In this document: piece after piece, positions 1 to 64,000 of the stretch
How the letters are laid out: each line of letters begins with the position of its first letter
How positions within the stretch are numbered: position 1 is the stretch's first letter
Source: Magnetovibrionaceae bacterium
GTDB taxonomy: Bacteria > Pseudomonadota > Alphaproteobacteria > Rhodospirillales > JBMYSY01
NCBI GenBank assembly: GCA_049603795.1
Contig: JBMYSY010000015.1
Coordinates: 47,531-111,530 of the forward strand
Length of the DNA stretch: 64,000 nucleotides
Reading direction: 5' to 3'
The notes under the pieces: model-generated
What the model was told of the DNA's origin: nothing
Databases searched by the model: none
The model's input: the letters and a program-made list of their open reading frames with translations, nothing else
Position numbers and translations under genes: made by a program

Positions 1-3000
1 TTGCCGCCAGCGCAGCCCGTGCCGCCGTGCAAGAGGCCTTCCTGACCACCGAGGCCCAATACAACATTGCTCTAAGCCAGTCCGCCTTGGCCGAAAGCCT
101 GGAAGCCCGTGTTTTGGCGACCAACGACGCGGACGAGGCGGAATCCCTGGCGGAGGAAGCCCAGGCCGCACGGGAGGCTGCGGAACTGGCCTCGACCCGG
201 GCACGCATTGCTTCCGAGAACGCGGGCTCCGCGGCCAAGGGGGTCGAGGGCCGGGAAGTCGCCGACTTGGCGGATGAAGCCTCGCAACTGGCCGAGGAAG
301 CCGCCGAATTCGCCGGGACGGCGGAACGGTCCGCCAACAATGCCAGCGACCGGGCGGACGATCTTCGTGCGGCTGCCGATTTGCTGGATGTTCAAAATGC
401 GGCTGACGAAGCCGCTGCCGCCGCCAAGGCAGCCGCCGAGGCCGCAGCCCAACAGGCCGCGGATGACGCCCGGTCCAGTGCCGAGGCTGTCGTGCAGGCG
501 AAGGCTGATGCCGATGCGGCTGCGGAGGTTCAAGTTCAGGGCTTTGCCGACGAGGCGGCAGCCCAGGCCCAGATCGCCCAGGATCAGGCAACATTGGCAA
601 CGACGGCGGCGAACGAAGCCGATGCCGCTGCGGCCCGGACAGCGGCTGATGCGGCGCAGGCGGCAGCCGACAAGGCGCTCGCCGCCTCCAATGCCGCTGG
701 CGAGGCAGCTGCGGGGGCCGGTGCGAACGCCCAGGCGCAGGCTGCTGCGGCGGCTGCCTCGGCGGCCCAGGCTCAGGTGCAATCGGGCTCGGCTTCTGCT
801 GCTGCGACGGCCGCGGAAAATGCGGATGCGGCTGCGGATGCTTGGCGAGATGACTCGGCAACGACCGATCGGGCGGCCGCCGTGGCTGCAGCCTTGTCGG
901 CGGATTCGGTTGCCGATGATGCTTCCATTGTGGCCGTGGCTTCGGCGAACACGGCTTCGAGCGCTCTTACGGCCACTGTGCAGCCACTGGTCGATGAGGC
1001 TGCGGCGCTGGCGACCCAGGCGGCCCGTGCCACGGCGCTGACAGATGCCCAGGCCCGATACAATACGGCTCTCAACGACGGGTCCAGTCTGGCTGTCCGC
1101 AACGCCTGGGAAGCGGCACGCGACGCGGCGCAAACAGCCTTGAACGATGCCAATGCGGCAGCCACAAAGGCCAGCGCGGCTGCTCGCGCGGCGGAAAACA
1201 CAGCGGATCTCGCCCAGCAGGATGCCGATGCTGCTGCCGCTTCGGCGCTGTCCGCGCGTGCTGTTGCGGCGGACGCGGCAGAGAAAGCCGGGTTTGCCAT
1301 CGCTTTTGAAGAGCAGGCGCGTGGTGCCGCGGAACGGCAAGCAGACGCGGCCCTGGATGATGCCTTCAGCGATGCCGAATCGGCGGCCAGTGACGCGGCG
1401 CAAGCGGTCGAAGATGCCCTGACGGCTTTGAACAATGCCGAGACGGCGGCCAATCAGGCTGCTGCGGTCATCGATGCCGGCGGCAATATCGACCATACCG
1501 ATAATGCGGGCGACATGGCCGACATTCTGGCCGCTGTCCAGGCGGCCACAGCGGCCGTGACGGCGGCCCAGACCGCGCTGACGGCGGCCAATGCCGCGAG
1601 GACGGCAGCGGATACGGCGCTGACCCTGGATGATCGCGCCAGCCTGGTCATCAACCGGGCTTCTGCAACGGCGACCTCCAACGAGGTCACGACCCTGCAG
1701 ACCGGTGCATCGGACGCCAAGGCGGCGGCAGACGCGATCCTCCAGGCGGCGAATTCCTACGAGGACCTGGTTCGCGTCCTCGCAGGCGATCCTGCCTATG
1801 GCGGCGAAACCCGGACAGACGCCGAAAATTCAGCTGCCGCAGACGATGCAGCAGCCCGAACGGCAGCAGACGGCGCGGTTGATCAGGATACCATCGATGC
1901 CGCACGGTCCGCCTCCCAGTCGGCTGCGGCTTCCGCGCGGGATGCCGATGTGACGGCAGCCGAAGCGGCGCTGACAGCGACACAGACGGCTCAGGCAGCG
2001 GCTGAAGCCTCCCGCGATGCGGCGCAGACATCCTTGAGTGCGGCCACCACGGCGCACAACAACGCCATCGCCGACGCGACGGCAGCGACCCAGGCCTACG
2101 ACGATGCCGTGGCCGCAGACGTCAACAATGTGGATCGGGAAGCCGTGGCCAAGGCCTTGGCGGCCCGGGATCGGGCTATCCAGGCGCGCGACAATGCGGC
2201 GGATGCCAAAGCGGATGCCCAGGCAGCCTATGACGAGGCCTTGGTGCAGTTCACCATTGCGGACACCGCGCTGAGCGACGCAACCCAGGCCGTGTCTGAC
2301 GCGCAGGACGCGCAAACCAATGGCGAGCCGACGGCGGGTTTCCGGGCGGTTGCCGAGGGTGCACAAGACAAGGCCGAACAGGCCCAGGCTTCGGCTACTG
2401 TTCAACAAACGGCTGCTGCGGCCGCAGCCACCACGGCCTCATCCGAGGAAACAAAAGCAGACACGGCCCGATCCGACGCCGAGACCGCAGAGGCCGAGAC
2501 CCTGGCTTCCGTCGACGCGGCAGCCGCCCGCGGGACGGCGGATACGCAACTGGGCATTGTTCAGGCCAGGTTGGCGACCGCTAACACGGCGCGGGATACG
2601 GCGGCGACGGCAGCGCAGGATGCTCGCACGGCTGCCAATCAGGACCCGCCGGATGTGACGGCAGCGAATGCGGCCTTGACCTCGGCAAACACAGCCGTCG
2701 ACAGCGCCACGGGTGCGGTGACCGATGCCCAGGCTGCGTTGACTGCTGCCAGGACAGCTGCCGAAGCGGCCGATGCGGCAGCCGCACGTTCTGATGCGGG
2801 GCCGGTGGCCACGGCGCAGGCCACGGCTGCCAATGCCGCAGTGACCCAGGCGGAAAGCCTGGTGACGGAAGTACTGGCGGCCCGTGCAGCCGCCGTCGCT
2901 TCCCAAACGAACGCCCAGGCCCAGGTCGATCTGGCCGAGGCCGATGCGGCGGACCGCGCGGCAGCTATCGAAGCGGCCAACGGTGCAGCGATCTCGGACG

Positions 3001-3540
3001 CCAAGGCGGCAGCCGACGAGGCCGCAGACGCGGCGGAGGCTGCAGCCACAGCGGCAACCGCTGCCTACAATTCGGCTTTGGCGCACTTTAATGATGCGAC
3101 AGCCGATCTGGCGGCCTTGAATGCGACCCCGGTCCCCTCGGACGCCGACCAGGCGACGGCGCGGACCACGGCGATTGCCAATGCCACCGCCGCCGTCGCG
3201 GAAGCCGAGGCCGCGAAGGACGAGGCGAATGCTGCTGCCGGCCGGGCCAATACGGCTGCCGGCCTGGCGCGCGCCGCATCCGATTCGGCAAATGCGATTT
3301 CGGGCACGGCCGGTAGCGACGTCACGGATGCCCAGGGCTTCGCCACGACCGCCGCCGGTCAGCGCGATACCGCCGAGGATGAAGAAGCCCTGGCCGAGGC
3401 GCAGGAAAACCGGGCCGAACAGGCCGCCGGTCGGGCCGATGCCCAGCGGGAAGATTACGAGCAATTGCTGGCCCAGGCAGCCCAGGAAGCCGCCGAGGCA
3501 GCGGCCCAAGCCGCCCGTGACGCCCAGGCGGATGCCAAGG
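1..3540 (+). other. Ala-rich low-complexity, probably alpha-helical stalk region of the giant protein (at least ~1,170 aa)
   Basis: The translation is dominated by Ala with D/E/Q/T/S/N/R and has very few Pro, Gly runs or aromatics. Examples: AAAAAKAAAEAAAQQAADDARSSAEAVVQAKADADAAAE, and TAAQTALTAANAARTAADTALT at ~1561-1626, where Thr/Ala fall in a 4-3 spacing. It ends abruptly at DAKDDTHTINEDEADL (~3541), where the first cadherin-like unit starts. Confidence 0.7.
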
Positions 3541-6500
3541 ACGATACCCATACCATCAATGAGGACGAGGCAGACCTCGCCGATCTCACCATCTCTGTCC
3601 TGGCCAATGATAAGCGGGCAGACGGGGGCAATCTGGTCGGCGGCGAAGTGGTCTCCGTTGGTGAGACCGCCAACGGCGGAACGGTAACAATCGCCGATAA
3701 CGACACCGATGTGATCTATCGCCCGGCGGCCAACTTCTCGGGCACGGATACCTTCACCTATACAGTCCGGGTTCAGACCGGGACAGATGGTGGGGGCCAA
3801 CCGGTCTATTCCTTCTCGACCGCCAAAGTGACCGTCACGGTTACGGAGGTAAACGACGCGCCGACCCTGAAAGCCGACGTCGGGACCGTCTCGGATGAGG
3901 TTTCGACCATTACCATCAATGTTCTGGCGAACGACAGCGATCCGGAAAACCAGACCCTTTCGATCACGGGCGTCGGCAGCGGCGACGACCCCGCGACCAT
4001 CGATCCGTCGAATGGCGTTGTGGCGATCACCGCCAATGGGCGTGTGACCTATACCCCCAATGCGGGCGATTTCGATTATCTGGCCAAAGGCGAGACGGCG
4101 ACGGATACCTTCACCTACACCGCATCTGACGGTAGCGGTGGAGTGGCCACGCAGACGGTTGTGGTGACGGTTACCGGCACCAACGACGGACCGGTCGCGA
4201 GCAGCCTGACCGTTTCCGGCAATGAAGAAACGGATATTCAAGGAACGGTCTCGGCCACCGATGCCGACACGGGGGCTTCCATCACCTATGCGGTCACCTC
4301 GACAGGTGGACCCTCTAATGGTTCCGTGGTGATGAATTCGGATGGCAGCTTCACCTACACGCCCGACGATGACTTCGCCGGGACCGATACCTTCGTTTTC
4401 CGTGCAACCGACAATGAGGGCGCGACCTCCGACGAAACGGTCACCGTGACGGTCAATGACGTGAACGACGACCCGATCGCGACGGACGACACGGCGAGCG
4501 TAAATGCCGGTGCTTCCGTTACCTTCGACGTCTCCACCAATGATAGCGACCCCGATCCGGACACGACGCTATCGGTCTATTCCACGGGGAATGCGGCGTC
4601 CGGGTCGATATCGGTGAACGGCGGCGAGATCACCTATACGGCGGATGGCAGCGGCCTTGATGCCCTGGCGGCGGGCCAGAACCTTACGGATACCTTTGAG
4701 TATACCATCGAAGATGGCGACGGCGGCTTTGATACCGCTACGGCAACGGTCACCATCAACGGTGTCAATGACGCACCTGTTGCCGGCGATACACAGACGT
4801 CGGCGGATGAAGGCGGCAGTGTCACCGTCTCGGTTCTCGACAATGTAACCGATGTCGATACCGGCGACACGAAACGTCTGCAGTTGATCGGGCAGGGGAC
4901 CTACGGCGACGTCGCCATCGCGGCAAACGGTACGGATGTCACCTATACCCCCGATGACGACTTGACCAATTCTCTCGCTGTCGATCAGGTCCAGATCGAT
5001 ACCTTTACCTATACGGTGGTCGATGGTGCCGGTGCGACCGATGTGGGAACGGTGACGGTCACCATTCAGGGTACCAACGACGCGCCCATTGTCTCGGCGA
5101 GCCTCTCCGATCAGACGGCTGAAGAAAACAACGCCTTTTCGTTCACCGTGCCATCCGATGCTTTCACGGATGTGGATAGCGGGGACAGCCTGACTTACGC
5201 TGCGACGCTTGAAGACGGCTCGGCGCTGCCCGGTTGGCTCAGCTTCAACCCCTCAACGCGGGTGTTTTCGGGCACCCCGGGCAATTCCGATCTGGCCACT
5301 CTATCGGTCCGCGTGACGGCGACGGATGGCCAAAGTGTCAGCGTTTCCGATGTCTTCTCTCTGTCGGTTACGGAAACCGACGACCAGACCATTGTCGGTG
5401 ACGATACGGACAACGTGATCACACCGGGGGCGGGCAACGACAGCGTCGATGGTCGGGGCGGAACGGACCGGGTGATCTTCTCCGGGCTTGCGGCGCAATA
5501 TACCATTACCGATAACGACGACGGGACCTACACCGTCTCGGGCCCGGACGGCGTCAACGAACTGCAAAACGTCGAGGAACTGCAGTTCGACGATCAAACC
5601 ATCACGGTCGGTCGCGGCAGTACGGGGGCTGACCAGTTCCAGGGCGGCAGCGGCAGCGACAACTACAACGGCGGCGCTGGTGACGATGTTCTGGATGGCG
5701 GAGCCGGTGACGACATCCTTAAAGGCGGCGCGGGTAACGACAGCGTCCTGGGCGGAGAAGGTAACGACCAGCTGATCGCCGGTACCGGCAACGGCGACGA
5801 TCTCTACGACGGGGGGACGGGGTCCGACTGGATCACCTTCCCCAGCACCTCGTTGGGTGTCAGCGTCGATCTGGCCAACGGGACCGCCAGCGGTTCCGAA
5901 ATCGACAACGACACCATCACCAACGTCGAAAACGTCCTCGGTGGATCGGGCAACGATACGATCCTGGGCGACGGACAGGCCAACTCGCTCCTCGGCGGCG
6001 ACGGCAATGATTTTCTATCTGGTGCCGGCGGGGTTGATGCTCTGTTGGGCGGCGATGGTGATGACACCCTGAAGGGCGGCCTGGGGACGGATTTTCTGAC
6101 CGGCGGGGCCGGAACGGATCAATACCAGTACACCCAAGGCGACGGTCGGGACACGATCCTGCAAACCGGCGACGACAGCGGGGCTGACTGGGTCAATTTC
6201 CTGGGTGGTACCTATGCCGACGTGGATTGGGGCCGGTTGGGCGACGATCTGCTGATCGCGGTCAAGGCTAGTACGTCCGACGGAATTTCGACGAATAACC
6301 GCATCACGGTTTCCGGTCACTACACCACCACGGTCAGCGGCATCGCCTACTTCGAAGCCGATACGAACGAAAACAGCTTCTATTCGCAAGACGGTTCCAC
6401 GACGCGGATTTTCACGCCCGATACGCTCTCGGGTGCCGATCAGGGCATCTATACCGAGCTTCTGCAGGGGACCAACTTCGCCGACACCATCACCGGTGGC

Positions 6501-9500
6501 GGCGGCTACCGCGATTACCTCTTCGGCTATGGCGGCAACGATGTCCTTGAAGGGTCCGATGTCACGCGGGATGAACTGCGTGGCGGCAGCGGAAATGACG
6601 TCCTGCGCGGTCGAAGCGGCGATGACCGCCTGCGCGGCGATGCCGGCAACGATACGCTGGACGGCGGTGCCGGTAACGACATGGTTCGCTATGACAGGGC
6701 GAGCGAAGGGGTCACGGTCGACCTGACGGTCCAGGGTGCCGGAAACGCGCAATCCATCAGTTCCGGCCAAGGCAACGATACGCTGATCGATATCGAAAGC
6801 ATCCGGGGGTCTGACTTCGCCGACACCCTGACCGGCAGCAGTGCGGCCAACACCATCGACGGTCGGGCCGGCAACGATGTGATCAACGGAGGTGCGGGCA
6901 ACGACGTTCTGATCGGCGGCAGCGGCACGGACCGGGCCATCTTCTCCGGCTCGATTGGGGCTTATTCAATTACCCATAGCGCCTCCAATCTCACGGTCAT
7001 TGGGCCGGACGGGACGGACGTCCTCCAAGACTTCGAACAGCTGACCTTCGATGAAGGCACCTATGACCTGCTGATCGGCTCTGCCGGCAACGACACCCTG
7101 GCTGCCGGGACCAATCCGGCGATCTTCTTTGACCTTGGTGGATCGGACAGTTTTACCGGCGGCTCAGGTGCCGACTGGATCGTCTATAGCACCTCGGCAA
7201 ATCTGGCCATTGACTTGGGCCAGGAACAGTCGGTCGCCGGATCGGATGTGGATGATCTTTCCGGCATTGAAAACGCCGTCGGGGGATCGGGCGACGATGT
7301 CTTCCGGGATGGCCTCGGCAACAACATCATGTCGGGTGGCGATGGTGCCGATACCTTCTTCGCTTTCACCGGCAATGACACGATCCTGGGTGGTAGTGGA
7401 ATTGATACGGTCGTCTTGTCGCCGACCGAAATCCTGACCAATGCCACACGCAGCGGCAACGATCTGGTTCTGACCTATCTCGATTACGCGGCGACGAGCT
7501 ATACGATAACGGTGCCCGGACAATATGGCCCCGGCGGCAACCTTGAAATCTGGCAAGACGTCGGAACCGATGGCTCCACGGATTACAACATTCTGGGCAG
7601 CCTGACAGGTGGATCGGGCGATGATCTTTTGGTCGGCACGGGAGGCGCAGATTCGATCACCGGCGGTGACGGCGCAGACATCATCTATGGTGGTGCAGGA
7701 GACGACAGCATTCTGGGCGGCGACGGTCTGGACTTCATTGATGGCGGGACCGGGACCAACAACCTGGATGGCGGATCCGGTATCGATATCCTGTCCTACC
7801 AAAACGCCTCGTCGGCCGTTTCGGTCAACCTGATCAGTGGAACGGCGGCCTCTTCGGACGGCAGCATTTCGGATACGGTCTCTAACTTCGAGGCCGTGTT
7901 TGCCTCGGACCATGCGGATACCCTCCTCGGCAGTACAGGCTCCGATATTCTCTATGGCGGAGCGGGCGACGACACCATCGCAGGCGGCGGCGGGGCGGAT
8001 TCCCTGGATGGCGGCGACGGCGACGATGTGCTGTTGTTCAGTGGCTCGGAGAACATTCACGGCGATGACGGCCAGGATACGGTAGAGGTCCTCTCAGGGG
8101 CCGATCTGGACCTGACCTCTGCAATCCTGTCGGAAATCGAGGCCATCCAACTGGCGGATGCCGCCTCCCAGACGGTTACACTGGACGCGGACAGCGTCTG
8201 GTATTCGGTCGATGAAAACAATGAGCTGATCATCAAGGGCGACGATTCCCATACGGTTCGGAATGTCGGGGACTCGTTCGGTCTGGCCGGTCTGGAAACC
8301 ATCGAAGGCCAGGACTATTCGGTCTATACGGGCGAATACAACGGCGAAACGGTCACGCTGAAGATCGATGATGATATTTCCCTCGAAGGTTTCTCGGCCG
8401 CGCCGGTGATTACCGATCCGGGAAGCAGCCTCAACCTGGACGGGGCGGACGATTACATTTCGCTTGGCGATCCCACAGCCACGGACCTGGAGCCGGCCGG
8501 AGACCCCTTTAGTGCCTCTGCCTGGTTCTACTTCGATCCGACCCAGACAGGGGACCGGGCCATTCTCTCTCTCGGCAATGATGAGAGCGCCACCGAGGGC
8601 TTTAGTGTTTTCCTGAGTGGTTCCGGAAGCAGCACGGAACTGGTTGTCCGGGTGAATACGGGCGGCGGTGTTCAGAGCCGGATGGCTGCCAGCCACATTG
8701 AGATGCCTAGCGAAGAAGGCTGGTATCATGTGGCCATGGTCATCGATGGCTCAAGCGCCAGCGGCGAAGACCAGTTGCTCGGTTACCTGAATGGGTCCAA
8801 CTCAGGCTGGGTGCCGGGATATGGGTCAATCTCCGAAGACCGCCTGACGATTACCAGCTCCGGGATCGAGGGCAACGGACGACAGTTGCTGATCGGTGCC
8901 AGGGACGCCGGAAATGATGGGATCGAGGATCATTTCACCGGTGCCATTGCGGATGTTCAGTTCTGGGACAAGACCCTCAGCGCCGAAGAGGTCATCGATG
9001 TCTTACACGGCAACGTGGACAATGCCGACGCCGATCTGCTGGCCCGCTACGACTTTGCCGACAGCGCCGATTTCGGTGCCGACATCGCGACCGCCAACGG
9101 GACCTTCAGCGGGGTGACAACCGGTCAACCGACCCAGGGGACCTTTGCCGAGCCGAACATCTTTGTGGAGGGACAAGGTGCCATCCGGCCGCTTACCGGC
9201 CTGGCGTTTTCCGATCCCGACAGCACCACCTTCGACGGTGGTCAGTTGGATGTGACGATGACCGGACGATCCGGTTCCGACTCCTTCATTCTCTACAACG
9301 GTAACGGCATCACTTTCGGTGCCAACGACGCCGTGCTCTACAACAATGTGACGTTCGGTACCCTGTCGAACTTCTTCCAGGGCCGGGTCACCCTTGACCT
9401 GAATGCCAATGCCGATATCGCTGCGGTCCGCGCCTTCGCCGGAAACATTGGCTTCAACAATTCGACCGAAACGCCGACAGCCGGTTTCCGGACCATTGGG

Positions 9501-12500
9501 ATCACCTTCGATGACGGTGATGGCGGTGTTCTGCAGGACTTCGAAAAGTCCATGTACGTCAGCCCGACAAACACGGCTCCGGAAATCCAGACCGGCATCG
9601 CGTCGAGCGAAGAAGAAGTCCTGATCGGTACCACCACCACCGAGGACCAGTCGCTGCCGGAAGCCGTTCAACTGGCCGATGGCAATGTCTTTGTGGTCTG
9701 GCGGAACGAACGGGATGGTTCGGGTGTCAACGATGTTGGCGGGATTTCGGGCAGCATCATCGATCCGGAAGGATCGACCGTCGTTTCCGAATTCCTGGTC
9801 AGCACCAGCCAGAATTTCTTGCAGTGGCGTCCGCAGGTAACCGAGTTGGCAAACGGCGACATTGCCGTCGTCTGGGTCAGCCGGCATTCAGGCGAAGACC
9901 TGATGGCGCGCATCTATCAGCCCAATGGCCAGCCGCGGACCAATGAACTGACGCTTTCCGACAATACGGTGGGTGATTCTGCCGGCGGAACGGGTATCCC
10001 ACAGATCCTGTCGCTGGATGGCGATGGTTTTGCTGCTGTCTGGATGACGGGCGGGGATATCAAATATCAGAAGTTCTCGGACCTCGGGGTTCCGGATGGC
10101 ACACCATCGACGGCCAATACGATCACCACGGGGACGCAGAACCGTCCCCATGCCGTGGCCCTCGATGGCGGAGGCTTCGTGGCCAGTTGGCTGGATGAGA
10201 ACCTCGGCATTCAGGTGCGCCGCTTCAATAACGACCTATCACCGGCGGATACGGTGGAGATCTCGGTCGATGCCGTGCCCAGCGGAAGCGAGGGCTATTC
10301 AGCGGTCGCGCCCGTCGCCGGCGGTGGATTTGTCGTGGCCTGGGTCGATGGCACCTCGGTCTATGCCCGCCTGTACAATGACGCTTCAGCGCCCCTCGGG
10401 TCCGAATTTGTGGTCGGAATCGCGACGGCGATCAGCGGACCGATTGATCTGGTAGCCGATCAGGACGGGAATTTCGTCGTCCACTGGCAGGACGTGACAG
10501 GCGGTGCCGACGCCAAGGAATCCATGTTGGCCCGCTTTACCAGCGATGGTGCCTTGCTGGGTGATGCCATCAGCATTGCGGAACATGCCGATGGCGATCA
10601 GGCCAATGCCAAGATCACGCCCCTGGATGACGGGCGGTTGTTCGTTGTCAGTGATACCGCGAGCACTGACGGCGGCTATGAATCGGTCGACGTTGTCTAT
10701 CGGATTTTCGATCCGGGTTTCTCAGGCACCTATGTCGAGGATGGCGCTCCCCTGCAGGTCGACCCTGGCTTCCTGGTAACGGATGTGGATTCGGGCGATT
10801 TCGAAGGCGGCTCCCTGACGGTTCAGGTCACCGAAGGCGACGACGGTGGCGATGTCCTGACCATTGCGGACGAGGGTAGCGGAACCGGGCAGATTGGCTA
10901 CCTGAGTTCGGCCGGGACGGTTTTCTATGAAGGAGACCTGATCGGGACGGTGACGGGCGGCGTGAACGGTCAGGCCCTGGCCATCTCCCTCAACGATGCG
11001 GCGACACCGGAGGCGGTCAGCGCTCTCGGTCGCGCAATTCTGTTCTCGAACGAGGCCTATGAGACGGGGAGCGACGACCGGACCATAACCTTTACCGTCA
11101 ACGACGGTCATGGCGGCCCGACGCCGAGCGCGACGATCTCCAAGGCGGTCCAGATTTCGCCCTCAAACGATGCGGCCACCCTGTTCGAGCCGCCGATTAC
11201 GCATAGCCTATCCCTTGATGGGGCCTCCTATATCGATCTCGGCGACCCCTATAACGACTCGTCGCGTGAACCCCTGTCGCCGGACAACGATCCCTACACG
11301 GTCGAGGCCTGGTTCTACTATCACCCGGACCACAGCGGGACGCGCTCCATCGTTTCCTGGGGCAGCCAGACCTATGATCAGGAAGGCTTCAACATCTTCC
11401 TGACGGATGCGGATTCTGATGGGGTCGATGAACTGGTCGTTCGCGCCCACACCTCGACCACCACGAGCCAGAGCCAGATCGGTGCCAGCCATATCGAAAT
11501 GCCCCAGGAGGAGGGCTGGTACCACGTCGCCATGGTGATCGACAGCGATAACGGCAATGCGGACGACACCATTATCGGCTACTTGGACGGGGACAGCAGC
11601 GGCTGGACCGCAGGCCATGACAGTGTCACCGACGATCAGATTGACCTGACATCGTCCGGCATTGATCCGAAAACGGGGGTGAGCGTTGCCATCGGTGCTT
11701 CGACCGACAGTGACGGCAATCCTGGCCAGTATTTCACCGGCGAGATCGGCGACGTGCGCTTCTGGCGCGAGGCGCGGACAAGGGACGAAATCGAAGACGG
11801 CATTCAAGACGGCGTGGCGAGCGATGCGGCCAACCTGGAAGCGCGATATCTGTTCAGCGCTCCGGAAGGACCGGAAGTGGATGCAACCGGGAATGTGCCG
11901 GATGGCCTTTCCGTCGGATCGCCCGGCGTTTTTGTTGGGCTGGGCATTCCCCTGTTCATCGAAGGTGGCTCTCCGGCGCGGGTCGGCAGCGAGGTCAAGG
12001 TTGATGACCCGGACAGCAGCGATTTTGCCGGTGGTACGCTCTCGGTTTCCATTACGGCCGGGGTAACAGGCGATACCCTGACCATCATCGATGGCGGCAC
12101 GGACGGCGTCCAGATTTCGGGCAGCAATGTTCTCTATCAGACCGCTTCGGTCGGCACGTTGGTCAGCACGGGAACGGATTCAACACCGCTTGAAATCACA
12201 TTGAACGCGAATGCCACGCCTTTGGTGGCCGAGGCGATTTTCGGTGCCATCGGCTTCGCGGCTGGTTCTGACGCGCCGGGTTCGAGCCGGGACCTGACTT
12301 TCTCGCTGACCGACAGCGCCGGCGGTGCGGCGGCGCAGTTGAACCAGACGGTCTATATCCAGGAACAGAACGACGCGCCGGTCATTGCGGGCAGCGATGG
12401 ATCGGCCTCGGATGAGGCCCGGGTCGGGACCAACTTCGCGGGCGATCAGACCCATGTCTCCGCGGCTGAACTGCCGGACGGCAACGTCTTCATGGTCTGG

Positions 12501-15500
12501 GCGCAGCCGGATGACACGACCACGGCCAACGACCACATCGTCTCGATGATCATCAACCCGGCGACGGGGGAGGTGATCCAGCCGGAAACCAAGGTTTCGA
12601 TTATCGGCGATCAGTTCGGATACAAGACTCCGCAGGCTTTGGTTCTGGCCGACGGAAATGTCGCGGTCGCTGCCACAGGCAGCTCTTCCAACTACAACCA
12701 GATCGTCGTCTATGATCCGGAAAATCCGTCACCGCCCCTGCTGGGCGCAACGGCAATCGGCACCAACCCGAACCTCGGCAACGAGGACCGGGCACCGAAG
12801 ATGGTGCAACTGGCCGATGGCGATATCATCGCCGTGGGGTCCGATGGTTCGACCATCAGCGCCTATCGCATCAATGAGAATGCCGGGACCTATGCCGGCG
12901 GTTCGCCTTTCTCGGCCGCCATCAGCGAGAGCACAGGCGGGTCTCGGCTCTATGCTGATGTTGCGGCTCTGAGCGACGGCGGCTTTGTGGTCTCCTGGCA
13001 CGACAGCTCCAACGGGGTCATGGTCAGGCGGTTTGACGCCGACTTCACGGAACGGGATGCGAATGACGTCGCCGTGCTGGCCTCGCCTTCCGGGACGGAA
13101 GACTACACGTCGGTGCTCGGCTTGGACGATGGCGGCTTCGTGGTCGCCTGGGCGGACGATACGGGCGTCTTTGCGCAGCGATACGACAACCTGTCCCAAG
13201 AGGTCGGCAGTGTTATGTCGGTGGCGTCGGCTTCGGTCGATGCGCCGATCAACCTGAGCGCGCGGGCTGCCGGTGGCTTCTACGTCACCTGGAATGATAC
13301 AGAAGCGGAAGGGGCCGGCGATGGGGCCGCCTATCTTCGCATGTACGACGAAAATGGCGGCTCGGTTGGGATCGCGATCAAGCTTGCTCAGTCGGTCGAT
13401 GGTGATCAGACCTATCCGACGGCCTTGGAGCTGTCCAACGGGAACCTGTTCTCAGCCTTTTCCAGCGAAAGTTCAACCGAGGGCTACAACGGTCTGGATG
13501 TCGCTTGGCGAACCTTCACCGGCTTCTACGTGGAAGACGGGGCACCGAAGCAGATCGATCCGGCCTTTAGCGTTTCGGATGTGGATTCGACCGATTTTGA
13601 TGGCGGTTACCTGGACGTCACGGTCACCAGCAATGGAGAGTCCACCGATCTGCTCACGGTCGCCAACATCGGGACCGGCACAGGCCAGATTAGTCTCAGC
13701 GGGACGGATGTCAGCTACGAAGGCACCCTCATCGGTTCGATTTCCGGCCAAGGTGAAGGGCAGACCCTTTCCATTGATCTGAACGCCAATGCCGATGCCG
13801 AGGCCTTGTCGGCCCTGGGCCGCGCGATCCGGTTCGAGACCACTTCCGATACGCCGGACATCAATGTCCGAACAATCCGTTTCGAGGTGGACGATGGCGA
13901 TGGTGGTGCCACGGCGACGGCGACCCACGACGTAAGCCTCAGCCTTCTGGCGGCGAACGATGCGCCGACGGTAGAGATCGAAAGCGGTGTGGATGACGCG
14001 CTTCGGATCGACAACACAAACGACTACCTGATTGTCTCCCCCGACGACACATCTGCACTGTCCAGCGCTTTCACGGTCGAGGGCTGGTTCAAATTCGAAG
14101 ATGGCAACCTGTCCCAGGAGTACGCGCCTCTCGTCTTCTCGGGCTATGCCTCCTATTCCGGCTCGCTGGAAGGCCTGCACGTCACAATCGGTAGCGGCGG
14201 TGTGGTCAACGCCAAGGTCGGTGACTTCTCCAACGGTTATGACGAGGTAACCGGCTCAACAGCCGTCAATGATGGGTCCTTCCACCACGTGGCCGTCACC
14301 TTCGACGGGACGAACCTGAAGGTCATTATCGACGGCGTTGAAGACGCGAGTTCGGACGTTTCCCCGATCGAACCGGCCTTCGACTACGACATCCGGGTTG
14401 GTTACGACGAGGTCGAGACACCGGACCTTAGCGTCGATACGACCTTCTGGGACGGCGATGTTTATGGCGTCCGGGTCTGGAGCCAGGCACAGTCCGCGAC
14501 GGACATCGCCGCCGACATGAATCGCACCCTGGATGGGAATGAAACCGGGTTGCTGGTGGATCTTCCACTCGACGGGGATCTGACCGACAACACAGGCAAT
14601 ACCGATACGGCTCTCGTCTATAACAGCACGGGCTCCATCTCGGGCAGCTTCGTCAGCCAAGGTGCGGTTTCCACAACCATTGCCTATACCGAAGGAACGC
14701 CTGAGGTCGTGGGGACCAACATTACGGTCTCCGATCCGGACTCGGCCAACTTCAACGGTGGTCAGATCATCGCCGAAATCACAGCGGGTGGTGATTCCTC
14801 CGATACCATCTACATCGGTTCATCCGGTCTCGTAACCGCGTCCGGCGGCTCGGTGTACTTCGATTCCGCGCCCGTTGGCACCTATACCGGGGGCGGTGCC
14901 AAAGATGACCCTCTTGTTGTCACCTTCAATGCCATTGCCGATGCGACGGTTGTCCAGGGGGTGGCCCAGGCGCTGACCTTCGACAATACGTCGGGCGCAC
15001 CTGTTACCACCGACCGGACCTTCTCGATCTTTGTCAGCGATGGTGATGGTGGGACCTCTGTCGAGGCCACGCGGACGATTGAGGTTTCGGTTATCAACAG
15101 CGACCCGGTCGTGACCATCAACGGCGCAACGGAAACCTATACCGAGGGCGGTACGGCCATTCTGGTCGATGAAACGATCACGGTCAGCGATAGCGACAAC
15201 GCCAATCTCGACGGCGGATCGCTCTCGGCCTCGATCACCGTTAACGGTCGGCCAGGCGATGCGCTGGCGATTAAGAACATCGGCACCGGCACCGGAGAAA
15301 TTTCCGTATCCGGTAGCGCGGTCTCCTACCAGGGCGTTCAGATCGGGACCTTTGCCGGGGGTACGATCAGTTATGATGCCACGCCTATTGTCGAGACTTT
15401 TGAGGATGGGATCAGCGACTGGCGTCTGACCCAAGACGGTGAGAACGCAGCCCACGTATTGACAGGCGGTTCCGACAACTCGACCTACTTGAGGGGCGAA

Positions 15501-18500
15501 GACGGAGCCGTATCGGGCTGGTTCAAGTTCGGCAACGATACCCTGTTCAATGGTGATCGCTCGGATTTCTATGGCGGCGAACTGTCCTTCCAACTGAAAG
15601 ACAACCAGATTGCAGACTCGGGCACAGATGACTCGGACGTCATTATTCAAGGCAACGGAACAAGTATCCGTATCTCCCTGGACGGCCAACCGGGCAGCGA
15701 TTGGACGGACTTCACGGTTGACCTGAATGATGCCGCAGGCGGGTCCGGTTGGCGCCTAGGATCCTCAACCGGGCCGTTGGCCACAGAGGCTGAGATCCGC
15801 GGGGTTCTTGGCGATATTACGGATATCGAAATCCGGGGCGAGTTCTCCTTTACGAGCAGCGATGTCGCCGGGCTCGATAACGTAGCTTTGACCCCACCGG
15901 TTACGGCGACCCCGCTTACCGTGTCGTTGGATGCGGATGCGACGCCCGAGGCTGTTCAGGCTCTAGCCCAGGCTCTGACCTTTGTCGCCTCCGGTGACAA
16001 TCCGTCCGAATTGGACAGGACCGTCGAAATCACGGTCAACGACGGCCTGGGCGGGACCGGTTCCGCGACAAAGACGGTCAGCGTCGCTGCCGTGAACGAC
16101 GATCCGGTTGCCGCCGGTGATCTGGTTTCCACAGGCGAAGACACCGCCATCACCTTCAACGTCATCCTGAATGATACGGACGTTGATGATCCCGACCTGC
16201 TGACCGTTTCCTCTGTCGGCTCTGCCACCTATGGCACCGTGACGATTGAGTCCAACGGGAAAGAAGTGACGTTCACGCCGGGCAGTGCGGCGGACGCCCT
16301 GACGGCGGGACAGGTTGTCGAAGACACCTTTACCTACGTGGTCACCGACCCCCATGGAGCCACGGATACGGCGACGGCGACGGTGACGCTCACCGGTACA
16401 AATGACGAGCCCTTGGTAACGGCCAGCAGTGGCTCGGTGGCCCATTCGGAAGACGGAGGTGCGACTGTCGTCGATGGATCGCTGACGTTGAGCGATCCGG
16501 ACAGCGCCAACTTCGACGGGGGCAGTCTGACGGTAAGGGTTACCGGCAATGCGAACGTCGGCGATACGCTGACCGTCAAGAATATCGGTACCAATACCGG
16601 CGAAATCGGCTTTGACGGGACCGCCGTCACCTACGGCGGGACGACCATCGGCACGGTGTCCGGCGGCGAGGTGAGGGCCGAAGTTATCCGCTCAACTTTC
16701 GAGACGGGGACCGAGGGCTGGACCGCCGTCAACAATCACAGCAATTTCGGCCAGACCTCCACGGGTGGTGTTGATGGATCGGGCGGCATTCGCGCGACCG
16801 ATCAGGGTGGCGACAATTTCTACTTCGTGACTCCCACAGCCTATGGCGGCAACCGCTCCGCTTACTACGGGGGCACGTTGTCCTTCGATATGCGGGTCAG
16901 CAGCGCCAACAGTTCGTCGGCAAGCGGTCCTTATCTGCAGGTCGTCGGTGCCAGCCAGACGCTTTTCTTAAGCGGTCTCGACCTGCCCGGAACCAACTTT
17001 ACCTCGATCGAAGCGGTCTTGGATACCAGTGCGGATTGGCGGGTCGGATCCCAGTCAGGTTCGGTCGCCACCGAAGCCGAGATCAGGGCGGTTCTTTCCG
17101 ATCTTCAGGAAATCCAAATCCGGGGCGATCATACCGGTGTCTTTGAAACCACGACTTTGGACAATGTCGAACTGGCCCCGGCAAGTGCCCTTGAGATTTC
17201 TCTGAACAGCAACGCCACGCCGGAAGCGGTCGAGGCTTTGGCCCAGGTCATCACCTTTGAGGCCGACAACAACAGCCCCGATACCGGTGACCGGACCGTC
17301 AGCTTCACGGTGAGCGATGGTGACGGTGCCACCTCTACAGCCAGCCGGACGGTGACGGTAGCGGCGACCGACGATGCGGCCAAACTCGGGCTTTCGGGCC
17401 AAGGCATTGATCTGGCGGGTGGGGATACGCTTTCCAGCAGCGACGCCAGCCTGCAGCCCGGTGTCGCGGCCTTCTCCGCCGAGGTCTGGTTCGATTGGAA
17501 CTCGGCTGACGCGACCGGAAGCCCGCGGATCATCATGGGCAAGGGTGCCGAAGCGGCAGGCGACACCGGCTGGTCCGTCTTCCTGGATGGCACGACGGGC
17601 AACGAGACGCTGACCGTCCGTCTGCGGGGAGCCAACAACACCACGGCGATAGAGCGAACCATTGCGCTCGACGGCAACGCGGACGAAGGGTTCAACCACC
17701 TGGCCTTTGCCGTCGATCCGGAATTCGGGACCCTGACGACCTGGTTGAATGCCGATGACGACAACTGGACCGGTCCGATCGACCTGACCGAGGGCGGTAC
17801 GGTCACCAGTGCGACCAATTCGATCACCAGTTCGGATGACTTTATCGTTGGCGACGGCACCTCGGGCGGGGCGTCTTTCGGTAGCCGCCTGGACGACATT
17901 CGGGTCTGGGATCGGGCCCTGTCTGCGGCAAATGTCGAAGACAACATTACCGGTTCGACGATCTCCAATGCGGATGAAAGCCTCGTCGCCCGCTACACCT
18001 TTGAAGACGATCAGGCCTTTGGTGACAATGCCTCCTCGAACGGCGCATCACTGGACCTTGCGCTCTCCGGCACCGCAGCGGCGGTCGACTTCGATCAGGC
18101 AACCACTTTCGAGGGCGGCGGCGGTGCCGTCCGGATCGACCCCGATCTGGTCTATGGCGATGTGGATTCCGAGCCCGCCAGCGGGGCGACCGTTACGGTC
18201 AGCTTCACCAGCGGGTCCGAGACTGCGGACAGCCTGGGCATCCTGAATTCGACCGATGGCAAGCTGACGGCTTCCGGCGGCGGCATCACTTTCGATAGCA
18301 CACCGGTCGGGACCTACACAGGCGGCACGGACGGTTCGACCCCCTTGGTTATTACCTATAATTCGGCCGTGACCGAAGAGGCGATCCGGGCGACGCTTCG
18401 GAACCTGTCGTTCAACAATTCGGCGGGTGATCCGGACAATACTGACCGCGTTGTCAGCATTCAGGTCCAGGATGCCAACGGCACGACGAATTCGATCTCC

Positions 18501-21500
18501 CGGACCCTCTCTGTCGTGGATGCCAATGTGGCACCGGAAGCGGGGCTCTTGGCCACCGGTTCCGCCTTCCAGTTCGACGGGACGCAAGACAACCTGCGTT
18601 TCGATACCCAGACCGAATTCAATCCGGCCAAGGGCGATTTGACAGTCGAACTCTGGTTCGAATGGGACGGCACCACCAACGACACCCAGATCCTGTTCCA
18701 TAAATGGAACGGCAGCGGCGGGTATATCGGCAAGATCGAAAACGGTGTCCTGCAGCTCTATGCCGATACCAAGGGCACGGGGGCTGTCGATGCCGAACTC
18801 GCCATGCAGCGGATCGATCTTTCCGGAAATGGCGTATCTGCGGGGTGGCACCATGTCGCCATGGTCATCGACGGCGATGGTACGACAGGCACCGTCACGG
18901 GCTACCTTGATGGCAGCAACGCCAACTGGACCAACGGTGACGGCGGTTCGGTGACCAGCAATACCCTGACCTATGATGCCGATGGCATCACCCAGGGTGC
19001 GCCGCTCTGGGTCGGTTCCGATACCGTTTACAACTACAGCTTCAATGGCGGGATGGATGAAATCCGCGTCTGGACCGAAGCGCGGACGGCCGCTCAGATA
19101 GCAGAAGGCGTCAACACCGTCGTTGATAACCCGACGGGGGAGACGACGCTGGCGGGTTACTGGCGGGCGGCGAATGCCACGGACACCTCGGTTGTCGATA
19201 GCTCGGGCAATAATCACCACGGCACCTATACCAACGACGCGCATGTGGTGGGCCACCTCGGCACCGCCTGGCAGGGGACGACCGCCAACTCAGGGATCGA
19301 GGTGGCGGCACCCTCAACATTCAGCAACTCGAGCAATTTCTCGGTTGAAGGCTGGGTCCGGCTGGACAAGGACGCCACCGGCATTCAGACCGTCGTTTCC
19401 CAATGGGGCACGGCGGATGCCTATGCTGATGACCGGAGTTTCCAACTGTTCCTGACAGACGGAGACGTCGGCGATGGCGACTTCAACCTGACGGCCAGCA
19501 TGAGCCCGAACGGCGACCTCACCGATAACTGGAATGTGGTGGGCACCAAGTCCATCACAGCCGGCCAATGGCACCATGTGGCCATGACCTATGACGGCTC
19601 CATGCTTCAGCTGTATGTCGACGGCGAGACGGATACCGCGGTCACCAATGCAGCCGGTAGGAATTTGGGTTCAACAACACCGGTGGGCATCGGTGTGCGG
19701 CACAACAGTCCGACCAGCCCGGAGTATCCCCTGGATGGCCAGTTGTCCGATGTTCGGATCTGGACGGTGGCCCGTGATGCCGCAGGTATTCAGAACGGAA
19801 TGGACGGCTCCGTCTCGCATGAGACCACCGGGCTCGAGGGCTATTGGCCCCTGAACGAGGGCACGGGCACGACGGCGCAGGATGTGACCGGTAACGGCAA
19901 CGACGGTACCCTGTCTTCAGCCGATACCTGGGTGAATACGGCCCCCGCTATTTATTCGGATCTGGCCGAAGGAAGCACCTTCGAAGATCAGGCGATCTCG
20001 GGCGTTATCGGTCGTTTCGATGCGGATGGCGATACGGTTGCCGTCACGCTGGAAACCGATGCGGCCAACGGCACGGTGACGATCAACGAAAGCAACGGTG
20101 TCTACTCCTACGTCTACACGCCGGATGCCGACTTCGATGCCACGGATAGCTTCCAGGTTCGTCTGAATGACGGCAGCGGTGCCTCCAACGCGGAGGTGGT
20201 GAAGACCTTCACGGTCAATGTGGAGGGAACCCAGGATGTCCCGGTCGCCAATCTGACCGACCAGGTGGCCCAGGAAGATACCGACCTCGTGATACAGCTT
20301 TCGGCCGAGGACCCGGATACGGGCGACAGCCACAGCTACACGATTACGGCCCTCCCCACCACCGGCGGCAGGCTCTATCAATACGATGGCAACGCCACCG
20401 ATGATCGGGGGGCCGAGATCGTCGAACCCAACATTCTGGTCGCGGATTCCGCCGGGCGCATCATTTTCGTACCGGATGCGGACTTCGCGGGGACCGGTCC
20501 GTCCTTTGCCTATACGGCCAATGACGGCACGGATACCTCGCCGGCCAAGACGGTCAACATCACGGTCACCAATGACAATGATCAGCCGGGCTTCGCAGGG
20601 GTATCGGCGGGATTTGAATCCTTCCAGTTCGATGGTTCGGGTGCCGGCCTTTCGGTGGCTTCGGATGCGTCCTTGAGCCCGGGAACCGGAGACCTGACGG
20701 TCGAAACCTGGTTCTATTGGGATGGCTCGCCGCCGAGCGGAACATCCTATGCCCTGTTTGAAGCGAGGCCGGGTTCGGGCGGCAACGGCGCCTACATCGC
20801 CAACATCCATGAGTCCGGATTGTTGATGACAACGGTGCGGACGGGTTCAAACAACTCGGAGAATGATACCGCCGTTCAGCGCATCGACATCAGCGGCCTG
20901 GAACACGGTTGGCACCATTACGCGATGGTGCTCGATGGCGATGGCATTTCCTCTGGCACCGTGACCAGTTACTTGGATGGCGAGACCACCGGGTGGCTGA
21001 ACGGGGATGGCGCAACCATCACGGATAATGTCTATGGCTTTACGGGCAACGGTGGAAGCCTGGACTTGAATGATCCATTGCGGATCGGTCATTGGAACTC
21101 CGGTTCCACCGCTCATTTGAAGGGGCAGATGGCCGAAATCCGCATCTGGGAGTCCGCCAAGAGCCAGGACGCGATCCAGCAGGGCATGTTCGAGGCCGTG
21201 GATGATCCGGCAAACAATGCCGATCTGGCACTTTATTTGCGCCCAGACCAGGCCACCGTGTCCGGCGTTACGGACCTTTCGCCCAAAGGGAACGACGCGG
21301 CGAATGTGGGCGATGGCCCGCAGGTTTTGCACCACCTCGGCAATGCGGTCGAGCTTCCGGGTTCGGGTGAGTCCATTCGGGTGACGGCAACGGAAGAGCT
21401 TTCCGGCATGGATGCCCTGACGTTGGAGACCTGGGTCAAGCTGGATAGCGTCACGGGCAATCAGGCGATCTTCACGACCAGCGAACCGGGAACCGCCTGG

Positions 21501-24500
21501 TCCCATCAACTGACCACGAACGGCAGCGAATTGAGTTTCCTGGTCAGCAGCGATGGCAGTTCGGCTGATCTTGCTGACCTTCAGACCTCCGGATTGGGGC
21601 TGGAAACAGGCATCTGGTACCACGTCGCCGCCACCTGGGACGGCTCGACCTCGACGATCTATGTCAACGGCACGGTCGCGGGCACGAACAGCGCGACCTC
21701 GGGCACGGTAAAGACGGGCGCAACGGATCTTGCCATCGGCTCCAGCATCGATACCAACGGTGACGCGACGATCACGTTGGATGGCCAGTTGGCCGAGGCC
21801 CGGATCTGGGGCGTGGCACGCACGCAGCTTCAAGTTCAAAGCAGTGTCGATGGTGACGACATCTCCGCCAACGCGCCGAACCTGCTCGGGTTCTGGCCCA
21901 TGGAGGAAGGTGCCGGTACGACCGTCCATGATGTGACGGGCAACGGCCTGGACGGAACCTTGCCGAGTGCCACTGTCTGGGCGGACACCAGCGTCCCGCA
22001 GTTCTCCACCAGCGAGACGATTGACCTGTTCGAGGATTCCTCGACAACCGGCCGCCTGAAGGTTTTCGATGCGGATGCCGGGGACACCCTGACCGTCACG
22101 GTCGATACCGATGCCACCAACGGCTCGGTCACGGTCTTCCAGGATGGCGGCGAATGGAAGTTCACCTATACGCCCACGGCCAACTACGCCGGTTCGGATA
22201 GCTTCACCCTGCAGGTGGACGACGGTACGGGCGAGTCAAACGCAACGAAGACGCAGACCTTCACGGTCGAGGTCGAAGCGGTCAATGACACACCAGTAGC
22301 CGAGGTGACCAGCGGCTTGCAGATGCAGAAGGGCACCCAGCTGGTGCTTGATCTGGAAGCGACCAACCCAGAGACCGAGACGGTGGCCTTCACCATCGAG
22401 GCCCTTCCGTCCAACGGTGCGCTCTATCAATACGACGACGGTGCCGCCGACAAGCGGGGAGCGGTTATTCAATCCTCCGGCACGGCTGTGACCGATGTTG
22501 ATGGGCGGATTGTTTTCGTGCCGGATTCGACCTTCGAAGGCACGGGTCCTTCGATCCAGTTTTCTGCCACCGATGCGCAGGGGGCAAAGTCGGATACGGT
22601 GACCCAGGCGATCGAAGTGCTGGGGTATTCGGAGACGATCCATAACCAGAACACCGACCTGACCTGGGAGGAGTCTGCAAACTGGACTGCCGGTCTGCCC
22701 GGCGTGGCAAGCAAGGCGACCTTGACCGGTTCCGGTACAGTGACGCTGAACGCCGACGTCTCGATCGCCGAGTTGGATGCCGATACGAACCTTGACCTCA
22801 AGTCCAACACCCTGACCGTATCGGCGCTTGGCGACATAGCAGCCGGCAAAACTCTGAAGCTGGAAGGCGGCAATCTGGCCGGCGATCACAACATGACCGT
22901 CAACGGCACCTTGTCCTTCCAGTCCGGGACCCTGAGTGGCCTTGGAACCACAACGGTCGAAGGTGGATTCCAACTGTCCGGTTTGACGGCGGACAAGACG
23001 TTGGACGACCGGACCATCGCTCTTGGCTCCGGGGTTACGGCCACGATCAAGAACGCCACATTGCTGGGCGACGGTGAATTGACCAGCGCCGGTACCCTGA
23101 CCCTGCAACGGACGGTCAGCCTGGATCCGGCCTTCGCCAACTCGGGCAGCATCGCCATCCAGGCGATTTCGGGTGTGTCTGCGGTCATGAATCTTGATGG
23201 CGGTCTGACCAACACCGGCACGATTACGATGGACAGCATCGCGACTGCGGAAACCAGGGACGTTGGGATCAACGTTTCCTCGGCGGCAGATGGTTTCGTG
23301 AACGATACCGGCGGCACGCTCCAGGTTCTGGGAACGGTTGCTGCCGGTATCCGCTACGTCACAGGGTCTGTTACCAACAACGGCACCTTCGATATCGACC
23401 ACGCCTTTACGGTCAATAACGCCAGCGAGACCTTCGATACCCGGGACGGGGACATTGATGTCGCCTCCGGCAAGAACATGACCATCAATGCCGGGACGAC
23501 GATTTTCGGGACGGATACCGATCTTTCCGGCACCGGTAGACTGACACTTTCCGGCACCCATGCGCTGCAATTGGCCGAAGACTTCACCTTTACTTCCGAT
23601 ACGCTGGAAATGCGCTTCGGCAACGTATCGGTCAGCGGCCCGGGCAAGCTGATCAACGACGGGACCTTCACCTTTGAAAACGGGTCTCTGAGTTTCGCGA
23701 CCGAAATCTTGAACAACCAGGACGCCAGGCTTGAAGTCATTTCCATCAACGGCACGGAACTGACGCTGAACACCTCGTCGGATATCACGACCAACGGTCT
23801 CTTGGTCATGGATAACCAGGCGACAGGTGAAACGCGCAGCCAGTCCCTAAACCTGACAGGTTCTTCTAAGCTGGTGATCGGATCGACGGGCGAGCTGCAG
23901 GTGGACGGGACGGTCGCGACCGGTTTCCGGACCATAACGGGGTCGGTTCAGAACCTCGGCCTGATCGACGCCAACTACAGGCTTGATGTGGCGAACAGCG
24001 GCGAGGTCTTTGATAGCCAATCAGGCACGATCGACATCGCCAGCGGCGTGGTCATGGATATCGACGCCGGGACGACACAGTTCGGCACAGGGACAACGGT
24101 CCAGGGGGCCGGTCGTCTGACGTTGGGCGGTACTCATGAGCTCGACCTGGTCAGCGACTTCACCTGGGATTCCACCGAGACAGACATTTCCTTTGGAAAC
24201 GTGACGGTGACGGGGCCGGGCTCCCTCCTGGTCGATGGCGATCTCACCTATTCCTTTGGATCGCTGAGTTTCGAGACCCCGATCGTTGTCGGGGACACGG
24301 GAACACTAAATGTCTTCGGCGCGAATGGGGCGGATCCGGTTCTCAATACGTCGGCCAACATTACGGTCAATGGTGACTTGGTCCTGGACAATATCCAGGT
24401 GGGCCAGACGCGGTCTTCCTCGATCAATGTCACCGGGGCATCTGAACTGGTCATCGGCCCGACGGGCGAACTGATCGTGAAGAGCACGAACGCGGGCTCC

Positions 24501-27500
24501 CGCGCGCTTACCGGCTCCGTCGATAACGACGGCGTTATCGACGTCCAAGGGGCCTTCGTTATCAACAACGACGGGGAAGTTCTGGACAGCCGGGACGGCA
24601 AGATCACCATCGCCAGCGGCACCAGCCTGACCATCGATGACGGCACGCTTCAGTTGGGTTCCGGTGCAGAGTTGACTGGCGAAGGGACTTTGGCGTTCAC
24701 AGGTATCAACACCATCGATCTGGTCAGCGATTACACCCACGACGCCGATGATCTGACCACAACCTTCGGGACGACAACCGTCTCTACCGAGGGTTCGGCC
24801 CGGTTCATCAACATCGGTGACATGAGCTATTCCCACGGCAACCTGGATTTTGACGCATCGCTGCGCAACACGGGGCAGTTCACGGTGGCAGGCGGCAACG
24901 GGGCGGACCCGAACCTGCGGGCCTCGGCGGATATCGAAAACCAGGGCACCTTCATCCTGGATAACCAGCAGGTCGGCCAGACCCGGTCGGCGACCGTTAC
25001 CCTTGAGGGCGGTGCCGAATTCCTGAACCAGACCGGCGCGACCCTTTTGGTTCAGGGGACGGTGGCCAGCGGCTTCCGGACCTTGGTCGGTGATATCACC
25101 AACGCGGGCACGATAGACGTCGATTACGGTTTCGGCGTCACCAACACCGGCGCGACGCTGAACAACCAGGCGGGCGTGATCGATGTTGCCGAAAGCCGCA
25201 GCATGACCATCACCGGCGGCACCCTGGAATTGGGTTCGGCGGGGACCCTGACCGGTAAGGGTACGCTCGCGTTCTCCGGTTTGACGACCGTTGACTTGGT
25301 CACCGATTACACCCATCGGGCTACGGATCTGGACCTGACCTTCGGGACCACGACTGTCCAAGGTTCCGGCACCTTCATCAACGCCGGGGAGCTCGATTTC
25401 ACCTATGGCAATCTGGATTTTGATACGGGCCTCCAGAACGAAGGGGTCTTCGGGGTCATCGGTGGAAACGGTGCCGATCCCGTCCTGACGACCTCGGCCA
25501 CCATTCAGAACCAGGGCGTCTTCATCCTGGACAACCGCCAAGCGGGCCAAACCCGCTCGGCCGCCGTGTCGCTTGAAGGTTCGGCCATCTTCAACAACCA
25601 GTCCGGTGCCACGCTGCGCGTTGACGGAACGGTCGCCAGCGGATTCCGCACCCTGACCGGTCCGGTTACCAATGCCGGCGTCATCGATGTGAACTACGGC
25701 CTGACGGTCAACAACGCCTCGGCGACCTTGAACAACCAAAGCGGTACGATCGATATCGCCAGCGGCAAGACCCTGACCGTTGACCAGGGCACCCTGCAAC
25801 TGGGGACCGGCAGTACGCTGCAAGGTGAAGGGACGCTGTACCTGAGTGGCGCAAATACCGTCGATCTGGTTTCCGACTACACGCATACCGCAGCCGACCT
25901 GGCCTTCACCTTCGGCACCACCACGGTCTCGGGTGCCGGCAATTTCATAAACGACGGAACCCTGAACTTCAGCTTCGGCAACCTGGATTTCGATACCACC
26001 TTGCAAAACACCGGTACCTTTACGGTCACCGGCAACAATGGGGCCGACCCGGTCTTGACGGCTTCGGTTGATATCGAAAACAGCGGCCTGATTGTCCTGG
26101 ACAATGTTATCCCGGGTCAGCTCCGCTCGGCGGGTATCACCATGGAGGGCTCTTCGGTCCTGGTGAACCAGGCCGGCGGTATACTCCGGTCGTCCGGCAC
26201 CATCGCCAATGGCAGCCGGACGATCACCGGTAGCGTCGAGAACCTGGGCACCATTGACGTGGACTATGCCCTGTCCTTCGCGAACACCGGCGAAACCTTT
26301 GATACCCGCGCCGGCTCCATCGACCTGGCAGCCACCATGACGGTGACGGGCGGCACGGTGCAGTTTGGGTCCAGCACCGAATTGACAGGCAACGGCATTC
26401 TCAACCTCGCGGGGACGACGACGCTGGAATTGGTCAGCGACTACACCCACGCCACGGACGGGGTGGACCTGAACTTCGGTGGGAACGTCACCGTTTCCGG
26501 GGCCGGTGCCTTCAATAATACCGGTGACCTGCGCCTCGATACGCTGAACGATGTCTTCAATGTGGATTTCAACAACTCTGGTGAATTGGTCATCACAGGG
26601 GCCACGAACACATCCGCTTCGATCACCTTCAACAATGACCTGACCAATACCGGGACCCTGGTCCTGGATAACCAAGCGAGTGGTCAGACCCAGGGTGCTG
26701 CGGTGACCATGGGCAGCGGTGCAACCCTGGTGAACGAGGCGGCGGGGACGATCCGCATCGACCGGACCGTGAACACGGGCACCCGGATCATTCATGGCGA
26801 TGTCAGCAATGCCGGCCTGATCGACGTCAACGACGGGACGCGGATCGGAACGACCGGAGACACCTTCACGAACACGGGGATTATCGATATCGCAGCAGGC
26901 GAGGCGCTGCTCATCGAAGCCGATACCTTCGTCAACTCAGGCACCATTCAGGGCGAAGGCACCCTCATTGTTACGTCTTCGTCGGTCAGCAATACCGGCA
27001 CCATCATTGTCGCCACCGACGGGACCACCGGTGCGCTGGACTATCAGGATGACTATACCTCCAGCGCCAGCAGCACCATTACCCTGGACGTCCATTCCGC
27101 GACCGATCGGGATCTTCTGACCGTCGATAACCTGGATCTCTCGGCGGTCGGTGACACGCTGGAACTCAATCTGGCAGGCGTGAAGATCGGCGACAGCTTC
27201 ACGGTCATGAACTACGACAGCGTCACCGGGACCTTTGACAGCATCGTCCATAACCTGCCCACGGGTTACACGCTGACGCCGACCTATGGCGCAAACAGCC
27301 TGAGCTTCGTCGTTGGGGCTTCGGCGTCGACGACCACCATGAACCAAGCCGTCGACAGTGCCTGGAACAACTCCGGCAACTGGACCAATGGCCTGCCGGA
27401 TGCCAACACCATCGCCATCCTGGATGCCAATGCGAGCGACGTTGTCTTCCCGTCCGGCACCATCACCGTGCTGGGGCTCGAGGCCAATACAGGGCTCAGC

Positions 27501-30500
27501 CTCAACGGCGGGGATCTGATCATTCAGGGCCCGGGTTCGGTTGCGTCCGGCCAGACCTTCACGGTCGATAACGGCGATCTCACCATCAATGGCGACTTTG
27601 TCGCCAATGGTCCCCTCAGTTTCTTCGATGGCACCATCGGCGGCACGGGCAAGTTGATCGCGAAGACCGGCGGTACCCTTGGCGGCGACTTGACCAACTT
27701 CGCGTTGACGACGACTTTGCAGAACGAAGGGACCTTCACCTTCCCGGGCGGAAGTGGCGATTTCCTGATCTCGGGCAGCGGTGTTCTGGACAACCGCAGT
27801 GGCTCGACCCTCAATTTCACCGGCAATCAGGATATCACCTGGTCCGGGTCGGCGGGCAGCATTCTCAACGATGGTGCGGTGACGTCGAGTTCGACTCTGG
27901 CTGTGATCGATGTGCCCTTCCTGCAATCGGATGATGGGACGCTGACGGTTTCCGATGGCACCTTCCGCCTGAATGAACCGGGCTCCGTGCTCCGCGGGAC
28001 GGCGGATACCGGGGCTTCGGGCTATCTGGAAATCAACGCGGCGACGACCCTGGAAGACGGTTTCCTGCTGAACAGCGGCAATATCGTGCACGACGCCGGG
28101 GTGGCCACGGTCAAGGACATCACCATCGGGGCCTCGGCAGCCTTCCAGTTGGACAGCGGCGACATATCGGTTGCCAGCGGCAAAACCATGGAGGTGGATG
28201 GCACCCTGCAATGGCTCACCGGTGATCTGCTGGATGGTGGTGGCGTCCTGCGCATTGATGGCGAGTTGGATCTGCAGAGCACGGCGGCCAATCGCTTCAT
28301 CTATGGCACGCTCGAGAACAACGGCTCGGCAGAGGTGCTGGGGACCGGCGATCTCTACATTCAGCCGACCGGGGTGATCCGGAACAACGCCGGCGGGACC
28401 TTCACCTTCCTCAGCGACGCCGATACGAGTTTTTCCTCGTCCGCCGGCGAATTTATCAACGCGGGGACCCTGGCAAAGGCGACTGCCACGGGCGCGACCT
28501 ATTTCTATACAAAGCTGACCCAAACGGATCTCGGGACCGTCGATGTTGATAGCGGCCAGATTCGCTTCCTTGTCGACAGCCCGTCCGTTGGCGGAACCTT
28601 CGATGCGGCCAGCGGGGCCGAAATCGAGATTGCTTCGACCATGACCTTCGAGGAAGGCGTGACCTTCCAGGGCTCTGGCGTGACCGAAATCCTATCAGGC
28701 GGGGAGGCTGTCTTTAGCGGCAATGCGGAAGTTGCCTCGGGCGGGACCTTGCAACTGTCCGGTAACGGTCCGCTGACGGTCAATGCCGGCAAGACGCTGG
28801 AAGTCGATGGAACGCTGAATTGGACGACAGGGACCATTGATGGTGCCGGTACGATCCGGATTGATGGAACGGCCCAGGTCAGCAGCAGTGCCAACAAGTT
28901 CCTGGAAGGCGATATCGTCAACACCGGCACGATCACACACACGGGTGCCGGAGATATCTATGTCCAGAGCGGCGCTTCCCTGACGAACGCCATCGGCGGG
29001 ACGTTCAATCTGCAAGGCTCGGGCGAGCTGGCCTATTCGTCAGCACCGGGTGAATTCGTCAATGCCGGGACGATCCATAAAAGCGTGGATACCGGCAGCC
29101 GGAATTTCTATTCGGAATTGACGCAGACCGAGACCGGCTTGGTCGATGTGGATACCGGGTCGCTGTCCTTCCTGGTCGCCAGCGATTCAGTCGCGGGGAC
29201 CTTTGATGCGGCCAGTGGTGCCAGCATTAATTTCGGTGCCACGATGACCCTGAAGGCTGGAACCACCTTCCAAGGGGCCGGTACCCATTCGATCTCGTCC
29301 AGCGGCAAGCTGATCATCGACGGCAGCGTATCGGTGGCGACGGGCGGTACGATGTTGGTCGGCGGCGGCGAGGTTCAGGCCAATGCCGGAGAAACCCTGG
29401 ATATTGACGGTACACTGGAGTGGACTTGGGGCGGATTTTCCGGGGATGGTCTTGTTCGGGTCAATGGTGACGGCGAGCTCTCGTCCGCTTCGAACAAGTC
29501 GCTGCTGGGGACCCTGGAAAACCACGGTTCACTGGCCTTCACAGATACCGGAGATTTATACCTTCAGGCCGGTTCCGTCTTCAGGAATGCCGAAAACGGG
29601 CTGTTTGATATCCAAACGGATTCAGACATCACCTACGGTGCCGCCCCCGGTGATTTCGAAAACCACGGGGTTGTCCGAAAATCTTCCGGCTCTGCGACCA
29701 CCGATTTCGACACGACCTATACTCAGTCCGTCGGGGCAACGCTGGATGTGGATAGCGGCACCATTCAGCTGTTCGGAACCGGCAACACCCTGGCCGGTGT
29801 TGTGGATGCAGCATCCGGTGCTTCTCTCATGGTCAGTGGCAACACGACAGTCCTGGCCAAGACGGTGTTCCAGGGGGCCGGCACCACAGAAGTCGCTCAT
29901 TATACGACCAGCGTTTCCGGCGACGCCTCTGTTGCATCCGATCATACGTTCAATGTCTCGGGCGGTACCCTTACCATTGCGGACGGCATAACCCTGGATG
30001 TGGATGGCTCACTGGATTGGGACGGCGGAACCATCGCAGGCGACGGTGTGGTCATCCTTGATGGCGACGCGACCTTTGCCGGGAATGCCAACCGGACCCT
30101 GACCGGGACGATTGTCAACAACGGTTCGGTCACCATGACCGATGCGGGCGATATCTTTATCGAGACCGCTGGGATCTTCCAGAACGCGCTCGGCGCGACC
30201 TTTGAAGTCCAGGGTTCGGGTGATCTCTCGAATACGACTTCCGCGGGCAGCTTCCAAAACGCCGGCACCTTCATTCGCAACGGCGGCGTTGGGACCATGA
30301 ACCTGGATGTCCTGGCATCCAGCAGCGGCGAGATTCAGGTGCTGACCGGGAATCTTCGCTTTTCCGAGGGGCTGACCAACTCCGGTCGGATCGAGATCGC
30401 TGATGGCGCGACCCTGACCGTATCCGGCGGCAACTTCTCCAACACCGGCATCATCGAAGGGGCGGGGACGTTGAACGTCACCACCTCAGGAACGGTTGCA

Positions 30501-33500
30501 AACTCCGGCGATATCACCGTTGCGACCGACGGCACCGTGGGCGCGCTGAACATCGAGAGCGACTTCGCGACGGATGCCCAGAGTGTCTTCAAGTTCGACC
30601 TGGCTTCGGGCACCAGCTTCGACCATCTGACGGTTGACGATTTGGACCTCTCCGCCTCGACCGACACCATCGAGCTGGATTTCAGCTACCTGCCCTTCCC
30701 GGGGTCAAGCTTCGAAATCATCACCTACACCGGTCTCACCCCGGACACGACCTTCGACAACGTCGTTCATAACCTGGACGACAATTATGAGGTAAACCTG
30801 AGCTACGGTTCGACCGGGCTGACCGTAACGGTCAATCAGAACTTTATCGTCCACGACCAGGCGACGGACGCGGCCTTCCATACGGCGACGAACTGGACGA
30901 ACGACACGCTTCCGACGTCAACCGACGCGGTGCAACTGGCCGCAAATGCTTCCGACGTGACCCACGGGTCCGGGATCACGACGGTCCGCCATCTGGATGC
31001 CGATACGGGACTTGCGCTGACCGGCGGGACGTTGAATGTCAGTGGCGAGGCCGATTTCGCCAGCGGCACCACCCTGACCATGAGCAACAACGCCCTCTAC
31101 ACCACGGGTGGGATGACCACCATCAACGGGACGGCGGTGTTCAACCAAAGCCAGATTTCGTCAACGGACGGCGGGCTGACAGTCGCCTCGGGCGCGACGG
31201 CCAACCTGAACCTCGACACCTCGGGCGGCATCACCTTCAGCGGGATGGATGTGGTCAACAACGGGACGGTGAATGTCCAGGGCGAAACCTATGTGGTTCA
31301 GCTCGCGAGTGCTTCCACCTTCACCAATGCCTCCGGTGCGACTTTCGATCTGAAGGACGATACCGACCTGACCGATTCGGGCTCCGGCAACGAGATGTAC
31401 AACGCCGGGACATTTGTGAAATCCGGTGGGACCGGGTCTGCCGAAATGAATGTCCATCTGGACAACACGGGCACCCTGGACATTGACGCGGGAAGCCTGG
31501 ACATCAACGACGGCTTCACCAATCTGGGCGGCACCATCGATATCGCATCCGGTGCGACATTCCTGCTCGATGCGTCATCGACTGCGAACCCGGCCGTCTT
31601 CGGGACAGGGACCACGATCCAGGGTGACGGTTCGATGGTCTTCTCCAATGGCCTGACCCAGTTCACCGCCAACACGACGCTGGGCGACAATGTGTCCTAT
31701 TCCATGGTGGACACGGGCACCATCGAGCTGGCGCAGAATGTCAATCTGACGCTGGCCAACGATTTCACCTGGACCCGCGGTACGATCGGAGCCAGTGGGA
31801 CCAATGCCAAGGTCATCAATGCGGTTTCCAACCCGCTGACCCTGCACACCGTTCTCGGCAGCGCCACTCTGGACGATGTCGAACTGGAAAACCGGGGCAC
31901 CCTGACCTGGGAATCGGGTTCCGTCTACGGTCTGACGATCGGCAACGGATCATTGCTGGACAACCAGTCCGGTGCCACCATCGTGATCAAGCACGACAAG
32001 AACATCACCGAAAGCGGCTCCGGAAACAGCTTCGTCAACGCAGGCACTCTTCAGAAAACGGTGGGTTCGGGATCCTCCGATCCGACCGATATTCAGGTGG
32101 CGACCACCAACTCGGGTACGATTGATATCGATGCCGGTCGGCTGGAATTTTCGGACTCGTTGACCAACTCGGGTGCGATCGAGGTGGCTGCCGGTGCCAG
32201 CCTGTTCCTGGATGCGACCTCGAACCTGGACATCGCGGCCTTCAATGCCGGGAGCTCCTTCTCGGGCGCCGGTGACGTCTATTTCTCCATGAGCCGGGCC
32301 GAGATCAACACGGACCTGACCCTTGGTGACAATCTGACGTACCACTTGGACGACACTGGTCTGATCCTGGTCGGCTCGAATCGGACCCTGACCCTGGATG
32401 CTGATTTCGACTGGCAGCGCGGCGGGTTTGACGGCTACAGCAGCTCCTACCTGTTCAACAACGCCGGCAATACGGTCACGATGAATACCCAGAACGGGAT
32501 TTCCTTCACCGCGCTGAATGTGGTCAACAGCGGCGTGATGGATTGGGTGGAGACCTCTTCCTACAACCTGACCATTTCCGACGGTGCGGACTTCACCAAC
32601 GCGGCATCGGGGACCTTCTATATCCGCCATGACCTGGACATCACCGAGTCCGGTTCCGGCAACCAGATGACCAACTACGGCACGATCACCAAGACGGCCA
32701 GCGCCGGCGGGTCGGCACGCACCGATATCTCCGTGCCGTTCGAAAACCAGGGCACCATCAACGTGGATGCGGGCATCCTGGAGTTTTCGGATGCCTACGT
32801 CAGCCAGGGTGGCACCATTTCTGTTGCTTCCGGGGCCGAGGTTCTGTTTGACGCCACATCCACCACAGACATCACCCAACTGGATGGCACCACCAGCTTC
32901 ACGGGATCGGGCGACGTCACCTTCTCCATGACAAAGGCCCAGATCGTCGATGATCTGACCCTCGACGGTGGCCTGAATTATCAGTTGGTGGATAACGGTA
33001 CGATTGAAGTCGCCGCTGCAAAAACCCTGACCCTGGATGCCGACTTTGATTGGTCACGGGGCTTTTTCTCTGGCGATGGTGCTTTGGTGAATAACGCCGG
33101 GAAGACGGTGTACATCGACAGCCAGAACAGTGTGTCCTTCGATGCGTTGACGGTGACCAACAACGGCACCTTCGACTGGGAAGCCTCGTCTATCTATAAC
33201 CTGACGATCTCCGGCGGGGCCCAATTCACCAACGCCTCCGGTGCGAGCTTCCTGATCAACCACGATAAGGACATCTCGGAAAGCGGCTCCGGGAACCTGT
33301 TCACCAACGCAGGGCTTCTGCGCAAAGTGACGGGTGACGAATCCACCGGGCGCACCGACATTGGTGTCCCGGTCGTCAATACCGGAACCATTGATGTGGT
33401 GGATGGCATTTTGGAATTCTCGGATTCCGTCACCACGACAGGTTTGATGAGTGTCGGCGCGACAGGCGAGATTGTCTTCGATGCTACGAGTGCCACTACC

Positions 33501-36500
33501 GGGATTGCCACGTTCAACGATGGAGCCAGTTTCTCTGGCTCCGGTATCGTCAACTTCTCTATGTCCAAGGCGGTGGTCGACACAGATCTCAGCCTCGGCG
33601 GTTCGATAACCTATAAATCGAGCGACAACGGCGCGATTGAGGTGACCAGCGGCCATACCCTGACCATGGATTCCGAGTTTGTCTGGTCCCGGGGTAAGTT
33701 CGAGGGGGCGGGTGCCGTCAAGAATGCCTCCGGCAATACCTTGACGATGAACACGTCGAACGCCATCACCATCGACGAGGTGGATTTCACCAACGAAGGC
33801 ACCGCGACCTGGGCGTCGACATCCAGTTACGACGTCGTGCTCTCCAATGGTGCGTCCTTCACCAACGCGGTCGGCGCGACCTTCGACATTCAGCACGATA
33901 GGGATGTCATCGAGTCAGGCTCCGGCAATCTGTTCACCAATGCCGGGACGCTGGTCAAATCTGCAGGCGCGGGCGGCAGCAGCCGGACTGAAATCCAGTC
34001 AGACTTCGTAAACAGCGGTACGCTGGAAATCCAGGCCGGTGTGTTCCGGGCGACCGATGATTTCACCAACACAGGAACGATCCGGATTGCTGATGGCGCG
34101 CGGCTGGATATCACCGGTGCCACCTTCAACAACTCGGGCAGCATCGAGGGCGAAGGCACGATCTTCATCGCCAGTTCGACCGTGGTCACCGATACCGGCG
34201 ACATCACGGTGGCGACGGATGGTACGACGGGTACGCTGTCCTTTGCGTTGGACTTCGAAACCGGTGCCGGCACGGCGCTGAACCTGGATGTGGCCGGGGC
34301 TTCCGATCATGACGTCCTGGATGTGGTCGGTGGCGTGAACCTCTCTGGGGCCGGTGACGTGATTTCGGTCAGCTTCGGTTCCTACGAACCTGTTGCGGGC
34401 CAGACCTTCACGGTGCTGACCAATGACGGATCGGATGCGATCTCGGGCAGCTTCGACAGCATCATTCATGACCTCGGCACCGATTGGAAATTGACGGCGG
34501 ATTATGCCGGTGGCGACGGCAATGACCTGGTCCTGACGGTCGAGGCCAATGGCCCGACTGTGAACGCGGACTCGCTGACCGGCACCTCTGGTTCGGATAC
34601 GATTGATGGCCTGGCCGGCAATGACACGATCTTTGGCCTTGCCGGAAATGACACCCTCAAAGGCAACGACGACAACGACATCCTCTACGGCGGCGATGAC
34701 AACGACCTGCTGCAGGGTGGTGCGGGCGATGACACCATGGAAGGCGGCGCGGGCGATGACATCATCCAGGGCGGCTCCGGTACCGATTTCGCGGACTACC
34801 GAAACGCGACAGGTGCCGTCCATGTTCAATTCGCCAATACGTCGTCGCAATCCGTCGGCGGCGGGCAGGGGGCCGACACCATCAGCCTTGATGTTGAAGG
34901 CTTCCTCGGCTCGGCTTACGGCGATACCTTCGAAGACATTGCTGTTTCGTCCTACGGCAACGTCTTTTATGGCTATGGCGGGGATGACTCGCTCCATGGC
35001 GGCGGTGGCGTCAACTCGCTCTATGGCGGGGATGGTAACGACCTTCTGACAACCGGCGGACAAGGCAGCCTCTATGGCGGTGCAGGCAATGACAGCCTCG
35101 TTGGCGGTATTGGCAACGACCTTTTGGACGGCGGAGCGGATAACGACACCTACGAGATCAGTCGAAGCGATGACGTGATCTTGGACAGCGGCGGCACCGA
35201 TACCGTCGTGTTCAATTCGACAGAAGGTGGCGACTACGGCGGTGACGGTGTCATTCGCGATGTCTACCGAAGCGGCGGCGATATCGTCTTCCGCACCAGC
35301 CTTGACTACGGGGGCTATGACTCCACCCTCACGGTCGCCGATGGTGTGATCGAAACTTTTGGATATCGGGAGAACGACGAGGGCTCTATTACAACGGATA
35401 CTTGGTCAATCTTTTCGGGAACCAACGCGAGTTCGGAAACCACGGACCAGGCCATCATCGGTACCAGTGGTGCTGATGTCCTGGTTGGGGGAAGTGGAAA
35501 TGACATCCTTTCGGGTAGCGATGGCAATGACGACCTTACAGGTGGCGCGGGCGATGACCTCTTCCTGATTGGCGGCGGGAGCAATACTGTCGATGGCGGT
35601 GCAGGGCAGGATGAGCTCTATATCGGGGCCAATCTAAGCTACAACATCAACCTTGTGACCGGCACGGCCACTTGGTCGAGCCTGACCACGACGTTCTCGA
35701 ACATTGAAGATGTGACCGGCGGTGCCGGGGCTGAGACGATCATCGGGGACAACAACGCCAACCGCCTGTCAGGTGGTTACGGGGCGGACACGATCTCCGG
35801 TGGCGGTGGCGACGACACCATCGAAGGCGGCAAGTTCAACGACATTCTGAACGGTGGTGCCGGCGACGACACGATTAATGGGGGTGCAAATAACGACACC
35901 ATTGACGGTGGCGATGGCATCGACATTGCGGAGTTCACCGGAAACTACGCCGATTATACCATCACGGCAGGTGATGCGGGGCTGACGGTCTCCGGCACCG
36001 ACGGCACAGACATTCTGACGGATATCGAACGGCTGCGGTTCGATGATCAGACGATTGCCGTCCCCGAAGTCCTCGGCACAAATGCGGCCGGTGGCTTCGC
36101 GCAGTTCGACAAGGCGGACCAAACCTACCTCTCGGCCGCCCATGACTCGGCGCAGCAGCTGGAAAGCTGGACGATCGAGGCCTGGATCCAGACGGAAGAC
36201 GACGCCAACGTGATCGGGCGTATCGTGTCCAAGTCCGATGGTGCCAACAACTCGCATTTCTCCCTCTATACCTGGGGCGGCAAGGTCTGGGTTCAGGGAA
36301 CCGAACCGCCGACCACCCACGTAGACCTTGGCAGCACGACCACGATCAGCGACAACCAGTGGCACCACGTGGCCGGTACCTATGACGCCGCGACCGATAC
36401 CTTGAAGATCTACGTGGATGGCGTTTACGAGGGCCAGCAGACCAATGTGGGGCCCTTCGTTTCGGCGGGCGGAAACCTTGAGATCGGTCGTTGGAGTGAC

Positions 36501-39500
36501 AGCGTCGGCCAGTACTATGACGGTGCGATGGACGATGTCCGCATCTGGTCGGAAGCCAAGACCGAAGAGCAAATCCGCGAGGGCATGAACCGCCCGGTCA
36601 GTGAGCCGACGACGGAAAGTACCCTCGTTGCCTCTTACGATTTCGACAGCGCGTCAGGCACCACTGTCACTGACGGCTCGGCAAATGGCTTCGATCTTTC
36701 CACGGTTTCCGGCCAGGCACCGAACTTCACCTCGCCCAATGAGATCATGTTCAGCGTCGATGGCTCGTCAGGCCAGGGGGCGTCGGGCGATCTGTTGCTG
36801 ACGCAGACCAACGACCTTTCCATCGAAGTCACCTTCATGTGGAACGGGACCGATACGTCCGGCGACATGGTTCTGGCCTACAACGGGACCTACAGCACCA
36901 ACGGTTACGGGCTGATTTTGGACCGGACCGGGGCGGACACCTACAAGCTGCAGGGTGAATTGGGCGGTATCGGCGGGCTGCATACCGATTTCACGGTGAA
37001 GGCCGGCGAAATCGTCCAGGCAGCCCTGGTGCGCGAGAGCGGAACCTGGAAGATCTACGTCAACGGCGAAGATGAAACGATCACGGCAGGCACCATAACG
37101 ACCAATCCGGTCACGCCCACCGGCAGCTTCCACGTGGCGACCACGGGCTCGTCCGCACCGTTCTCAGGCCTGGTGTCGGATGTTCGTGTCTGGTCCGATG
37201 CCCGCACCTCGACCGAGGTTGCCAACAATCGCAACGGCTTGACCGCATCCCAACCCGAACAGGGCCTGGAAGCTTGGTTCCCGCTGACCGAAGGATCCGG
37301 CACGACTTTGGTCGATGCCTCCGGAATGGGGCATGATCTGACGGTCTCCGGCGGCAACTGGTACAGCGGTATTCCGCCGGTCTATGACGACGGGGCCGTA
37401 ACGGTCATCGAAGACCAGCCTTTGACCGGGGTGATCGGAACCTACAGTTATGCCTCCGGTGACACCCTGACCGTCAGCCTGGTGGGTGCGGATGGCGGTG
37501 CTGCCAAGGGGGATGTCAGCCTCACCCAAAGCGGTTCCTCCTGGCTCTATACCTACACGCCGGACGAAAACGCCACAGGTGCGGACAGCTTCTTCATCGA
37601 GGTTTCCAACGGCACGACAACAACCCGCGAAGAAATCTCGGTCAGCATTACCGGTGTGGCGGATGATCCGGAGGTATCGGGCCTCGGCCTTTCTGACGGC
37701 GCAATTACCCTGGACGGCAGCGATGACTACATCGATATCCCGGACAGCGGCGGACTGAACAAGGCGCTCGATGCCGACTACACGGTCGAGGTCATGTTCC
37801 GGACGGATCATGATTCCACGGGCGAGCTCCATCGGATCCTCACAAAAGTATCGGATGACCATACCTCTGCGGAAGCCTATTCCTTCCGGATTGCCAACAA
37901 CGAGCTGAGCTTCATCGCCGGCTATGACAGCAATGGTGCAACGAGCGGCGGCGCGGCTTCTGTTTCGGTCGGTTCACTCGGAACCGTTAATGACGGTGAG
38001 TGGCATCGGGCTTCGGCAACTTACGATAGCGCCACGAGCACGGTAACCCTGTACCTGGATGGTGTCCTCCAGGGTTCGACGACCATGCCGGAAGACAACC
38101 TGGCATCAACGAATTCAAATCCTGTCACCATCGGTCGCTTCAGTTCCGTTCATGGGCAGTACTACAACGGCGATGTTGCCGATGTACGTGTCTGGAACAC
38201 GGCCCTGGATGGAACAGCCATTGCGGCCTCCGATGATATCCGGATTGCCGACCCGACCAATGAAGCCAACCTGATCGGCTATTGGAAGCTGGACGAAGGC
38301 GAAGGTGCCTCGATCGCAGACGCTTCGGGTAACAACCTGAGCGGCACGCTGTACGGACAAACCTCCGGCTCCGAGACCTGGGCGGATGACAGCCCGTTCT
38401 ACTCGGAAACCGTTTCCAGCCTCAGCGTCATCAAGGATCAGGCCGAGGTCGCGACCCTGCAGCTTCTGGACGGCGACGGCGACACGGTTACCGTCAGTTC
38501 TTACTTCTCGCCCAGCAACGGTACCCTGGTGGACCTGGGCAATGGCCAGTTCCGTTACACGCCCGACGCCGGCTATACCGGTGCCGACAGCTTTACGGTC
38601 AACCTGACCGACAGCAGCGGCGCGAGCGTGGCGCGGACCATCAACATCACCGTTGCCGCGCCGCCAGTGGTCCTTGGTGTCACGCAACCCGCTGATTTCG
38701 TTCAGTTCGATGGCGTGAACGACCACATCAACGTACCGCCCGACCTTGGCATCACGACAGGCGATTTCACGGTGGAAGGCTGGATTTATCTGGACAGCCT
38801 CGGCAATTACAGCACGGTCTTTGACAACCGCTCGGATGCCAACAACGGGTTCCTGTTGGGTGTGGACGACCAGAACAAGCTGACCGGTCTTATCAACACC
38901 ACCGGTTCCGATGTGACGATCCAATCGTCCGGAAGCCTGTCTGCCGATACCTGGTATCACGTTGCCTTCTCCGGTGATCGGGACGGCAATGGGACGATCT
39001 ACCTGGATGGCGAGAATGTGGGCTCGGCGAGCATTTCGGCCCAGTCCGGCAGCGTCGAAGTCCCGAGCGGTCAGACAGCCGTGATCGGCGGGGCCGCGGG
39101 GACCAGCACGTCTTGGGCTCCCTTCAACGGGCGCTTGTCGGATATTCGTCTGTGGTCAGACCTGCGCACGGCTGAAGAGATCGACACCTACAAGACAGCC
39201 GAGATCGAGAACCCGGGTACGACGGCTAACCTTGTCGCCTATTGGCCCTTGGATGGGGATACGGTCGACGAGACCACCGGCGCTGTGACCGATCTGTCCT
39301 CGGGAAGCCATGACGGCACGCTGGGTGCGTCGTCCGCTTCGGGTACAGATGATCCGTCGCTCCAGGAAATGCACTTTGCCAAGGGCCTGTCGGTCACCGG
39401 TTCGACCAGTTCCTATGGGGCTGTGAGTGATTCCGGCGGTGTCTTCAATACCTCCGAGTTTACCGTTGAGGGTTGGGTATACCTCGATGATCTGAGCACG

Positions 39501-42500
39501 ACGCGCGAAATCTTCGAGCGCGGCGGCGGATCCTCCCACGCGCTTCGGGTCAACACCAACGGGGCGCTGAGCTGGTATGTCTACCAGGGTATCTCGATGT
39601 CTTCGAGCGCCGGAGATGTGACGACGGGCGGCTGGCACCATGTGGCCGCCACCTTCAAAGACAACGAATCCGCATACCTTTATGTGGATGGCGAGGAAGT
39701 CGCCTCCACGACTTCCGGGGTCGGGACGTCCTGGAAGTCCGGGACCACGGCGGACTTGGGACGGGGCTTTGACGGGCAGTTGGCCGACATGCGGGTCTGG
39801 AGCGTTCAGCGCAGCCAGGCCGAAATCCAGGCGGACATGAACCACTTCCTGAACCCCGATACCACCGTCGGGCTTTCTGCGAACTGGCGCTTCGAAGACG
39901 GTGACTCGGCTGTCACGGCAGAGGATGAATCCAGCAGCAACCTGGATGCGACGCTGAACAGTGCTTCGCTGGAAGACACCACGCGTGTCCAGGCGACGGC
40001 AGATATCATCACGGCGGAAGATTCGGCCTATGGCGGCGTGATCCAGGTCGATCAGGTCGATGGCGTCACCTACACCTATGGCGTAGCCGCCAATGGCGAT
40101 CCATCCAATGGCACGCTGACCGTGGACGCGAACCTCGGCACCTTCGTCTACACGCCGGATGCCAATTACAATGGCTCCGACAGTTTCACTGTGACCGTGA
40201 GCAATGGCACCCTGACAACGACGAAGACCATTACCGTTTCGGTCACATCGGTTGAAGACCGTGTGACCTCTGACGTCACCGACTCTGGCGGCACGCCGAT
40301 CACGTCGTTCAGCACGGACGAGGATACGCCCTACGCCGGCAAGGTAACCGCCGTCGATCCGGAAAACACCACGCTCACCTATAGCGTCGATACCGACCCC
40401 GCCCACGGAACGCTGACGATCAATTCCTCGACCGGGGACTGGACCTACACGCCGGACGAAGAATACCGGGGTTCGGATGCCTTCGCGATCAAGGTCGTCG
40501 ACGGGGCGGGGCTGTCTTCCCTGAGCGAGATTTCCGTTGCGGTGAATTCTGTCGACGATGCGCCTGTGATCACCGGTGTCCGTTCCGACGATGGTCCGCT
40601 GACCTTCGATGGGTCGGATGACGTGCTCTCCGCCTCCGCGGTCAGCTTGGGAACGGGCGACTTTTCGCTGGAAGCCTGGATCTGGATCGATCCGGCGGCA
40701 ACCGGCGAGAACACGATTCTGGATACTCGGGACAACTTCACCGGCGTGGTGTTTGGCGTGAGCTCTTCCGGCACGTTGGCACTGGGCCTGAATGACGGAA
40801 CCAATTCGGTCGAGTTGTTCGGGACCACGGCGATCCAGGAAGCCCAATGGGTCCATGTCGCTGCCACGGCGGATCGGTCCGGGAATGGTTCACTGTTCAT
40901 CAATGGAACCGCTGAAACGCTGAGCGGCGGCGGAACGACGAAGGATGTTTCCTCAGTAAACCTGACCTTGGATGGATCACAGCCGACGTTGATCGGCGGG
41001 CCGAGCGCCAATTCTACGGCGACGACCTGGGACCCGTTCCACGGCAAGATTTCCGATGTCCGGGTCTGGTCGGATCTGCGAACCTCGACGGAAATCTCGG
41101 ATGCCGCATCCGGAGATGCTCTGGCCGACAGTACGGGGCTTCTGGCTTCCTGGGATCTGGAGGCCGTGCGCCAGGGCAAGGTTATCGATACTTCCGGCAA
41201 TGGTCATGATGCCACGCTTGGCGCGGATGCCGGGGCCGGTTCGGACGATCCGTCGCAAACCGTCACCCATTTCGAACGGGCTGCGACCTTTGAGGGGCAA
41301 ACCAGTTCGCGTATCGATATCGCGGACAGCAGTGGCGACTACAACACCAGCGAGTTCACGGTCGAGGCCTGGATTTATGTCGATGATCTGAGCTCGAGTG
41401 CGACAATCTTTGACCGGGGTCCGGGAACATCCCACAGGCTGACCCTGAATACCAATGGCTCGCTCTACTGGTATGTGTATCAGGGCGGGACGGCGACGTC
41501 CCCGGCGGGCTCGGTGACGGTCGGGGAATGGATTCACGTCGCGGCCACCTTTACCGATGACGACTCCGCCTACATCTATGTGAACGGCGAGGAGGTTGCC
41601 TCTGATACCTCCGGTATCGGAACCTCCTGGAAGGGTGGTTCATCGGCCCTGATCGGCGAAAATCTGGATGGTCAGATGGCGGACGTCCGGGTCTGGAGCG
41701 AGGCACGAACCCAGGCCGAAATCCAGGCCAACATGAATACCTTCGTGGATGCCGGTTCCAACCCGACCCTGCAGTCAAACTGGCGTCTGGATGACGATGC
41801 GAACAGCACGACCGCAGTGGATTCGGGCAATGCCGGGAACAACGGTGGCCTGAACGGTTCTTCGTCCATCAGTACGGCCCTGCCGCCCAGCTTCGTGAAC
41901 GCGGCTGACGGTGTTTACACCGATGAAATGACGGTGCTGGAAAATGTGGCCTTTGAAGGATCCGTCGGCTCGCCGGACGGCGACAAGGAAGGTCTGACGT
42001 TTGACCTGGCCAGTGGTGGCGAGCCGTCAAACGGTACGATCACGCTGGACGGCGGGACCGGTCAGTTCACCTACACGCCGGACGACGACTACACCGGTGC
42101 AGACAGTTTCACGGTCGAGGTGTCGGACGGGACAACGACCACCTCCAAGACCATCTTGGTCAAGGTGGCGGCTTTTGACGAAGCGCCTCAACTGCAAGGC
42201 ATCGCCGCAGATCTGCCAGTCCTGCAGTTCGATCCGGACGAGACCATTATCGGCGGTGTGCGTGGCACCTCCGACGCGCTGGCGATCATCGGCGATATGA
42301 CCCTGGAAGGCTGGATCAATCCGCGCGAATTGCCGACAGGCTCCGACATCTACCTGATTGCGAGCTTCCGGGGCGAGGGTGATACGGCGGCGGCCAACGA
42401 GCTCTACTCCATCGGGCTGAACGCCGCAGGCGATCTGGTCTACCAGCACGAATACGCCAACGGGTCGAAAGAAACCCATGTCTGCGATGCCAACCTGACA

Positions 42501-45500
42501 GCAGGCGATTGGGCGCATATCAGCCTTGTGCGGGACGACACGGGATCGGGCGGTACGGTTCAGCTTTATGTTGATGGTCAGGCCGCCGATACGCCGAAGA
42601 CCTATACCAATTCACCCACCGGTGGGGCGGACAGCGAGTTCTTCATGGGGCTGGCCGGGACCGACGTTAAGGGCTTTGACGGTCAGATGTCAGGCCTGCG
42701 TCTCTGGAGTGAGGCGAGAACCGCAACGGAGGTCGAGGCAGCCTACGATCAGGTCATCACCGACCCAACGGCCGAGACGACCCTCGTGGCCGACTGGCGA
42801 ACCAGCGAAGACGAACTGCGCACGCTCACCGACCAGACTGGTAACGGTAACGCGCTGGTGGTCGGCAACATCACTTCTGCTGCCGAACACAACGTCAACA
42901 CACTGGCGAGCTATGTCAGTTTTGATGGTGTTGATGATGCGGTTCGGATTGCATCGGCCGACCTGACGAACCTGAACGGTTCGGCTGCGCAGACCTGGAC
43001 GGCCTGGTTCAGAACTGACGGCAACTGGGACACCGATAACGGCAGCGGCGGCGAAACCGCCATGCTGATGGGCCGGACGGACAGTTCTTCTTCTCTCAAT
43101 GGCGTCAATGTCCTGATCAGCAAGACGAACGGGGCCCTATCCGTCGAAGCCAAATCCGGTACGACGTCCGTTCATTCGACCTCCGACACCTCCACAGACG
43201 TGACAGACGGCGAGTGGCATCACGTTGCCGTTGTAATGGATCCGGATCTTGGCGCGGACGGTGCGCTGACACTGTATGTGGATGGTCAGGAAGCCGGCAG
43301 TTCCACGGGAGCCGGTACCTGGTCCATGAACGGCAACGACTTCCGTATCGGTGACTCCCTTGTCCAATACTGGGAAGAGTTCGTTGGCGATGTTGCCGAA
43401 GTGAACATCTACACCGGCAGCCGGTCGGCGGCTGAGATCGCCGCCGAAGCCCAGGCGGGTGTCTATCCGGATGACAACACGCTCGCCCTGCAACTCGGGT
43501 TCGATCAGGGGACGGGCGGTACGGCCTTCAACAGCGCTGTGGGCACTGGTGCTTTCGCGGACGGCCACGGGACCCTGTCGGGTGGAACCGTCTGGCACAA
43601 TGCGGCACCATTGGGGATCACAACGGCCAATGCCAAGGGCCTGGACCTGAATGGCACCTCGACCTCGGTCGGCATCAGCAGTGTTACTTTGCCGAACAAT
43701 GCTTTCACTGTCGGCCTCTGGGCAAAGCTGGATTCTTCCAGCGGTTACGAAGATCTAATCCGGCTTGGTGGGACCGATGGGGCCTTTGCGATTTCGGTTG
43801 GCTCTGAAGGCGAGATCCAGTTCTCCGTCGGCGACGGTGTCTCTGGCGATACGGTCAACAATGCGGGCAACCATGGTTGGCAGTATGGCGAGTGGCATCA
43901 CTGGACCTTGTCCTATGACGGGTCGACGGCAACGCTATTCATGGACGGCGCTGCGGTCGCAAGCGTCTCCCCCATCAGCCTGACCGTTTCGGATGCGGAT
44001 GGTGCCATGACCATCGGCAGCGGTGCGGGCTTCGCGGACGGCATCATCGGCGAGGTGACGCTGTTCAATGCCGCCATGCCATCAGATCAGATCGCAGAGC
44101 TTCAGTTCGGCCCCAGCGATGATACCTTGCCCTATCTGATCGGCCATTGGCCGCTCGACGAAGGCACGGGAACCATCGCCCGTGACATTTCGGGCAATGC
44201 CAATCACGGAGCCATCACGGACCCGGTCTGGAGTGAAGCTGCGGCACCTGCAGTCAGCCAGGTGCAATTGGTCGAAGAGGATCAGGCGGTTCGTGGCCAG
44301 TTCGTGATTGTTGATCCGGACGGCGGTTCGACGACGATCTCCAGCCTGACGGTCAGCGATCAGCCGGACAACGGCTCGGTCACGGTGACCCAGGTCGCGA
44401 GTGGTGTTTACGAATACGTTTACAGCGGGAACAAGGACTTCAACGGGACCGACAGCTTTACGGTCACCATGACCGACAGCAACGGCCTGGAAAGCCAGCG
44501 CACCGTGACCATGGACGTGCGGCCACGCAACGACGGCCCGGACACCGGTCAGCCGGGTGGCGCGCTGGACTTGGGGGCGACCGACTATCTGCACAGCTCG
44601 AATACGGCTTTCAATCCGGGGACATCGGACCTCACGGTCGAAGGCTGGTTCTATTACGATGGAACGAACCCCAACGCGACGCGCACGATTGTTTCCAAGG
44701 GCAGCGGGACGACCCTTGATCCCGGCTGGAACATCGCGATCGACGACGATGGCTCCACCAGCACGCTCAGCATCAAGGTTGCCGGGGTTGGCGGGAACGC
44801 TGTCACGCTGGACAAGGATCTGACGGGTAATATTCAGACCGGTTGGCACCATGTTGCCATGGTCATCGACCAGACGGCGGATACCGTGACCGCCTACTTG
44901 GACGGCTCGACCAGCGGGTTCAGCGGCAGCCAGGACCTCGGTGCCCTGACGACAACCATTACGACCACAAAATCGTTCGTGGTCGGTGCCGAGGACGAGA
45001 CAGGATCGTTTAGCGCACACTTCAAAGACCGGGTCGACGAGATCCGCGTCTGGAGCGAGGCGCGCACGGAAGATCAGATCCTGGAGAACATGGAGAGCAT
45101 CATCTCTTCCAGCTCCGAGTCGAGCCTTGTGGCGCAGTACAGCTTCGAGAACGCGTCCAGCCTGGGCCAGGATTCCGCGGACAGCTCTGCGATCAATCTC
45201 ACGGCCCAGGGCGGTTCTCAGGCCGGTGCGCCGCCGGCCATGGCACCGTTCCACAACGAGGTGTTGGATGTCGCGGGCGACGGCTATGTCAGCCTGTCCG
45301 GTTCAGCAGATCACGATCCGGGCACCGGCTCGGTGACGGTCGAGATGTGGTTCCAGAACTTCGATTCCAATGGCAGCCGCCATTACCTGATCGACGAGGG
45401 CAACCTCTACTCCGCCTATATCGAAGACGGCACCCTGGTGGTCGATTTGACCACGGATACGCCGGCCAGCAATGCCAACAGTGCCCAATGGCGCTACGAA

Positions 45501-48500
45501 CTCGGTACCCAGGATGAAGACTGGCACCACCTGGCCCTGGTCATCGACCAAAGTGGCTCCAGCGGCGAATTCCGGGCCTACCTGGACGGCGCGGCGACGG
45601 GCTGGACCCAGGGTGATTACAACAGCAGCTTCACCAAGGGCACGCTGACCGATTCAGCCAGCCTGGTGTTCGGCGCGAATTCGGGTGGTCTGGAAGGCTT
45701 CGACGGTCTGATCGATGACGTACGAGTCTGGAATTTGGCCCGCACGGAAGCCGACATCGCCAAGGACATGGACCGCAATCTGGAAGGCAACGAGACCGGT
45801 CTGACCGGCTATTGGACCTTCGACGAAGGTGTCGGCACCCTTGTCTATGATCTTGCAGGAACCCACAACGGGACTGTCACCAATGGCGAATTCCTGAGCC
45901 AGCGCAGTCAGGTCCTTGTGGAACCGGGCGATCCGATCAGTGTCCGTCTCACCGCAGCCGATGTGGATGGTGACGAGCTGACCTACAGCATCACCTCTGT
46001 CACCGGCGGTGCCGCCACCGTGAACGGTGACAGCGGCGTCATGACCTTTACCGCACCGGAGACAACGGGCAATTACACGGTCAACTATCAGGTGACGGAT
46101 CCGGATGGGCGCTCCAACACGGGTTCGGTGTCGTTCAGCGTCGCCCTGCCGGAAGTGGCGATCCAGGGGGCGGAGGCCGATACCACCGTTCTACAACTGG
46201 ATGGCCAGAACGATTTCCTCGATGTCCAGGGCGATCTCGGCACACTGGAAGACTTCACCTTCGAGACCTGGATCAACCTCCGCGAATTGCCGCCGACCTC
46301 GAATGACCTCTATTCGCTGCTCTCCCAGAACGGCTGGGCTCTGGGCGATCTGCACGTGAACATTCTGAGCGACGGCACGATCGAATTTGCCCGCAACGGC
46401 GATAACCCATATGCGACGACGAGCGATCTGTTCACCGGATCGGGCCAGGGCCTGTTGAACCAGTGGGCCCATGTGGCGATCGTGGCCGATGGATCGGCCA
46501 ATACCTTTGATATCTACGTGAACGGCGATCATCTGGAGACCGTCAACGATACCATCGGCGGTACCTTCGACCTGTCAGATGCTTCTTTGGGCGCCTGGCA
46601 GGCCGACAGCGGACTCGTGAGCCGCCATCTGCCAGCCTCGCTCGATAACACGAGGCTCTGGTCCGATGTGCGCAGCGCCGACGAAATCAAAGCCAGTTTC
46701 CAGCTTTCCGATCCGGTTTCCAAAGACAACCTGACAATGAACCTGACCTTTGATCAGGAATCGGGCGGGGCCTACGTGGACAGTTCCGGCAACAGCCACC
46801 ACGGTGCCTTTACCGAGCGGGCCGGCGCTGGCCAGGCTGGCGCGCCGAACGGCTATGCGACCGCACTGAACGGCTCGACGGACTACATCGTTACGGCAGC
46901 GACGGGAACCTATACGGATTTCACGGTCGAATCCTGGGTCCGCGTCGATACGATGCCGGGCAGCGAGGATGTTGATGTGCTGTTCGGAACCGACAATTTC
47001 GTCGGTGGCGACTTCACGGTTGATCTGTATCACAAGTCCGGCGACGGCAAGACCTACCTTCGCTATGCACCGGGTGTCGGGGCTGGAAGTGCGGTCGCGG
47101 AAGTGGAAATCGACCCGACGACGTTTGAAGGTCTGTTCAACCATGTTGCCGTTAGCTACGACGCGAACAGCGATACGATGAAGTTTTATGTCAACGGCAG
47201 CCTCGTGCATACGGACAGCCCCTACGGTATCGCTGCCGTGCAGGTCGATGGTTTCCGAGTGGGCACCTATAATGACGGAACGAGTAATGCCCGGTTCCTC
47301 GATGGTGCTTTTAGTGATGTTCGCTTCTGGTCGGATGTTCGCAGCGAGAGCGACATTCAAAACTCGATGTATACCGATACGCCGACCAATGCCGACAATC
47401 TGGTCTTCAATTACAAGCTGGATGGTCAGGCGGACGGTGGCGTTGCTGACAGTTCCGGCAATTCGAACAACGGCACGATCCAGGGCCAGGCCGGGACGAT
47501 TGTGGGCGGTGTCCAGGAGCTTTCGCCGCCGCCGGCAGCGCTGACTTTCGACGGTACGGATGACCGCATCGAAGTCACGGACCTGCAGGCTGCTCAGAAT
47601 GCCTTCACCTTCGCCTTCTGGGGGAATGTGCAGTCGTCCTATGCGGGTTCGGCCCACGACTACGCCATTCAGTGGGGCGACAATGGCGACAACAGCGCCC
47701 TGCGGTTCGAATATGGGCCGGAAGGTACGATTTTCGCTTCCATCGGCAACGGCAGCACCCTTGTCGAACACTCGGGCGTTGGTGTGGATGTGGGATGGGG
47801 CTACGACGAATGGCACCACTGGGCGGTCAGCTACGACGGCAGTCGGGTTACCATCTACATGGATGGTCAGGAGGTGAACTCCTTCGCGGCCACGCTCGAT
47901 ATTACGGGGGCCGACGGCAAGCTGCGCGTGGGCGACGGTTACACGACCGGAGCTGAATTCGATGGCCAGATGGCGGACTTCCAGTACTGGTCCACGGCGT
48001 TGGGTTCCAGCGCGATCAGTGCCGTCAAGAATGGCAACATCACCGGGAACGAGGACGGCCTGGGGCTTTGGTGGCCGATGCAGGAAGGCTCCGGAACCGA
48101 TCTCTTCGATGCTTCGGGTAATGGCTTCGATGCAACGGTGACGGGGGCAACATGGGCGGCGGATGCCAACCCGGATGTCCACGACGAACAGGCCGTTGTC
48201 GAGGCTTTCCAAGGAGCCCCAGTTACCGGTCAGGTGGCAGCGACGGATCTTTCCGGCGACACGATCACCTTCTCGGCTTCCGGTGCCGACGGAGGGGCGG
48301 AGTTCGGCACGCTGACGGTCGGCTCGACCGGTATCTACACCTACACGCCGGATGACGGCTTCTTCGGTACCGATTCCTTTACCGTGAAGGTGACCGCCGG
48401 GGGCGAAGAGGAGTACCAGCGGATCACGGTCAACGTGGCCCCTGCCGGGGATCGCGAAATCGATAGCATATCCGATTTGGACGGCATCAACGGCTTCGAG

Positions 48501-50444: not shown

Positions 50445-50473
50445 ACGGTTAGACGTTTTAGAGTTCAGGCACC

Positions 50474-51616
50474 ATGGCGAAAGCAAGTACCACAGCGACC
50501 GCGAAAGCGCGCAAATCCCCCACCAAAAAGCCGCGGAAACGCTCGGCAAAGGCTGAACCCGCGCCTGCGCCATCTGGCGAATTTCAGATTTATGCCTCGC
50601 CACACTTTGCGGGCTGGCTGCACGAACAGAACGTTAGCCTCGGCTTCACGACCTATCAGGCCGGTAAGTTATTTCTGATCGGACTGAAAGAAACCGGTCA
50701 GATCTCGGTGGAGGAACGTTCCGTTGACCGCTGCATGGGCATCGCGGCCCATGACAACGCGCTCTATGTTTCGAGCGACTATCAGATTTGGCGGTTCGAG
50801 AATGCGCTCCTTCCGGGCCAGACGGTGGATGGCTATGATCGTGTCTACCTGCCCAAGACCAGCCATGTCACCGGCGCGATTGACGTACACGAGATGGACC
50901 TGGACGGCGAAGGCTATCTCGTTTTCGTCAATACCAAGTTCTCTTGCATCTCGACTTTGAATGACCGCTATAGCTTCGAGCCCATCTGGTGGCCGCCCTT
51001 TATCTCAAAGCTGGCTCCGGAAGACCGTTGTCATATGAACGGCATGGCGCTGGTTGATGGCCAACCCTCCTATGTTACGGCCGTCGCTGCCACGGATACG
51101 CCGGAAGGGTGGCGGGAAAGACGCACTGATGGCGGCGTGGTGATCGATGCCTTCGAAAACGAGACGGTCCTGGGCGGGCTCTCCATGCCGCACAGCCCCC
51201 GCTGGCACCGCAATGGGCTCTGGCTGTTGGAATCGGGTACCGGTTGGTTTGGCCGCGCTGACCTGGACGCGGGCGAGTTCGAAGAAATCACTTTCTGTCC
51301 GGGCTATGCGCGCGGCATGGCAATGTATCGGAACTATGCCGTTGTCTGCGTCTCGCAGCCCAGGGACGAGGCGACCTTTGGCGGCCTTCCCCTCGATGAC
51401 AATCTTGAGCGGGCAAAACTGAAAGCGGCCTGCGGCATTCTGGTGATCGACATCGAGCGGGGCGAGATCGTCCACTGGCTTCGGCTAGACGGCCCCATCC
51501 AGGAACTCTTCGATATTGCACTGATGCCTGGCGCAACGCGCCCGCGAGCCGTGGGCTTCAAGGGCGACGAGATCAAGTATGCCGTCTCCCTGCCGCCGAC
51601 GGTGGATGGCGGCTGA
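50474..51616 (+). CDS. TIGR03032 / DUF4915-family protein of unknown function, with a Lys/Arg-rich N-terminal tail
   Basis: A 380-aa ORF begins 29 nt after the giant gene's stop. Motifs I recognise from this family: F.GWL.E..VSLGFTTYQAGKLFLIG, YQIWRFENAL, FVNT.FSC, PPFISKLAPEDRCHMNGMA, LSMPHSPRW..G.LWLL.SGTG, FCPGY.RG. The N-terminus MAKASTTATAKARKSPTKKPRKRSAKAEP is strongly basic. Confidence 0.8.
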   Translation: MAKASTTATAKARKSPTKKPRKRSAKAEPAPAPSGEFQIYASPHFAGWLHEQNVSLGFTTYQAGKLFLIGLKETGQISVEERSVDRCMGIAAHDNALYVSSDYQIWRFENALLPGQTVDGYDRVYLPKTSHVTGAIDVHEMDLDGEGYLVFVNTKFSCISTLNDRYSFEPIWWPPFISKLAPEDRCHMNGMALVDGQPSYVTAVAATDTPEGWRERRTDGGVVIDAFENETVLGGLSMPHSPRWHRNGLWLLESGTGWFGRADLDAGEFEEITFCPGYARGMAMYRNYAVVCVSQPRDEATFGGLPLDDNLERAKLKAACGILVIDIERGEIVHWLRLDGPIQELFDIALMPGATRPRAVGFKGDEIKYAVSLPPTVDGG

Positions 51617-51756
51617 AGAAAAAGGTCTCTTCTAAGAGACGATTATGGTCAATCTGATAGTCGTTGCTAGGCGAAATTAAACCTAGACAGTTTTCCTTTC
51701 ATTTCCCAAGTCTAGGAAAATCCCTAAAAATTAAGTAGGCGGAACATACTCCTGAC
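51617..51756 (+). promoter_or_regulatory. AT-rich intergenic region upstream of the chemoreceptor gene: probable promoter, a 7-bp inverted repeat, and a weak hairpin after the preceding gene
   Basis: The local composition is clearly more AT-rich than the flanking DNA. An inverted repeat CCTAGAC (51682-51688) / GTCTAGG (51710-51716) is separated by 21 nt. A short hairpin GTCTCT-tcta-AGAGAC lies at 51625-51640, just after the TIGR03032 stop, with no T-tract. No confident -35/-10 assignment was possible. Confidence 0.4.
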
Positions 51757-54345
51757 ATGCTGCAGAATCTCAAAACCAAACCAAAGATCACGCTCGCGAC
51801 CCTAACACCTCTACTTTTGTTCCTCGTTGTGGGCGGCATTGTCCTCAGCAATTACCTGTCTCAGGAGGAGGACAAGCGGTGGGTTGCCCATACAAATCAC
51901 GCGATCCAGGCTTCGGATGCAATCATTGCCGCTGCTGTGGATATGGAAACCGGCATGAGGGGCTATCTTCTTTCCGGTAAGGAAGAATTCCTTGACCCCT
52001 ATAAGTCCGGTAATCAGCACTTCTTCGATTTGATTTCCGAACTAAAGAAGAAAGTAAGCGATAACCCGAGACAGGTTGGCCGTCTTCAGGAAGCCGAAGA
52101 TGTGATCTCTGAATGGAAGGCAAATGTCACGGAACCGACGATCGAGCTGCGCCGGCAGATTGGTGATGCGCCGACCATGAACGATATGAGCCAGCTTGTC
52201 TCTGAGGCACGGGGCAAAACTTTTTTCGATAAGTTCCGCAGCCAGATCGCGCTTTTTATCGAGCGGGAAGAAAAGCTCCTGGGTGAGCGGGAGGCGCGGT
52301 TCTCTTCTGACGTTTCGGCTGGAATTGTGAACGCGGATACCATTCGCGAAAACAGCATGTGGGTGACCCACACCTATAACGTCATTGCCGAGGCCGGACG
52401 CATCCTGGGGGCGGCGATTGACATGGAGACGGGCATGCGCGGCTTCCTGCTTGCCGGGCGGGAAGAATTTTTGGAACCCTTCAATAGAGGGTCTGGTTTG
52501 TTTGATCGACTGGTGGCAGATCTTGCCGTCACCGTCTCCGACAATCCGGCCCAGGTCCAACTCCTGGGCGAGATTTCCGATACCATCAACGAGTGGCGTT
52601 CGACCGTCGTGAAGGAAATGATCGATCTTCGACGGGTGATCGGCGACGCAAAAACCATGGATGACATGGCCGATCTTGTCGGCGAAGCGCGTGGCAAGAC
52701 TTACTTCGACCGTTTCCGGGGGCTGATGGCCGAATTTAAGGGTGAGGAAGTCGACCTGTTGGATGCGCGTTCAGAAGCCAGCGCTGCGGGTGCGCAAACG
52801 GGCCTTGTTCTGATTTTCGTGTCCATCGTCATTGCCGTTGTTCTGGGGATCATTCTTGCTTTGTTTGTGGGCCGGGGAATTGCCGGTCCGATTGTGGCCA
52901 TCACGGAGTCCATGGCAGCGCTGGCCGACGGCAACTTGGATGTCGACGTCCCCGGGCGCGGTCGAAAGGATGAAATCGGCTCGATGTCTGATGCCGTGCA
53001 GGTGTTCAAGGAGAACGCCCAGGAGGTCAAACGGCTGGAGCAGGACCAGCAACAACGTCTGAGCGAAGAACAGGAGAAGGCTGAGGCCCTGGCGGCATTT
53101 GCAGGAGAGATCGCCGAAGTGTCCAGGTTGGCGTCCCAAGGTGATCTATCAGGGCGGCTCGAAGAAGCCGGGCGGGAAGGTGCCCTGTTGGATGTGGCAC
53201 AAAGTCTCAATCACATGCTTGCGATGGTTGAGGACTGGTTGGAACAAGCCAGTCGGATTCAAGGCGCGCTCGCCGAGGGGAACCTCAATGTCCGCATGTC
53301 CGGTACCTACGAGGGTATCTTCGAGGAACTGAAAAACGACTCCAACAGCACGGCCGAGCGTTTGAAGGTAACCGTTGGAGCCATTATGTCGGCTACCGAG
53401 CAAATGGAACTGGCTACCGGCGAAATCGCCTCCGGCACCAACGATCTGGCAGAGCGAACCGAGCGCCAAGCCTCGGAACTGGAAGAAACGGCAGCCGCTA
53501 TGGAGCAGTTGACGGGGACCGTTCGTCAGAATGCGGATGCTGCCCAGCAAGCCAGCACGCTTTCCAGCACAGCCCGAATGGAAGCGGAAAAAGGAGGGAT
53601 TATCGTCTCCGACGCCGTTTCCGCAATGGGCCGGATTTCAGCGTCTTCCGAAAAGATCTCTGAGATCGTTGATATGATCGAAGAAATTTCTTTCCAAACC
53701 AATCTTCTGGCATTGAATGCAGCCGTTGAGGCCGCCCGGGCGGGCGAGGCTGGAAAAGGTTTTGCCGTTGTCGCCGCAGAGGTTCGGAGCCTCGCCCAGC
53801 GGTCCAGCGAAGCGTCGAAAGAGATCAGCGGTCTGATTTCAGAGAGCTCCAGTCAGGTCAAAGACGGCGTGGAGCTTGTGAACAAGACGGGCCTCACCTT
53901 GGACGAGATCGTTGTCGCCGTGAAACGCGTCGCCGATATCATCGAAGAAATCACTGCAGCCAGCAAGGAGCAGTCCACGGGCATTGACGAGGTGAACACG
54001 GCGGTTGCGGGTATGGATGAGATGACCCAACAGAATGCTTCCCTTGTGGAGGAAACCACGGCTGCCGCACAGTCCCTGGACCAACAGGCAAAGGAATTGG
54101 CCCGCCAGGTTGCTTTCTTCCGCACCGACGAACCCGACCTACGAGACGCCGGGACGATCCGGCCCTCGCCCTCAAATTCTGCCGTTTCGAAGAAAATTCG
54201 ACCGGTCCGGGCACAAGAGATGGCTAAATCCATTTCGGTTCCAACAAAAGGGGGCTCCAAGCCCAGGGAAGACAAGCGCACTGCTGCCCCATCTGCTGCT
54301 GAAGAGGGATGGGATGGTGATGACTCCGAATGGGAAGAGTTCTGA
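51757..54345 (+). CDS. Methyl-accepting chemotaxis protein with two tandem CHASE3 sensor domains, HAMP, an MCP signalling domain and a C-terminal xWxxF pentapeptide
   Basis: 862 aa. TM1 is [23 protein letters not shown]3-like copies lie at aa 41-182 and 201-342 (W..HT, then DMETGMRG(Y/F)LL.G.EEFL.P). TM2 is at aa ~349-372. The conserved signalling hairpin is [41 protein letters not shown]. The protein ends in EWEEF. Confidence 0.9.
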
Positions 54346-54348
54346 GAA

Positions 54349-54855
54349 ATGGTGACTGACCACATGGCCCAGGCCGATTTCCTGACAGAGCCGCAAGATG
54401 GCCGGGAATCGAGCAGTACTCAGTTTGTGACCTTCACCTTAGGATCGGAAGGTTACGGCGTAGATATCCACACGGTTCGTGAAATTCGGGTCTGGTCCGA
54501 AACTACAGATCTTCCAAATGCACCTCAGGATGTGAAGGGTGTCATCAACCTTCGTGGCGTCATCGTACCCGTATTTGATCTGCGGTTTCGATTTGGCAAA
54601 GGTGCCACGACACCGTCCAAACGGCATGTCGTCGTCATCATTGCCTTGACCGACCACTTAATCGGGATTCTCGTGGATGCTGTTTCGGACATCGTCGAGG
54701 TTCAGCCAAGTGAACTCCGCCCTGTTCCCGAGTTGGAGTTTGGCAGGGAGAGTGATTTTTTGAAGGGGCTCGTCGCCATAGGTGATCAGATGATTGCGAT
54801 CCTTGATCCGCAGACATTGATGCGGGGCCATGTGGTTGCCCAGTTGACCGGATAG
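54349..54855 (+). CDS. cheW: Chemotaxis coupling protein CheW
   Basis: 168 aa. The start lies 3 nt after the MCP stop, preceded by GGGAAGAG. The CheW-like core reads QFVTFTLGSEGYGVDIHTVREIRVWSETTDLPNAPQDVKGVINLRGVIVPVFDLRFRFG...LVDAVSDIV. An alternative start at 54364 is possible. Confidence 0.88.
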   Translation: MVTDHMAQADFLTEPQDGRESSSTQFVTFTLGSEGYGVDIHTVREIRVWSETTDLPNAPQDVKGVINLRGVIVPVFDLRFRFGKGATTPSKRHVVVIIALTDHLIGILVDAVSDIVEVQPSELRPVPELEFGRESDFLKGLVAIGDQMIAILDPQTLMRGHVVAQLTG

Positions 54856-54919
54856 GTCGTTGGTTTGAGCGTGATAACGAAAAAGGCTCCGCACCGCGCC
54901 ACATCGGTAAGGCCTGTGA

Positions 54920-56947
54920 TTAATTGATCGGCAGGGTAATTCGCGCCTCCGTCCCCTTACCCTGTTCTGATTGTAATGCCAGAGTACCGCCCTGAGCCTC
55001 GATCAGTTTTTTGGTCAGAGGCAGACCGAGGCCGGTTCCCTCGTATCGACTTGCCAGAGGACCTTCTGCGCGACCGAAGAATTCCATGGCTTTGACCAAA
55101 TCATCCTTGTCCATACCGATGCCGGTATCGCGGACGATAAGGGAAAGGCTATCGTCATCCGCGACCTCCACCGATAAGGATACCGCTCCGCCTGGATTCG
55201 TGAACTTGATCGCGTTGGATAAAAGGTTCACCAGGGCCTGTTTCAGTCGGCGCGTGTCACAGGTCAGGAGGGGAATCCGGTCCGGAAGGTCGACGGTCAA
55301 TGCCACATTGCCATCCCGAGCCCGTTGACGAACCAGCAAAACAGAGTCCTGGAGAATAGGGTGTAGATCGGCCTCTTCCCGATAGAGTTCCAGCCGTCCG
55401 GCCTCAATGGCCGACAGGTCGAGAATGTCGTTGATCAGGGCGAGCAAGTGGCTGCCGGAACTCCGGATGTCATCGACATATTCCAGGTAACGATCATTGA
55501 TGGGGCCGAAGATGCCGTGTCGGATGGCTTCGGAAAAGCCGATGATGGCGTTCAGGGGGGTGCGAAGCTCATGGCTCATGTTGGCCAGCATTTCCGATTT
55601 CGCCCGGTTGGCCGCCTCAGCCTCGGTCTTCGCCTTACGAAGTGCGTTTTCTGTGGCGACGAGCGTTGTCACATCCACAAAGGTCGTGCAAACGGCAAGG
55701 CCACCTTCCCAATCAATCAGGAATGAACGGTTGATCACCCAACAATTGGATCCGTTGAAGGGGGCCAACTGCATGATGTATTCGACCGGTGCCTCCCGAC
55801 CCGCCAGACGGGCGTCGTGATAGGCTTCAACCCGTTCTGTTTCTGTCGGGTGCAGAAAGCTTTTGGTGTCTTCCAGGGCAAGAAAGGCTTTTTCATCCGG
55901 AAGGCTGATCATGTTCAGCAGGGCCGAATTGGCGAAGAGTGGGTTAAACCGGCGGTGCACGTAGATTCCCAGGCTTGAATTTTCAACCAGCGCCTTGAAT
56001 TGTCCCTGACTTCTGAGCCGCTCTGAGTCAGCCACGCGCCGGGCGAGGCTGGTATCGGCGAGGATATCCAGTGTCTGGTCGAAGGCTTCGGTCACGGCTT
56101 CAAGCCGGTGAATTTCGTTCCGCGATGGGATTCCGCCGGAGAGTGGGGATTGATCTTCACCCCTGGGTGCAGAACTGTCCGTCGAGCGCTCCTTGAGATC
56201 GTCCAGTTTTTGAACGACGAGGTTCAGGTGACGAGCTGCATACTGTCCGAAGCGCAAGGATAGAAATGACAATAATAATATTGTTATAATAACAAAAAAT
56301 GAAACTATGAATAAGTTTTTCCGATAACTATCAAACTTCGTATTATTTAAATTTTCTATTTCCTTGAAGAAATTGCTTCGAAAATTTTCGATAAATTCTC
56401 TTGTTTTGACATATATTTCAGTGGCCTCGATCAGGTTGCTGCGGGCCAGCTCCGGATCGACTGTGACCAACTCGAAAGCGGTTCTGATCGCATCCTGGTA
56501 GTTCTTGAGCTGATCCTCACCGTACAGGCACTCTTCAAACAAGCCGGTGGGCAGGGTCGGCTCCGCTTCCAGCGTCCGACAGATGACGTCTAGACGCGCC
56601 GGGAGTTGGCGTATGACGTCTAGTTGGGCAACGGTGCGGTCATAGATCTCACCTTCAGCGATGTTACCGATGCCCCCGGCAAAGAGGACTTCGACAATTT
56701 TCGCATGGGCGATGCTATGGTCTTCAAACAGACTGGCGGCATCAACCGTCAGCTTGTTCTGGGCCGACCAACCGGCTGAAATTCGGTCTTGGTTCCGGTT
56801 GGAGGTGTACCAAAAGAAACTCGAGAGCAGGACAGCAGTGGCGATAGCCAGGATGGGGCCGAGCAAAACCAGATCCCGAACGGAAAGCCATCCGGGGCCT
56901 TTCTCCGGTGTTCTTGGCCGGGATATTCGTGGCCGATCCAACGGCAT
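54920..56947 (-). CDS. Membrane-bound PAS sensor histidine kinase (HisKA + HATPase_c)
   Basis: 675 aa. There are two TM segments (LVLLGPILAIATAVLLSSFFW and LFIVSFFVIITILLLSFLSL) flanking a ~165-aa extracytoplasmic region, followed by a PAS-like segment (FKALVENSSLGIYVHRR..). The H-box is MSHELRTPLNAIIGFSE, the N-box is LLSNAIKFT, G1 is DTGIGM and G2 is GTGLGL. No receiver domain or cognate response regulator is present in the window. Confidence 0.9.
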   Translation of the reverse strand: MPLDRPRISRPRTPEKGPGWLSVRDLVLLGPILAIATAVLLSSFFWYTSNRNQDRISAGWSAQNKLTVDAASLFEDHSIAHAKIVEVLFAGGIGNIAEGEIYDRTVAQLDVIRQLPARLDVICRTLEAEPTLPTGLFEECLYGEDQLKNYQDAIRTAFELVTVDPELARSNLIEATEIYVKTREFIENFRSNFFKEIENLNNTKFDSYRKNLFIVSFFVIITILLLSFLSLRFGQYAARHLNLVVQKLDDLKERSTDSSAPRGEDQSPLSGGIPSRNEIHRLEAVTEAFDQTLDILADTSLARRVADSERLRSQGQFKALVENSSLGIYVHRRFNPLFANSALLNMISLPDEKAFLALEDTKSFLHPTETERVEAYHDARLAGREAPVEYIMQLAPFNGSNCWVINRSFLIDWEGGLAVCTTFVDVTTLVATENALRKAKTEAEAANRAKSEMLANMSHELRTPLNAIIGFSEAIRHGIFGPINDRYLEYVDDIRSSGSHLLALINDILDLSAIEAGRLELYREEADLHPILQDSVLLVRQRARDGNVALTVDLPDRIPLLTCDTRRLKQALVNLLSNAIKFTNPGGAVSLSVEVADDDSLSLIVRDTGIGMDKDDLVKAMEFFGRAEGPLASRYEGTGLGLPLTKKLIEAQGGTLALQSEQGKGTEARITLPIN

Positions 56948-56948
56948 G

Positions 56949-57581
56949 TCACCTTTCCGATGCTTGCATCCAGATCTCGGGCGCTATTCGGGCTATGGGG
57001 GCAAGCGGCGTCGCGCTTTCGGGATCAAAGACGAACATCACGCCTTCCGGCTTGGGCCAGATCTTAACGGCCTCACGCAGATTACCCGTGTGTGAAACGA
57101 TGACGGTGTTTGTCCCACGCACCGGGGGAGTTTGCAATTCTTGGCGCAATTCCTCGGCGTCCGAAGCCCGTTTTTCCGGGCCGGATAGAGTCGAGAAAGC
57201 CAGAAAATCGTGCATTTCCGCCTTGCCGAAAGCCATTTCCGCTGTTTCCGCACACCGACAGTAGGGGCTGGTAAGCACAAGCCCCACCTTGATATCAGCC
57301 TTCTCGAAGGCAGCGCCGATTTCACCGGATTGCTGGCGGCCCAGGGCCGACAAGTTCCGTTGGGTCGAGCAATCAGAAAAAAACACGTAGGAGCGGTCTT
57401 TCTGGCTGTGGTCCGTCGCCGCGTGTCGAAGGTAGATGACATAGCCCCCAGGCTGCAGAAGGGCCGCAGCCTGTTCTGAGCTCTTTATCTCTATCGGAGA
57501 CGTTTCGGTGGCCTGAATGGGGGCGGAAAGGGCGAAGGTTATTGCCAAGGCTGCAAGCGCCAGTCGCCACTTCGTGCGCAT
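56949..57581 (-). CDS. Exported histidine-phosphatase-superfamily protein (SixA / phosphoglycerate-mutase-like)
   Basis: 210 aa. The signal peptide is MRTKWRLALAALAITFALSAPIQA-TE. The catalytic-type motifs are YLRHAATDH (RHG-like) and VIVSHTGNL near the C-terminus. Its stop lies 1 nt from the start codon of the downstream kinase gene. Confidence 0.7.
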   Translation of the reverse strand: MRTKWRLALAALAITFALSAPIQATETSPIEIKSSEQAAALLQPGGYVIYLRHAATDHSQKDRSYVFFSDCSTQRNLSALGRQQSGEIGAAFEKADIKVGLVLTSPYCRCAETAEMAFGKAEMHDFLAFSTLSGPEKRASDAEELRQELQTPPVRGTNTVIVSHTGNLREAVKIWPKPEGVMFVFDPESATPLAPIARIAPEIWMQASER

Positions 57582-57718
57582 TGCCTTTATACCCCCAAAC
57601 CAAAACAGTGCACTCGGTCGACATTATGCGACCTTCGGTGTGGAGAAGGCAAGATTCCCAAAGTCCGTGAGGGTGGGGATAAGAGCCGAGCTTTGGGAGC
57701 GGGGGCCCTACCCATGAC

Positions 57719-57757
57719 AAAGAAAGGGCCGCTCTGAGGAGCGGCCCTTTTAAAAAA
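57719..57757 (-). terminator. Rho-independent terminator downstream of the monomeric IDH gene (bidirectional shape)
   Basis: GGGCCGCTC (57726-57734) - tgag - GAGCGGCCC (57739-47) forms a perfect 9-bp GC-rich stem. On the minus strand it is followed by TTTCTTTG, and on the plus strand by TTTTAAAAAA. It lies about 90 nt after the icd stop at 57839. Confidence 0.8.
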
Positions 57758-57838
57758 GCGTCCCGAGAACATGATCTAAATCGACTGCCGGGTCACGAGA
57801 GTGCCCCGGCTTTGGCCGATCAGGCTCTGGGGCGGACT

Positions 57839-61484
<3,646 letters not shown>

Positions 61485-61730
61485 GTGCGAAAGGCTCCCC
61501 TTGAACCAGGCTGTAGGGTTTGCGAAGCGCCCGAGTCTTTGGGGTTTCTGTTCGCCCCTTGGCTTTGCCCGGCTTTTGCGCGTTGGATTGGTCTGAGTAA
61601 CGTATCCCAGCCCCCGAATTTGATGGTCGGCAGACTACGGTTCACCCCTTGCCAGGGCAAGAGGGTCATCGTGTGAGCGCGCCATCGTCCCTTGCGATGG
61701 GCCGTGCTTTTGGCCGGGCTTCTGATCGTC

Positions 61731-62306
61731 TTAATCCGGCTGGCGCGCGAGGTCTTTCAGGAGCGACCGAAAGGTCTCAAGATCGGGAAGATCCTTGCCG
61801 ACGATCTTGCCTCCCTCGTCCCAGCGGCGGACGGCCAGCGCATCCTCGAAATGGGGGTCGTGAACGAAGGCCTCTGTCTCGGCGGCGCTCATCAATCCGC
61901 CTTGAAGCTCCAAGGATCGGCGGGAAGCCGGGGAGAGGGTTTGCAGATAGCCGGGCTCGACCTTGGCCCGATAGCGCTTCGCGTCCACATGCAGGCGAAT
62001 GGGCTCGGTTACGGCCCGGCCAAAGAGACCGCTCAGACCATCCGCGCCATGGTGTTCGTGGCGGTCATCTCTGCCTTCTTCCAGGTCCAGGGTCGGGTCT
62101 TCGGCGGCAAAGTGGCCGATGTCGTGCAGCAGCGCGGCTGCAATAAGGGCAGGCTTGGCCCCCTGTCTGTCGGCCAGAACGGCGCATTGCAGCATGTGCT
62201 CTGTGGTGGTCACAGGTTCCCCGATGTAGGTTGCCTGGCCGTCGGTCCGCATCAGCTGAAAAAGGTCGTCGATGGAAGTAAAAACCAGTCGTGAGCCGTC
62301 CATCAT
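61731..62306 (-). CDS. HD-domain protein, PhnZ-like (phosphonate-degradation-associated HD family)
   Basis: 191 aa. The sequence TYIGEPVTTTEHMLQCAVLADRQGAKPALIAAALLHDIGHF...RHEHHGADGL...PIRLHVDAKRY...LSPASRRSLELQGG matches my memory of the TIGR03276 / PhnZ-type HD pattern (Y.GE.V...EH.LQCA.LA...ALLHDIGH). The family call is less certain than the HD-domain call. Confidence 0.6.
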   Translation of the reverse strand: MMDGSRLVFTSIDDLFQLMRTDGQATYIGEPVTTTEHMLQCAVLADRQGAKPALIAAALLHDIGHFAAEDPTLDLEEGRDDRHEHHGADGLSGLFGRAVTEPIRLHVDAKRYRAKVEPGYLQTLSPASRRSLELQGGLMSAAETEAFVHDPHFEDALAVRRWDEGGKIVGKDLPDLETFRSLLKDLARQPD

Positions 62307-62432
62307 GTCCCCCTGCAGGAAAGCCCTTTACCACGGGCGATTCATCTTGCACGCAAGGACGATGGGGGATGGCTGTGACGAAGGTATGACCGTTCCGTGA
62401 AATCTGCCCCGGGTGCGCCTCAAGGTCATTCG

Positions 62433-62486
62433 TGAAGGGGCAGGCGCGCGTGATGGGGCAGGCGCGCGTGAAGGGCCAGGCGCAGG
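62433..62486. repeat. Three tandem copies of an 18-nt GC-rich unit in the LOG / HD-gene intergenic region
   Basis: The copies are TGAAGGGGCAGGCGCGCG (62433-50), TGATGGGGCAGGCGCGCG (62451-68) and TGAAGGGCCAGGCGCAGG (62469-86). They have 17/18 and 15/18 identity to copy 1. They start 11 nt downstream (minus-strand sense) of the LOG stop codon. Confidence 0.85.
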
Positions 62487-62496
62487 GACCGCAGGC

Positions 62497-63081
62497 TCAA
62501 AGGTGGCTGGTCAGCACACGGTCATCGACTTCCGGTGCATTGGCGAGCGCCTCGAAAAGGCCATCCACACTACTGGCAACCGAATAGAGGTCTTGGACCG
62601 AGGGATGGGCGAATCCACCCGCCACCGTTTCTTCGACAAGGCGGGTCAGGCCGCTCCAATAGCCGCCGAAATCGGCGATCACAATCGGTTTGTCGTGCAG
62701 GCGCAATTGCTTCCAGGTGATGATTTCGAAGGTCTCGTCCAGTGTCCCGAGACCGCCCGGCAGGGCGACGAAGCCATCGGCGAGCTCTGCCATCCGGGCT
62801 TTTCGGGTGTGCATGGAATCGACCACTTCCAGCGTGGTGCAGCCGGGATCGCCGACTTCCAGGCGCATGAGGAACTCCGGGATAACGCCTGTCACCTCGC
62901 CTCCGGCATCCAGGACCGAGTGGGCTATTTCCCCCATCAGGCCGATGCCGCCGCCGCCATAGATCAGGCGAATGCCTCTTCGGGCCATCTCCTGGCCCAA
63001 AGCCCTGGCTTGGTCCATATGAGCCGGGTCGGCTCCTTTACGCGAGCCGCAAAACACAGCCAAAGCGCTGATCTCGGTCAT
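62497..63081 (-). CDS. LOG-family protein (TIGR00730; cytokinin riboside 5'-monophosphate phosphoribohydrolase-like)
   Basis: The track ORF extends to 63198, but the family-typical N-terminus starts at the internal ATG at 63081-63079 (MTEISALAVFCGSRKG...). Motifs: GGGGIGLMG, LPGGLGTLDETFE, TWKQL.LH.KPIV. The 39 upstream codons have no family-like sequence. Confidence 0.85.
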   Translation of the reverse strand: MTEISALAVFCGSRKGADPAHMDQARALGQEMARRGIRLIYGGGGIGLMGEIAHSVLDAGGEVTGVIPEFLMRLEVGDPGCTTLEVVDSMHTRKARMAELADGFVALPGGLGTLDETFEIITWKQLRLHDKPIVIADFGGYWSGLTRLVEETVAGGFAHPSVQDLYSVASSVDGLFEALANAPEVDDRVLTSHL

Positions 63082-63244
63082 GAGTGATCCTCTATGGAGA
63101 AAGCGGCCCCGTTTGGGGTCGGCGGAAAACCATAATGCCGGCCGAAAAATTTCGCCAAGGGTTTTTAGAGAGTTTTCATTGCGGTCCCATGACCGCACTT
63201 CTATACCGGTATATCAGTAGCTTCCGTCTTGAGTCGGGCAGGTC

Positions 63245-64000
63245 ATGGCCGAAACGTCGTCCAGTCGATTGTTTGCCATCGCAGGGATTGGTCTTGCGAT
63301 CATCCTTGTTGCCATCGGCTTGAATTTTTTTCTGGATCTGGATGACGGCTCAGAGGACGAGCCGGGACCGGTGGCTCAGTCCGCTTCTGATTCCGGTGGA
63401 GGGCAGGGGGCGGTCTTGGAAGGCCCCGATGCAACCCGGCCGGACCCGCTGCAGCCCAGTTTTGATGTGGTTCGCGTCAATCCGAAGGGCGATGCCGTCA
63501 TAGCAGGCCGGGCGGAGCCGGGCAGCACCGTGATCATTCTGGACGGGGAAAACGAACTGGGTCGGGCCACGGCCGATGACCGCGGCGAATGGGTTTTCAT
63601 TCCCGAAATCCAGCTTGAACCGGGCGAGCGCCAGCTCAGCTTACGAACCGAGGCCCCGGCGGGCGAGGAGCCGCGTGAATCCGAGGCGGCGCTGATCCTT
63701 GTGGTTCCGGATCCACAAAACGGGGACGGGGCGGCGCAACCGGTTCTGGCCCTGAAAGTGCCGAAAAGCGGCGAAGGTGCCCCCCAGCTGATGCAGGGGC
63801 CGGTTGTGCGGGATCCCTCGGTCGAACTTGGGATCAACGTTGTCGACTATGGCATTAACGGGGAACTTTACGTCAGCGGTCACGCACCGCCGAACAGCGA
63901 CATTCGGCTGTACCTGGACAACAACCTCATTGGCCAAGTCATCGCCGGAGAAACCGGTGATTGGTCCGTCAGTCCGTCGGAACCGATCCAGCCCGGACTT
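63245..64000 (+). CDS. 3'-partial membrane-anchored envelope protein with Ig-like repeat modules (resembles the N-terminal part of alphaproteobacterial LysM-domain proteins)
   Basis: This ORF is absent from the track because it has no stop. ATG at 63245 opens a frame that stays open for 252 codons to the window end. MAETSSSRLFAIAGIGLAIILVAIGLNFF is an N-terminal TM anchor. It is followed by two similar modules: FDVVRVNPKGDAVIAGRAEPGSTVIILDGENELGRATADDRGEWVF and INVVDYGINGELYVSGHAPPNSDIRLYLDNNLIGQVIAGETGDWSV. The functional assignment is tentative. Confidence 0.55.
   Translation, partial: MAETSSSRLFAIAGIGLAIILVAIGLNFFLDLDDGSEDEPGPVAQSASDSGGGQGAVLEGPDATRPDPLQPSFDVVRVNPKGDAVIAGRAEPGSTVIILDGENELGRATADDRGEWVFIPEIQLEPGERQLSLRTEAPAGEEPRESEAALILVVPDPQNGDGAAQPVLALKVPKSGEGAPQLMQGPVVRDPSVELGINVVDYGINGELYVSGHAPPNSDIRLYLDNNLIGQVIAGETGDWSVSPSEPIQPGL

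Follow-up and report, generated by a model that had tools for sequence, protein, structure and literature searches.

The window analysed here is the whole stretch of 64,000 nucleotides. Frame +3 was free of stops from nt 3 to nt 50441, and a TGA followed at 50442–50444, which gave 16,813 sense codons. At its 5' end, the frame was still open at the window edge. The preliminary description had reported a single ORF of more than 16,805 codons, open at the edge; our count agreed, 16,805 being the number obtained from the first GTG (nt 27). The features of this giant ORF and of the gene after it were as follows.

3..50444, + strand: single giant ORF of 16,813 codons plus stop (no stop in frame +3; GC3)
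3..3533, + strand: Ala-rich acidic helical region with heptad periodicity, aa 1–1177, predicted coiled-coil-like stalk
3534..5357, + strand: six tandem Ig-like domains (Big_9/Cadherin_4/tandem-95/VCBS/He_PIG), aa 1178–1785
5358..8450, + strand: internal RTX block I with 27 strict GGxGxD motifs, aa 1786–2816
8451..22463, + strand: mixed region with nine LamG_3, Ig-like, two Laminin_B and SibA-like Ig domains, aa 2817–7487
9690..10742, + strand: copy 1 of an unannotated, internally repeated insert of about 350 aa, aa 3230–3580
12489..13538, + strand: copy 2 of this unannotated insert, aa 4163–4512
22464..34388, + strand: about 21 tandem predicted beta-helix (solenoid) units of about 190 aa, named BH190, aa 7488–11462
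34389..36122, + strand: internal RTX block II with 15 strict GGxGxD motifs, aa 11463–12040
36123..48431, + strand: array of 14 mostly paired LamG_3 domains (Pfam, self-trained HMM), aa 12041–16143
48432..49952, + strand: FG-GAP beta-propeller, integrin-alpha-like (Pfam FG-GAP, 1e-32), aa 16144–16650
49953..50441, + strand: terminal RTX repeats (block III, two strict GGxGxD motifs) and a conserved C-terminal domain of about 130 aa, putative T1SS targeting region, aa 16651–16813
50474..51616, + strand: DUF4915/TIGR03032 gene, 29 nt after the stop of the giant ORF

No structured RNAs were detected in the window at Rfam gathering thresholds.

From the base composition, about 529 stops were expected by chance and none was found in frame +3, whereas the remaining five frames carried 88–693 stops each over the same span. 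It is extremely unlikely that a frame of 16,813 codons was kept open by accident. The GC3 of the ORF was 0.74 against a GC2 of 0.50. GC3 and codon usage were uniform throughout, and the Ala-rich first 3.5 kb had the same codon usage as the rest. Within the first 4 kb, no in-frame start was preceded by a Shine-Dalgarno-like sequence. The part of the protein encoded in the window had a mass of 1.72 MDa and a pI of 4.05, with 2,364 Asp and Glu residues against 571 Lys and Arg residues. It contained a single Cys among 16,813 residues, located within THVCDANL at aa 14161 (nt 42483). The earlier size estimate of about 1.7 MDa was thus borne out, as was the remark that Cys is almost absent, with one HVCDANL at about 42480.

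Another reading of the 50-kb frame is that it is partly an assembly product, from a join of paralogues or strains or from collapse or expansion of repeats, or that it is real DNA yielding several proteins through internal starts or proteolytic processing. We consider this quite improbable. The missing chance stops, the uniform codon usage and GC3, and the absence of Shine-Dalgarno-preceded in-frame starts from the first 4 kb argue against it, and in smaller relatives the modules follow one another in the same order. A nucleotide-level search for direct repeats (seed 14 nt, minimum length 40 nt) gave copies of mostly 60–80% identity, the best of them having 88% over 43 nt. As claimed before, there are thus almost no near-identical nucleotide repeats, so none is available to drive misassembly of the giant ORF. 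The module copies were also diverged as described, with median and maximum protein identities of 23% and 62% for LamG, 23% and 64% for the beta-helix units, and 27% and 45% for the Ig-like domains. The length probably arose via old supermodule duplications, not recent identical repeats.

An independent short-read Logan contig, SRR27204692_273385, covered window positions 34,492–59,276, including the last ~16 kb of the ORF. Its base-by-base comparison, made over 40,474–59,276 (18,803 nt), gave an exact match that included 9,971 bases of the ORF. The contig carried a stop-free gene fragment of 5,316 residues whose stop was identical to that of the giant ORF. In favour of the assembly or multi-product reading, independent support is limited to 34,492–59,276, and the short-read contig ends around nt 34,492, close to where the beta-helix units meet RTX block II. 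An exact 40-mer from nt 51–90 had no match in the genome and metagenome contig collections, which also counts for this reading. Exact look-ups of the two isocitrate dehydrogenases encoded downstream gave no match, and other window genes were found only on that Logan contig. No mention of SRR27204692 was found in the literature. The first 34.5 kb of the window come from a single assembly.

The modules of the protein followed one another in the order Ala-rich helical region, Ig-like domains, RTX block I, LamG/Ig/Laminin-B region, about 21 beta-helix units, RTX block II, LamG/Ig array, seven-bladed FG-GAP propeller, and RTX block III with the conserved C-terminal domain. At least 10 module families had been proposed; this is roughly right, as we counted 9–12, depending on how Ig subtypes were split. 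By family match, the whole protein contained 23 LamG_3 domains, three Laminin_B domains and one FG-GAP propeller. About 27 Ig-like domains were interspersed as spacers and were not the main source of length. In a Pfam scan of 19 tiles (E ≤ 0.01), all families returned were structural or binding ones; catalytic and toxin domains stayed below the cut-off in these tiles. Matches to Polysacc_lyase, the Sialidase N-terminal domain, Toxin_R_bind_N, Pentaxin and 3keto-disac_hyd were sub-threshold and all overlapped LamG_3 matches, and they were rejected. Judged by their names, these families appear to have the same jelly-roll fold as LamG_3.

The Ala-rich region contained 38.7% Ala in aa 1–1177 and runs on upstream of the window, so its length is at least 1,177 aa. 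Residue autocorrelation gave z = 8.6 at offset 7, 5.0 at offset 14 and 4.0 at offset 21, and Ala had a periodicity of 3.45. The AlphaFold 2 model of aa 300–799 was about 95% helix, with helices of 60–130 residues and a mean pLDDT of only 67. No Pfam or NCBIfam match was found in aa 1–1177, and a protein word-index search with aa 1–1200 returned no homologue. A metagenome scan with aa 1001–1600 found only relatives of the Ig domains (30–39% identity), none of which matched the Ala-rich part.

The six Ig-like domains that follow (aa 1178–1785) were matched by Pfam Big_9 (1.7e-75) and He_PIG (4.7e-22) and by NCBIfam tandem-95 (4e-63) and VCBS (4.7e-31), and were also mapped by a self-trained HMM. 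HemolysinCabind matched RTX block I at 1.2e-71 in 14 stretches and RTX block II at 1.9e-22 and 1.9e-36. The mixed region between block I and the beta-helix units includes a supermodule of about 930 aa, duplicated once. Its two ~350-aa inserts were a paralogue pair by self-trained HMMs; they had no Pfam match at E ≤ 5 beyond noise and no PDB sequence match. In the array after block II, each LamG_3 unit was followed by a conserved spacer motif of about 43 aa. The units alternated with Big_9/SibA-like Ig domains, and one Laminin_B-like domain was present. The FG-GAP propeller contained seven copies of the GDxNGDGxDD motif, spaced by 171–228 nt, and its PDB sequence matches were the integrin alpha-5 and alpha-V propellers (2.8e-9). 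The LamG and FG-GAP "ligand-binding heads" are putative assignments from domain-family matches.

The BH190 units had a period of 190–210 aa, were detected as 23–26 HMM stretches and had no match in Pfam or NCBIfam. Two units modeled with AlphaFold 2 gave an all-beta structure (pLDDT 92.7, pTM 0.90), and this confident model predicts that BH190 is a beta-helix. BH190 was tried as an orphan repeat and rejected as such: a word-index search was empty, but an exhaustive search with a profile detected the repeat in 6,294 proteins (E ≤ 1e-3). Protein P0255 was also considered as identical to the autotransporter of locus L002, both being 1,457 aa long, but they differ in sequence and the autotransporter lacks BH190.

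The terminal region was consistent with type I secretion. HemolysinCabind matched the last 170 aa at 1.6e-13. The C-terminus aligned with positions 745–855 of the RTX_toxin model NF033943 (E 8.6e-10) and with the serralysin C-terminus (2.4e-5). The terminal 180 aa matched the C-terminal regions of hemolysins, serralysins and polyurethane esterases, and the terminal RTX block had PDB-chain sequence matches to CyaA, HlyA and AlgE6. The last ~130 aa aligned in register with the C-termini of FG-GAP/RTX proteins. None of the curated T1SS C-terminal-target models matched the C-terminal piece scanned; T1SS secretion signals are poorly conserved in sequence. The T1SS-type C-terminus of the preliminary description was borne out at the level of RTX repeats and a conserved terminal domain. 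Like known T1SS substrates, the protein has GGxGxD repeats near its C-terminus and is acidic and nearly Cys-free, properties compatible with unfolded export.

The 13.5 kb downstream of the ORF (window 50445–64000) contained no ABC, MFP or TolC genes. They held the DUF4915 gene and genes for a CHASE3 chemoreceptor, CheW, a histidine kinase and two isocitrate dehydrogenases. A homologue of the FG-GAP/RTX C-terminal cassette, P0004 (37% identity over 99% of the query), is encoded next to AprE-type MFP and ABC-transporter genes, which lie 1.1–4.5 kb from its stop. No MFP or ABC genes were seen near two other homologues. Because of the RTX repeats and terminal domain, the T1SS gene neighbours of P0004, and the pI of 4.05 with a single Cys, export by a T1SS is the best-supported route for the giant protein. 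To our knowledge, T1SS export of a chain exceeding 16,800 residues goes beyond anything shown experimentally.

Export by another route, through a type V system (two-partner or autotransporter-like), a T9SS or PEP-CTERM sorting, seems very improbable. The best PDB folds for BH190 were the autotransporter passenger beta-helices of TibA, Ag43, Hbp and UpaB, a resemblance that would fit type V but was non-significant (E ≥ 6e-3). The C-termini of BH190 relatives were T9SS-like, PEP-CTERM-like or other tails, so some relatives also point that way. The C-terminus of the giant protein itself carried RTX repeats together with the terminal domain of FG-GAP/RTX proteins, and it had no match to a beta-barrel, a T9SS CTD or PEP-CTERM. 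The Pfam tiles of the protein in the window were free of Autotransporter, ShlB and TPS families, the beta-helix fold class being the only feature in common with type V proteins, and the near absence of Cys and the very acidic pI fit T1SS substrates.

The product of the gene downstream of the giant ORF matched Pfam DUF4915 (1.8e-130) and TIGR03032 (4e-132). DUF4915 genes also lay directly downstream of FG-GAP/RTX genes at loci L025 and L026, and 5 kb away at L027. The homologues had a mean column identity of 64% and shared the invariant motifs EDRCH.NG, SMPHSPR and CPG..RG. DUF4915 is thus a recurrent neighbour of FG-GAP/RTX genes and possibly encodes an accessory factor. We found no literature on DUF4915/TIGR03032.

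Two shorter proteins had the same kind of build. P0125 (metagenomic, 6,230 aa) had the same LamG/Ig/beta-helix make-up with an RTX-type C-terminus. P0153 (WP_350050758.1, Marivibrio sp., 6,861 aa), named a "LamG-like jellyroll fold domain-containing protein", had the same modules. Like the giant protein, both had Big_9 Ig domains as spacers between LamG_3 pairs, a BH190 block and RTX motifs; neither contained Cys. Their identity to the giant protein was 26–31% over segments of 1,000–2,000 aa. They were 2.4–2.7 times shorter, and lacked the Ala-rich heptad region (maximum Ala 0.13–0.21 per 300 aa). The N-terminus of P0153 matched FecR above the Pfam cut-off, and its match to retention_LapA (NF033682) had 38.9 bits, below the cut-off of 50. 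All 120 matches listed for a word-index search with the C-terminal query were ≤1,073 aa, so this search may under-sample long proteins.

The claim that very few prokaryotic ORFs above about 15,000 codons have been described was overstated, since several larger ones are already in the literature. Chlorobium chlorochromatii is known to have ORFs of 20,647 and 36,806 codons, ORFs exceeding 30,000 codons are known from Omnitrophota, and a survey figure bins predicted proteins of 15,000–20,000 aa (bioRxiv 10.64898/2026.03.19.712371; 10.1101/2023.11.21.568195). Prokaryotic genes have been termed "large" from 10,000 aa and "giant" from 30,000 aa (bioRxiv 10.1101/2023.11.21.568195). By this definition, a protein of at least 16,813 aa falls into the "large" category; only a very long missing 5' part would make it "giant". 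Apart from rarity, the earlier interpretation stood with respect to the open frame, the ~1.7-MDa mass, the divergence of the modules, the RTX-type C-terminus and the presence of one Cys.

Taken together, the ORF probably encodes the C-terminal at least 16,813 residues of a giant, acidic, almost Cys-free and Ca2+-dependent RTX/T1SS surface fibre. The following model draws on sequence features and established knowledge. The low-Ca2+ cytoplasm would keep the polypeptide unfolded. An ABC/MFP/TolC-type machine would recognise the C-terminal domain and thread the chain out C-terminus first. The terminal RTX repeats and later the two internal RTX blocks would fold outside into Ca2+-bound beta-rolls, serving as ratchets against back-sliding, a function established for CyaA. 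In the predicted layout, the FG-GAP propeller would sit at the distal tip. Two Ig-spaced LamG jelly-roll arrays, with 23 domains in total, would be probable glycan or ligand binders, and the stretch between them would be a beta-helix rod ~4,000 aa long. Nearest the cell would come the Ala-rich stalk, coiled-coil-like and at least 1,177 aa long. If LapA and MpIBP are a guide, the N-terminus outside the window may plug the outer-membrane channel and so hold the fibre on the cell. That the protein is also the largest RTX/T1SS substrate so far seen, with a new plan comprising an Ala-rich cell-proximal stalk of more than 1,100 aa, internal RTX "ratchet stations" separated by thousands of residues and a dedicated DUF4915/TIGR03032 accessory, is a tentative proposal that we regard as possible but doubtful.

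The protein could also be exported by a T1SS and then released, acting as an extracellular matrix or aggregation scaffold or as an S-layer-like or contact-dependent factor, not as an anchored adhesin. Neither a retention module nor LapG/LapD genes were seen in the window, many FG-GAP/RTX relatives among the matches listed were <1,100 aa with no retention domain in their Pfam annotation, and RTX proteins include many released ones (PMC6891781). We nevertheless think release rather unlikely. The FecR and sub-cut-off retention_LapA-like N-terminus of P0153 argues for attachment, and a long rod-like build of coiled coil, beta-helix and Ig spacers is typical of surface-projecting proteins.

If the protein of the preferred reading, the surface fibre, is made and exported as one chain, the size limit of T1SS would be pushed past the 1.5-MDa MpIBP. 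HlyA is reported to be exported at roughly 16 aa/s, and at this rate export of the giant protein would need ~15–20 minutes. The protein would be a natural test case for a staged action of internal RTX blocks as Ca2+ ratchets. It also suggests that gigantism of bacterial surface proteins is possible via many diverged modules, not identical repeats; because the length comes from diverged modules, such genes can be assembled from short reads. BH190 (6,294 proteins) and DUF4915 (FG-GAP/RTX neighbour) are widespread unannotated elements for family curation.

Among known systems, the Marinomonas primoryensis ice-binding adhesin MpIBP is a 1.5-MDa RTX adhesin (PMC5550230, PMC4083281). Like it, the present giant protein is acidic, multi-domain and probably a Ca2+-dependent surface protein, with C-terminal RTX repeats, a T1SS-type end and Ig-like spacers. 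The ligand-binding domains of MpIBP lie towards the C-terminal part, where the giant protein has putative ones assigned by family match. MpIBP owes its length to about 120 identical Ig-like repeats of 104 residues, whereas the copies here are 10–64% identical and belong to 9–12 module types. The giant protein is larger (at least 1.72 MDa) and additionally has two large internal RTX blocks, the ~4,000-aa beta-helix, 23 LamG domains and the Ala-rich region of at least 1,177 aa; a retention domain is known for MpIBP.

The Pseudomonas biofilm adhesins LapA and LapF (PMC10197612) likewise belong to a large, repeat-rich T1SS class with C-terminal RTX repeats and signal. The LapA type has a retention module, a LapG cleavage site and lapEBC, lapD and lapG as neighbours, none of which was seen in the window, and its repertoire differs from the LamG, beta-helix and FG-GAP repertoire found here. 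LapA is ~5,000–9,000 aa long, and the giant protein has at least about double that length. CyaA is a toxin of 1,706 aa. The RTX domain of this Bordetella T1SS substrate (structures 7usl, 5cvw, 6sus), for which the Ca2+-driven ratchet model was drawn up, is divided into several blocks, and the giant protein also has separate RTX blocks. The CyaA blocks all lie near the C-terminus, whereas the internal blocks here are ~4,600 and 14,000 residues away from it, and their staged-ratchet role is therefore only a proposed one.

Cag_663 (36,806 aa) and Cag_665 (20,647 aa) of Chlorobium chlorochromatii also exceed 15,000 codons and have a long parallel beta-helix and Ca2+-binding sites. They are associated with TolC-like genes, are regarded as surface or inter-cell proteins, lack known transport signals and consist mostly of haemagglutinin-type beta-helix (bioRxiv 10.64898/2026.03.19.712371). 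Unlike these two proteins, by that paper's description of them, the giant protein ends in a clear RTX region and consists mostly of LamG and Ig modules. It looks like an unusually large addition to the known class of giant RTX/T1SS surface proteins, striking in its size, not a new kind of system.

The preliminary description had claimed a single giant ORF, and it was borne out. In frame +3, 16,813 sense codons ran without a stop (nt 3–50441) to a TGA at 50442–50444, and the frame was still open at the 5' window edge; the count is 16,805 codons when it starts at the first GTG (nt 27). About 529 stops were expected from base composition, and the remaining five frames contained 88–693 stops over the same region. 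GC content was 0.74 at codon position 3 versus 0.50 at position 2. The first 3.5 kb had a higher G+C of 0.68 because 38.7% of its encoded residues are alanine; its frame and synonymous-codon preferences were the same as in the remainder. No Shine–Dalgarno-like sequence preceded any in-frame start in the first 4 kb of the ORF, so the gene most likely starts upstream of the window. The in-window protein is 1.72 MDa with a calculated pI of 4.05 (2,364 Asp+Glu versus 571 Lys+Arg). The cysteine noticed earlier in HVCDANL is its only one (residue 14161, nt 42483, ...THVCDANL...).

The protein was tiled against Pfam and NCBIfam, and then with HMMs trained on its own modules.

Modules of the giant protein
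aa 1–1177: Ala-rich region, no family match
aa 1178–1785: six Ig-like domains (Big_9 / Cadherin_4 / tandem-95 / VCBS / He_PIG)
aa 1786–2816: RTX block I (HemolysinCabind, 1.2e-71; 27 GGxGxD motifs)
aa 2817–7487: nine LamG_3, Ig-like domains, two Laminin_B and one SibA-like Ig
aa 7488–11462: about 21 units of a ~190-aa repeat (BH190), without Pfam or NCBIfam match
aa 11463–12040: RTX block II (15 GGxGxD motifs)
aa 12041–16143: fourteen LamG_3, mostly paired, alternating with Ig-like domains
aa 16144–16650: FG-GAP propeller (seven GDxNGDGxDD motifs; sequence similarity to the integrin alpha propeller)
aa 16651–16813: terminal RTX repeats and terminal domain

Two copies of a ~930-aa supermodule lie inside aa 2817–7487. 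Each contains an unannotated, internally repeated insert of ~350 aa (aa 3230–3580 and 4163–4512; window 9690–10742 and 12489–13538), flanked by Ig-like domains. The inserts matched nothing in Pfam or among PDB sequences, and they may be novel ligand-binding domains. In the aa 12041–16143 array, a conserved ~43-aa spacer motif follows every LamG_3. No catalytic or toxin family scored above the cut-off anywhere in the tiled protein. The weak sub-threshold family matches all coincided with LamG_3 matches, and, judged by their names, these families appear to have the jelly-roll fold in common with LamG_3.

Misassembly through repeats is unlikely. A direct-repeat search of the 50 kb (14-nt seed, 40-nt minimum) found a closest copy of 88% identity over 43 nt, most others being 60–80% identical, in agreement with the earlier remark that near-identical nucleotide repeats are almost lacking. 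The modules were also diverged at the protein level.

Protein identity among module copies
LamG: median 23%, maximum 62%
BH190 beta-helix unit: median 23%, maximum 64%
Ig-like: median 27%, maximum 45%

Part of the locus is also covered by Logan contig SRR27204692_273385 (24,785 nt), which comes from an independent short-read assembly. The portion of the giant gene on it encodes 5,316 residues without interruption and ends at the same stop codon, and the downstream genes follow. The 18,803 nt compared with window 40474–59276 were identical. Its coordinates place the beginning of this contig near window nt 34,492, so its independent support covers the ORF from there on and none of the first 34.5 kb. 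A search of the genome and metagenome collections did not turn up the source contig. This only independent assembly of the locus breaks about 100 nt inside RTX block II, at the beta-helix/RTX II boundary.

The Ala-rich N-terminal region was heptad-periodic, with autocorrelation z-scores against shuffles of 8.6, 5.0 and 4.0 at offsets 7, 14 and 21, and an alanine periodicity of 3.45 residues. Single-sequence AlphaFold2 modeling of residues 300–799 gave ~95% helix in helices of 60–130 residues. Mean pLDDT was 67 and pTM 0.36, so the model can be trusted for its helical content but not for how the helices pack. We read the region as a putative coiled-coil-like stalk. A word-index protein search, which missed the BH190 relatives, found no homologue of it.

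A two-unit model of BH190 (period 190–210 residues), built from 12 internal paralogues, was predicted with pLDDT 92.7 and pTM 0.90. It was all-beta, with short regular strands as in a solenoid. Foldseek against PDB placed autotransporter passenger beta-helices on top (TibA, Ag43, Hbp and UpaB); the scores were weak (E 6e-3 or worse, TM-scores 0.3 or less), so they point to no more than a fold class for BH190. An exhaustive profile search retrieved 6,294 proteins at E ≤ 1e-3, including 470 at E ≤ 1e-30, which ruled out an orphan repeat. These proteins are large, and by eye their C-termini resemble T9SS, PEP-CTERM or RTX tails. Weak matches to PF11765 (Hyphal_reg_CWP) overlapped BH190 in two of the seven relatives tested, and Pfam coverage was otherwise poor. 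BH190 is thus a widespread but uncurated surface-protein repeat family. The word-index protein search with BH190 returned nothing, although the profile search finds thousands. Negatives from it are not proof of absence: the 120 matches listed for the C-terminal query were at most 1,073 aa, and the collection searched includes proteins above 6,000 aa.

Two smaller relatives, P0153 (6,861 aa, Marivibrio sp., WP_350050758.1) and P0125 (6,230 aa, metagenomic), share with the giant protein Ig-spaced LamG_3 pairs, a BH190 block and RTX motifs. P0153 carries no more specific name than 'LamG-like jellyroll fold domain-containing protein'. Both lack cysteine and are 26–31% identical to the giant protein along stretches of 1,000–2,000 residues. 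The C-terminus of P0125 is RTX-type. The N-terminal segment of P0153 passed for Pfam FecR and scored 38.9 bits with NCBIfam retention_LapA, under the cut-off of 50. Among the best 150 of the 6,294 BH190 proteins, none exceeded 6,861 aa; lengths of this kind are skewed downward by fragmented assemblies.

The last 180 residues of the giant protein matched hemolysins, serralysins and polyurethane esterases over their RTX and post-RTX part, and also chains of CyaA, HlyA and AlgE6, every one of them a classical T1SS substrate. A query of the final 613 residues found thousands of FG-GAP/RTX proteins at ~35% identity, and their final ~130 residues aligned in register with the C-terminus. The proposed T1SS-type end is thus supported at the level of RTX repeats plus a terminal domain. 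The gene of P0004, a homologue of this cassette, neighbors genes for an AprE-type membrane-fusion protein and an ABC transporter. Given the RTX C-terminus, the P0004 neighbors, the acidic character of the protein and its near lack of cysteine, type I secretion is the best-supported route. Three points weigh against treating it as settled. Curated T1SS-target models did not match the scanned C-terminal piece, and no T1SS genes were found in the 13.5 kb downstream of the ORF. Retention on the cell in the manner of LapA, a Pseudomonas biofilm adhesin, or MpIBP, the Marinomonas primoryensis ice-binding adhesin, would be only an analogy, because the N-terminus lies outside the window.

That downstream region contains the following genes.

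50474–51616, +: DUF4915/TIGR03032 gene, 29 nt 3' of the giant ORF
51757–54345, +: CHASE3-HAMP chemoreceptor, next after DUF4915
54349–54855, +: CheW
54920–56947, −: PAS-like histidine kinase
56949–57581, −: His_Phos_1 gene
57839–61484, −: monomeric isocitrate dehydrogenase (738 aa) adjoining a dimeric-type Iso_dh (406 aa)
63233–64000, +: ORF open at the 3' edge

At two of four loci encoding cassette homologues, DUF4915 lies directly downstream of the FG-GAP/RTX gene (L025:13057–14103 and L026:12847–13902). It is 5 kb from the cassette gene at L027 (3906–4961) and absent from L028. Another DUF4915 homologue was located in a MAG of the Deltaproteobacteria, where it comes after an autotransporter gene (L002:9977–11086). 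The five sequences had 64% mean column identity and invariant Cys/His-containing motifs (EDRCH.NG, SMPHSPR and CPG..RG). We found no relative among PDB sequences, no literature and no known function for DUF4915/TIGR03032. Judging from this small sample of loci, secreted proteins of the FG-GAP/RTX class may have an accessory factor in DUF4915. The kinase and His_Phos_1 genes converge on the chemoreceptor and CheW genes, and a regulatory tie between the chemoreceptor/CheW/kinase genes and the adhesin is conceivable. Neither isocitrate dehydrogenase had an exact match in the gene-position collection. In the last ORF, a transmembrane segment (…LFAIAGIGLAIILVAIGLNFFL…) at the N-terminus is accompanied by Ig-like domains of the Big_6/Big_13 type, so a second surface or envelope protein starts there.

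Based on T1SS/RTX biology (PMC6891781, PMC7493085, PMC5550230), the chain would be exported unfolded, C-terminus leading. Extracellular Ca2+ would fold the terminal RTX block and then both internal blocks into beta-rolls that block back-sliding. Outside the cell, the Ig-like, LamG, beta-helix and propeller modules would fold into a fibre of perhaps several hundred nanometres, a rough figure based on how large such domains usually are. Its far end would carry the FG-GAP propeller, and the coiled-coil-like region would lie closest to the cell. The 23 diverged LamG domains are candidates for binding carbohydrates or ligands.

UniProtKB lists over 41,000 proteins longer than 5,000 aa from all parts of the tree of life. 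The majority are eukaryotic; among those from bacteria, surface proteins form the second main class (PMC11573180). The preliminary description stated that very few prokaryotic ORFs above ~15,000 codons have been described. This overstates their rarity; such ORFs are uncommon, but cases are already documented: Cag_663 (36,806 codons) and Cag_665 (20,647 codons) (bioRxiv 10.64898/2026.03.19.712371), and Omnitrophota proteins above 30,000 aa in a survey whose figure has a 15,000–20,000 aa bin (bioRxiv 10.1101/2023.11.21.568195). The 1.5-MDa size of MpIBP comes from ~120 identical 104-residue repeats (PMC4083281); the giant protein here is larger and its modules are heterogeneous. From these documented ORFs and the MpIBP comparison, we therefore class it as one of the giant RTX/T1SS-type surface proteins, exceptionally large among them and unusual in its helical N-terminal region, widely spaced internal RTX blocks and very heterogeneous module set.

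What the first reader, a model, noticed from the sequence alone, without database searches (positions are those of the whole stretch)
9150..18530. Eight copies of a ~140-aa 'SDPDS-x-FDGG' module that I cannot assign to a named family
Seen: the consensus is P..(V/I)...(L/V/I)(T/S/K)V.D(P/V)DS..F.GG.L.V.(V/I)T..., then D.L.(I/V)...G.G.G.I..., then V.Y.G..IGT..GG.....L.I.LN..AT.EAV.AL.RAI.F.N....P....R...F.V.DG.GG, ending ND(A/D)P. Copies start at ~9150, 10735, 11940, 13520, 14665, 15109, 16412 and 18086. The ND(A)P ending resembles cadherin-like units, but the ~140-aa length and the helix-like AT.EAV.AL..A..F element do not.
Basis: seen in the sequence. Interest (0 to 1): 0.55.

Follow-up and report, generated by a model that had tools for sequence, protein, structure and literature searches.

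The report
Unnamed 150-residue repeat domain in giant adhesin
The eight repeats are real copies of a widespread but so far unmodelled ~150-residue beta-sandwich domain, probably a calcium-stiffened cadherin-like spacer, in a giant secreted adhesin-like protein; two copies carry a laminin-IV-like domain inserted in one loop.

Summary
One open reading frame (nt 27-50444, at least 16,805 aa, open at its 5' end) holds exactly eight copies of a 142-151-aa module between aa 3046 and 6171. All 28 pairwise BLASTP comparisons are significant, and leave-one-out HMM E-values are 5e-24 to 2e-42. That domain matches Pfam Laminin_B and the laminin/perlecan L4 fold.

The module has no Pfam-A or NCBIfam model and no sequence relative in the PDB. 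It is nevertheless common: 11,001 cluster representatives match, with up to 47 copies per protein, in Planctomycetota, Actinomycetota and Proteobacteria. NCBI annotation calls such proteins "hypothetical".

AlphaFold2 (pLDDT 92) predicts a compact sandwich of about ten strands with one helix. Direct-coupling analysis of 664 modules shows strands from the two halves pairing with each other. It also shows two conserved acidic clusters placed like cadherin calcium sites.

I read the module as a calcium-dependent scaffold or extender domain. It would be a long, helix-bearing variant of bacterial cadherin-like repeats that spaces lectin-like domains in a probable type 1 secreted (RTX) adhesin. Calcium binding and function are inferred, not shown. 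It is a new variant of a known kind and of moderate interest.

The parts
27..50444 (+). Giant ORF, at least 16,805 aa. There is no in-frame stop upstream of nt 27, so the gene probably continues 5' of the window. It looks like an RTX/T1SS-type adhesin.
   Evidence: ORF list and 5' end check. Pfam finds Big_9, Cadherin_4/5, HemolysinCabind, about 25 Laminin_G_3, He_PIG, Laminin_B and FG-GAP. RTX nonapeptides sit near the C-terminus, there is 1 Cys, and D+E 2364 against R+K 570.
9162..9587 (+). Module copy 1 (aa 3046-3187)
   Evidence: Family HMM 80.5 bits, profile positions 3-149; leave-one-out E 5e-24.
10728..11180 (+). Module copy 2 (aa 3568-3718). This is the copy that was modelled.
   Evidence: 145.6 bits. 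AlphaFold2 pLDDT 92, pTM 0.87.
11955..12386 (+). Module copy 3 (aa 3977-4120)
   Evidence: 111.7 bits.
13527..13973 (+). Module copy 4 (aa 4501-4649)
   Evidence: 153.8 bits; 52% identical to copy 2.
14682..15113 (+). Module copy 5 (aa 4886-5029), directly followed by copy 6
   Evidence: 123.8 bits.
15135..15392 (+). Module copy 6, N-terminal part (aa 5037-5122; profile positions 2-84)
   Evidence: 80.5 bits; alignment A3.
15393..15899 (+). Laminin-IV (L4)/Laminin_B-like domain nested in the F-G loop of copy 6
   Evidence: Pfam Laminin_B E 8.6e-13, 48.8 bits against a 22.4 cut-off; a single ~180-column gap in the intact copies.
15900..16109 (+). Module copy 6, C-terminal part (aa 5292-5361; profile positions 78-148)
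   Evidence: 67.9 bits.
16149..16445 (+). Ordinary Big_9/Cadherin_5 repeat between copies 6 and 7
   Evidence: Pfam Big_9 E 2.7e-14.
16443..16682 (+). Module copy 7, N-terminal part (aa 5473-5552)
   Evidence: 73.2 bits.
16683..17180 (+). Laminin-IV (L4)/Laminin_B-like domain nested in the F-G loop of copy 7
   Evidence: Pfam Laminin_B E 2.8e-13. Foldseek of the model: perlecan laminin-IV-like domain 9i5a E 1.6e-8, laminin alpha2 L4b 4yeq E 1e-5 with TMt 0.63.
17181..17381 (+). Module copy 7, C-terminal part (aa 5719-5785)
   Evidence: 61.8 bits.
18105..18539 (+). Module copy 8 (aa 6027-6171)
   Evidence: 102.6 bits.
9636..10721 (+). 362-aa unassigned element between copies 1 and 2, with several (at least five) internal 'DG.F.V.W' repeats of ~50 aa; a beta-propeller is a guess only
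   Evidence: No Pfam, NCBIfam or PDB sequence hit; repeat motif listing.
12435..13517 (+). Second copy of the same unassigned 361-aa element, between copies 3 and 4
   Evidence: 34% identical to the first over its full length, E 9e-45; no family hit.
11187..11945 (+). Laminin_G_3 (ConA-like lectin fold) domain between copies 2 and 3. Similar domains lie at 8364-9149, 14013-14669, 17406-18095 and 18588-19526.
   Evidence: Pfam Laminin_G_3 E from 1e-11 to 1e-20.

Best explanation
The module is a single, autonomously folding ~150-residue beta-sandwich domain. It belongs to a large bacterial repeat family that has no Pfam or NCBIfam model.

I read it as a calcium-dependent scaffold or extender domain. 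It looks like an enlarged relative of bacterial cadherin-like (Big_9/Cadherin_5-type) repeats that has gained an extra beta-hairpin and an alpha-helix, which pack against each other.

In this giant, probably type 1 secreted protein the module is mostly not used in long homotypic arrays. Instead it acts as a spacer or pedestal between globular, presumably ligand-binding units: ConA-like Laminin_G_3 domains, a ~360-aa repeat element, and L4/CBM-like domains.

Two conserved acidic clusters would bind Ca2+ outside the cell and stiffen the junctions to neighbouring domains, as in cadherins and RTX-adhesin extenders. One is E6/D7 + S112/D113 + N149/D150 at the C-terminal pole. The other is D21/D23/S24 + D128/D130 at the N-terminal pole.

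In copies 6 and 7 the F-G loop hosts a complete laminin-IV-like domain. That domain would hang off the side of the rod, just as L4 domains are nested in LE domains of animal laminin.

Shown here: the repeats, the family size, the absence of models, the predicted fold, strand pairing between the two halves, and the nested insertion. Inferred: calcium binding, rigidity, the spacer role and secretion.
For: The repeats are real.

The family is large: 11,001 representatives at E <= 1e-3 and 2,200 at <= 1e-30, with full-length matches and up to 47 copies per protein. Relatives carry tandem arrays of 145-152-aa units.

No Pfam or NCBIfam model covers it. Profile searches of PDB sequences find nothing. 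PGAP names a 7-copy protein 'hypothetical protein'.

AlphaFold2 gives pLDDT 92 and pTM 0.87, with about 10 strands and one helix at residues 96-104. Foldseek finds only generic Ig-like sandwiches, with no hit at E <= 1e-3.

Direct-coupling analysis (mfDCA) on 664 modules (Meff 607) gives antiparallel ladders C(45-51)-I(105-111) and B(31-37)-J(122-127). It shows hairpin-helix packing (58-102, z = 12) and F-G loop closure (79-85). It also couples E6-D150 (z = 9.3), 7-113, 113-150, S24-D130 (z = 10.4) and D21-D128. These positions are 81-98% conserved across 121 proteins.

The C-terminal ~35 residues match the ends of the protein's own Big_9 repeats. An hhalign comparison against those repeats spans the whole Big_9 domain, with gaps at the hairpin and at the helix.

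The host protein has RTX repeats, an acidic tail, 1 Cys and strong net acidity.

The insert is a Laminin_B/L4 fold. A related domain occurs on its own in P0161.

From the literature: Ca2+ in the linkers rigidifies diverse RTX-adhesin beta-sandwich extenders (PMC7493085), and L4 domains are nested in LE domains and sit peripherally on the rod (PMC6744579).
Against: No calcium binding or rigidity was measured or modelled, and I had no access to the model coordinates. The assignment of the acidic clusters to calcium sites rests on conservation, coevolution and analogy.

The homology to Big_9/cadherin-like repeats is weak: hhalign probability 23%, E 9e-4. The Foldseek TM-score to any Ig-like domain is at most 0.44, so 'cadherin-like' is not established as common descent.

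No T1SS genes lie in the window.

An extender role is classically shown for long homotypic arrays. Here seven of the eight copies are flanked by other domain types.

The coupling between E6 and D150 could reflect contacts between adjacent repeats rather than contacts within one domain.
Confidence: 0.6

Rival explanations
1. The module is itself a ligand-binding unit, for example a carbohydrate-binding domain, rather than a passive spacer. The hairpin-plus-helix addition would form the binding surface.
For: The extra hairpin and helix are conserved and coevolve strongly (58-102, 69-98, 74-102), which is more than a simple spacer would need. Weak sub-threshold matches to BACON, a putative binding domain, occur in 8 of 36 members. 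From my own knowledge, not tested here: cadherin-like (CHDL) domains of Saccharophagus degradans CabC/CabD were reported to bind polysaccharides. That work is cited within PMC12153261.
Against: The most conserved residues are glycines, core hydrophobics and the acidic clusters at the two poles. No obvious surface patch of aromatic residues stands out. Relatives carry up to 47 copies in tandem, which is typical of stalks. In this protein dedicated lectin-like domains (Laminin_G_3, L4/CBM-like) sit next to the module.
Confidence: 0.2
2. Nothing distinct is present. The module is simply a very divergent Big_9/Cadherin_5 (tandem-95) repeat with long loops, and belongs in those existing families.
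For: There are sub-threshold hits to Big_9, Cadherin_5 and tand_rpt_95. The C-terminal 35 residues match the ends of this protein's Big_9 repeats. hhalign spans the whole Big_9 domain. NCBI names some relatives 'tandem-95 repeat protein'.
Against: No copy reaches the thresholds: at most 20.6 bits against 23.6 for Big_9, and at most 21 bits against 90 for tand_rpt_95. The module is 142-151 aa against ~90-98. About 50 extra residues form a conserved, coevolving hairpin-and-helix unit rather than variable loops. hhalign probability is only 23%. The relatives named tandem-95 also contain genuine ~100-aa repeats elsewhere, whereas module-only proteins are called hypothetical.
Confidence: 0.15
3. 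The 'module' is really two independent small domains, an N-terminal half of ~80 aa and a C-terminal half of ~65 aa. The Laminin_B-like domain in copies 6 and 7 then simply sits between them in series and is not nested.
For: The interruption falls in the middle of the module. HMMER reports the halves as separate hits.
Against: Coevolution shows strands of the N-half paired with strands of the C-half: the C-I and B-J ladders, B-G contacts, and hairpin-helix packing, with z up to 12. AlphaFold2 gives one compact domain with pTM 0.87. The halves are never found apart among the 150 best relatives.
Confidence: 0.03

Closest known systems
Bacterial cadherin-like / Ig-like repeats (Pfam Big_9 PF17963, Cadherin_5 PF17892, Cadherin_4 PF17803; NCBIfam tandem-95 repeat NF012211)
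   Same: Both occur in the same giant secreted proteins, including this one. Both have a beta-sandwich, a C-terminal '..V.V..VNDAP' linker, a 'DG.GG' loop before the last strand, and a D.D motif about 20 residues after the start. There is a weak profile-profile alignment across the whole Big_9 domain.
   Different: The module is 142-151 aa against ~90-98. It has an extra G.G.IGV.G..V.Y beta-hairpin and an AT.EAV.AL helix that pack together. It fails all gathering thresholds.
Classical cadherin EC repeat calcium-site layout (xEx, DRE, DxNDN, DxD motifs)
   Same: A conserved Glu lies near the N-terminus (E6) and is coupled to the C-terminal N149-D150-x-P linker and to a mid-domain acidic loop (S112-D113). 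A D21-x-D23 motif is coupled to D128/D130 at the other pole. This corresponds to the base and top half-sites that form inter-domain Ca2+ sites in cadherins; that comparison comes from my own knowledge of cadherin structures.
   Different: There is no Pfam Cadherin hit. The size and topology differ, with an added hairpin and helix. Calcium binding is not shown.
Extender (BIg) domains of RTX adhesins such as MpIBP, MhLap, AhLap and SiiE (PMC7493085)
   Same: Both are diverse 10-15-kDa beta-sandwich repeats in giant, acidic, Cys-poor proteins that carry RTX repeats. In the known cases Ca2+ bound in the linkers gives rigidity.
   Different: Here the module alternates with other domain types instead of forming the long homotypic stalk. 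No sequence or fold match to the solved extender domains was found.
Laminin/perlecan L4 (laminin IV) domains nested in LE domains (PMC6744579; PDB 4yeq, 9i5a)
   Same: The insert in copies 6 and 7 matches Pfam Laminin_B and the L4 fold. As in laminin, it is nested inside a loop of a rod-forming repeat.
   Different: The host repeat is a beta-sandwich, not a disulphide-rich EGF-like domain. The protein is bacterial. Sequence identity to the animal L4 structures is about 13-16%.
Shorter (~122-126 aa) 'D.DS..L..A.V.I...Y..AL..V.Y.N' repeats of other giant bacterial proteins (e.g. P0022, P0027, P0047)
   Same: The module profile detects them end to end at about 30 bits per copy. They share the D.DS start, the helix motif and the R...F.V.DG...VNDAP end.
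   Different: They are about 25 residues shorter than the window's module. From reading the sequences, the G.G.IGV.G..V.Y.G..IGT..GG hairpin region seems to be the part that is missing. P0022, a relative with this repeat, showed no Pfam family over its array.

Membership tests
Pfam Big_9 (PF17963) / Cadherin_5 (PF17892) / Cadherin_4 (PF17803) | HMM score at or above the gathering threshold (23.6 / 26.5 / 25.1 bits) | tested here: not met
   The best module-only score is 16.5 bits, E 0.016. 0 of 36 diverse members reach a threshold and only 3 of 36 give a weak Big_9 match.
Pfam Big_9 (PF17963) / Cadherin_5 (PF17892) / Cadherin_4 (PF17803) | Domain length of about 90-100 residues with a seven-strand all-beta sandwich | tested here: not met
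   The module is 142-151 aa. AlphaFold2 predicts about 10 strands plus a helix.
Pfam Big_9 (PF17963) / Cadherin_5 (PF17892) / Cadherin_4 (PF17803) | Detectable homology by profile-profile comparison | tested here: inconclusive
   hhalign against this protein's own Big_9 repeats gives probability 23%, E 9e-4, and spans the whole Big_9 domain with two gaps. The C-terminal 35 residues match Big_9 ends at E from 1e-3 to 1e-6.
NCBIfam tandem-95 repeat (NF012211) | Score at or above the 90-bit cut-off | tested here: not met
   At most 21.4 bits, and only over the C-terminal part.
Cadherin-type calcium-binding repeat (function-level) | Conserved acidic motifs at both poles, positioned to form inter-domain Ca2+ sites | tested here: inconclusive
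   E6, D21, D23, D128, N149 and D150 are 81-98% conserved and are coupled in two clusters. No coordinates or ions were available to confirm the geometry.
Cadherin-type calcium-binding repeat (function-level) | Measured Ca2+ binding and Ca2+-dependent rigidification | not testable with these tools
   This needs DSF, ITC, SAXS or a crystal structure.
RTX-adhesin extender region (PMC7493085) | The host protein is a T1SS substrate: C-terminal RTX repeats plus a secretion signal, acidic, Cys-poor | tested here: met
   HemolysinCabind and RTX nonapeptides at aa 16657-16694 are followed by an acidic, non-repetitive tail of ~110 aa. There is 1 Cys in 16,805 aa. No T1SS genes are in the window, so secretion itself is inferred.
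RTX-adhesin extender region (PMC7493085) | Long homotypic tandem array of the repeat | tested here: not met
   In this protein only copies 5 and 6 are adjacent; the others are separated by Laminin_G_3, the unassigned element or Big_9. Relatives do have arrays of 4-47 copies.
Laminin_B / laminin IV (L4) domain (for the inserts in copies 6 and 7) | Pfam PF00052 score above the gathering threshold (22.4 bits) | tested here: met
   47.2-50.8 bits, E from 2e-13 to 3e-12.
Laminin_B / laminin IV (L4) domain (for the inserts in copies 6 and 7) | L4 beta-sandwich fold | tested here: met
   Foldseek: 9i5a perlecan laminin-IV-like E 1.6e-8; 4yeq laminin alpha2 L4b E 1e-5, TMt 0.63. The model confidence for the insert is only moderate: block-mean pLDDT 43-93, mostly 58-93.
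Laminin_B / laminin IV (L4) domain (for the inserts in copies 6 and 7) | Nested inside another repeat, as L4 is in LE domains | tested here: met
   The intact copies align with a single gap at one loop. The two halves coevolve as one domain, and the loop ends 79 and 85 are in contact.

The most novel reading that the evidence does not exclude
The ~150-aa module would be a structurally new beta-sandwich type, not derived from cadherin-like repeats. Its conserved hairpin-helix face would be a functional binding or assembly surface, and its F-G loop a general docking site for nested domains. In that case bacteria would have independently built the same 'rod repeat with a peripheral L4 domain' design as animal laminins and perlecan, or the two would share ancestry through gene transfer of the L4 unit.
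Probability: 0.12. Interest if true: 0.6.

Novelty: new variant of a known kind. Interest (0 to 1): 0.4.

Why it matters
A domain present in more than 11,000 protein clusters, often in dozens of copies, has no Pfam or NCBIfam model. As a result long stretches of many giant bacterial surface proteins are annotated as nothing, or the whole protein as "hypothetical".

Defining the family would improve annotation of giant adhesin genes in Planctomycetota, Actinomycetota and Proteobacteria. The boundaries, the conserved calcium-site candidates and a confident model are all given here.

The two interrupted copies give a clear bacterial example of domain nesting. It mirrors the L4-in-LE arrangement of laminin and marks a loop that tolerates insertion of a whole domain, which is useful for protein engineering. 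It does not change how such adhesins are thought to work.

Tried and rejected
- **Genome scan with the alignment.** A single-copy query found only 4 distant loci, and the window's own genome is not among the GTDB representatives.
- **Word-indexed protein search.** It returned only 9 hits, mostly frameshifted fragments. The exhaustive search was needed to see the family.
- **Other split modules.** None was found among the 150 best relatives, so how common nesting is remains unknown.
- **Search with copy 7 plus its insert.** This found no second nested example, only a related Laminin_B-like domain occurring on its own.
- **PDB sequence searches.** Profiles of 16 and of 36 sequences both gave nothing significant.
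- **Literature.** A search for DUF4915/TIGR03032 gave no papers. I found no paper describing this module.
- **Chance or low-complexity repeats.** Rejected.
- **Two independent half-domains.** Rejected.
- **Long antisense ORFs inside the giant gene** (for example 46575-50603, minus strand). I treated these as the usual by-product of high G+C and did not test them.

Full report
**What is there.** The flagged region lies inside a single + strand open reading frame, nt 27-50444, encoding 16,805 residues. There is no in-frame stop codon upstream of nt 27, and the translated upstream codons continue the alanine-rich N-terminal region. The gene therefore very probably runs off the 5' end of the window. 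The exact sequences of four neighbouring proteins occur in an NCBI metagenome-assembled genome labelled Magnetovibrionaceae bacterium, on a 116.9-kb contig.

Pfam finds the following in the giant protein: Big_9, Cadherin_4 and Cadherin_5 repeats, He_PIG, three blocks of RTX nonapeptides, about 25 Laminin_G_3 domains, two Laminin_B domains and C-terminal FG-GAP repeats. The C-terminus has RTX repeats followed by an acidic, non-repetitive tail. The protein has one cysteine, and 2,364 Asp+Glu against 570 Arg+Lys. This is the profile of a type 1 secreted RTX adhesin. No secretion genes lie in the window, however. The downstream genes encode a DUF4915/TIGR03032 protein, a CHASE3 chemoreceptor, CheW, a histidine kinase and two isocitrate dehydrogenases.

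**Checking the observation.** An HMM built from six obvious copies recovered all eight. A family HMM made almost entirely from modules of other organisms found exactly the same eight and nothing else in the 16,805 residues. Pairwise identity is 26-52%. All 28 pairs are significant by BLASTP, and leave-one-out HMM E-values are 5e-24 to 2e-42.

One correction is needed. Copies 6 and 7 are each interrupted after the 'IGT..GG' loop by about 170 residues, then resume at 'L.I.LN..ATPEAV'.

**Is it a named family?** None of the eight copies reaches any Pfam-A or NCBIfam threshold, even when matches up to E = 10 are listed. Only the C-terminal 35-55 residues give weak matches to Big_9, Cadherin_5 and the tandem-95 repeat. 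The same is true for seven relatives made almost entirely of the module and for 36 diverse members scanned one by one. Profile searches of all PDB sequences found nothing, with best E-values of 0.42 and 0.06.

The family is nevertheless large. An exhaustive HMM search of 1.84 billion cluster representatives gave 11,001 proteins at E <= 1e-3 and 2,200 at E <= 1e-30. The matches are full-length, with up to 47 copies per protein.

Among the best 150 relatives there are two size classes. A 'long' class of 145-152 aa scores 100-140 bits per copy and is the same as in the window. A 'short' class of 122-126 aa scores about 30 bits per copy.

Named relatives come from Nocardioides, where they are annotated 'tandem-95 repeat protein' because of other repeats they contain. 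A 7-copy protein from Planctomicrobium is annotated 'hypothetical protein'. Loci in GTDB genomes include Albimonas, Rhodobacteraceae, an alphaproteobacterial MAG and Ectothiorhodospiraceae.

The other InterPro member databases could not be searched.

As an independent test I ran mean-field direct-coupling analysis on 664 non-identical long-class modules from 150 proteins, with an effective number of 607. The results, in copy-2 numbering, were:
- **Strand pairing across the two halves.** Antiparallel ladders link strand C (45-51) to strand I (105-111), and strand B (31-37) to strand J (122-127).
- **Hairpins.** The D/E hairpin (57-70) and the J/K hairpin are both visible.
- **Hairpin-helix packing.** The D/E/F hairpin packs on the helix: 58-102 at z = 12, plus 69-98 and 74-102.
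- **Loop closure.** Residues 79 and 85 are in contact, closing the F-G loop.

Strands from the N-terminal and C-terminal halves therefore interleave in one domain.

**Conserved chemistry.** Across 327 modules from 121 proteins the most conserved positions are Y4, E6, D21, D23, G30, L32, D44, L46, G75, G79, G80, L86, A94, P115, R120, D128, G129, G131, N149, D150 and P152.

The coupling analysis groups the polar residues into two clusters. One contains E6/D7 with S112/D113 and N149/D150 (6-150 at z = 9.3; also 7-113 and 113-150). The other contains D21/D23/S24 with D128/D130 (24-130 at z = 10.4; also 21-128).

This matches the layout I know from classical cadherins. There, a Glu near the N-terminus, a mid-domain acidic loop and the DxNDN linker form the base half-site, and a DxD motif plus a late Asp form the top half-site of the next domain.

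Together with the C-terminal 'V.V..VNDAP' similarity to the protein's own Big_9 repeats, this suggests an enlarged cadherin-like repeat. A weak hhalign alignment (probability 23%, E 9e-4) spans the whole Big_9 domain with gaps exactly at the hairpin and the helix, which points the same way. The homology itself remains unproven.

**The nested domains.** The inserts in copies 6 and 7 match Pfam Laminin_B at 47-51 bits against a 22.4-bit threshold. A model of copy 7 with its insert has pLDDT 75.7, and the module parts mostly score 74-97. It keeps the module's order of secondary-structure elements on both sides of the insert.

By Foldseek the insert matches the perlecan laminin-IV-like domain (9i5a, E 1.6e-8) and laminin alpha2 L4b (4yeq, E 1e-5, TMt 0.63). 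It also matches carbohydrate-binding modules such as CBM11. A related domain, 35% identical, occurs directly after a hydrophobic, signal-peptide-like N-terminus in a 423-aa protein. The insert is therefore an autonomous unit.

Because the module's halves form one interleaved domain, this is a true nested insertion in the F-G loop. In animal laminins the L4 domain is likewise inserted within an LE repeat and sits peripherally on a continuous rod (PMC6744579). Copies 6 and 7 are each other's closest relatives at 50-53% identity. This suggests one insertion event followed by duplication. I found no other split module among the 150 best relatives.

**Architecture and proposed mechanism.** Between aa 2788 and 6500 the domain order is as follows, where M denotes a module copy:

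Laminin_G_3 - M1 - 362-aa unassigned repeat element - M2 - Laminin_G_3 - M3 - second unassigned element - M4 - Laminin_G_3 - M5 - M6 (with L4 insert) - Big_9 - M7 (with L4 insert) - Laminin_G_3 - M8 - Laminin_G_3.

The module thus brackets globular, presumably ligand-binding domains and does not form a homotypic stalk here. In relatives it does form arrays of 4-47 copies.

My best reading is a calcium-dependent scaffold or extender domain. After secretion into a calcium-rich medium the two acidic poles would bind Ca2+ and stiffen the junctions, holding the lectin-like domains apart and away from the cell. This was shown for other, unrelated-in-sequence beta-sandwich extenders of RTX adhesins (PMC7493085). 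The calcium binding, the rigidity and the secretion route are inferences.

The main rival is that the conserved hairpin-helix face makes the module a binding domain in its own right. I cannot exclude it.

**Verdict.** The module is real, a single domain, very widespread, and absent from Pfam-A and NCBIfam. It is best described as a long, helix-bearing variant of bacterial cadherin-like repeats. It is a good candidate for a new family definition, and the nested laminin-IV-like domains are a neat structural curiosity. The expected function is conventional, so interest is moderate.

Noticed in passing
window 1-60: The giant ORF has no in-frame stop upstream of nt 27, and the upstream codons read AASAARAA. 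The gene is therefore probably truncated by the window and encodes more than 16,805 aa. Exact matches of neighbouring proteins place the window in a Magnetovibrionaceae MAG contig of 116.9 kb.
   Followed up: partly
window 9636-10721 and 12435-13517: Two ~360-aa elements are 34% identical to each other (E 9e-45). Each has several (at least five) ~50-aa repeats with the motif 'DG.F.V.W'. They have no Pfam, NCBIfam or PDB sequence match. A beta-propeller is only a guess. A similar repeat opens the unrelated protein P0022. This may be another unmodelled domain.
   Followed up: partly
window 27-2126: The first ~700 residues are 39% alanine with regularly spaced acidic residues, which looks coiled-coil-like. 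A Pfam scan of the first 4,000 residues listed no family whose best match lies here, and NCBIfam found nothing. This does not look like the usual N-terminal retention module of LapA-type adhesins.
   Followed up: no
window ~5616-8090 and ~34500-35860: Large internal blocks of RTX nonapeptides lie at aa 1864-2680 and 11495-11943, in addition to the C-terminal block at aa 16657-16694. Internal RTX blocks are unusual for classical RTX adhesins.
   Followed up: no
window 50474-51616: A DUF4915/TIGR03032-family gene starts 30 nt after the giant gene's stop codon, on the same strand. Its function is unknown and no paper in the library mentions either name.
   Followed up: partly
window 57839-61484: Two different NADP-isocitrate dehydrogenase genes lie side by side on the minus strand: the monomeric type (738 aa) and the Iso_dh type (406 aa).
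   Followed up: no
P0022, P0027, P0047, P0064 (relatives, not in the window): A shorter (~122-126 aa) repeat class shares the D.DS start, the 'Y..AL..V.Y.N' helix motif and the VNDAP end. It forms arrays of 20-40 copies. P0022, the one relative of this class that was scanned, showed no Pfam family over its array. Its many weak matches summed to a spurious whole-protein hit on Calsyntenin C-terminal.
   Followed up: partly
window 46575-50603 (- strand) and many others: Long antisense ORFs of up to 1,342 aa lie inside the giant gene. I took these to be the usual by-product of ~60% G+C coding sequence and did not test them.
   Followed up: no

Follow-up and report, generated by a model that had tools for sequence, protein, structure and literature searches.

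In RTX adhesins, ligand-binding domains bud from split Ig-like extender domains. Most often they are CBMs, which differ strongly even inside a single protein (20-56% identity; PMC12077191; bioRxiv 10.1101/2025.09.30.679566; PMC10865825). A nested domain is also known from animals, where L4b, a domain IV (L4) of laminin, is inserted into LE14 and lies peripheral to the continuous LE rod; a kink was reported at the L4 position of the laminin γ1 short arm, and the function of animal L4 was described as unknown (PMC6744579). Here we describe two L4-type domains nested in a giant bacterial protein and compare them with both systems.

Nested Laminin_B-type domains in a giant RTX protein

The window, by which we mean the whole 64,000-nucleotide stretch analysed from a Magnetovibrionaceae MAG (GCA_049603795.1, JBMYSY010000015.1:47531-111530), contains one uninterrupted ORF of 16,805 aa (Table 1). 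The encoded protein holds 46 GGxGxD motifs, and its HemolysinCabind matches include a block at aa ~16639-16690; it is an RTX-repeat carrier that ends in a β-roll and a secretion-signal region. The final RTX block lies where a type I secretion signal region would be expected, and the protein is probably a type I secretion substrate, judging by these sequence features. No type I secretion genes were found in the 13.5 kb downstream, which encode DUF4915/TIGR03032, MCP, CheW, histidine kinase and IDH proteins, and the window reaches only 26 nt upstream of the ORF. The N-terminus is an Ala/Glu-rich region of low complexity in which no retention module was recognised. These two absences, together with the mid-protein position of the nested domains, were counted against the reading of the nested domains that is preferred below. 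No LE or EGF matches were obtained from Pfam anywhere in the protein.

A host-module HMM (A5), trained on uninterrupted copies only (5 from the window and 12 from metagenome loci), identified eight modules of ~160 aa in the giant protein, six full-length and two split. Both split modules are broken in one loop, at HMM positions 88/91 in module A and 90/92 in module B, and in each the guest interrupts the host module, which is completed past the guest. A MAFFT alignment of seven copies found by regular expression placed the insert borders after ..GT(F/V)(A/S)GG and before L(T/E)(V/I)SL(D/N), in a loop that is a short hairpin of 5-7 aa in the uninterrupted copies. A first-pass annotation had proposed eight modules with two interrupted in the same loop; the HMM and the alignment bear this out, and the insert coordinates given there agree with the L4 HMM envelopes to within 9 nt. 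The two composite modules occupy aa 5033-5788, at about a third of the protein's length.

The host module resembles cadherin at the level of motifs only (YxE, DxDS, DGDGG and NDxP). We use the label “cadherin-like” in this motif-based sense because the host profile gave nothing significant against the PDB (best match, protocadherin, E 0.13) and Pfam gave no consistent match across the 17 host-module members (Cadherin-like in 1/17 and Cadherin_4 in 1/17).

The inserts themselves are ~170 aa each and free of Cys, and the L4 HMM found no copies in the giant protein besides these two. The motifs on which their recognition had been based, FYFVTPTAYGGNRSAYYGGTLSF, TEAEIRAVLSDLQEIQIRG and LDNVEL, are present in the translation. 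Pfam Laminin_B (PF00052) matched insert 1 with 48.3 bits (E 1.2e-12) and insert 2 with 49.5 bits (E 5.2e-13), and since both scores exceed the gathering score of 22.4 bits, chance similarity is excluded. A profile built from the inserts and one further protein (A1; inserts + P0001) retrieved perlecan 9i5b (E 3.6e-9) and laminin α2 L4b 4yep (E 4.2e-4) from the PDB, with nothing beyond these two at E ≤ 1. An AlphaFold2 model of insert 2 (pLDDT 93.4, pTM 0.90) was compared with the PDB using Foldseek, in which perlecan L4 ranked first (E 1.3e-8, TM 0.71-0.72) and laminin α2 L4b second (2.5e-7). The best six matches were all perlecan L4 (9i5a/b) or laminin α2 L4b (4yeq/4yep), and the CBMs came next: CBM11 (3e-5), followed by a CBM6-like agarase module and CBM22. 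These CBM modules share the β-sandwich fold class with the inserts (E 3e-5 to 1e-3, TM ~0.6) but rank below the L4 structures, and the fold is therefore that of L4, within the sugar-binding β-sandwich class; solved L4 is characterised likewise in a CASP11 commentary (PMC4834066).

By sequence profile and predicted fold, the inserts are homologues of laminin/perlecan domain IV (L4, Laminin_B). A chance likeness, or membership of an unrelated CBM or jelly-roll family, would be favoured only by the low pairwise identity with animal L4, whereas Pfam, the PDB profile search and Foldseek, as three independent tests, concur in ruling this out; no Pfam or other sequence-level match of the inserts to any CBM family was found, nor any other Pfam match even at E ≤ 10 apart from noise. 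We regard that alternative as practically dismissed. Two of the checks that the first-pass annotation had named, hmmscan with PF00052 and an AlphaFold/Foldseek comparison, both came out in favour of the assignment: the HMM matched, and solved L4 structures fitted better than any CBM.

Table 1. Coordinates of the giant ORF and of the features discussed, in window positions
Feature	Position (nt)	Strand	Details
Giant ORF	27..50444	+	RTX repeats, >20 LamG_3, Big_9/cadherin-like domains, FG-GAP repeats, single Cys (1 per 16,805 aa)
Uninterrupted host module	9126..9596	+	aa 3034-3190, host HMM
Uninterrupted host module	10704..11183	+	aa 3560-3719, host HMM
Uninterrupted host module	11922..12395	+	aa 3966-4123, host HMM
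Uninterrupted host module	13500..13985	+	aa 4492-4653, host HMM
Uninterrupted host module	14655..15122	+	aa 4877-5032; directly adjoins split module A
Split host module A, N-terminal half	15123..15365	+	aa 5033-5113, HMM 8-88
L4/Laminin_B-like insert 1	15372..15893	+	aa 5116-5289, L4 HMM envelope
Split host module A, C-terminal half	15906..16115	+	aa 5294-5363, HMM 91-161
Big_9/cadherin-like domain between composite modules A and B	16095..16388	+	aa 5357-5454, Pfam
Split host module B, N-terminal half	16410..16676	+	aa 5462-5550, HMM 2-90
L4/Laminin_B-like insert 2	16671..17177	+	aa 5549-5717; modelled at pLDDT 93.4
Split host module B, C-terminal half	17184..17390	+	aa 5720-5788, HMM 92-161
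LamG_3 domain in series after composite module B	17418..17936	+	aa 5798-5970
Uninterrupted host module	18093..18539	+	aa 6023-6171, host HMM
Last RTX nonapeptide block	49941..50045	+	~115-130 aa short of the C-terminus

The prokaryotic L4 family and the origin of the inserts

Word-index searches returned a single match for one insert, 5 for a 19-sequence alignment (A2) and 11 for the composite; the index being too insensitive to establish distribution, an exhaustive profile search was needed. This search yielded 4,056 protein clusters with an L4 domain (50% identity clusters), 2,436 of them at E ≤ 1e-10, from Pseudomonadota, Planctomycetota, Bacteroidota, Chloroflexota, Armatimonadota and Verrucomicrobiota, and also from two haloarchaea. 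All 80 matches that were scanned passed Pfam Laminin_B and 22 of them carry RTX repeats; their other partners include dockerin, PKD and peptidases. A glycoside hydrolase partner was found in none of the 80, an observation counted against a binding role. The homologues are secreted or surface-located and carry PEP-CTERM, lipoprotein, T9SS or dockerin features; very often the domain stands alone in a small secreted or anchored protein (200-300 aa), and in some homologues it is fused to HEAT repeats. Tandem pairs are frequent, with the first copies falling in one clade and the second copies in another. Searching the literature for bacterial Laminin_B/L4 domains gave animal papers only; the prokaryotic family is tagged automatically by Pfam in databases, and the literature found on laminin-IV does not discuss it.

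The bacterial Laminin_B-type proteins share a domain family with the window inserts and are frequently RTX-repeat proteins, among them 2×L4+RTX proteins (P0007 and P0153) and Rhodobacterales loci (L001-L006), but in all those examined the L4 domains sit at an end of the protein, occur in tandem or are arranged serially with other domains. None of these sequences, which comprised 150 representatives along with 57 genome loci, 28 metagenome loci and 11 matches from the word index, showed an L4 nested in this host module; the sample was limited and not meant as exhaustive.

The first-pass annotation had regarded a metazoan-type domain as unusual in a bacterium. Its L4 homology stands, but the domain is abundant in prokaryotes, and the metazoan basement-membrane framing does not hold: the inserts are 33-45% identical to bacterial L4 domains and only ~12-16% identical to animal L4, and therefore belong to the bacterial branch and are no recent import from animals. 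Horizontal transfer of a basement-membrane domain from an animal would have in its favour only the family name and a significant match to an HMM that takes its name from an animal protein. We consider it extremely improbable in view of these identities, of thousands of prokaryotic homologues over many phyla and in haloarchaea, of the lack of Cys in the inserts and of a GC content that is flat across them (0.59-0.63). The flat GC, the continuous ORF and the bacterial-type sequence likewise led us to reject a chimeric assembly.

A single insertion followed by duplication was also tested as a reading. The host halves of modules A and B are mutual closest paralogues (53% identity), yet the inserts are not nearest relatives: they are 35% identical to each other, and when 352 bacterial L4 domains are ranked by BLAST against either insert, the other comes only at about rank 88 to 101. 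NJ bootstrapping paired them as sisters in just 2 of 100 replicates, although NJ on such long branches cannot decide the matter. The inserts share a site and their hosts are closest paralogues while the inserts are not nearest relatives. One speculative reading, in which we place little confidence, is that a permissive loop takes up and loses L4 cassettes, so changing the specificity of the adhesin.

Possible roles of the nested domains

We consider it reasonably likely that the bacterial-type L4 β-sandwiches, inserted in one loop of a rod module, act as laterally displayed binding modules whose target is probably a glycan or some other surface polymer. Since the host halves complete around the insert, the rod should stay continuous past it, with the L4 domain projecting sideways; bound to a glycan or other surface polymer, this lateral domain would add adhesion specificities to the fibre. 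The sideways projection is drawn from the topology of the sequence and not seen in a model, because in the composite model of host and L4 the host halves reach a pLDDT of only 45-60 (L4, >90); given this low host confidence, the model was excluded as a basis for host fold or geometry. Ligand binding and its chemistry are inferred: the added ligand-binding unit anticipated by the first-pass annotation fits the logic of RTX adhesins, and the ligand is probably a glycan. The force-sensing role proposed alongside it found no support. To our knowledge, none of the L4 domains has a known ligand, and this was counted against a binding role.

The inserts might instead be structural and bind nothing, serving to kink, stiffen or space the rod or to shield the host. 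The unknown function of animal L4 and the kink at its position (PMC6744579) are compatible with this, as are the location of the inserts in mid-fibre, away from a tip, and the lack of an enzyme partner that would indicate a substrate among the 80 scanned homologues. A purely architectural role nevertheless makes little sense for a domain that is so often a stand-alone small protein; moreover, the fold class found by Foldseek is that of sugar-binding modules, and the buds of split RTX-adhesin domains have turned out time and again to bind ligands. We therefore judge a structural role unlikely. Similarly low odds attach to protein-protein contacts in place of glycan binding, through self-association of the fibre or docking to a matrix or S-layer. 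Solved L4 was compared with ephrin-receptor and glycoprotein adhesion modules, to go by a title cited in PMC4834066, the tandem copies in separate clades would fit paired binding surfaces, and fusion to HEAT repeats in some homologues would suit such contacts; against them, the nearest structural neighbours after L4 itself are CBMs with bound oligosaccharides.

The locus extends the set of buds known from split modules in giant RTX proteins by an L4/Laminin_B-type domain, and shows that a ~160-aa cadherin-like module that has no Pfam model can act as a split host. Its discovery value is modest, every ingredient being known on its own: bacterial L4 is common, and binding domains are displayed by nesting in giant adhesins. 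It also points to a prokaryotic L4 family that runs to thousands of clusters, in which a tractable bacterial homologue, displayed in a manner suggestive of ligand binding, would allow a possible ligand class of animal L4 to be approached cheaply by experiment. More speculatively, and with little confidence on our part, prokaryotic L4 may be the older, functionally informative relative of animal L4, and the capacity for nested sideways insertion may have been inherited with the fold; in that case, knowing what bacterial L4 binds would reveal the role of the laminin/perlecan domain.

Comparison with animal L4 and with RTX adhesins

The window inserts and animal L4 (PF00052; 4YEP/4YEQ, 9I5A/9I5B) are homologous by sequence profile and fold and have in common the motifs (F/Y)xGxxSxxYGGxLxF, ATxxxxxxVLxxLxxLxIRG and LDxVxL. 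They are also alike in being nested in a rod-forming module, beside a continuous rod (PMC6744579). The animal host, however, is a disulphide-rich LE (EGF-like) domain, whereas the host here is a Cys-free cadherin-like module; an LE-domain host in a basement-membrane protein is thus not what the window contains, a difference of context and not of domain membership. Besides their low identity to animal L4 and their lack of Cys, the inserts differ through a feature of the prokaryotic branch, a conserved N-terminal STF(D/E)xxxEGW strand that lies outside the Pfam model. The short hairpin in which the guest is nested, and the nesting of animal L4 in LE14, imply that the guest would have adjacent N and C termini.

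Among RTX adhesins, MpIBP, FrhA and AhLap, studied by the Davies laboratory, provide the comparison. Their buds are PA14/CBM, peptide-binding or vWFA domains, whereas the bud here is L4-type; the word “laminin” does not occur in the RTX-adhesin papers searched for it, and no RTX-adhesin sugar- or ligand-binding domain is named among the best 50 Foldseek matches of insert 2. Their hosts are BIg extenders in which the break follows the first strand or precedes the last two, in contrast to a ~160-aa cadherin-like module with a helix, cut near its middle (HMM ~90 of 165). Their composite units belong to the C-terminal ligand-binding region and their N-terminus carries a retention module, unlike the window protein, in which no such module is recognisable and the composite modules do not take a distal position beside the C-terminal β-roll. 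In other respects the systems agree: in each, a giant Ca2+-dependent RTX protein has a binding-type β-sandwich budding from a loop of an extender-type β-sandwich, and the budding domains are highly divergent within the protein, the 35% identity between the window inserts matching the divergence described within a single RTX adhesin.

Domain IV identity of the two inserts

Both inserts of the 16,805-aa giant protein were matched by Pfam Laminin_B (PF00052), the model for laminin/perlecan domain IV (L4), with scores of 48.3 and 49.5 bits (gathering score 22.4; E = 1.2e-12 and 5.2e-13), in agreement with the first-pass annotation, which had described them as Laminin_B-like. No competing Pfam family was found on the inserts even at E ≤ 10, save one noise match. 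When a profile built from the two inserts and one homologue (P0001) was compared with all PDB sequences, it matched solely perlecan region 3 (9i5b, E = 3.6e-9) and laminin α2 L4b (4yep, E = 4.2e-4). Insert 2 was modelled by AlphaFold2 from a 19-sequence alignment with a pLDDT of 93.4 and a pTM of 0.90. In Foldseek searches of the PDB, the top match of this model was perlecan L4 (E = 1.3e-8, TM 0.71-0.72), followed by laminin α2 L4b (2.5e-7), CBM11 (3e-5), a CBM6-like agarase module and CBM22. This order agrees with that reported by the authors of the L4 structure, who placed the domain, as a deviant β-sandwich, in the sugar-binding class (PMC4834066). Pfam, the PDB profile search and Foldseek thus all favour L4 over an unrelated CBM or jelly-roll family, and homology of the inserts to laminin/perlecan domain IV is supported.

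Of the ~165-aa structural domain, the Pfam model spans just the last ~120 residues, being aligned from approximately residue 50. L4 boundaries derived from it are therefore too short, because the conserved N-terminal strand of the bacterial family, STF(D/E)xxxEGW, falls outside the model.

Nesting in the host module and the surrounding giant protein

A regular-expression search combined with MAFFT alignment identified modules of the form D.DS..F.GG, two of which carry ~170-aa inserts in the same loop, preceded by ..GT(F/V)(A/S)GG and followed by L(T/E)(V/I)SL(D/N). In uninterrupted copies, this loop comprises 5-7 residues. An HMM made solely from uninterrupted host copies, of which five came from the window and twelve from metagenome loci, independently reproduced the first-pass tally: it detected six complete and two split modules in the giant protein (window 9126-18539), eight in all, with both interruptions at one position. 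Scanning with the L4 HMM revealed no further L4 copies in the giant protein beyond the two inserts. In a composite model of host and insert, L4 was confident but the host halves were of low confidence, so that we can only infer the geometry of one relative to the other.

Positions of the inserts, split host modules and neighbouring features
Feature	Protein (aa)	Window (nt)	HMM positions	Basis or remark
Giant ORF, single and uninterrupted	16,805 aa	27-50444 (+)
Split module A, N-terminal half	5033-5113		8-88	Host-module HMM
Insert 1 (L4 envelope)	5116-5289	15372-15893		L4 HMM
Insert 1, residues 1-50		15372-15520		Segment outside Pfam model
Split module A, C-terminal half	5294-5363		91-161	Host-module HMM
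Split module B, N-terminal half	5462-5550		2-90	Host-module HMM
Insert 2 (L4 envelope)	5549-5717	16671-17177		L4 HMM
Insert 2, residues 1-50		16671-16820		Segment outside Pfam model
Split module B, C-terminal half	5720-5788		92-161	Host-module HMM
RTX nonapeptide repeats, four separate blocks	~1873-2662, 8289-8479, 11495-11961, 16657-16690			Pfam
TIGR03032/DUF4915 gene, chemoreceptor with two CHASE3 domains, CheW		50474-54855		Directly downstream of giant gene

The host module itself is ~160 aa long and carries the cadherin-style motifs YxE, DxDS, DGDGG and NDxP. Neither Pfam nor NCBIfam has a model for it, and its PDB matches fall short of significance, the best being protocadherin (E = 0.13). 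In metagenomes, it is frequent as long tandem arrays of uninterrupted copies that repeat every ~155 aa, including those at loci L059-L071. Judging from these sequence features, the host module looks like an undescribed family of cadherin-like extenders. Its consensus reads ..Y.E....V...TV.DPDSANFDGG.L.V....G...D.L.I...G...GQI..SG..V.Y.GV.IGT.SGG.....L.ITLNA.AT.AAV.AL.R.ITF.N.S..P....RT..F...DGDGG.S.

Elsewhere in the giant protein, Pfam scans identified more than 20 LamG_3 domains together with Big_9, cadherin-like, He_PIG and Ig_SibA domains, and FG-GAP repeats close to the C-terminus. The final RTX block of the giant protein lies ~115-130 aa from the C-terminus, a single cysteine occurs among its 16,805 residues, and the N-terminus is Ala/Glu-rich and has no signal peptide; by what is established for RTX proteins, this profile fits a putative type I secretion substrate. 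Neither the 13.5 kb that follow the giant gene nor any other part of the window was found to contain type I secretion genes. Encoded in these 13.5 kb are a DUF4915/TIGR03032 protein, a double-CHASE3 chemoreceptor, CheW, a histidine kinase and two isocitrate dehydrogenases. A Logan assembly of SRR27204692 likewise contains the giant gene's C-terminal third together with the genes downstream of it. Several thousand residues (aa ~7600-11400, window ~22800-34200) are nearly without Pfam matches, and Gly/Thr/Asn-rich repeats within them (e.g., at ~9200 and ~10800) resemble β-helix or haemagglutinin-type repeats.

The prokaryotic L4 family and the origin of the inserts

An exhaustive hmmsearch of 1.84 billion cluster representatives with the three-sequence profile yielded 4,056 proteins at E ≤ 1e-3, 2,436 at E ≤ 1e-10 and 395 at E ≤ 1e-30. 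Solved animal L4 domains score ~39 bits against this profile and, rescaled to the cluster library, would reach only E ~4e-5; the 2,436 stronger matches are therefore nearer to the bacterial type than animal L4 is. The domain is abundant in prokaryotes and spans many phyla, so that the initial view of the inserts as an unusual metazoan domain in a bacterium was not borne out. All 80 homologues scanned passed Pfam Laminin_B, and 22 of them contain RTX repeats. The best 150 of the 4,056 proteins mostly carry two L4 copies (99 proteins), the others having one (30), three (16) or four (5). PEP-CTERM tails, lipoprotein signals, T9SS sorting domains, GC-dockerin-like tails and HEAT repeats occur among the best homologues. 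In P0001 and P0093, HEAT repeats precede L4 in the same protein and a signal peptide is not obvious, a surprising combination for a domain that elsewhere appears to be extracellular. Tandem L4 pairs, often followed by RTX repeats, occur in many bacterial proteins (P0007, P0153, the Rhodobacterales loci L001-L006 and ~100 other representatives). A neighbour-joining tree sorts first copies and second copies into distinct clades, implying an old, conserved tandem pair.

Scanning species-representative genomes gave 57 L4 loci, in Rhodobacterales (best 43% identity), Methyloversatilis, many Phycisphaerales, Cyclobacteriaceae, Epilithonimonas, Armatimonadota, Chloroflexota, Scalindua, Opitutia, Kiritimatiellales and two haloarchaea. 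The L4-like domains of the haloarchaeal records (L020 3001-3510 and L021 3001-3501), which are a Haloarculaceae MAG and a Haloferacaceae plasmid, show that the family is not confined to bacteria and animals. Literature matching laminin-IV or laminin-B domain terms concerned animals only and did not discuss bacterial L4; the bacterial family thus seems to have annotation but no discussion within the literature searched.

By sequence, the inserts are placed in the prokaryotic branch of the L4 family. A recent import from animals was rejected, given a flat GC content across both inserts and an identity of 33-45% to bacterial L4 versus 12-16% to animal L4 (structural alignment). Split modules A and B are mutual closest paralogues (53% identity versus 27-47% to the other modules), suggesting one insertion followed by duplication. 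The inserts themselves share 35% identity, each ranks only ~88th-101st in the other's BLAST list of bacterial L4 domains, and they are sisters in just 2 of 100 neighbour-joining bootstraps. This combination of a shared site but non-sister inserts may reflect binding domains that diverge fast, a permissive loop that received its insertions independently, or an exchange of cassettes.

Proposed role and comparison with known systems

Ligand-binding domains of RTX adhesins are recognised by "budding out" from split Ig-like extender domains, with adjacent termini and a binding site turned outwards from the fibre axis; most frequent among them are CBMs, whose copies in one protein are highly divergent at 20-56% identity (PMC12077191, bioRxiv 10.1101/2025.09.30.679566, PMC10865825). 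In the giant protein, a β-sandwich of the sugar-binding class likewise interrupts a rod module, and both L4 inserts would be displayed laterally from the rod as putative binding modules. Since a β-sandwich within a rod module, in copies as divergent as these, fits the split-domain design, the inserts are best explained as a pair of binding modules that project sideways and probably recognise glycans or another surface polymer. Less likely alternatives are a purely architectural role for the inserts and protein-protein docking.

L4 nested in this host module was found nowhere else among 150 representatives, 57 genome loci, 28 metagenome loci and 11 word-index matches; in the other sequences searched, the domain sits at a terminus, forms tandems or follows LamG domains in series (the last in giants P0065, P0080 and P0094). 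The giant protein's mosaic departs from the canonical RTX-adhesin layout of retention module, extender, ligand-binding region and β-roll. Instead of a PA14/CBM, peptide-binding or vWFA domain, the guest is of the L4 type; a cadherin-like module serves as the host and is divided close to its centre; the composite unit lies one third along the protein, whereas the canonical ligand-binding region is C-terminal; and a retention module could not be recognised. The L4b domain of animal laminin is inserted into LE14, which it leaves undisturbed, and is peripheral on a continuous LE rod (PMC6744579); the giant protein's inserts are alike in lying within a rod-building module. The composite unit, with its L4-type guest on a split module, is a further case of a display already known from giant RTX proteins, and it points to a prokaryotic L4 family, large and unstudied, from which a function for animal L4 might be learnt.

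What the first reader, a model, noticed from the sequence alone, without database searches (positions are those of the whole stretch)
22641..34553. Three consecutive, mutually different beta-solenoid cassettes (~4,000 aa), each looking like a complete autotransporter-style passenger
Seen: there are three arrays with different unit lengths (~573, ~605 and ~635 nt) and different unit consensus. Each opens with an (A/S)(W/F)....NWT.(G/D).(L)P......A.L motif. Each closes with G.L......(D/F)........L.LD......D.L.V....L.(A/G).......(L/V).F..........F.(V/I).......G.FD..(V/I)H.L......L...Y.....L...V. Established, from memory: both motifs resemble the openings and closing summary modules of autotransporter / PATR-type beta-helical passengers. 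Inference: type V-style passenger cassettes have been embedded, three in a row, in a type I substrate.
Basis: partly seen in the sequence, partly recalled or inferred. Interest (0 to 1): 0.7.

Follow-up and report, generated by a model that had tools for sequence, protein, structure and literature searches.

The report
Three capped beta-helix rods in a giant adhesin
A bacterial surface-protein gene of at least 16,805 codons contains three consecutive rod-shaped beta-helix modules, each closed by an end-cap domain that also occurs in genuine autotransporter proteins, so a very common and largely uncatalogued building block is here reused in a protein that looks like a type I secretion substrate.

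Summary
Residues 7539-11509 of one giant ORF (window 27-50444, open at its 5' end) form three back-to-back cassettes. Their internal periods are 190-192, about 200 and 211 aa. Each cassette has an opening W/F...NW...P motif and a closing module of about 105 aa.

An AlphaFold2 model of the whole second cassette (pLDDT 89) is all-beta, with three short strands per rung of about 22 aa. Its best PDB neighbours are nearly all autotransporter passengers.

The closing cap is a compact domain (pLDDT 95). It is found in 42,089 protein clusters, often several times per protein. It occurs in a verified type Va autotransporter directly before the barrel, in a TpsA, and in PATR-repeat proteins.

- The window has no beta-barrel, PATR, pertactin or TPS match.
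- The cassettes are not independent kinds. C2 and C3 units are homologous, and C1 is a distant relative (hhalign 96%).
- Relatives of the C3 body carry PEP-CTERM, T9SS or dockerin ends; none has a barrel.

Tandem cassettes are common elsewhere, and some relatives carry RTX repeats or adjoin type I secretion genes. I read this as a secretion-system-independent capped beta-helix cassette: a new variant of a known kind, of moderate interest.

The parts
27..50444 (+). Giant ORF (at least 16,805 aa) that holds the cassettes. It also contains Big_9, cadherin-like, Laminin_G_3, RTX and FG-GAP domains.
   Evidence: No in-frame stop lies upstream of nt 27.
22314..22619 (+). Ig_SibA-like domain immediately upstream of cassette 1.
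   Evidence: Pfam PF24619, E 1.4e-11 and 3.6e-6.
22641..22898 (+). Cassette 1 opening cap (LTWEESANWTAGLPGVASKATL...).
22899..26909 (+). Cassette 1 body: 7 units of about 190 aa (aa 7625-8961).
   Evidence: Autocorrelation z = 10 at offset 190. Units are 32-65% identical. hhalign to C2/C3 units gives probability 96%.
26910..27338 (+). Cassette 1 terminal rungs plus closing cap (cap aa 9001-9104 = nt 27027-27338).
   Evidence: Cap profile E 4.8e-24. Alignment A2.
27366..27569 (+). Cassette 2 opening cap (AWNNSGNWTNGLPDANTIAIL...).
   Evidence: Modelled at pLDDT 51-90.
27570..30422 (+). Cassette 2 body: 5 units of about 200 aa, each carrying a DG(T/S)L.W..G motif.
   Evidence: AlphaFold2 model: all-beta, three strands per 22 aa.
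30423..30854 (+). Cassette 2 terminal rungs plus closing cap (cap aa 10171-10276 = nt 30537-30854).
   Evidence: Cap profile E 5.4e-23. In the model the last 100 aa or so form 8 longer strands.
30876..31094 (+). Cassette 3 opening cap (AAFHTATNWTNDTLPTSTDAVQL...).
31095..34097 (+). Cassette 3 body: 5 units of about 211 aa, each carrying an F.W.RG motif.
   Evidence: Autocorrelation z = 9.3 at offset 211. Units are 32-54% identical. 118 outside relatives.
34098..34553 (+). Cassette 3 terminal rungs plus closing cap (cap aa 11401-11509 = nt 34227-34553; ends ...DYAGGDGNDLVLTVEANG).
   Evidence: Cap profile E 7.7e-21. Cap-only model pLDDT 94.6, pTM 0.86.
34578..35558 (+). RTX nonapeptide block that starts about 9 aa after cassette 3.
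   Evidence: Pfam HemolysinCabind. 27-nt tandem repeats. NCBIfam RTX matches.
49941..50441 (+). C-terminal RTX repeats plus a tail of about 130 aa: the presumed type I secretion signal region.
   Evidence: Pfam HemolysinCabind. Partial matches to the C-terminal parts of the RTX_toxin and serralysin models. Sequence shown.

Best explanation
The region encodes three tandem copies of one modular design, a capped right-handed beta-helix cassette. Each cassette has four parts:
- an opening cap (W/F...NW...P...A.L);
- 5-7 units of 190-211 aa, each contributing roughly 8-9 triangular rungs of about 22 aa plus occasional long hairpins;
- a few terminal rungs;
- a compact closing domain of about 105 aa.

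Shown. The three bodies are diverged members of one superfamily. The closing cap is a very widespread domain that also ends the passengers of real type Va and Vb proteins and of PATR-repeat proteins.

Inferred. Each cassette is a rigid rod of about 20-28 nm, giving about 70 nm for the three. The rods extend and present binding surfaces of a giant cell-surface adhesin that bears RTX repeats and is probably exported C-terminus first by a type I system. The caps seal the helix ends, so neighbouring cassettes do not stack or aggregate. Because the closing cap leaves the cell before its own body, it may act as the folding nucleus for C-to-N stacking of the rungs, as the C-terminal passenger segment does in autotransporters. 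The ligand is unknown. The many ConA-like lectin domains in the same protein and the structural match to CapCBM89 make glycans a reasonable guess.
For: Periodicity and unit alignments.

One superfamily: hhalign probability 96%; terminal 185 aa 36-40% identical.

Solenoid fold. The C2 model has pLDDT 89.3, 137 strands with a median length of 4 residues, and three strands per 22 aa. Foldseek's top PDB matches are Ssp, Ag43, IgA1 protease, EspP, Hbp, pertactin, Hap and EtpA.

Cap domain. The cap-only model has pLDDT 94.6. The giant ORF holds exactly three caps. The cap profile finds 42,089 clusters at E <= 1e-3, and the top hits carry 2-11 caps each. In the fetched set, 207 of 552 caps are followed by an opening motif at a median gap of 3 aa.

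Cap in type V proteins. It lies before the PF03797 barrel of a Sphingobium PATR autotransporter and in a Variovorax TpsA. It occurs with PATR repeats in P0192 and P0220.

RTX and type I context. There are RTX blocks and an RTX-like C-terminus. The closest relative of C1 (P0119) has cassette, then RTX, then genes for an ABC/MFP fusion and an OEP. P0120 has 4 tandem cassettes followed by an RTX/Peptidase_M10_C ORF.

Carbohydrate lead. CapCBM89 (7JVI) is hit number 2 for the whole cassette and the only significant hit for the cap, with TMq 0.70. The protein holds many Laminin_G_3 domains.
Against: - Only C2 and one cap were modelled. C1 and C3 are solenoids by homology, not by their own models.
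- I could not inspect coordinates, so handedness, rung count and rod length come from DSSP strings and Foldseek neighbours. TM-scores for the whole cassette are low (0.10-0.26), although probabilities are high.
- There are no type I secretion genes in the window, the 5' end of the gene is missing, and the source genome was not found.
- The folding-nucleus role is an analogy. Free-standing relatives carry Sec signal peptides and PEP-CTERM or T9SS ends, and those routes do not export C-terminus first. The cap therefore cannot be specific to vectorial export.
- The cap shows no significant structural match to solved autochaperone regions (Pet 4om9 E 7.6; IcsA 3ml3 E 4.4 for the whole cassette).
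- No ligand evidence of any kind.
Confidence: 0.7

Rival explanations
1. The cassettes are true type V passengers captured recently from autotransporter genes and inserted into a type I substrate.
For: The fold is passenger-like. The closing cap is shared with a verified type Va autotransporter and a TpsA. Weak or faint matches link the cassettes to beta-helix models used for passengers: Fil_haemagg in 4 of 29 closing segments, and BigA_3rd and BigA_4th on relatives.
Against: There is no PATR, barrel, pertactin or TPS match in the window. None of the 118 relatives of the C3 body has PF03797. I found no barrel in the cap-bearing proteins I checked: 10 by Pfam, and 147 by a rough look at their C-termini. 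GC content across the cassettes equals the rest of the gene, and the best outside identity is only 28-34%, so nothing points to a recent capture. The three caps are each other's closest relatives at 36-40%, which fits duplication within the gene.
Confidence: 0.12
2. The cassettes are mainly carbohydrate-binding modules, CBM89-like beta-helices, that target the giant protein to polysaccharide surfaces.
For: CapCBM89 (7JVI) is hit number 2 for the whole cassette (E 1.8e-4) and the only significant hit for the cap (TMq 0.70). It is a non-catalytic xylan-binding beta-helix. The same protein carries dozens of ConA-like lectin domains.
Against: There is no sequence similarity to 7JVI, even with profiles at E <= 10. 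The binding residues of CapCBM89 were not compared. Beta-helix similarity is generic.
Confidence: 0.2
3. The cassettes mediate self-association between cells, like the Ag43 beta-helix 'Velcro' interaction, and so drive aggregation or biofilm formation.
For: Ag43 structures give five of the seven PDB matches at E <= 1e-3. Long exposed beta-helix faces are suited to head-to-tail packing (established for Ag43; from my own knowledge).
Against: The match is at fold level only (TM 0.1-0.26, 11-13% identity). No interface residues were examined.
Confidence: 0.12
4. The cassettes are catalytic beta-helices, such as a polysaccharide lyase, glycosidase or epimerase.
For: The right-handed beta-helix is the fold of PL, GH28 and CE8 enzymes and of phage tailspikes. 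Such proteins appear low in the Foldseek list.
Against: Those matches have E > 0.1, mostly above 1. There is no Pfam or NCBIfam enzyme family hit. Repetitive units of 190-211 aa copied 5-7 times are not what single-active-site enzymes look like.
Confidence: 0.04

Closest known systems
PATR-type classical (type Va) autotransporter passengers, e.g. the Sphingobium yanoikuyae pKN1 protein WP_270093828.1
   Same: Both have a right-handed beta-helix rod. Both start with a similar W...W...P-type opening. The same closing cap domain ends the beta-structured part: in the Sphingobium protein it lies at aa 758-853, before the barrel at aa 941-1187. P0192 and P0220 show cap-bracketed PATR cassettes in tandem.
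   Different: The window has no PATR repeats and no PF03797 barrel. The body is built of 190-211 aa super-repeats rather than PATR repeats (Pfam model 30 positions). The cassettes sit in the middle of a protein of at least 16,805 aa that bears RTX repeats.
Solved autotransporter passengers: Ag43 (7KOH, 7KO9), Ssp (8E7F), pertactin (1DAB), Hbp, EspP, IgA1 protease, Hap
   Same: They are the best structural neighbours of the modelled cassette (Foldseek E 2e-4 to 6e-3, probability up to 1.0).
   Different: TM-scores are low (0.10-0.26) and identity is 9-18%. There is no sequence-level match. The cap does not significantly match their C-terminal regions.
CapCBM89 (PDB 7JVI), the xylan-binding beta-helix module of a GH10 xylanase
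   Same: It is a non-catalytic 14-turn right-handed beta-helix. It is the only significant solved-structure neighbour of the closing cap (TMq 0.70, rmsd 4.1 A, 18% identity) and the second-best neighbour of the whole cassette.
   Different: There is no detectable sequence relation. It is a single short helix attached to an enzyme, not tandem rods of more than 1,000 aa in an adhesin. Xylan binding was not tested here.
Giant RTX adhesins exported by type I secretion (LapA, MpIBP, SiiE, FrhA type)
   Same: All are very large and modular, combine Ig-like and cadherin-like repeats with ligand-binding domains, and end in C-terminal RTX repeats. MpIBP also contains a beta-helical region (3P4G appears at E about 2).
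   Different: In described RTX adhesins the extender regions are beta-sandwich repeats (PMC7493085, listed). Here about 4,000 aa are capped beta-helix cassettes of a type shared with type V proteins. The type I genes and the N-terminal retention module could not be checked.
Unnamed capped beta-helix cassette proteins of Planctomycetota, Verrucomicrobiota, Kiritimatiellia and Magnetococcales (e.g. P0001, P0006, P0027, P0119, P0120)
   Same: They share the full design of opening motif, n units of about 190-210 aa, and closing cap. Identity is 25-34% over up to 98% of a cassette. Tandem cassettes are common.
   Different: Most are free-standing, with a signal peptide and PEP-CTERM, T9SS or dockerin ends. 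Only a minority carry RTX repeats (5 of 147 top hits).

Membership tests
Type Va classical autotransporter | C-terminal 12-stranded beta-barrel translocator (Pfam PF03797) in the same polypeptide | tested here: not met
   No PF03797 hit anywhere in the 16,805 aa at E <= 0.01. The positive control, the Sphingobium protein, scores E 2e-47.
Type Va classical autotransporter | Right-handed parallel beta-helix passenger | tested here: met
   The C2 model has pLDDT 89.3 and three short strands per 22 aa. The top Foldseek matches are passengers.
Type Va classical autotransporter | Conserved module at the C-terminal end of the passenger, at the autochaperone position | tested here: inconclusive
   The window's cap profile hits the last beta module before the barrel of a verified autotransporter (37 bits, aa 758-853). 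tblastn of a related cap gives E 5e-6. However, there is no significant structural match to solved autochaperone regions and no Pertactin (PF03212) hit.
Type Va classical autotransporter | N-terminal Sec signal peptide | not testable with these tools
   The ORF is open at the 5' end of the window.
PATR / autotransporter-associated beta strand repeat (PF12951, TIGR02601) | Multiple copies of the PATR repeat (Pfam model 30 positions) | tested here: not met
   No PF12951 hit at E <= 0.01. No NCBIfam hit at E <= 10. Controls P0192 (E 3.9e-26), P0220 and the Sphingobium protein score strongly.
Type Vb two-partner secretion exoprotein (TpsA/FHA) | N-terminal TPS domain (PF05860) and adjacent TpsB gene | tested here: not met
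   No TPS hit in the giant protein and no TpsB gene in the window. The only trace is a weak Fil_haemagg match in 4 of 29 closing segments of the alignment, most of them from other proteins.
RTX protein / type I secretion substrate | GGxGxD nonapeptide repeats near the C-terminus | tested here: met
   HemolysinCabind at about aa 16,639-16,673 and in internal blocks. Sequence shown.
RTX protein / type I secretion substrate | Uncleaved C-terminal secretion signal | tested here: inconclusive
   There are only partial, sub-threshold matches to the C-terminal parts of the RTX_toxin and serralysin models. No dedicated signal model matched.
RTX protein / type I secretion substrate | Linked ABC transporter, membrane fusion protein and outer membrane factor genes | tested here: not met
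   The downstream genes are DUF4915/TIGR03032, an MCP, CheW, a histidine kinase and IDH. The upstream side is outside the window. The relative P0119 does have ABC/MFP and OEP genes adjacent.
Capped beta-helix cassette superfamily (no curated model found) | Opening W/F...NW...P motif, repeated units of 190-211 aa, and a closing cap of about 105 aa (G.L.I.G.Y.Q...L.I.L.G....D.L.V.G.A.L.GTL.V...F.P..G..F.V.....G.F) | tested here: met
   All three elements are present in each cassette. There are 118 relatives of the C3 body and 42,089 cap-bearing clusters.
CBM89 | Sequence membership and xylan-binding surface residues of CapCBM89 | tested here: not met
   Fold-level match only. 7JVI is absent from profile searches of PDB sequences at E <= 10. 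Binding residues were not compared.

The most novel reading that the evidence does not exclude
The closing cap is a portable folding nucleus, equivalent to an autochaperone, that works in any system exporting proteins C-terminus first. In this giant type I substrate, each of the three cassettes would emerge cap first, fold from C to N, and add pulling force and directionality to the export of a polypeptide of more than 16,000 residues. Type I and type V secretion would then share one folding-driven export module, represented by a domain family of more than 40,000 clusters for which I found no model in the Pfam-A or NCBIfam copies searched.
Probability: 0.25. Interest if true: 0.65.

Novelty: new variant of a known kind. 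Interest (0 to 1): 0.42.

Why it matters
Three things follow if this is right.

1. It shows that the end-cap domain of PATR-type autotransporter passengers is not specific to type V secretion. It closes beta-helix rods in proteins with many different export or anchoring signals. Here it does so three times inside a protein that looks like a type I substrate.

2. It identifies a very large domain family (42,089 clusters at 50% identity) and two kinds of body unit for which the Pfam-A and NCBIfam copies I searched returned no model. That is a concrete annotation gap for giant surface proteins.

3. It gives a testable idea for how very long beta-helical segments fold during C-to-N export. Practically, the cap profile is a clean marker for splitting such giant proteins into independently folding cassettes for structural work.

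Tried and rejected
- Tandem Repeats Finder found none of the arrays, because the periods exceed 500 nt and the copies are too diverged.
- Whole-protein self-BLAST returned only the identity hit. Chunked BLAST worked.
- Pfam and NCBIfam searches of the cassettes were empty, even at E <= 10 for NCBIfam.
- PDB sequence searches with single cassettes and with profiles gave nothing meaningful. The best were Tapirin at E 0.005 and T4 gp5 beta-helix at E 0.008.
- The closing-segment profile (A2) search with the search for homologous proteins returned only 29 short fragments, so it was of little use for architecture. The exhaustive representative search with the cap profile (A5) replaced it.
- tblastn of the whole C3 cassette against plasmids gave a single weak hit, a Crocosphaera Calx-beta protein.
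- The one genome-contig scan, done with the monomeric IDH, did not find the source genome. The best matches were 72-73% identical, from Rhodospirillales, Roseibium, Terasakiella and Magnetaquicoccus. The organism and the 5' end of the gene therefore remain unknown.
- My small opening-motif HMM, built from 3 sequences, was too weak to score other proteins. A regular expression was used instead.
- I rejected the idea that the long antisense ORFs in the region (for example 24306-26795 on the - strand) are genes. All homology and domain evidence is on the + strand.

Full report
**Setting**

The finding lies inside a single + strand ORF at window 27-50444, 16,805 aa long. No in-frame stop precedes nt 27, so the gene probably starts upstream of the window. 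Pfam finds the following in the rest of the protein:
- Big_9, Cadherin_4/5 and He_PIG domains;
- many Laminin_G_3 (ConA-like lectin) domains and Laminin_B;
- internal RTX blocks;
- C-terminal FG-GAP repeats, followed by RTX repeats and a tail of about 130 aa.

The C-terminal 500 aa give partial matches to the C-terminal parts of the RTX-toxin and serralysin models. The downstream genes are a DUF4915/TIGR03032 protein, an MCP, CheW, a histidine kinase and two isocitrate dehydrogenases. None is a type I secretion gene. GC content is uniform, about 0.60, across the gene.

**Check of the observation**

Residues 7539-11509 (nt 22641-34553) form a block that matches only itself in chunked self-BLAST. 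Autocorrelation of the protein gives sharp peaks at 190-192 aa for C1 (z = 10), 199-201 aa for C2 (z about 4.5) and 211-212 aa for C3 (z = 9.3).

C1 has seven units at 32-65% identity. C2 and C3 have five units each. A profile of the closing cap hits the giant protein three times only, at the three cassette ends, with E between 5e-24 and 8e-21.

One amendment is needed: the cassettes are not unrelated.
- C2 and C3 units align at 19-31% identity.
- C1 units match the C2/C3 unit profile by hhalign at probability 96%, E 2.8e-9.
- The last 185 aa or so of the three cassettes are 36-40% identical, closer to each other than to any outside sequence.

**Fold**

I modelled the whole of C2 (1,170 aa) with an alignment of 37 sequences. 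The result has mean pLDDT 89.3. The model is all-beta, with 137 strands of median length 4 residues. Three successive strands span a median of 22 residues, which is the signature of a three-sided beta-helix. There are about 43 rungs before the cap.

At E <= 1e-3, Foldseek against the PDB returns the autotransporter Ssp, five Ag43 chains and CapCBM89. IgA1 protease, EspP, Hbp, pertactin, Hap and EtpA follow, and tailspikes and lyases come only at E > 0.1. TM-scores are low (0.10-0.26). I take this to reflect long curved rods of different lengths, but I could not inspect coordinates. C3 and C1 are solenoids by homology; they were not modelled.

**The closing cap**

The last 100 aa or so of the C2 model have eight longer strands. 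I modelled the cap alone (C3 aa 11401-11509, 29 sequences). It is very confident, with pLDDT 94.6, pTM 0.86 and nine strands.

Its only significant neighbour among solved structures is 7JVI (TMq 0.70, rmsd 4.1 A). 7JVI is CapCBM89, a non-catalytic, xylan-binding, 14-turn right-handed beta-helix (PMC8810776). The Pet autotransporter passenger gives TMq 0.53, but at a non-significant E of 7.6. The cap is therefore best described as a specialised terminal segment of the helix, not as a match to a solved autochaperone domain.

**Relatives**

C3 has 118 relatives at 23-38% identity, up to 98% coverage and E values reaching 1.5e-49. Most are free-standing proteins of 850-2,100 aa with these parts:
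- a signal peptide or a planctomycete-type N-terminus;
- the same opening motif (W..G.W....NW....P);
- n units of about 200 aa with a conserved L.W.GG..G.G motif;
- the same closing module;
- then a PEP-CTERM, T9SS tail, dockerin or nothing.

None has an autotransporter barrel. Where PATR or Beta_helix Pfam hits occur in these proteins, they lie outside the homologous cassette.

C1 has only six relatives. The best are Magnetococcales giant-protein fragments. P0119 has cadherin-like domains, one C1-type cassette and then RTX repeats. It is immediately followed by genes for an ABC/MFP fusion and an OEP. P0120 has four tandem cassettes, followed by an RTX/Peptidase_M10_C ORF.

**How common the cap and the tandem layout are**

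The cap profile, searched exhaustively against 1.84 billion representatives, finds 42,089 proteins at E <= 1e-3 and 19,447 at E <= 1e-10. The top hits carry 2-11 caps each, in proteins of up to 6,439 aa.

In the set I fetched, 154 of 254 cap proteins have several caps. Of 552 caps, 207 are followed by an opening motif at a median gap of 3 aa. The numbers of caps and of opening motifs per protein correlate at r = 0.74. Tandem capped cassettes are therefore a common architecture. Embedding in RTX proteins is a minority case: 5 of 147 top hits have at least 4 RTX nonapeptides.

**Link to type V secretion**

- Two of ten cap-rich proteins scanned carry strong PATR repeats (P0192 E 3.9e-26; P0220 E 1.5e-15). 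In them, the same opening and closing motifs bracket PATR bodies in tandem.
- tblastn of the P0192 cap against plasmids hits proteins annotated as autotransporter, autotransporter-associated beta strand repeat protein and filamentous haemagglutinin.
- I verified two of these. The Sphingobium yanoikuyae protein has PF03797 at aa 941-1187 (E 2e-47) and PATR repeats. The cap profile, built from the window's three caps plus outside relatives, matches aa 758-853 at 37 bits. That is the last beta module before the barrel linker.
- The Variovorax protein has a TPS domain and an adjacent TpsB gene. The cap matches aa 600-679 at 62 bits.

**What is not met**

The window has no PATR, barrel, pertactin, AIDA or TPS match. 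Sequence searches of the PDB find no passenger. Only weak traces of generic beta-helix families appear:
- Fil_haemagg in 4 of 29 closing segments, and Hyphal_reg_CWP;
- Tapirin at E 0.005;
- faint or weak BigA_3rd and BigA_4th hits on relatives.

**Interpretation**

The best-supported reading is a capped beta-helix cassette that does not depend on any one secretion system. It is present here as three diverged tandem copies. The relatedness of the caps suggests they arose by duplication within the gene. They sit in a giant RTX-bearing adhesin.

Shown: the repeats, the caps, the fold of C2 and of one cap, the superfamily relation among the three cassettes, the distribution of the cap, and its presence in real type Va and Vb proteins.

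Inferred:
- the rod length, about 20 nm for C2 and about 70 nm in total, assuming a rise of 4.8 A per rung;
- type I export;
- a capping or anti-aggregation role, and a possible role as folding nucleus during C-to-N export, by analogy with the C-terminal passenger segment of autotransporters (my own knowledge of the pertactin and EspP folding studies, not checked here);
- a binding function, possibly for glycans.

**Novelty and score**

[quoted passage not shown] Three things are new here:
- the specific body units (190, 200 and 211 aa super-repeats with no curated model);
- their occurrence in a protein that looks like a type I substrate;
- the demonstration that the cap of PATR-type passengers is shared across export systems.

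I rate this a new variant of a known kind, with interest 0.42.

Noticed in passing
window 1-3600: The giant ORF has no stop upstream of nt 27, so it is probably longer than 16,805 aa. Its first 1,200 residues or so are an alanine-, glutamate- and aspartate-rich low-complexity stretch (AEAAAQ...-like). GC there is 0.67-0.68 against about 0.60 elsewhere, with strong AT skew.
   Followed up: partly
window about 5400-7500 and 34578-36300: There are large internal RTX nonapeptide blocks far from the C-terminus (11 and 8 HemolysinCabind stretches). One begins about 9 residues after cassette 3. The same order, closing cap then RTX, is seen in the relative P0119.
   Followed up: partly
window about 16800-17200 (aa about 5600-5720): Two Laminin_B (domain IV, PF00052) matches with E 7.8e-26. 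From my own knowledge this domain is best known from animal laminins and perlecan, so its presence in a bacterial giant protein is worth noting. There are also Toxin_R_bind_N and pentaxin-like matches among the many ConA-like lectin domains.
   Followed up: no
window 50474-51616 (+): A DUF4915/TIGR03032 family gene (E 1.8e-130) starts 30 nt after the giant ORF's stop codon and may be co-transcribed. Its function is unknown.
   Followed up: no
window 57839-60055 (-) and 60264-61484 (-): A monomeric isocitrate dehydrogenase gene and an Iso_dh-family (isocitrate/isopropylmalate dehydrogenase) gene lie side by side on the same strand. The monomeric one is only 72-73% identical to its best matches in GTDB species representatives (Rhodospirillales, Roseibium, Terasakiella, Magnetaquicoccus), so the source organism has no close relative among them.
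   Followed up: partly
window 62431-62483: An 18-nt tandem repeat (2.9 copies, 91% matches) lies inside an ORF (62413-63087, +) that has no Pfam match.
   Followed up: no
L083 6190-10571 (next to P0119): In the Magnetococcales relative, the type I ABC transporter and the membrane fusion protein appear to be fused into one 1,020-aa product (ABC_membrane, ABC_tran, HH_AprE, Beta-barrel_AprE), followed by an OEP gene.
   Followed up: no
L085 8438-9823 and 21242-28175 (around P0120): The four-cassette relative P0120 is flanked by several transposase genes (DDE_Tnp_1, rve, Transposase_mut). Its RTX C-terminus is called as a separate 242-aa ORF, which suggests a frameshift or gene decay.
   Followed up: no
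plasmid hits H6-H8 and H12: The closing cap also matches regions annotated 'phosphatase PAP2 family protein' on Agrobacterium and Burkholderia plasmids. This suggests cap-bearing beta-helix segments fused to PAP2 domains, or misannotation.
   Followed up: no

Follow-up and report, generated by a model that had tools for sequence, protein, structure and literature searches.

The giant protein encoded in the window (the 64,000-nt stretch of DNA analyzed here) carries 23 Laminin_G_3 (LamG) domains (Pfam ID PF13385), a recurrence far beyond chance. With moderate confidence, we take the 15 downstream domains to lie toward the C terminus of a giant surface protein that is secreted, in which the LamG array and the adjoining FG-GAP propeller probably form a multivalent ligand-binding (adhesion) region. 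The host is a marine Magnetovibrionaceae bacterium (Alphaproteobacteria) represented by a metagenome-assembled genome. Counted from the first start within the window, the protein has at least 16,805 aa (about 1.72 MDa), is acidic (pI about 4.05), and contains a single Cys residue, located in LamG unit G16 at nt 42483. It includes a β-helix-like region of ~4,000 aa and ~6,000 aa with no Pfam match. Its N terminus lies outside the window; because the open reading frame (ORF) runs off the left edge, 23 LamG domains is a lower bound for the whole protein. It is a large representative of an architecture that is common but uncharacterized, rather than a system of a new kind.

When the ORF is split into four chunks, hmmscan against Pfam reports 2 + 6 + 2 + 13 = 23 Laminin_G_3 stretches, with chunk scores of 91 to 832 bits against a gathering score of 27.6 bits. 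An HMM trained on these copies themselves settles on the same 23 domains (E-values per domain, 5e-27 to 5e-45). Each of the 23 units also matches PF13385 when scanned on its own, at E ≤ 1e-3 (best, 3e-29). Laminin_G_2 is also touched by only 9 of them, and the units belong to Laminin_G_3 rather than to Laminin_G_1 or Laminin_G_2. Eight units, each consisting of a core and a trailing segment, lie at nt 8430 to 21980 (cores at nt 8448 to 21836) and 15 more at nt 36102 to 48161 (cores at nt 36120 to 48017, within 36069 to 48450). The first-pass annotation had counted 15 LamG-like domains in 36069 to 48450 and about 8 upstream, some 23 in total, and had proposed a PF13385 scan to count and delimit them; the scan recognizes every copy and gives exactly these numbers. 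The signature motifs on which that count was based recur 15 plus ~8 times at the profile level only, because the literal motifs are degenerate (strict regular expressions match just 5 to 14 times each).

The units of the 15-copy array span about 190 to 225 aa; in each, a core of ~155 aa is followed by a short helix and then, at the C-terminal end, by a strand-hairpin segment. This trailing segment of ~65 aa, with the motif L..yW.ldEG.G....D.SGNG.dGtl, follows all 23 cores. The motif is absent upstream of every LamG copy that comes first in its group, and the low-pLDDT linker in the AlphaFold2 model of G12-G13 comes after it. The segment is a conserved trailing part of each LamG unit and not a cadherin-like spacer. 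The model (pLDDT, 81) is almost all β, and predicts a two-sheet β-sandwich jelly-roll fold for the LamG units. Foldseek matches it to laminin LG4-5 and neurexin LNS pairs at E-values of about 1e-13 and, with a probability of 1.00, to laminin LG, neurexin LNS, PAPP-A LG, and pentraxins; the PAPP-A LG domain superposes with an rmsd of 3.3 to 3.8 Å over about 240 columns. A profile of the copies also matches PDB entries 4dqa and 4qvs, PAPP-A2, pentraxins, and the sialidase CBM40. The earlier assignment to the concanavalin-A-like/Laminin_G_3 fold is thus borne out by the Pfam, structural, and PDB profile matches alike. This fold is commonly a carbohydrate- or protein-binding module, and the ligands of these PDB relatives are either very different or not known.

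Interspersed in the array are tandem-95/Big_9 domains of ~95 aa, which match the tandem-95 model NF012211 (145 to 243 bits; cut-off, 90) as well as Big_9 (PF17963) and Cadherin_5 (PF17892). An HMM of the protein's own tandem-95 copies finds 27 of them in the protein, including 8 in the 15-LamG region, where they lie between groups of one to three LamG units and after the last unit. Together, LamG units and tandem-95 domains cover 93.8% of aa 12026 to 16144 (Table 1). Cadherin-like spacers had been proposed to separate the LamG domains; they do so between groups, but 8 of the 14 junctions between successive units in the C-terminal array have no spacer, the ~65-aa linkers there being the LamG trailing segments.

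Table 1. Features of the giant ORF and its downstream neighbor (nucleotide positions in the window)
Feature	Position	Strand	Evidence or remark
Giant ORF	3..50444	+	ORF list; open from base 3, stop at 50444; Pfam domains along whole length
LamG unit G1 (core + trailing segment)	8430..9137	+	own-copy HMM, PF13385 scan, trailing motif
LamG unit G2	11232..11936	+	own-copy HMM, PF13385 scan, trailing motif
LamG unit G3	14001..14651	+	own-copy HMM, PF13385 scan, trailing motif
LamG unit G4	17406..18080	+	own-copy HMM, PF13385 scan, trailing motif
LamG units G5-G6, direct tandem pair	18567..19934	+	own-copy HMM, PF13385 scan; boundary near 19244/19269
LamG units G7-G8, direct tandem pair	20628..21980	+	own-copy HMM, PF13385 scan; boundary near 21320/21351
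Internal RTX nonapeptide blocks	34716..35879	+	Pfam scan, repeat mapping; directly upstream of G9
LamG units G9-G10	36102..37364	+	own-copy HMM, PF13385 scan; 36102-36719, 36753-37364
Tandem-95/Big_9/cadherin-like spacer	37395..37682	+	Pfam/NCBIfam, own HMM
LamG unit G11	37704..38366	+	own-copy HMM, PF13385 scan; singleton between two spacers
Tandem-95/cadherin-like spacer	38418..38663	+	own HMM
LamG units G12-G13	38700..39971	+	own-copy HMM, AlphaFold2 model of the pair; 38700-39326, 39402-39971
Two tandem-95/cadherin-like spacers	40002..40577	+	own HMM; 40002-40271, 40305-40577
LamG units G14-G15	40599..41867	+	own-copy HMM; 40599-41240, 41289-41867
Tandem-95/cadherin-like spacer	41925..42200	+	own HMM
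LamG units G16-G17-G18	42237..44237	+	own-copy HMM; 42237-42878, 42915-43583, 43641-44237
Tandem-95/cadherin-like spacer	44262..44552	+	own HMM
LamG units G19-G20	44562..45902	+	own-copy HMM; 44562-45224, 45264-45902
Tandem-95/cadherin-like spacer	45909..46160	+	own HMM
LamG units G21-G22-G23	46191..48161	+	own-copy HMM; 46191-46832, 46860-47501, 47541-48161
Tandem-95/cadherin-like domain past last LamG unit	48195..48458	+	own HMM; ends where the first-pass annotation ended the array
FG-GAP region, seven GD(I/V/F)NGDG(F/L/I)xD Ca2+ motifs	48474..49976	+	Pfam, motif mapping; predicted 7-blade β-propeller
Terminal RTX nonapeptide block (4 repeats) and ~100-aa C-terminal tail	49995..50441	+	nonapeptides, HemolysinCabind match
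DUF4915/TIGR03032 gene	50474..51616	+	30 nt past the stop of the giant ORF; predicted 6-blade β-propeller; conserved neighbor

Downstream of the array, the FG-GAP region scores 115 bits with PF01839 (5 stretches), and its GD(I/V/F)NGDG motifs are spaced by about 63 to 76 aa, from which we infer a 7-blade β-propeller. Four RTX nonapeptides follow at aa 16657 to 16702, about 100 aa before the end, and match HemolysinCabind; the tail beyond them is presumed to be a type I secretion signal. Over its last 250 aa, the protein is similar to RTX regions found in known substrates of type I secretion, and it matches none of the NCBIfam models for C-terminal targets of that pathway. The 13.5 kb downstream encode DUF4915, a chemoreceptor, CheW, a histidine kinase, and isocitrate dehydrogenases, and none of the genes there codes for a type I secretion component (ABC transporter, membrane fusion protein, or TolC); the region upstream of the ORF is outside the window. 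LapG or LapD genes are not visible in the window. On sequence grounds, the protein resembles RTX adhesins secreted by type I systems: it is acidic, has one Cys residue and several RTX blocks, and ends in an FG-GAP propeller, an RTX block, and a tail.

Between LamG copies, the median identity is 23%. The closest pair is G13/G15 (55%), and the other pairs matched by supermodule are 39% (G5/G7), 35% (G6/G8), and 33% (G12/G14) identical. At the DNA level, no repeats rise above the motif level, the best being 60 to 88% identical over 40 to 94 nt. All copies are old paralogues. The loops had been described as highly variable and the strands as conserved. Indels are indeed almost confined to the loops (gap fraction, 0.36 in non-strand versus 0.04 in strand columns; p = 9e-16), but the residues differ only slightly, with an entropy of 2.55 versus 2.32 bits (p = 0.05) and a mean pairwise identity of 20.6% in loops versus 26.3% in strands. 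The strand/loop comparison gives no specific sign that diversifying selection has acted on a binding face, and divergence of both parts would be the pattern of any old paralogous β-sandwich family. The array probably grew as [spacer-LamG-LamG] supermodules were duplicated and then diverged over a long time, and the ligands of the copies are probably no longer identical.

Related proteins with LamG/tandem-95 arrays and a DUF4915 neighbor include P0245 (6,799 aa) and the products of the L006 (6,229 aa) and L009 (27,080 aa) genes, whose C termini are 33 to 37% identical to the last ~650 aa of the giant protein. Some LamG subtypes are closer to a copy in P0245 than to any paralogue in their own protein; for instance, G16 matches Q17 of P0245 at 110 bits versus 58.5 bits for its best paralogue. 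The order of subtypes is not collinear between these relatives, and the FG-GAP/RTX C terminus is conserved. Metagenomic giants often carry arrays of 15 to 35 LamG copies per protein, as seen in P0241 to P0259.

In 9 of the 10 loci examined, a DUF4915/TIGR03032 β-propeller gene lies next to genes for FG-GAP/RTX proteins. Its presence follows FG-GAP/RTX proteins, not LamG content, and a literature search found nothing on this pairing. A bolder, rather doubtful proposition is that the 23 deeply diverged LamG units form a combinatorial multi-ligand surface, with subtypes kept across the family of giant alphaproteobacterial surface proteins (6,229 to 27,080 aa), and that the highly conserved six-blade DUF4915/TIGR03032 propeller is a dedicated, undescribed partner on which that family and FG-GAP/RTX proteins in several phyla depend. 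In that case, the partner might be a cytoplasmic modifying enzyme, chaperone, or secretion factor for the FG-GAP/RTX module.

A lectin or adhesion role of the array is plausible from its context. Surface binding fits the setting, since the array sits C-terminally in an acidic, nearly Cys-free RTX protein, just before the FG-GAP propeller and RTX block. Of the multi-specificity lectin array proposed in the first-pass annotation, the fold and the setting are thereby supported, and sugar binding with several specificities is conjectural. The protein would be exported C terminus first by a type I secretion system, its folding would be triggered by extracellular Ca2+, and it would be held on the cell via its N terminus, with cadherin-like domains as Ca2+-stiffened spacers and the LamG array and propeller displayed at the distal end for binding.

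Alternatively, the LamG units could be mainly structural or self-associating, forming with the cadherin-like domains a long Ca2+-stabilized fiber, surface layer, or matrix scaffold through protein-protein contacts, with no lectin activity and with the terminal FG-GAP propeller as the ligand binder. This would agree with a divergence of strands that nearly equals that of loops (conservation is limited to about 10 framework positions), with the contrast between an unconserved array order and a conserved C terminus, and with a DUF4915 gene that tracks FG-GAP/RTX proteins; eukaryotic LG and LNS domains, the Foldseek matches, often mediate protein-protein contacts. However, 23 highly divergent copies would make a costly spacer where RTX adhesins normally use near-identical Ig-like repeats as extenders, some subtypes are kept across related proteins, and many members of the superfamily are carbohydrate-binding modules. 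Overall, we consider a mainly structural array unlikely, although it is the strongest competitor of the adhesion model.

It is very improbable that some units are catalytic (glycoside hydrolases or polysaccharide lyases of the concanavalin fold) and that the protein is a giant machine for degrading polysaccharides at the cell surface: the concanavalin clan includes glucanases according to Pfam, but the subthreshold Polysacc_lyase (PF14099; E-value, 4e-6) and weak 3keto-disac_hyd matches are limited to one unit each and are much weaker than Laminin_G_3 on the same residues, Pfam scans find no glycoside hydrolase or polysaccharide lyase family at the curated cut-off independent of a LamG match, and in structure the units best match LG, LNS, and pentraxin modules, which are not enzymes. 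Equally slight are the chances that the array serves a giant toxin, or a protein delivering effectors on contact, as its receptor-binding part, akin to the LamG-like HcN domain of clostridial neurotoxins or to MARTX toxins, since the weak Toxin_R_bind_N (PF07953) matches and the structural similarity to the Hc domains of botulinum and tetanus toxins reflect generic jelly-roll likeness and are weaker than Laminin_G_3, and Pfam/NCBIfam scans of the 16,805 aa find no effector, protease, pore-forming, or translocation domain; RTX repeats are common to RTX toxins, and the N terminus beyond the window and the segments lacking a Pfam match leave this reading small room.

Giant surface proteins take up an unusual share of genome and resources, and outside a few pathogens and model organisms almost none has a known ligand. 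A LamG array alone is unsurprising, as about 500,000 proteins match the profile built from its units and many metagenomic proteins carry arrays of this size. The present protein is nonetheless a clean case for asking whether LamG arrays of environmental bacteria are lectins, with units precisely delimited and a correct C-terminal domain boundary, which matters because soluble constructs need it. The DUF4915/TIGR03032 pairing with FG-GAP/RTX proteins is a more useful lead than the array itself.

RTX adhesins such as LapA of Pseudomonas, MpIBP of Marinomonas primoryensis, FrhA of Vibrio cholerae, and SiiE of Salmonella are very large, acidic, and almost Cys-free, with Ca2+-binding RTX nonapeptides near the C terminus, C-terminal ligand modules, and β-sandwich spacers. 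The giant protein shares all these features, its putative ligand modules lying mostly toward the C terminus. In canonical members, near-identical Ig-like repeats build a long extender, which is accompanied by one or two PA14/vWFA/CBM-type ligand modules, and LapA-type adhesins have an N-terminal retention module with a LapG-type cleavage site. In contrast, the giant protein lacks such an extender, carries 23 LamG units, and includes internal RTX blocks and the β-helix-like region. No paper in the literature library searched connects RTX adhesins with LamG.

Eukaryotic tandem arrays of LG/LNS domains (laminin α LG4-5, neurexin LNS1-6, agrin, and Gas6), which bind ligands in a Ca2+-dependent manner, have the same jelly-roll fold and small spacer domains, but the bacterial units share only 10 to 15% sequence identity with them. 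The closest solved relatives by sequence are 4dqa (BACOVA_03559, a putative carbohydrate-binding protein; E-value, 3e-25), which has the trailing motif C-terminal to the core as in the LamG units, and 4qvs (an S-layer domain protein; 6e-23), where it is on the N-terminal side. Unlike the array, each of these structural-genomics proteins has a single domain; neither has a demonstrated ligand. The metagenomic giants P0241 to P0259 have the same LamG unit with its trailing motif and the same LamG-LamG-spacer pattern, but they and the P0245/L006/L009 family, all uncharacterized and of 6,229 to 27,080 aa, are only about 25 to 35% identical to the giant protein and differ in the order of LamG subtypes. 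In DPANN and other archaea, multiple LamG domains on large predicted surface proteins have been read as host or carbohydrate recognition modules (PMC10266531), and Laminin_G_3 is the commonest domain of huge archaeal proteins, where its function is "not understood" (PMC11573180). These proteins differ from the one described here in domain of life, in secretion and anchoring, and in having far fewer copies (up to five [PMC10266531]).

The first-pass annotation placed 15 LamG-like domains between positions 36069 and 48450 and about 8 more upstream, and all of these are recovered. A Pfam scan of the giant open reading frame (ORF), run in four chunks, finds 2, 6, 2, and 13 stretches of Laminin_G_3 (Pfam ID PF13385), 23 in total. 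An HMM seeded with four of the copies and iterated on the giant protein converges immediately on the identical 23 domains, with per-domain E values of 5e-27 to 5e-45. When the units (G1 to G8 in the upstream array, G9 to G23 in the C-terminal one) are scanned singly, PF13385 matches each of the 23, and Laminin_G_2 is also touched in 9. The observation of the LamG copies is therefore correct and precise, although the literal signature said to recur in them is looser than described: strict regular expressions match 5 to 14 times each, and the recurrence is recovered by profile searches.

The AlphaFold2 model of the G12-G13 pair, with ten internal pairs as the input alignment, has a mean pLDDT of 81 and is β nearly throughout. 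Foldseek searches of the PDB match the pair to laminin α1/α2 LG4-5, neurexin LNS pairs, and Gas6, and single domains to the PAPP-A LG domain (rmsd of 3.3 to 3.8 Å over about 240 columns), as well as to pentraxins, dimethylformamidase, and clostridial toxin Hc domains. The sequence profile of the 23 units matches the PDB entries 4dqa (E value of 3e-25) and 4qvs, PAPP-A2, an arabinanase C-terminal module, pentraxins, and sialidase CBM40 modules. These structural and profile matches make the LamG/concanavalin-like assignment secure, in line with the fold originally proposed.

The gaps between successive LamG cores fall into two size classes, ~65 aa versus ~165 aa or more. The short gaps contain a conserved segment, approximately L..yW.ldEG.G....D.SGNG.dGtl, which trails all 23 cores, including those that precede a cadherin-like domain, and is not found ahead of any group-initial LamG copy. 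In the G12-G13 model, the only disordered stretch (residues 215 to 229, pLDDT of 42 to 47) lies downstream of this segment, and the trailing segment of G13, at the free C-terminal end of the model, is still confidently structured. The motif is likewise C-terminal in 4dqa; in 4qvs it is N-terminal. From its presence on every core, the model, and the 4dqa arrangement, it follows that the real LamG unit consists of the core, a helix, and a trailing strand-hairpin, 190 to 225 aa in all. Units G12, G16, and G19, for example, so delimited with core and trailing segment, span aa 12892 to 13100, 14071 to 14284, and 14846 to 15066. Laminin_G_3 domains are usually delimited with this hairpin at their N terminus. 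It is C-terminal to the core in all 23 units (one example is at positions 39183 to 39326), so that the correct construct boundaries depart from the Pfam envelope. The cadherin-like spacers described between the domains are thus confirmed for the long linkers, whereas the ~65-aa gaps belong to LamG itself. According to an HMM of the long linkers, the giant protein contains 27 tandem-95/Big_9/cadherin-like domains (T), 8 of them in the region of the C-terminal array. LamG units and tandem-95 domains tile 93.8% of aa 12026 to 16144, and the final tandem-95 domain stops at position 48458, in agreement with the original end of the array.

Pairwise identity among the LamG copies is low (median 23%, range 13 to 55%), and the closest relations join whole supermodules: G5/G7 (39%) with G6/G8 (35%), and G12/G14 (33%) with G13/G15 (55%). 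This similarity by supermodule points to duplication of [spacer-LamG-LamG] blocks, followed by prolonged divergence, as the apparent origin of the array. Similarity at the DNA level is only motif-sized (40 to 94 nt at 60 to 88% identity) and no long near-identical repeats are found, which rules out that the copies arose by recent amplification or through faulty assembly. When DSSP classes from the model are transferred onto the 23-copy alignment, the gap fraction is 0.36 in non-strand versus 0.04 in strand columns (p = 9e-16), nearly all indels being outside the strands. Residue entropy is barely higher in non-strand columns (2.55 versus 2.32 bits, p = 0.05), and mean pairwise identity is 26.3% in the strands and 20.6% outside them. 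The loops are therefore the more variable part, as originally claimed, through their indels; the entropy values make "hypervariable" an overstatement. Such a contrast is typical of any old β-sandwich family. A diversity-generating retroelement was set aside: the differences lie between old paralogues, and gene scans show no reverse transcriptase.

The giant ORF, one very large frame, is listed as 27..50444 (+) and encodes 16,805 aa. Its frame is free of stops from base 3 on, so that the protein extends past the left edge of the window. The visible part (~1.72 MDa, pI of ~4.05, 14% Asp plus Glu) has one Cys, encoded at position 42483 (+), aa 14153, inside G16. A 1,342-aa ORF runs antisense to the gene at positions 46575 to 50603 (-), and numerous further minus-strand ORFs of 150 to 830 aa each lie within it; the most likely explanation is that these are not genes but shadow ORFs arising from ~60% GC in the coding region. 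The remaining regions are listed in the table. The best-known Laminin_B domains are those of animal laminin and perlecan; 93-nt DNA repeats with 73% identity (15749 to 15841 and 17036 to 17128) lie in or near the two copies here. The Thr/Gly/Asn-rich region has no match in Pfam and NCBIfam searches and consists of three blocks of about 1,200 to 1,500 aa, each closing with a similar module of ~110 aa.

Features of the giant protein and of the genes downstream
Feature	Position (nt)	Strand	Remark
Ala-rich low-complexity region, probably helical	3-3545 (aa 1-1173)	+	no family match
Six tandem-95 domains and a He_PIG domain	N-terminal to the LamG arrays as well		Pfam/HMM
RTX blocks, ~800 aa	N-terminal to the LamG arrays		
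Eight LamG cores	8448-21836	+	Pfam and own-copy HMM
Four isolated units among these eight	upstream part		match-free regions between them
Two Laminin_B (PF00052) domains	about 15546-15845 and 16821-17189	+	
Thr/Gly/Asn-rich region, 4,026 aa	22638-34715 (aa 7538-11563)	+	reads like a β-helix passenger of the autotransporter type
Further RTX region	after the Thr/Gly/Asn-rich region, before the C-terminal LamG array		
Fifteen LamG cores	36120-48017	+	Pfam and own-copy HMM
Order of the C-terminal array			RTX blocks, G9 G10 / T / G11 / T / G12 G13 / T T / G14 G15 / T / G16 G17 G18 / T / G19 G20 / T / G21 G22 G23 / T
FG-GAP region of seven blades carrying Ca2+ motifs, then four RTX nonapeptides and a ~100-aa tail	behind the C-terminal array		
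DUF4915/TIGR03032 gene	50474-51616	+	begins 30 nt past the giant ORF
CHASE3/HAMP chemoreceptor, CheW	within 51757-61484	+	
Histidine kinase, histidine phosphatase-like gene, adjacent monomeric-type and homodimeric-type isocitrate dehydrogenase genes	within 51757-61484	-	

The last 250 aa of the giant protein are similar to the RTX parts of proteins known to be exported by type I secretion; NCBIfam models of type I secretion C-terminal domains do not match. There are no type I secretion genes downstream of the giant ORF within the window and no secretion gene among those at positions 51757 to 61484. The isocitrate dehydrogenase and DUF4915 proteins are 100% identical to ones annotated in a Magnetovibrionaceae MAG; for the isocitrate dehydrogenase, the matches ranking next are in a Rhodospirillales MAG (82% identity) and in Magnetospira sp. 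QH-2 (80%). The host is accordingly an uncultured alphaproteobacterium of marine type.

DUF4915 was sampled in ten loci from alphaproteobacteria, Anabaena, Methylobacter, and several metagenomes (the observation is recorded for the window, L001, L002, L003, L006, L007, L008, L009, L010, L011, and a contig of JGI 3300072015). In 9 of the 10, its gene lies directly next to one for an FG-GAP protein, which mostly carries RTX repeats as well; in the remaining one, it follows an autotransporter. The FG-GAP neighbours are of 6,799, 6,229, 27,080, 4,047, 2,882, 1,562, 1,465/1,220, and 871/778 aa, in addition to the giant protein of the window. A search of genome contigs finds one distant locus only. 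The family shows ~55% identity across phyla, with 72 invariant alignment columns, and is modelled as a six-blade β-propeller (pLDDT of 86, pTM of 0.84), for which YWTD and Kelch propellers score best among PDB folds (TM of ~0.5). A PDB sequence search and PADLOC give no match, a signal peptide is not obvious, and no paper on DUF4915/TIGR03032 was found within the searchable literature. The linkage to FG-GAP/RTX genes looks real, and this pairing may be the more novel lead of the window.

Among 1.84 billion representative proteins, 500,419 match the 23-unit profile at E values of up to 1e-3. The top-ranking matches are proteins of 4,000 to 8,000 aa with 15 to 35 matched stretches each, and the LamG-LamG-spacer pattern is also seen in their sequences; most matches run the full length of the profile, trailing segment included. 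A search with units G12 to G15 yields no orthologue, the matches listed all being shorter than 1,860 aa. One relative, P0245 (6,799 aa), combines LamG/Big_9 arrays with a β-helix-like region and has a C terminus of the FG-GAP/RTX type, 35% identical to that of the giant protein over about 650 aa. The same C-terminal plan is found, at 33 to 37% identity, in a Thalassospiraceae LMO-JJ14 homologue (6,229 aa) and in a metagenomic gene of 27,080 aa (L009:1-9972; JGI 3300032132, Ga0315336_1000056). The latter has a LamG/tandem-95/FG-GAP/RTX C terminus (33% identity over about 660 aa) and, like the giant ORF, adjoins a DUF4915 gene. In view of its annotated length, the 16,805 aa seen in the window may fall far short of the full giant protein. 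Positional orthology of the LamG copies with P0245 was rejected, reciprocal best matches being found for 9 of the 23 copies in non-collinear order. Several LamG subtypes score higher against a P0245 copy than against any internal paralogue (for G16, 110 versus 58.5 bits), which lends weak support to the idea that functional subtypes might have been maintained over long times.

For the LamG array, whose identity, number, boundaries, fold, architecture, duplication age, and family membership are established, a putative lectin role is reasonable, and its original interpretation as a multivalent array for attachment to surfaces or hosts is plausible, and in its account of the spacers partly wrong. 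In the main rival reading, the LamG units would serve structure or self-association, and binding would actually be done by the FG-GAP propeller, which is conserved in the relatives. Support for catalytic LamG units, or for an array that is part of a toxin, is weak and generic. The RTX-adhesin paradigm is the source of what may be proposed about export, folding, retention, and display of a protein with a putative lectin array. By this analogy, the giant protein would be exported via type I secretion, Ca2+ would drive its folding once outside the cell, an N terminus beyond the window would keep it cell attached, and the C-terminal LamG array and propeller would be displayed as a distal binding region. 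Within the searchable literature, nothing was found on RTX adhesins with LamG domains, giant genes in Magnetococcus, or RTX proteins in Magnetospira. Multi-LamG surface proteins are presumed to carry modules for carbohydrate or host recognition (PMC10266531), and Laminin_G_3 is the commonest domain, of unknown function, in the huge proteins of archaea (PMC11573180). Giant surface proteins of the LamG/cadherin-like kind form an abundant but uncharacterised class, to which the giant protein adds a new and very large member.

Follow-up and report, generated by a model that had tools for sequence, protein, structure and literature searches.

A gene of the DUF4915/TIGR03032 family, located directly downstream of a giant gene on the same strand, is the conserved genomic partner, in at least six bacterial phyla, of a C-terminal module that joins an FG-GAP propeller to an RTX block. 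On balance, the DUF4915 protein is probably a cytoplasmic enzyme, working in a glycosylation-type modification pathway that would act on FG-GAP/RTX type I substrates before their export. The window analysed here is a 64,000-nt stretch of a contig from a Magnetovibrionaceae bacterium, and all positions refer to it.

The giant gene and its C-terminal module

The giant gene (27..50444, + strand) is an open reading frame of 16,805 aa that ends in a TGA stop codon at 50442–50444. Pfam searches with the 3,000 aa at either end revealed RTX, Big_9, cadherin-like, FG-GAP and at least nine LamG_3 domains; the first 1,000 aa gave no family match. HemolysinCabind matches form 13 stretches within the first 3,000 aa and two more about 130 aa before the C-terminus. 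The protein has a pI of 4.05, a net charge of −1776 and one Cys in its 16,805 aa. Nonapeptide repeats near the C-terminus, acidity and scarcity of Cys are the marks of an RTX substrate, and the product is presumed to be a T1SS substrate or adhesin, which would make it the DUF4915 protein's client.

The terminal ~700 aa of the giant form a module of three parts. A seven-blade FG-GAP propeller (48519..49901, + strand), recognized by Pfam FG-GAP and by seven GD[IVF]NGDG motifs, is followed by an RTX nonapeptide block at about 49908–50081 (within 49908..50441, + strand), where HemolysinCabind matches residues 834–868 of the last 1,000 aa. The remaining ~120 aa, up to 50441 on the same strand, constitute a C-terminal domain that is presumed to be the T1SS secretion-signal region. 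Seven FG-GAP repeats are visible in the alignment of partner modules (A3), across which the layout of RTX block and C-terminal domain is also kept.

The probable transcription unit and the downstream genes

The initial annotation gave the span 50445–51616. The end, which includes the stop codon, is correct, but 50445 is the first intergenic base; the gene begins with the ATG at 50474, on the + strand, and encodes 380 aa. The in-frame stop at 50459 leaves no other start possible. The sequence bears out the same-strand gap of 29 nt (50445..50473) between the giant stop codon and this ATG, and likewise the lack of a terminator claimed for it: a scan of 49500–52500 placed no terminator-like site within the gap, and nowhere in the scanned region did it detect a sigma-70-like promoter. 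A hairpin at about 50440–50469 covers the giant stop codon and an SD-like AGG, but its folding energy of −18 kcal/mol is not significant (z = −1.6), and it has no U tract and is therefore not an intrinsic terminator. The layout is that of an operon, with both genes on one strand, a 29-nt gap and neither a terminator nor a promoter match between them, and on these grounds the giant gene and the DUF4915 gene are most likely co-transcribed.

Downstream of the DUF4915 gene is an intergenic region of 140 nt (51617..51756) that is AT-rich (G+C content 0.43 vs about 0.6 in the flanks) and contains a short hairpin at 51625–51640, which the terminator scan picked up on the − strand. In this region the giant–DUF4915 transcription unit is likely to end, and the MCP–CheW genes, which are unrelated, are likely to have their promoter region. 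The genes that follow encode a CHASE3-MCP, CheW, a histidine kinase, a histidine phosphatase, two isocitrate dehydrogenases, an HD-domain protein and a LOG-like protein. As the initial annotation had stated, ABC, MFP and TolC genes are not present in this part of the window (51.6–64 kb, the downstream side of the giant). Neither GT41 nor APS kinase nor T1SS genes were found beside the pair in the search to 64 kb downstream, and therefore any pathway partners would be encoded elsewhere or are unneeded.

Linkage to the FG-GAP propeller–RTX module in other genomes

In four Rhodospirillales-type relatives, the DUF4915 gene lies 3′ of giants of 27,080, 6,229, 10,451 and 10,268 aa, with gaps of 28, 5, 5 and 6 nt, respectively. 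Each of these giants terminates in six to seven FG-GAP repeats plus RTX, and the genes 3′ of DUF4915 are unlike those of the window. Across 78 related genome loci, FG-GAP/RTX proteins occupy 34 of 145 positions at distance 1 from DUF4915 but only three of 401 at distance 4 or more, an odds ratio of 41 (Fisher p = 4e-18) computed from loci that are not phylogenetically independent. Among 80 immediately adjacent same-strand neighbours the commonest Pfam family is FG-GAP (27), followed by FG-GAP_3 (21) and HemolysinCabind (18), with TPR families reaching up to nine each and GT41 eight. Cluster members are encoded on the same strand as DUF4915 in 45 of 48 cases. The adjacency occurs both upstream and downstream of DUF4915, and is found in Cyanobacteria, Planctomycetota, Alpha-, Beta- and Gammaproteobacteria, Verrucomicrobiota, Sumerlaeota and Binatia.

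The module of the window is 33–37% identical, over 500–720 aa, to DUF4915 neighbours in Planctomycetota, Nitrosomonas, Sulfuritalea and cyanobacteria. In a reciprocal scan, DUF4915 was located within the available flank of 10 of the 23 closest module homologues (E ≤ 1e-36), and near two of 57 weaker FG-GAP matches. The partners range in size from about 500 to 27,080 aa. The initial suggestion was to look for enrichment beside giant RTX/LamG genes; the enrichment stands, but RTX/LamG content and giant size fail as the defining feature: the linked entity is the FG-GAP propeller–RTX module rather than either of these as such.

Some of the gene models in these loci required judgement. In 14 GC-rich loci the DUF4915 gene was placed by tblastn, and several long neighbouring reading frames with pI > 11 in GC-rich loci were judged spurious. 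Apparent N-terminal fusions in four loci (L019, L022, L058 and L064; 657–877 aa) carry no extra Pfam domain and are probably artefacts of choosing the first start codon.

It could be argued that the two genes are neighbours by chance or for purely historical reasons, with no functional tie to the giant. Theme genes are missing near DUF4915 in 18 of 40 well-flanked loci (about 45%), solo DUF4915 copies exist, and the other pathway genes are missing from the window. Against this stand the 41-fold enrichment at the adjacent position, the occurrence of the pair in either orientation and across six or more phyla, the retention of the pairing while the other flank changes, and the positive reciprocal scan. 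We regard chance adjacency as very improbable.

The DUF4915 protein

The assignment of the protein to TIGR03032/DUF4915 is secure, both HMM scores being far above the cut-offs: TIGR03032 reaches 440.2 bits (cut-off 251.5; model positions 2–333 of 335), and PF16261 (DUF4915) reaches 435.3 bits (cut-off 35; positions 2–315 of 316). The family is large, with over 7,700 clusters retrieved at 90% identity. It was described from the outset as uncharacterised, and this agrees with its NCBIfam type, 'hypoth_equivalog', and with a literature search that found no paper mentioning DUF4915, TIGR03032 or PF16261. The literature on glycosylated T1SS adhesins and on the SwmA/SwmB motility genes likewise yielded no tie to the family.

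The β-propeller core (50573..51616, + strand) corresponds to residues 34–380 plus the stop codon, with support from the HMMs, alignment A1 and an AF2 model. Alignment A1 contains 26 sequences that are 51–71% identical to the window protein, and each of its 82 invariant columns is present in that protein, so that the conservation of family motifs noted initially is complete. The invariant motifs include EDRCH.NG, SMPHSPR, CPG..RG and W.RFEN, and His, Cys, Arg, Asp, Glu and Ser are abundant at the invariant positions. Between phyla, identity is 49–56% for DUF4915 vs about 35% for the partner module. High identity across phyla, together with 82 invariant residues rich in polar types, appears enzyme-like.

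The AF2 model (pLDDT 85.4, pTM 0.85) confidently predicts a six-bladed-like β-propeller, in which EDRCH.NG, SMPHSPR and CPG..RG are located at the inner-strand starts of consecutive blades. Foldseek agrees with the model, and the suspicion that the protein might be a β-propeller was thereby well founded; the matches are to generic six-bladed propellers only, many of them binding domains such as Kelch and YWTD. The A1 profile found no sequence relative in the PDB at E ≤ 10. With the window protein as query, Pfam at the same threshold gave DUF4915 alone, and no HlyC acyltransferase, GT41 or sulfotransferase match. The protein has neither a signal peptide nor a transmembrane segment, and it is probably cytoplasmic.

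The histone-tail-like basic N-terminus described in the initial annotation is real: residues 1–33 (50474..50572, + strand) have a pI of 11.8, with 10 K+R vs one D+E. This tail is disordered in the AF2 model (pLDDT < 50) and is a variable extension, missing from several close relatives and dispensable for the linkage. Comparable tails occur in P0002, P0005, P0009, P0012, P0025, P0068, P0077 and L001, and there are none in P0037 or in the cyanobacterial members. We considered whether the tail is tied to giant partners and rejected the idea, since P0037 has an acidic N-terminus although it is encoded beside a giant of 10,268 aa; L001 also contradicts it, having the tail and adjoining T1SS genes but no giant in view. 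A basic propeller that binds an acidic client is also ruled out, because the propeller core is acidic (pI 4.8) and the basic part is the 33-residue tail alone.

The same adjacency evidence that supports an enzyme would equally suit a dedicated, non-catalytic chaperone or secretion adaptor, whose propeller binds the unfolded, Ca-free FG-GAP/RTX module while it is in the cytoplasm and either keeps it export-competent or delivers it to the T1SS, with no chemical change. The best structural matches are protein-binding propellers (Kelch and the YWTD propeller of LRP6), and no catalytic family was matched by the PDB profile or Pfam searches. Moreover, in two loci the DUF4915 gene is directly upstream of T1SS genes, namely T1SS ABC and HlyD genes in L001, and genes for a TolC-like OEP, an ABC protein and HlyD in L040. 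A third candidate, L014, with an OEP gene and genes for 448 and 1,068 aa, was rejected as a T1SS locus and left out of the T1SS counts, because its 1,068-aa protein begins like an RND (AcrB-type) pump. However, 82 invariant residues and an identity of about 55% across phyla are unusually high for a client-specific chaperone, the client itself being at about 35%; the invariant residues are polar and of catalytic type (His, Cys, Arg and Asp); and the acidity of the core speaks against simple electrostatic binding of a very acidic client. We therefore consider a chaperone or adaptor unlikely, and the fusions described below also suit it less well than they suit an enzymatic assembly line.

Fusions and other neighbouring genes

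In at least 120 protein clusters, mostly cyanobacterial, DUF4915 is joined to TPR-GT41, in some of them together with GNAT, GT2 or sulfotransferase domains. The architectures include DUF4915-TPR-GT41, DUF4915-GNAT-TPR-GT41 and DUF4915-GNAT-GT2-TPR(-GT41). Among the 120 matches listed, all but one combine PF16261 with TPR repeats, most also have PF13844, and a few additionally bear Sulfotransfer_1, NodZ, GT11 or GT1. The fused genes, too, adjoin FG-GAP/RTX genes. As a separate gene, TPR-GT41 recurs in 14 loci, commonly just upstream of DUF4915.

Specifically, such fusions indicate a glycosylation-type modification pathway. The recurrence of GNAT, GT2, GT41 and sulfotransferase domains in them is what is expected of an assembly line of enzymes. 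Given the conserved partnership with FG-GAP/RTX proteins and the frequent fusion to protein-glycosylating enzymes, DUF4915 therefore probably modifies such proteins before export.

A different use of the same enzymes would be the building or decoration of a polysaccharide or LPS, to which the giant would bind or by which it would be anchored without being a substrate. Polysaccharide decoration typically involves GT2, GT4, GNAT, fucosyltransferase-type enzymes, sulfotransferase and APS kinase, the giant has many lectin-like LamG domains, and some loci contain a Wzt-like ABC ATPase cluster. Yet no neighbour of DUF4915 is tighter or commoner than the gene of the protein itself, and glycan-export or polymerase genes are missing from many loci, the window among them. 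The characterised TPR-GT41 enzymes (OGT, SPY and HMW1C/NGT) are protein-directed, which also counts against a surface-glycan role. Such a role seems to us distinctly unlikely.

APS kinase is encoded no more than three genes from DUF4915 in six of 80 loci, in cyanobacteria and betaproteobacteria, and raises the question of whether DUF4915 is a new β-propeller sulfotransferase whose target is the FG-GAP/RTX protein, or the glycan of that protein, and whose PAPS is supplied through the neighbouring kinase. No sulfotransferase was recognized among the genes scanned in L021, L036, L047 and L009, and Arg, His and Ser are numerous among the invariant residues. There is precedent both for a β-propeller sulfotransferase, in aryl-sulfate sulfotransferase, and for sulfation of a T1SS-type substrate, in RaxST–RaxX. 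Two of the fusions (P0226 and P0234), however, bear a separate canonical Sulfotransfer_1 domain beside DUF4915, so that a second sulfotransferase would be redundant and the idea is weakened. Pfam gave no sulfotransferase match at E ≤ 10, and most loci, the window among them, have no APS kinase nearby. We judge this activity to be quite improbable.

A proposed role for DUF4915

The glycosylation-type pathway favoured above may be pictured as follows. The DUF4915 propeller would be a dedicated partner of secreted proteins that bear the FG-GAP propeller–RTX module. After transcription together with the giant, it would act in the cytoplasm ahead of type I secretion, as an enzyme of the pathway, and the glycosylated chain would then pass through the T1SS channel, a putative step. 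In other lineages, the TPR-GT41, GT2, GT4, GNAT and sulfation enzymes encoded beside DUF4915 or fused to it may belong to the same pathway. We infer that DUF4915 has a catalytic role, as opposed to binding, and that its substrate is the FG-GAP/RTX protein itself. The initial annotation had suggested an accessory factor for the giant protein, acting in modification, folding or processing; the synteny supports this, the accessory activity itself being putative.

More tentatively, DUF4915 could be the catalytic core of an unrecognised but widespread cytoplasmic system for post-translational modification of type I-secreted FG-GAP/RTX surface proteins, and represent a new class of β-propeller enzyme. 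It would then install or process a modification on the FG-GAP propeller–RTX module of clients such as giant adhesins and S-layer-like proteins, and in cyanobacteria and betaproteobacteria the TPR-GT41, GT2, GT4, GNAT and sulfation enzymes would elaborate that modification.

Through its client module and its glycosyltransferase fusions, a large and very strongly conserved orphan family is now provided with a testable hypothesis, namely that giant RTX adhesins and S-layer-like proteins undergo chemical modification in the bacterial cell before they leave it by type I secretion. To our knowledge, few pre-export modifications of T1SS substrates have been described, HlyC-type acylation being one example. 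If true, the hypothesis would add a new enzyme class. It could also account for the glycosylation reported for cyanobacterial RTX surface proteins such as SwmA and oscillin (PMC3034196), which serves as a precedent for the pathway favoured here. Short natural pairs, for example a 349-aa DUF4915 protein with a 685-aa partner in Nitrosomonas (L025) or a 360-aa one with a 533-aa partner in Rhodanobacteraceae (L055), offer tractable models for proteins that are otherwise oversized.

Comparison with known systems

HlyC/CyaC-type enzymes are encoded beside RTX toxin genes and presumably act on their substrate while it is still unfolded, ahead of export, and the DUF4915 gene resembles theirs in being a small cytoplasmic accessory gene tightly linked to the gene of a T1SS RTX substrate. 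However, those enzymes have an acyltransferase fold, whereas DUF4915 is modelled as a β-propeller and shows no Pfam match to them; and HlyC acylates lysines of pore-forming toxins, whereas DUF4915 is linked to the FG-GAP propeller of adhesin- or S-layer-like proteins.

In the cytoplasm, and ahead of its secretion, the HMW1 adhesin is glycosylated by HMW1C/NGT (GT41). As proposed for DUF4915, this is a cytoplasmic enzyme encoded beside the gene for a very large secreted adhesin, and in many relatives a GT41 domain is fused to DUF4915 or encoded next to it. In contrast to the present case, HMW1 is exported by two-partner secretion rather than by a T1SS, and the DUF4915 protein of the window has no GT41 domain. 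Many cyanobacterial DUF4915 proteins have a C-terminal TPR-GT41 region and are named 'protein O-GlcNAc transferase' in their source records, but the window protein is a stand-alone propeller, and we know of no O-GlcNAc transferase with an N-terminal DUF4915 domain of assigned function.

In the RaxST–RaxX–RaxAB system, tyrosine sulfation, with PAPS supplied by RaxPQ, modifies a peptide that leaves the cell through a T1SS-type ABC/MFP pair. The Rax system sets a precedent for a T1SS-type substrate being modified in the cytoplasm with a requirement for APS kinase, and APS kinase is a recurrent neighbour of DUF4915; RaxST, however, has a canonical sulfotransferase fold and a small-peptide substrate, and DUF4915 lacks a sulfotransferase signature. 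Finally, LapG/LapD are accessory proteins specific to giant T1SS adhesins (LapA-like) and are encoded nearby, as is DUF4915. LapG, a periplasmic protease, targets a retention module at the N-terminus, whereas the DUF4915 protein is apparently cytoplasmic and tracks the usually C-terminal FG-GAP–RTX module.

Gene layout

The giant open reading frame (27-50444, plus strand; 16,805 aa), whose stop codon TGA occupies 50442-50444, is followed on the same strand, after 29 nt as the initial annotation had stated, by the 380-codon DUF4915 (TIGR03032, PF16261) gene. This gene runs from an ATG at 50474, the sole start open to it given an in-frame stop at 50459, to 51616. A scan of 49500-52500 revealed no sigma-70-like promoter in that interval and no terminator-like site in the 29-nt gap, in agreement with the lack of a terminator-like hairpin described previously. 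RNA folding placed a modest hairpin at about 50440-50469, with outer and inner stems of 7 and 5 bp (-18 kcal/mol over 76 nt of context), which pairs the stop-codon region of the giant gene with an SD-like AGG shortly before the DUF4915 ATG. This hairpin has no U tract and is not significant against shuffled sequences (z = -1.6); it could reduce or couple translation of the DUF4915 gene. The G+C content falls to 0.43 only past the DUF4915 gene, in the 140-nt spacer preceding the next gene. An antisense ORF of 1,342 aa (46575-50603, minus strand) covers the giant gene's 3' end, the gap and the first part of the DUF4915 gene. It is most probably an artefact of base composition, since crude gene calling in 14 GC-rich loci put long antisense ORFs of this kind in place of the true DUF4915 gene.

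The genes downstream encode a CHASE3 chemoreceptor, CheW, a histidine kinase, a histidine phosphatase, two isocitrate dehydrogenases, an HD-domain protein and a LOG-like protein. As previously noted, no ABC, MFP or TolC gene is found among these downstream genes in the window, a result that covers the downstream side, the stretch upstream of the giant gene falling outside the window. In the chemoreceptor unit (51757-54855) the CHASE3 sensor is duplicated, with two stretches matched, and is joined to HAMP domains and an MCP signalling domain; CheW follows 3 nt later, and the unit appears unrelated to the giant-DUF4915 pair. At 57839-61484 (minus strand) two different NADP-isocitrate dehydrogenase genes adjoin, one for a monomeric enzyme (738 aa, TIGR00178) and one for a dimeric, eukaryote-type enzyme (406 aa, PRK08299).

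The giant protein

The giant protein (pI 4.05, a single cysteine) contains RTX and FG-GAP repeats, Big_9, cadherin-like and He_PIG domains, and at least nine LamG_3 domains. The last ~700 residues make up a highly regular module, in which an FG-GAP propeller of seven blades, each with a GD[IVF]NGDG Ca-binding motif, is followed by an RTX block and a terminal domain of ~120 residues. The first 1,000 aa (27-3026; start MQEAFLTTEAQYNIAL) are Ala- and Glu-rich and coiled-coil-like, and within them neither an NCBIfam match nor a LapA-type N-terminal retention module was recognized.

Conservation and predicted fold of DUF4915

The DUF4915 protein is a bona fide family member, covering in full both the TIGR03032 model (440 bits; cut-off 251.5) and the Pfam DUF4915 model (435 bits; cut-off 35). 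The family has no assigned function, and our literature search found no paper containing DUF4915, TIGR03032 or PF16261, so that the description as uncharacterized holds. The family is large, with 7,743 significant matches among 8,000 candidates scored, and unusually conserved (~55% identity between alphaproteobacteria and cyanobacteria); an alignment of 26 sequences has 82 invariant columns, in line with the conserved motifs reported earlier. The protein has no signal peptide or hydrophobic segment. Its core is acidic (pI 4.8) and residues 1-33 form a disordered basic tail (pI 11.8); the basic character of the N-terminus reported as histone-like thus stands, but the tail is a variable feature, missing from several close relatives.

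The AlphaFold2 model, computed from the 26-sequence alignment, is confident and all-beta (pLDDT 85.4, pTM 0.85). Foldseek against the PDB matched only generic six-bladed propellers (LRP6 YWTD, Kelch and designed SAKe proteins; TM ~0.45-0.5, ~12% identity), which favors the beta-propeller suggested by the initial annotation; a sequence-profile search of the PDB found nothing related at E <= 10. The motifs EDRCH.NG, SMPHSPR and CPG..RG start strands 188-194, 239-245 and 278-285, respectively, and judged by their spacing these strands would lie innermost in three successive blades. The axial entrance, where propeller enzymes usually have their active site, would then be ringed by His, Cys and Arg residues.

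Association with FG-GAP/RTX genes

We mapped 80 genome loci containing DUF4915 relatives by calling ORFs and forcing the tblastn-located DUF4915 gene into each map. Among 80 immediately adjacent same-strand neighbors the commonest Pfam families were FG-GAP (27), FG-GAP_3 (21) and HemolysinCabind (18), followed by Glyco_transf_41 (8) and TPR families (up to 9 each). FG-GAP/RTX genes occupy 34 of 145 positions at distance 1 from DUF4915, 7 of 119 at distance 2 and 4 of 106 at distance 3, against 3 of 401 at distance 4 or more, the internal control (odds ratio 41, Fisher p = 4e-18, from position counts that are not phylogenetically independent). Of the loci, 14 have the partner upstream of DUF4915 and 18 have it downstream, with both genes on one strand in 45 of 48 cases, and the adjacency spans Cyanobacteria, Planctomycetota, Alpha-, Beta- and Gammaproteobacteria, Verrucomicrobiota, Sumerlaeota and Binatia; chance adjacency is scarcely credible to us. 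The synteny with giant RTX/LamG genes that had been proposed as a test is therefore real as an adjacency, but what DUF4915 tracks is the FG-GAP-RTX module, not the size of the protein or its LamG domains. The C-terminal 700 aa of the giant protein share 33-37% identity with DUF4915 neighbors elsewhere, across 500-720 residues.

In all four close relatives looked up, three of which have the basic tail, a giant gene directly precedes DUF4915, and every giant ends in six to seven FG-GAP repeats plus RTX. Three of these giants have 6,229 aa (L083; gap 5 nt), 10,451 aa (L086; 5 nt) and 10,268 aa (L087; 6 nt). The fourth, at L081:1-9972 (JGI metagenome 3300032132, Ga0315336_1000056), is annotated as 27,080 aa, with DUF4915 28 nt later, and if real is among the largest bacterial ORFs. 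The genes downstream of DUF4915 in these relatives (DsbA, AMP-ligase and others) are unlike those in the window; the giant-DUF4915 pair has therefore been kept together while its surroundings changed. In Anabaena azotica, the genes after DUF4915 encode a pair of FG-GAP(/RTX) proteins, 1,562 and 1,324 aa long.

The link is frequent, not universal. When metagenome contigs, whose flanks are often truncated, were searched with the module alignment, DUF4915 lay within the available flank of 10 of the 23 closest matches (E <= 1e-36) and of 2 of the 57 weaker FG-GAP matches. Where each flank reaches 4 kb or more (40 loci), 42% have FG-GAP/RTX within two genes of DUF4915 and 45% have none of the theme genes that recur around DUF4915; P0036 is a clear solo copy. 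In a Bacteroidales MAG (L080:7070-9679) the upstream neighbor has YadA-head repeats, and so is another kind of adhesin. In a Kordiimonadales locus (L032:7406-9856) the gene upstream encodes DabA, a subunit of an inorganic-carbon transporter, and the locus shows no surface protein.

Fusions and other recurrent neighbors

DUF4915 is also fused to enzyme domains, as DUF4915-TPR-GT41 (L069), DUF4915-GNAT-TPR-GT41 and DUF4915-GNAT-GT2-TPR (both L072), and DUF4915-GNAT-GT2-TPR-GT41 (L059). In Nostoc calcicola (L072:10019-21075) both fusion genes flank one 1,155-aa FG-GAP/RTX gene. A search with one fusion returned at least 120 clusters (E 0 to 1e-274), mostly cyanobacterial. Among the 120 matches listed, all but one contain PF16261 and TPR repeats, most also PF13844, many GNAT or GT2 domains, and a few PF00685, PF05830, PF01531 or PF00534, which we take to be Sulfotransfer_1, NodZ, GT11 and GT1; some sources name such fusions 'protein O-GlcNAc transferase'. 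In Synechocystis salina, genes for an FG-GAP protein and an RTX/cadherin protein come just after the fusion gene, so that fused DUF4915 genes keep the neighbor type of unfused ones. In Planktothrix agardhii (L093:14794-22557) an IS transposase separates a DUF4915-TPR-GT41 fusion from a 2,587-aa protein without a Pfam match on record, which may be a divergent client.

An unfused TPR-GT41 gene occurs in 14 loci, commonly as the gene just before DUF4915, and the order in Burkholderiales-type loci is FG-GAP/RTX, GT4-like, TPR-GT41, DUF4915. Beside these glycosyltransferases, DUF4915 might itself be an enzyme of a surface-glycan pathway whose glycan the adhesin binds, which we consider quite unlikely. 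According to a review (PMC3034196), SwmA and oscillin, which are RTX surface proteins of cyanobacteria, are glycosylated. ABC and HlyD genes lie directly downstream of DUF4915 in L001, and a TolC-like OEP, ABC and HlyD follow it in L040.

Of the 80 loci, 6 from cyanobacteria and betaproteobacteria (L003, L009, L018, L021, L047 and L070, near position 10,000 in each) have an APS kinase gene no more than three genes from DUF4915, next to it in the Burkholderiales-type L021, and fusion proteins P0226 and P0234 carry an extra domain, presumably Sulfotransfer_1. Together these suggest that sulfation is part of the pathway in some lineages. That DUF4915 is itself a novel sulfotransferase is highly doubtful, a canonical sulfotransferase domain being already present in some fusions.

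Proposed role and comparison with known systems

DUF4915 is very probably coupled functionally to FG-GAP/RTX module proteins. Most economically, it would be a cytoplasmic partner of these proteins, acting ahead of type I secretion, and we lean towards a cytoplasmic enzyme that modifies them. A non-catalytic chaperone or adaptor would equally stand beside its client, and is unlikely; we favor an enzyme because DUF4915 is conserved much more strongly than the client it presumably serves (~55% versus ~35% identity), because its invariant residues are of catalytic or metal-binding types, and because it is repeatedly fused into multi-enzyme glycosylation proteins. Synteny and fusions thus support the accessory role proposed initially, with the FG-GAP-RTX partner and the variable tail as refinements. 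DUF4915 is the constant element, while GT41, GT2, GT4, GNAT and sulfation genes vary among loci. In the window and its relatives it stands alone beside the client, so that what it does must make sense without such enzymes being encoded close by; speculatively, such an enzyme might supply the core or first modification step.

Our literature searches found no earlier report of the conserved client module or of a fusion-based functional hint for DUF4915. In HlyC-HlyA, HMW1C-HMW1 and RaxST-RaxX, an accessory enzyme encoded beside a secreted substrate acts on it before export. The giant-DUF4915 pair is alike in having an accessory gene beside a secreted substrate, whereas the DUF4915 protein belongs to none of the HlyC, HMW1C (GT41) and RaxST (sulfotransferase) families, with no match to them even at E <= 10. 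Thus, a known type of arrangement is served here by an uncharacterized, predicted propeller family.
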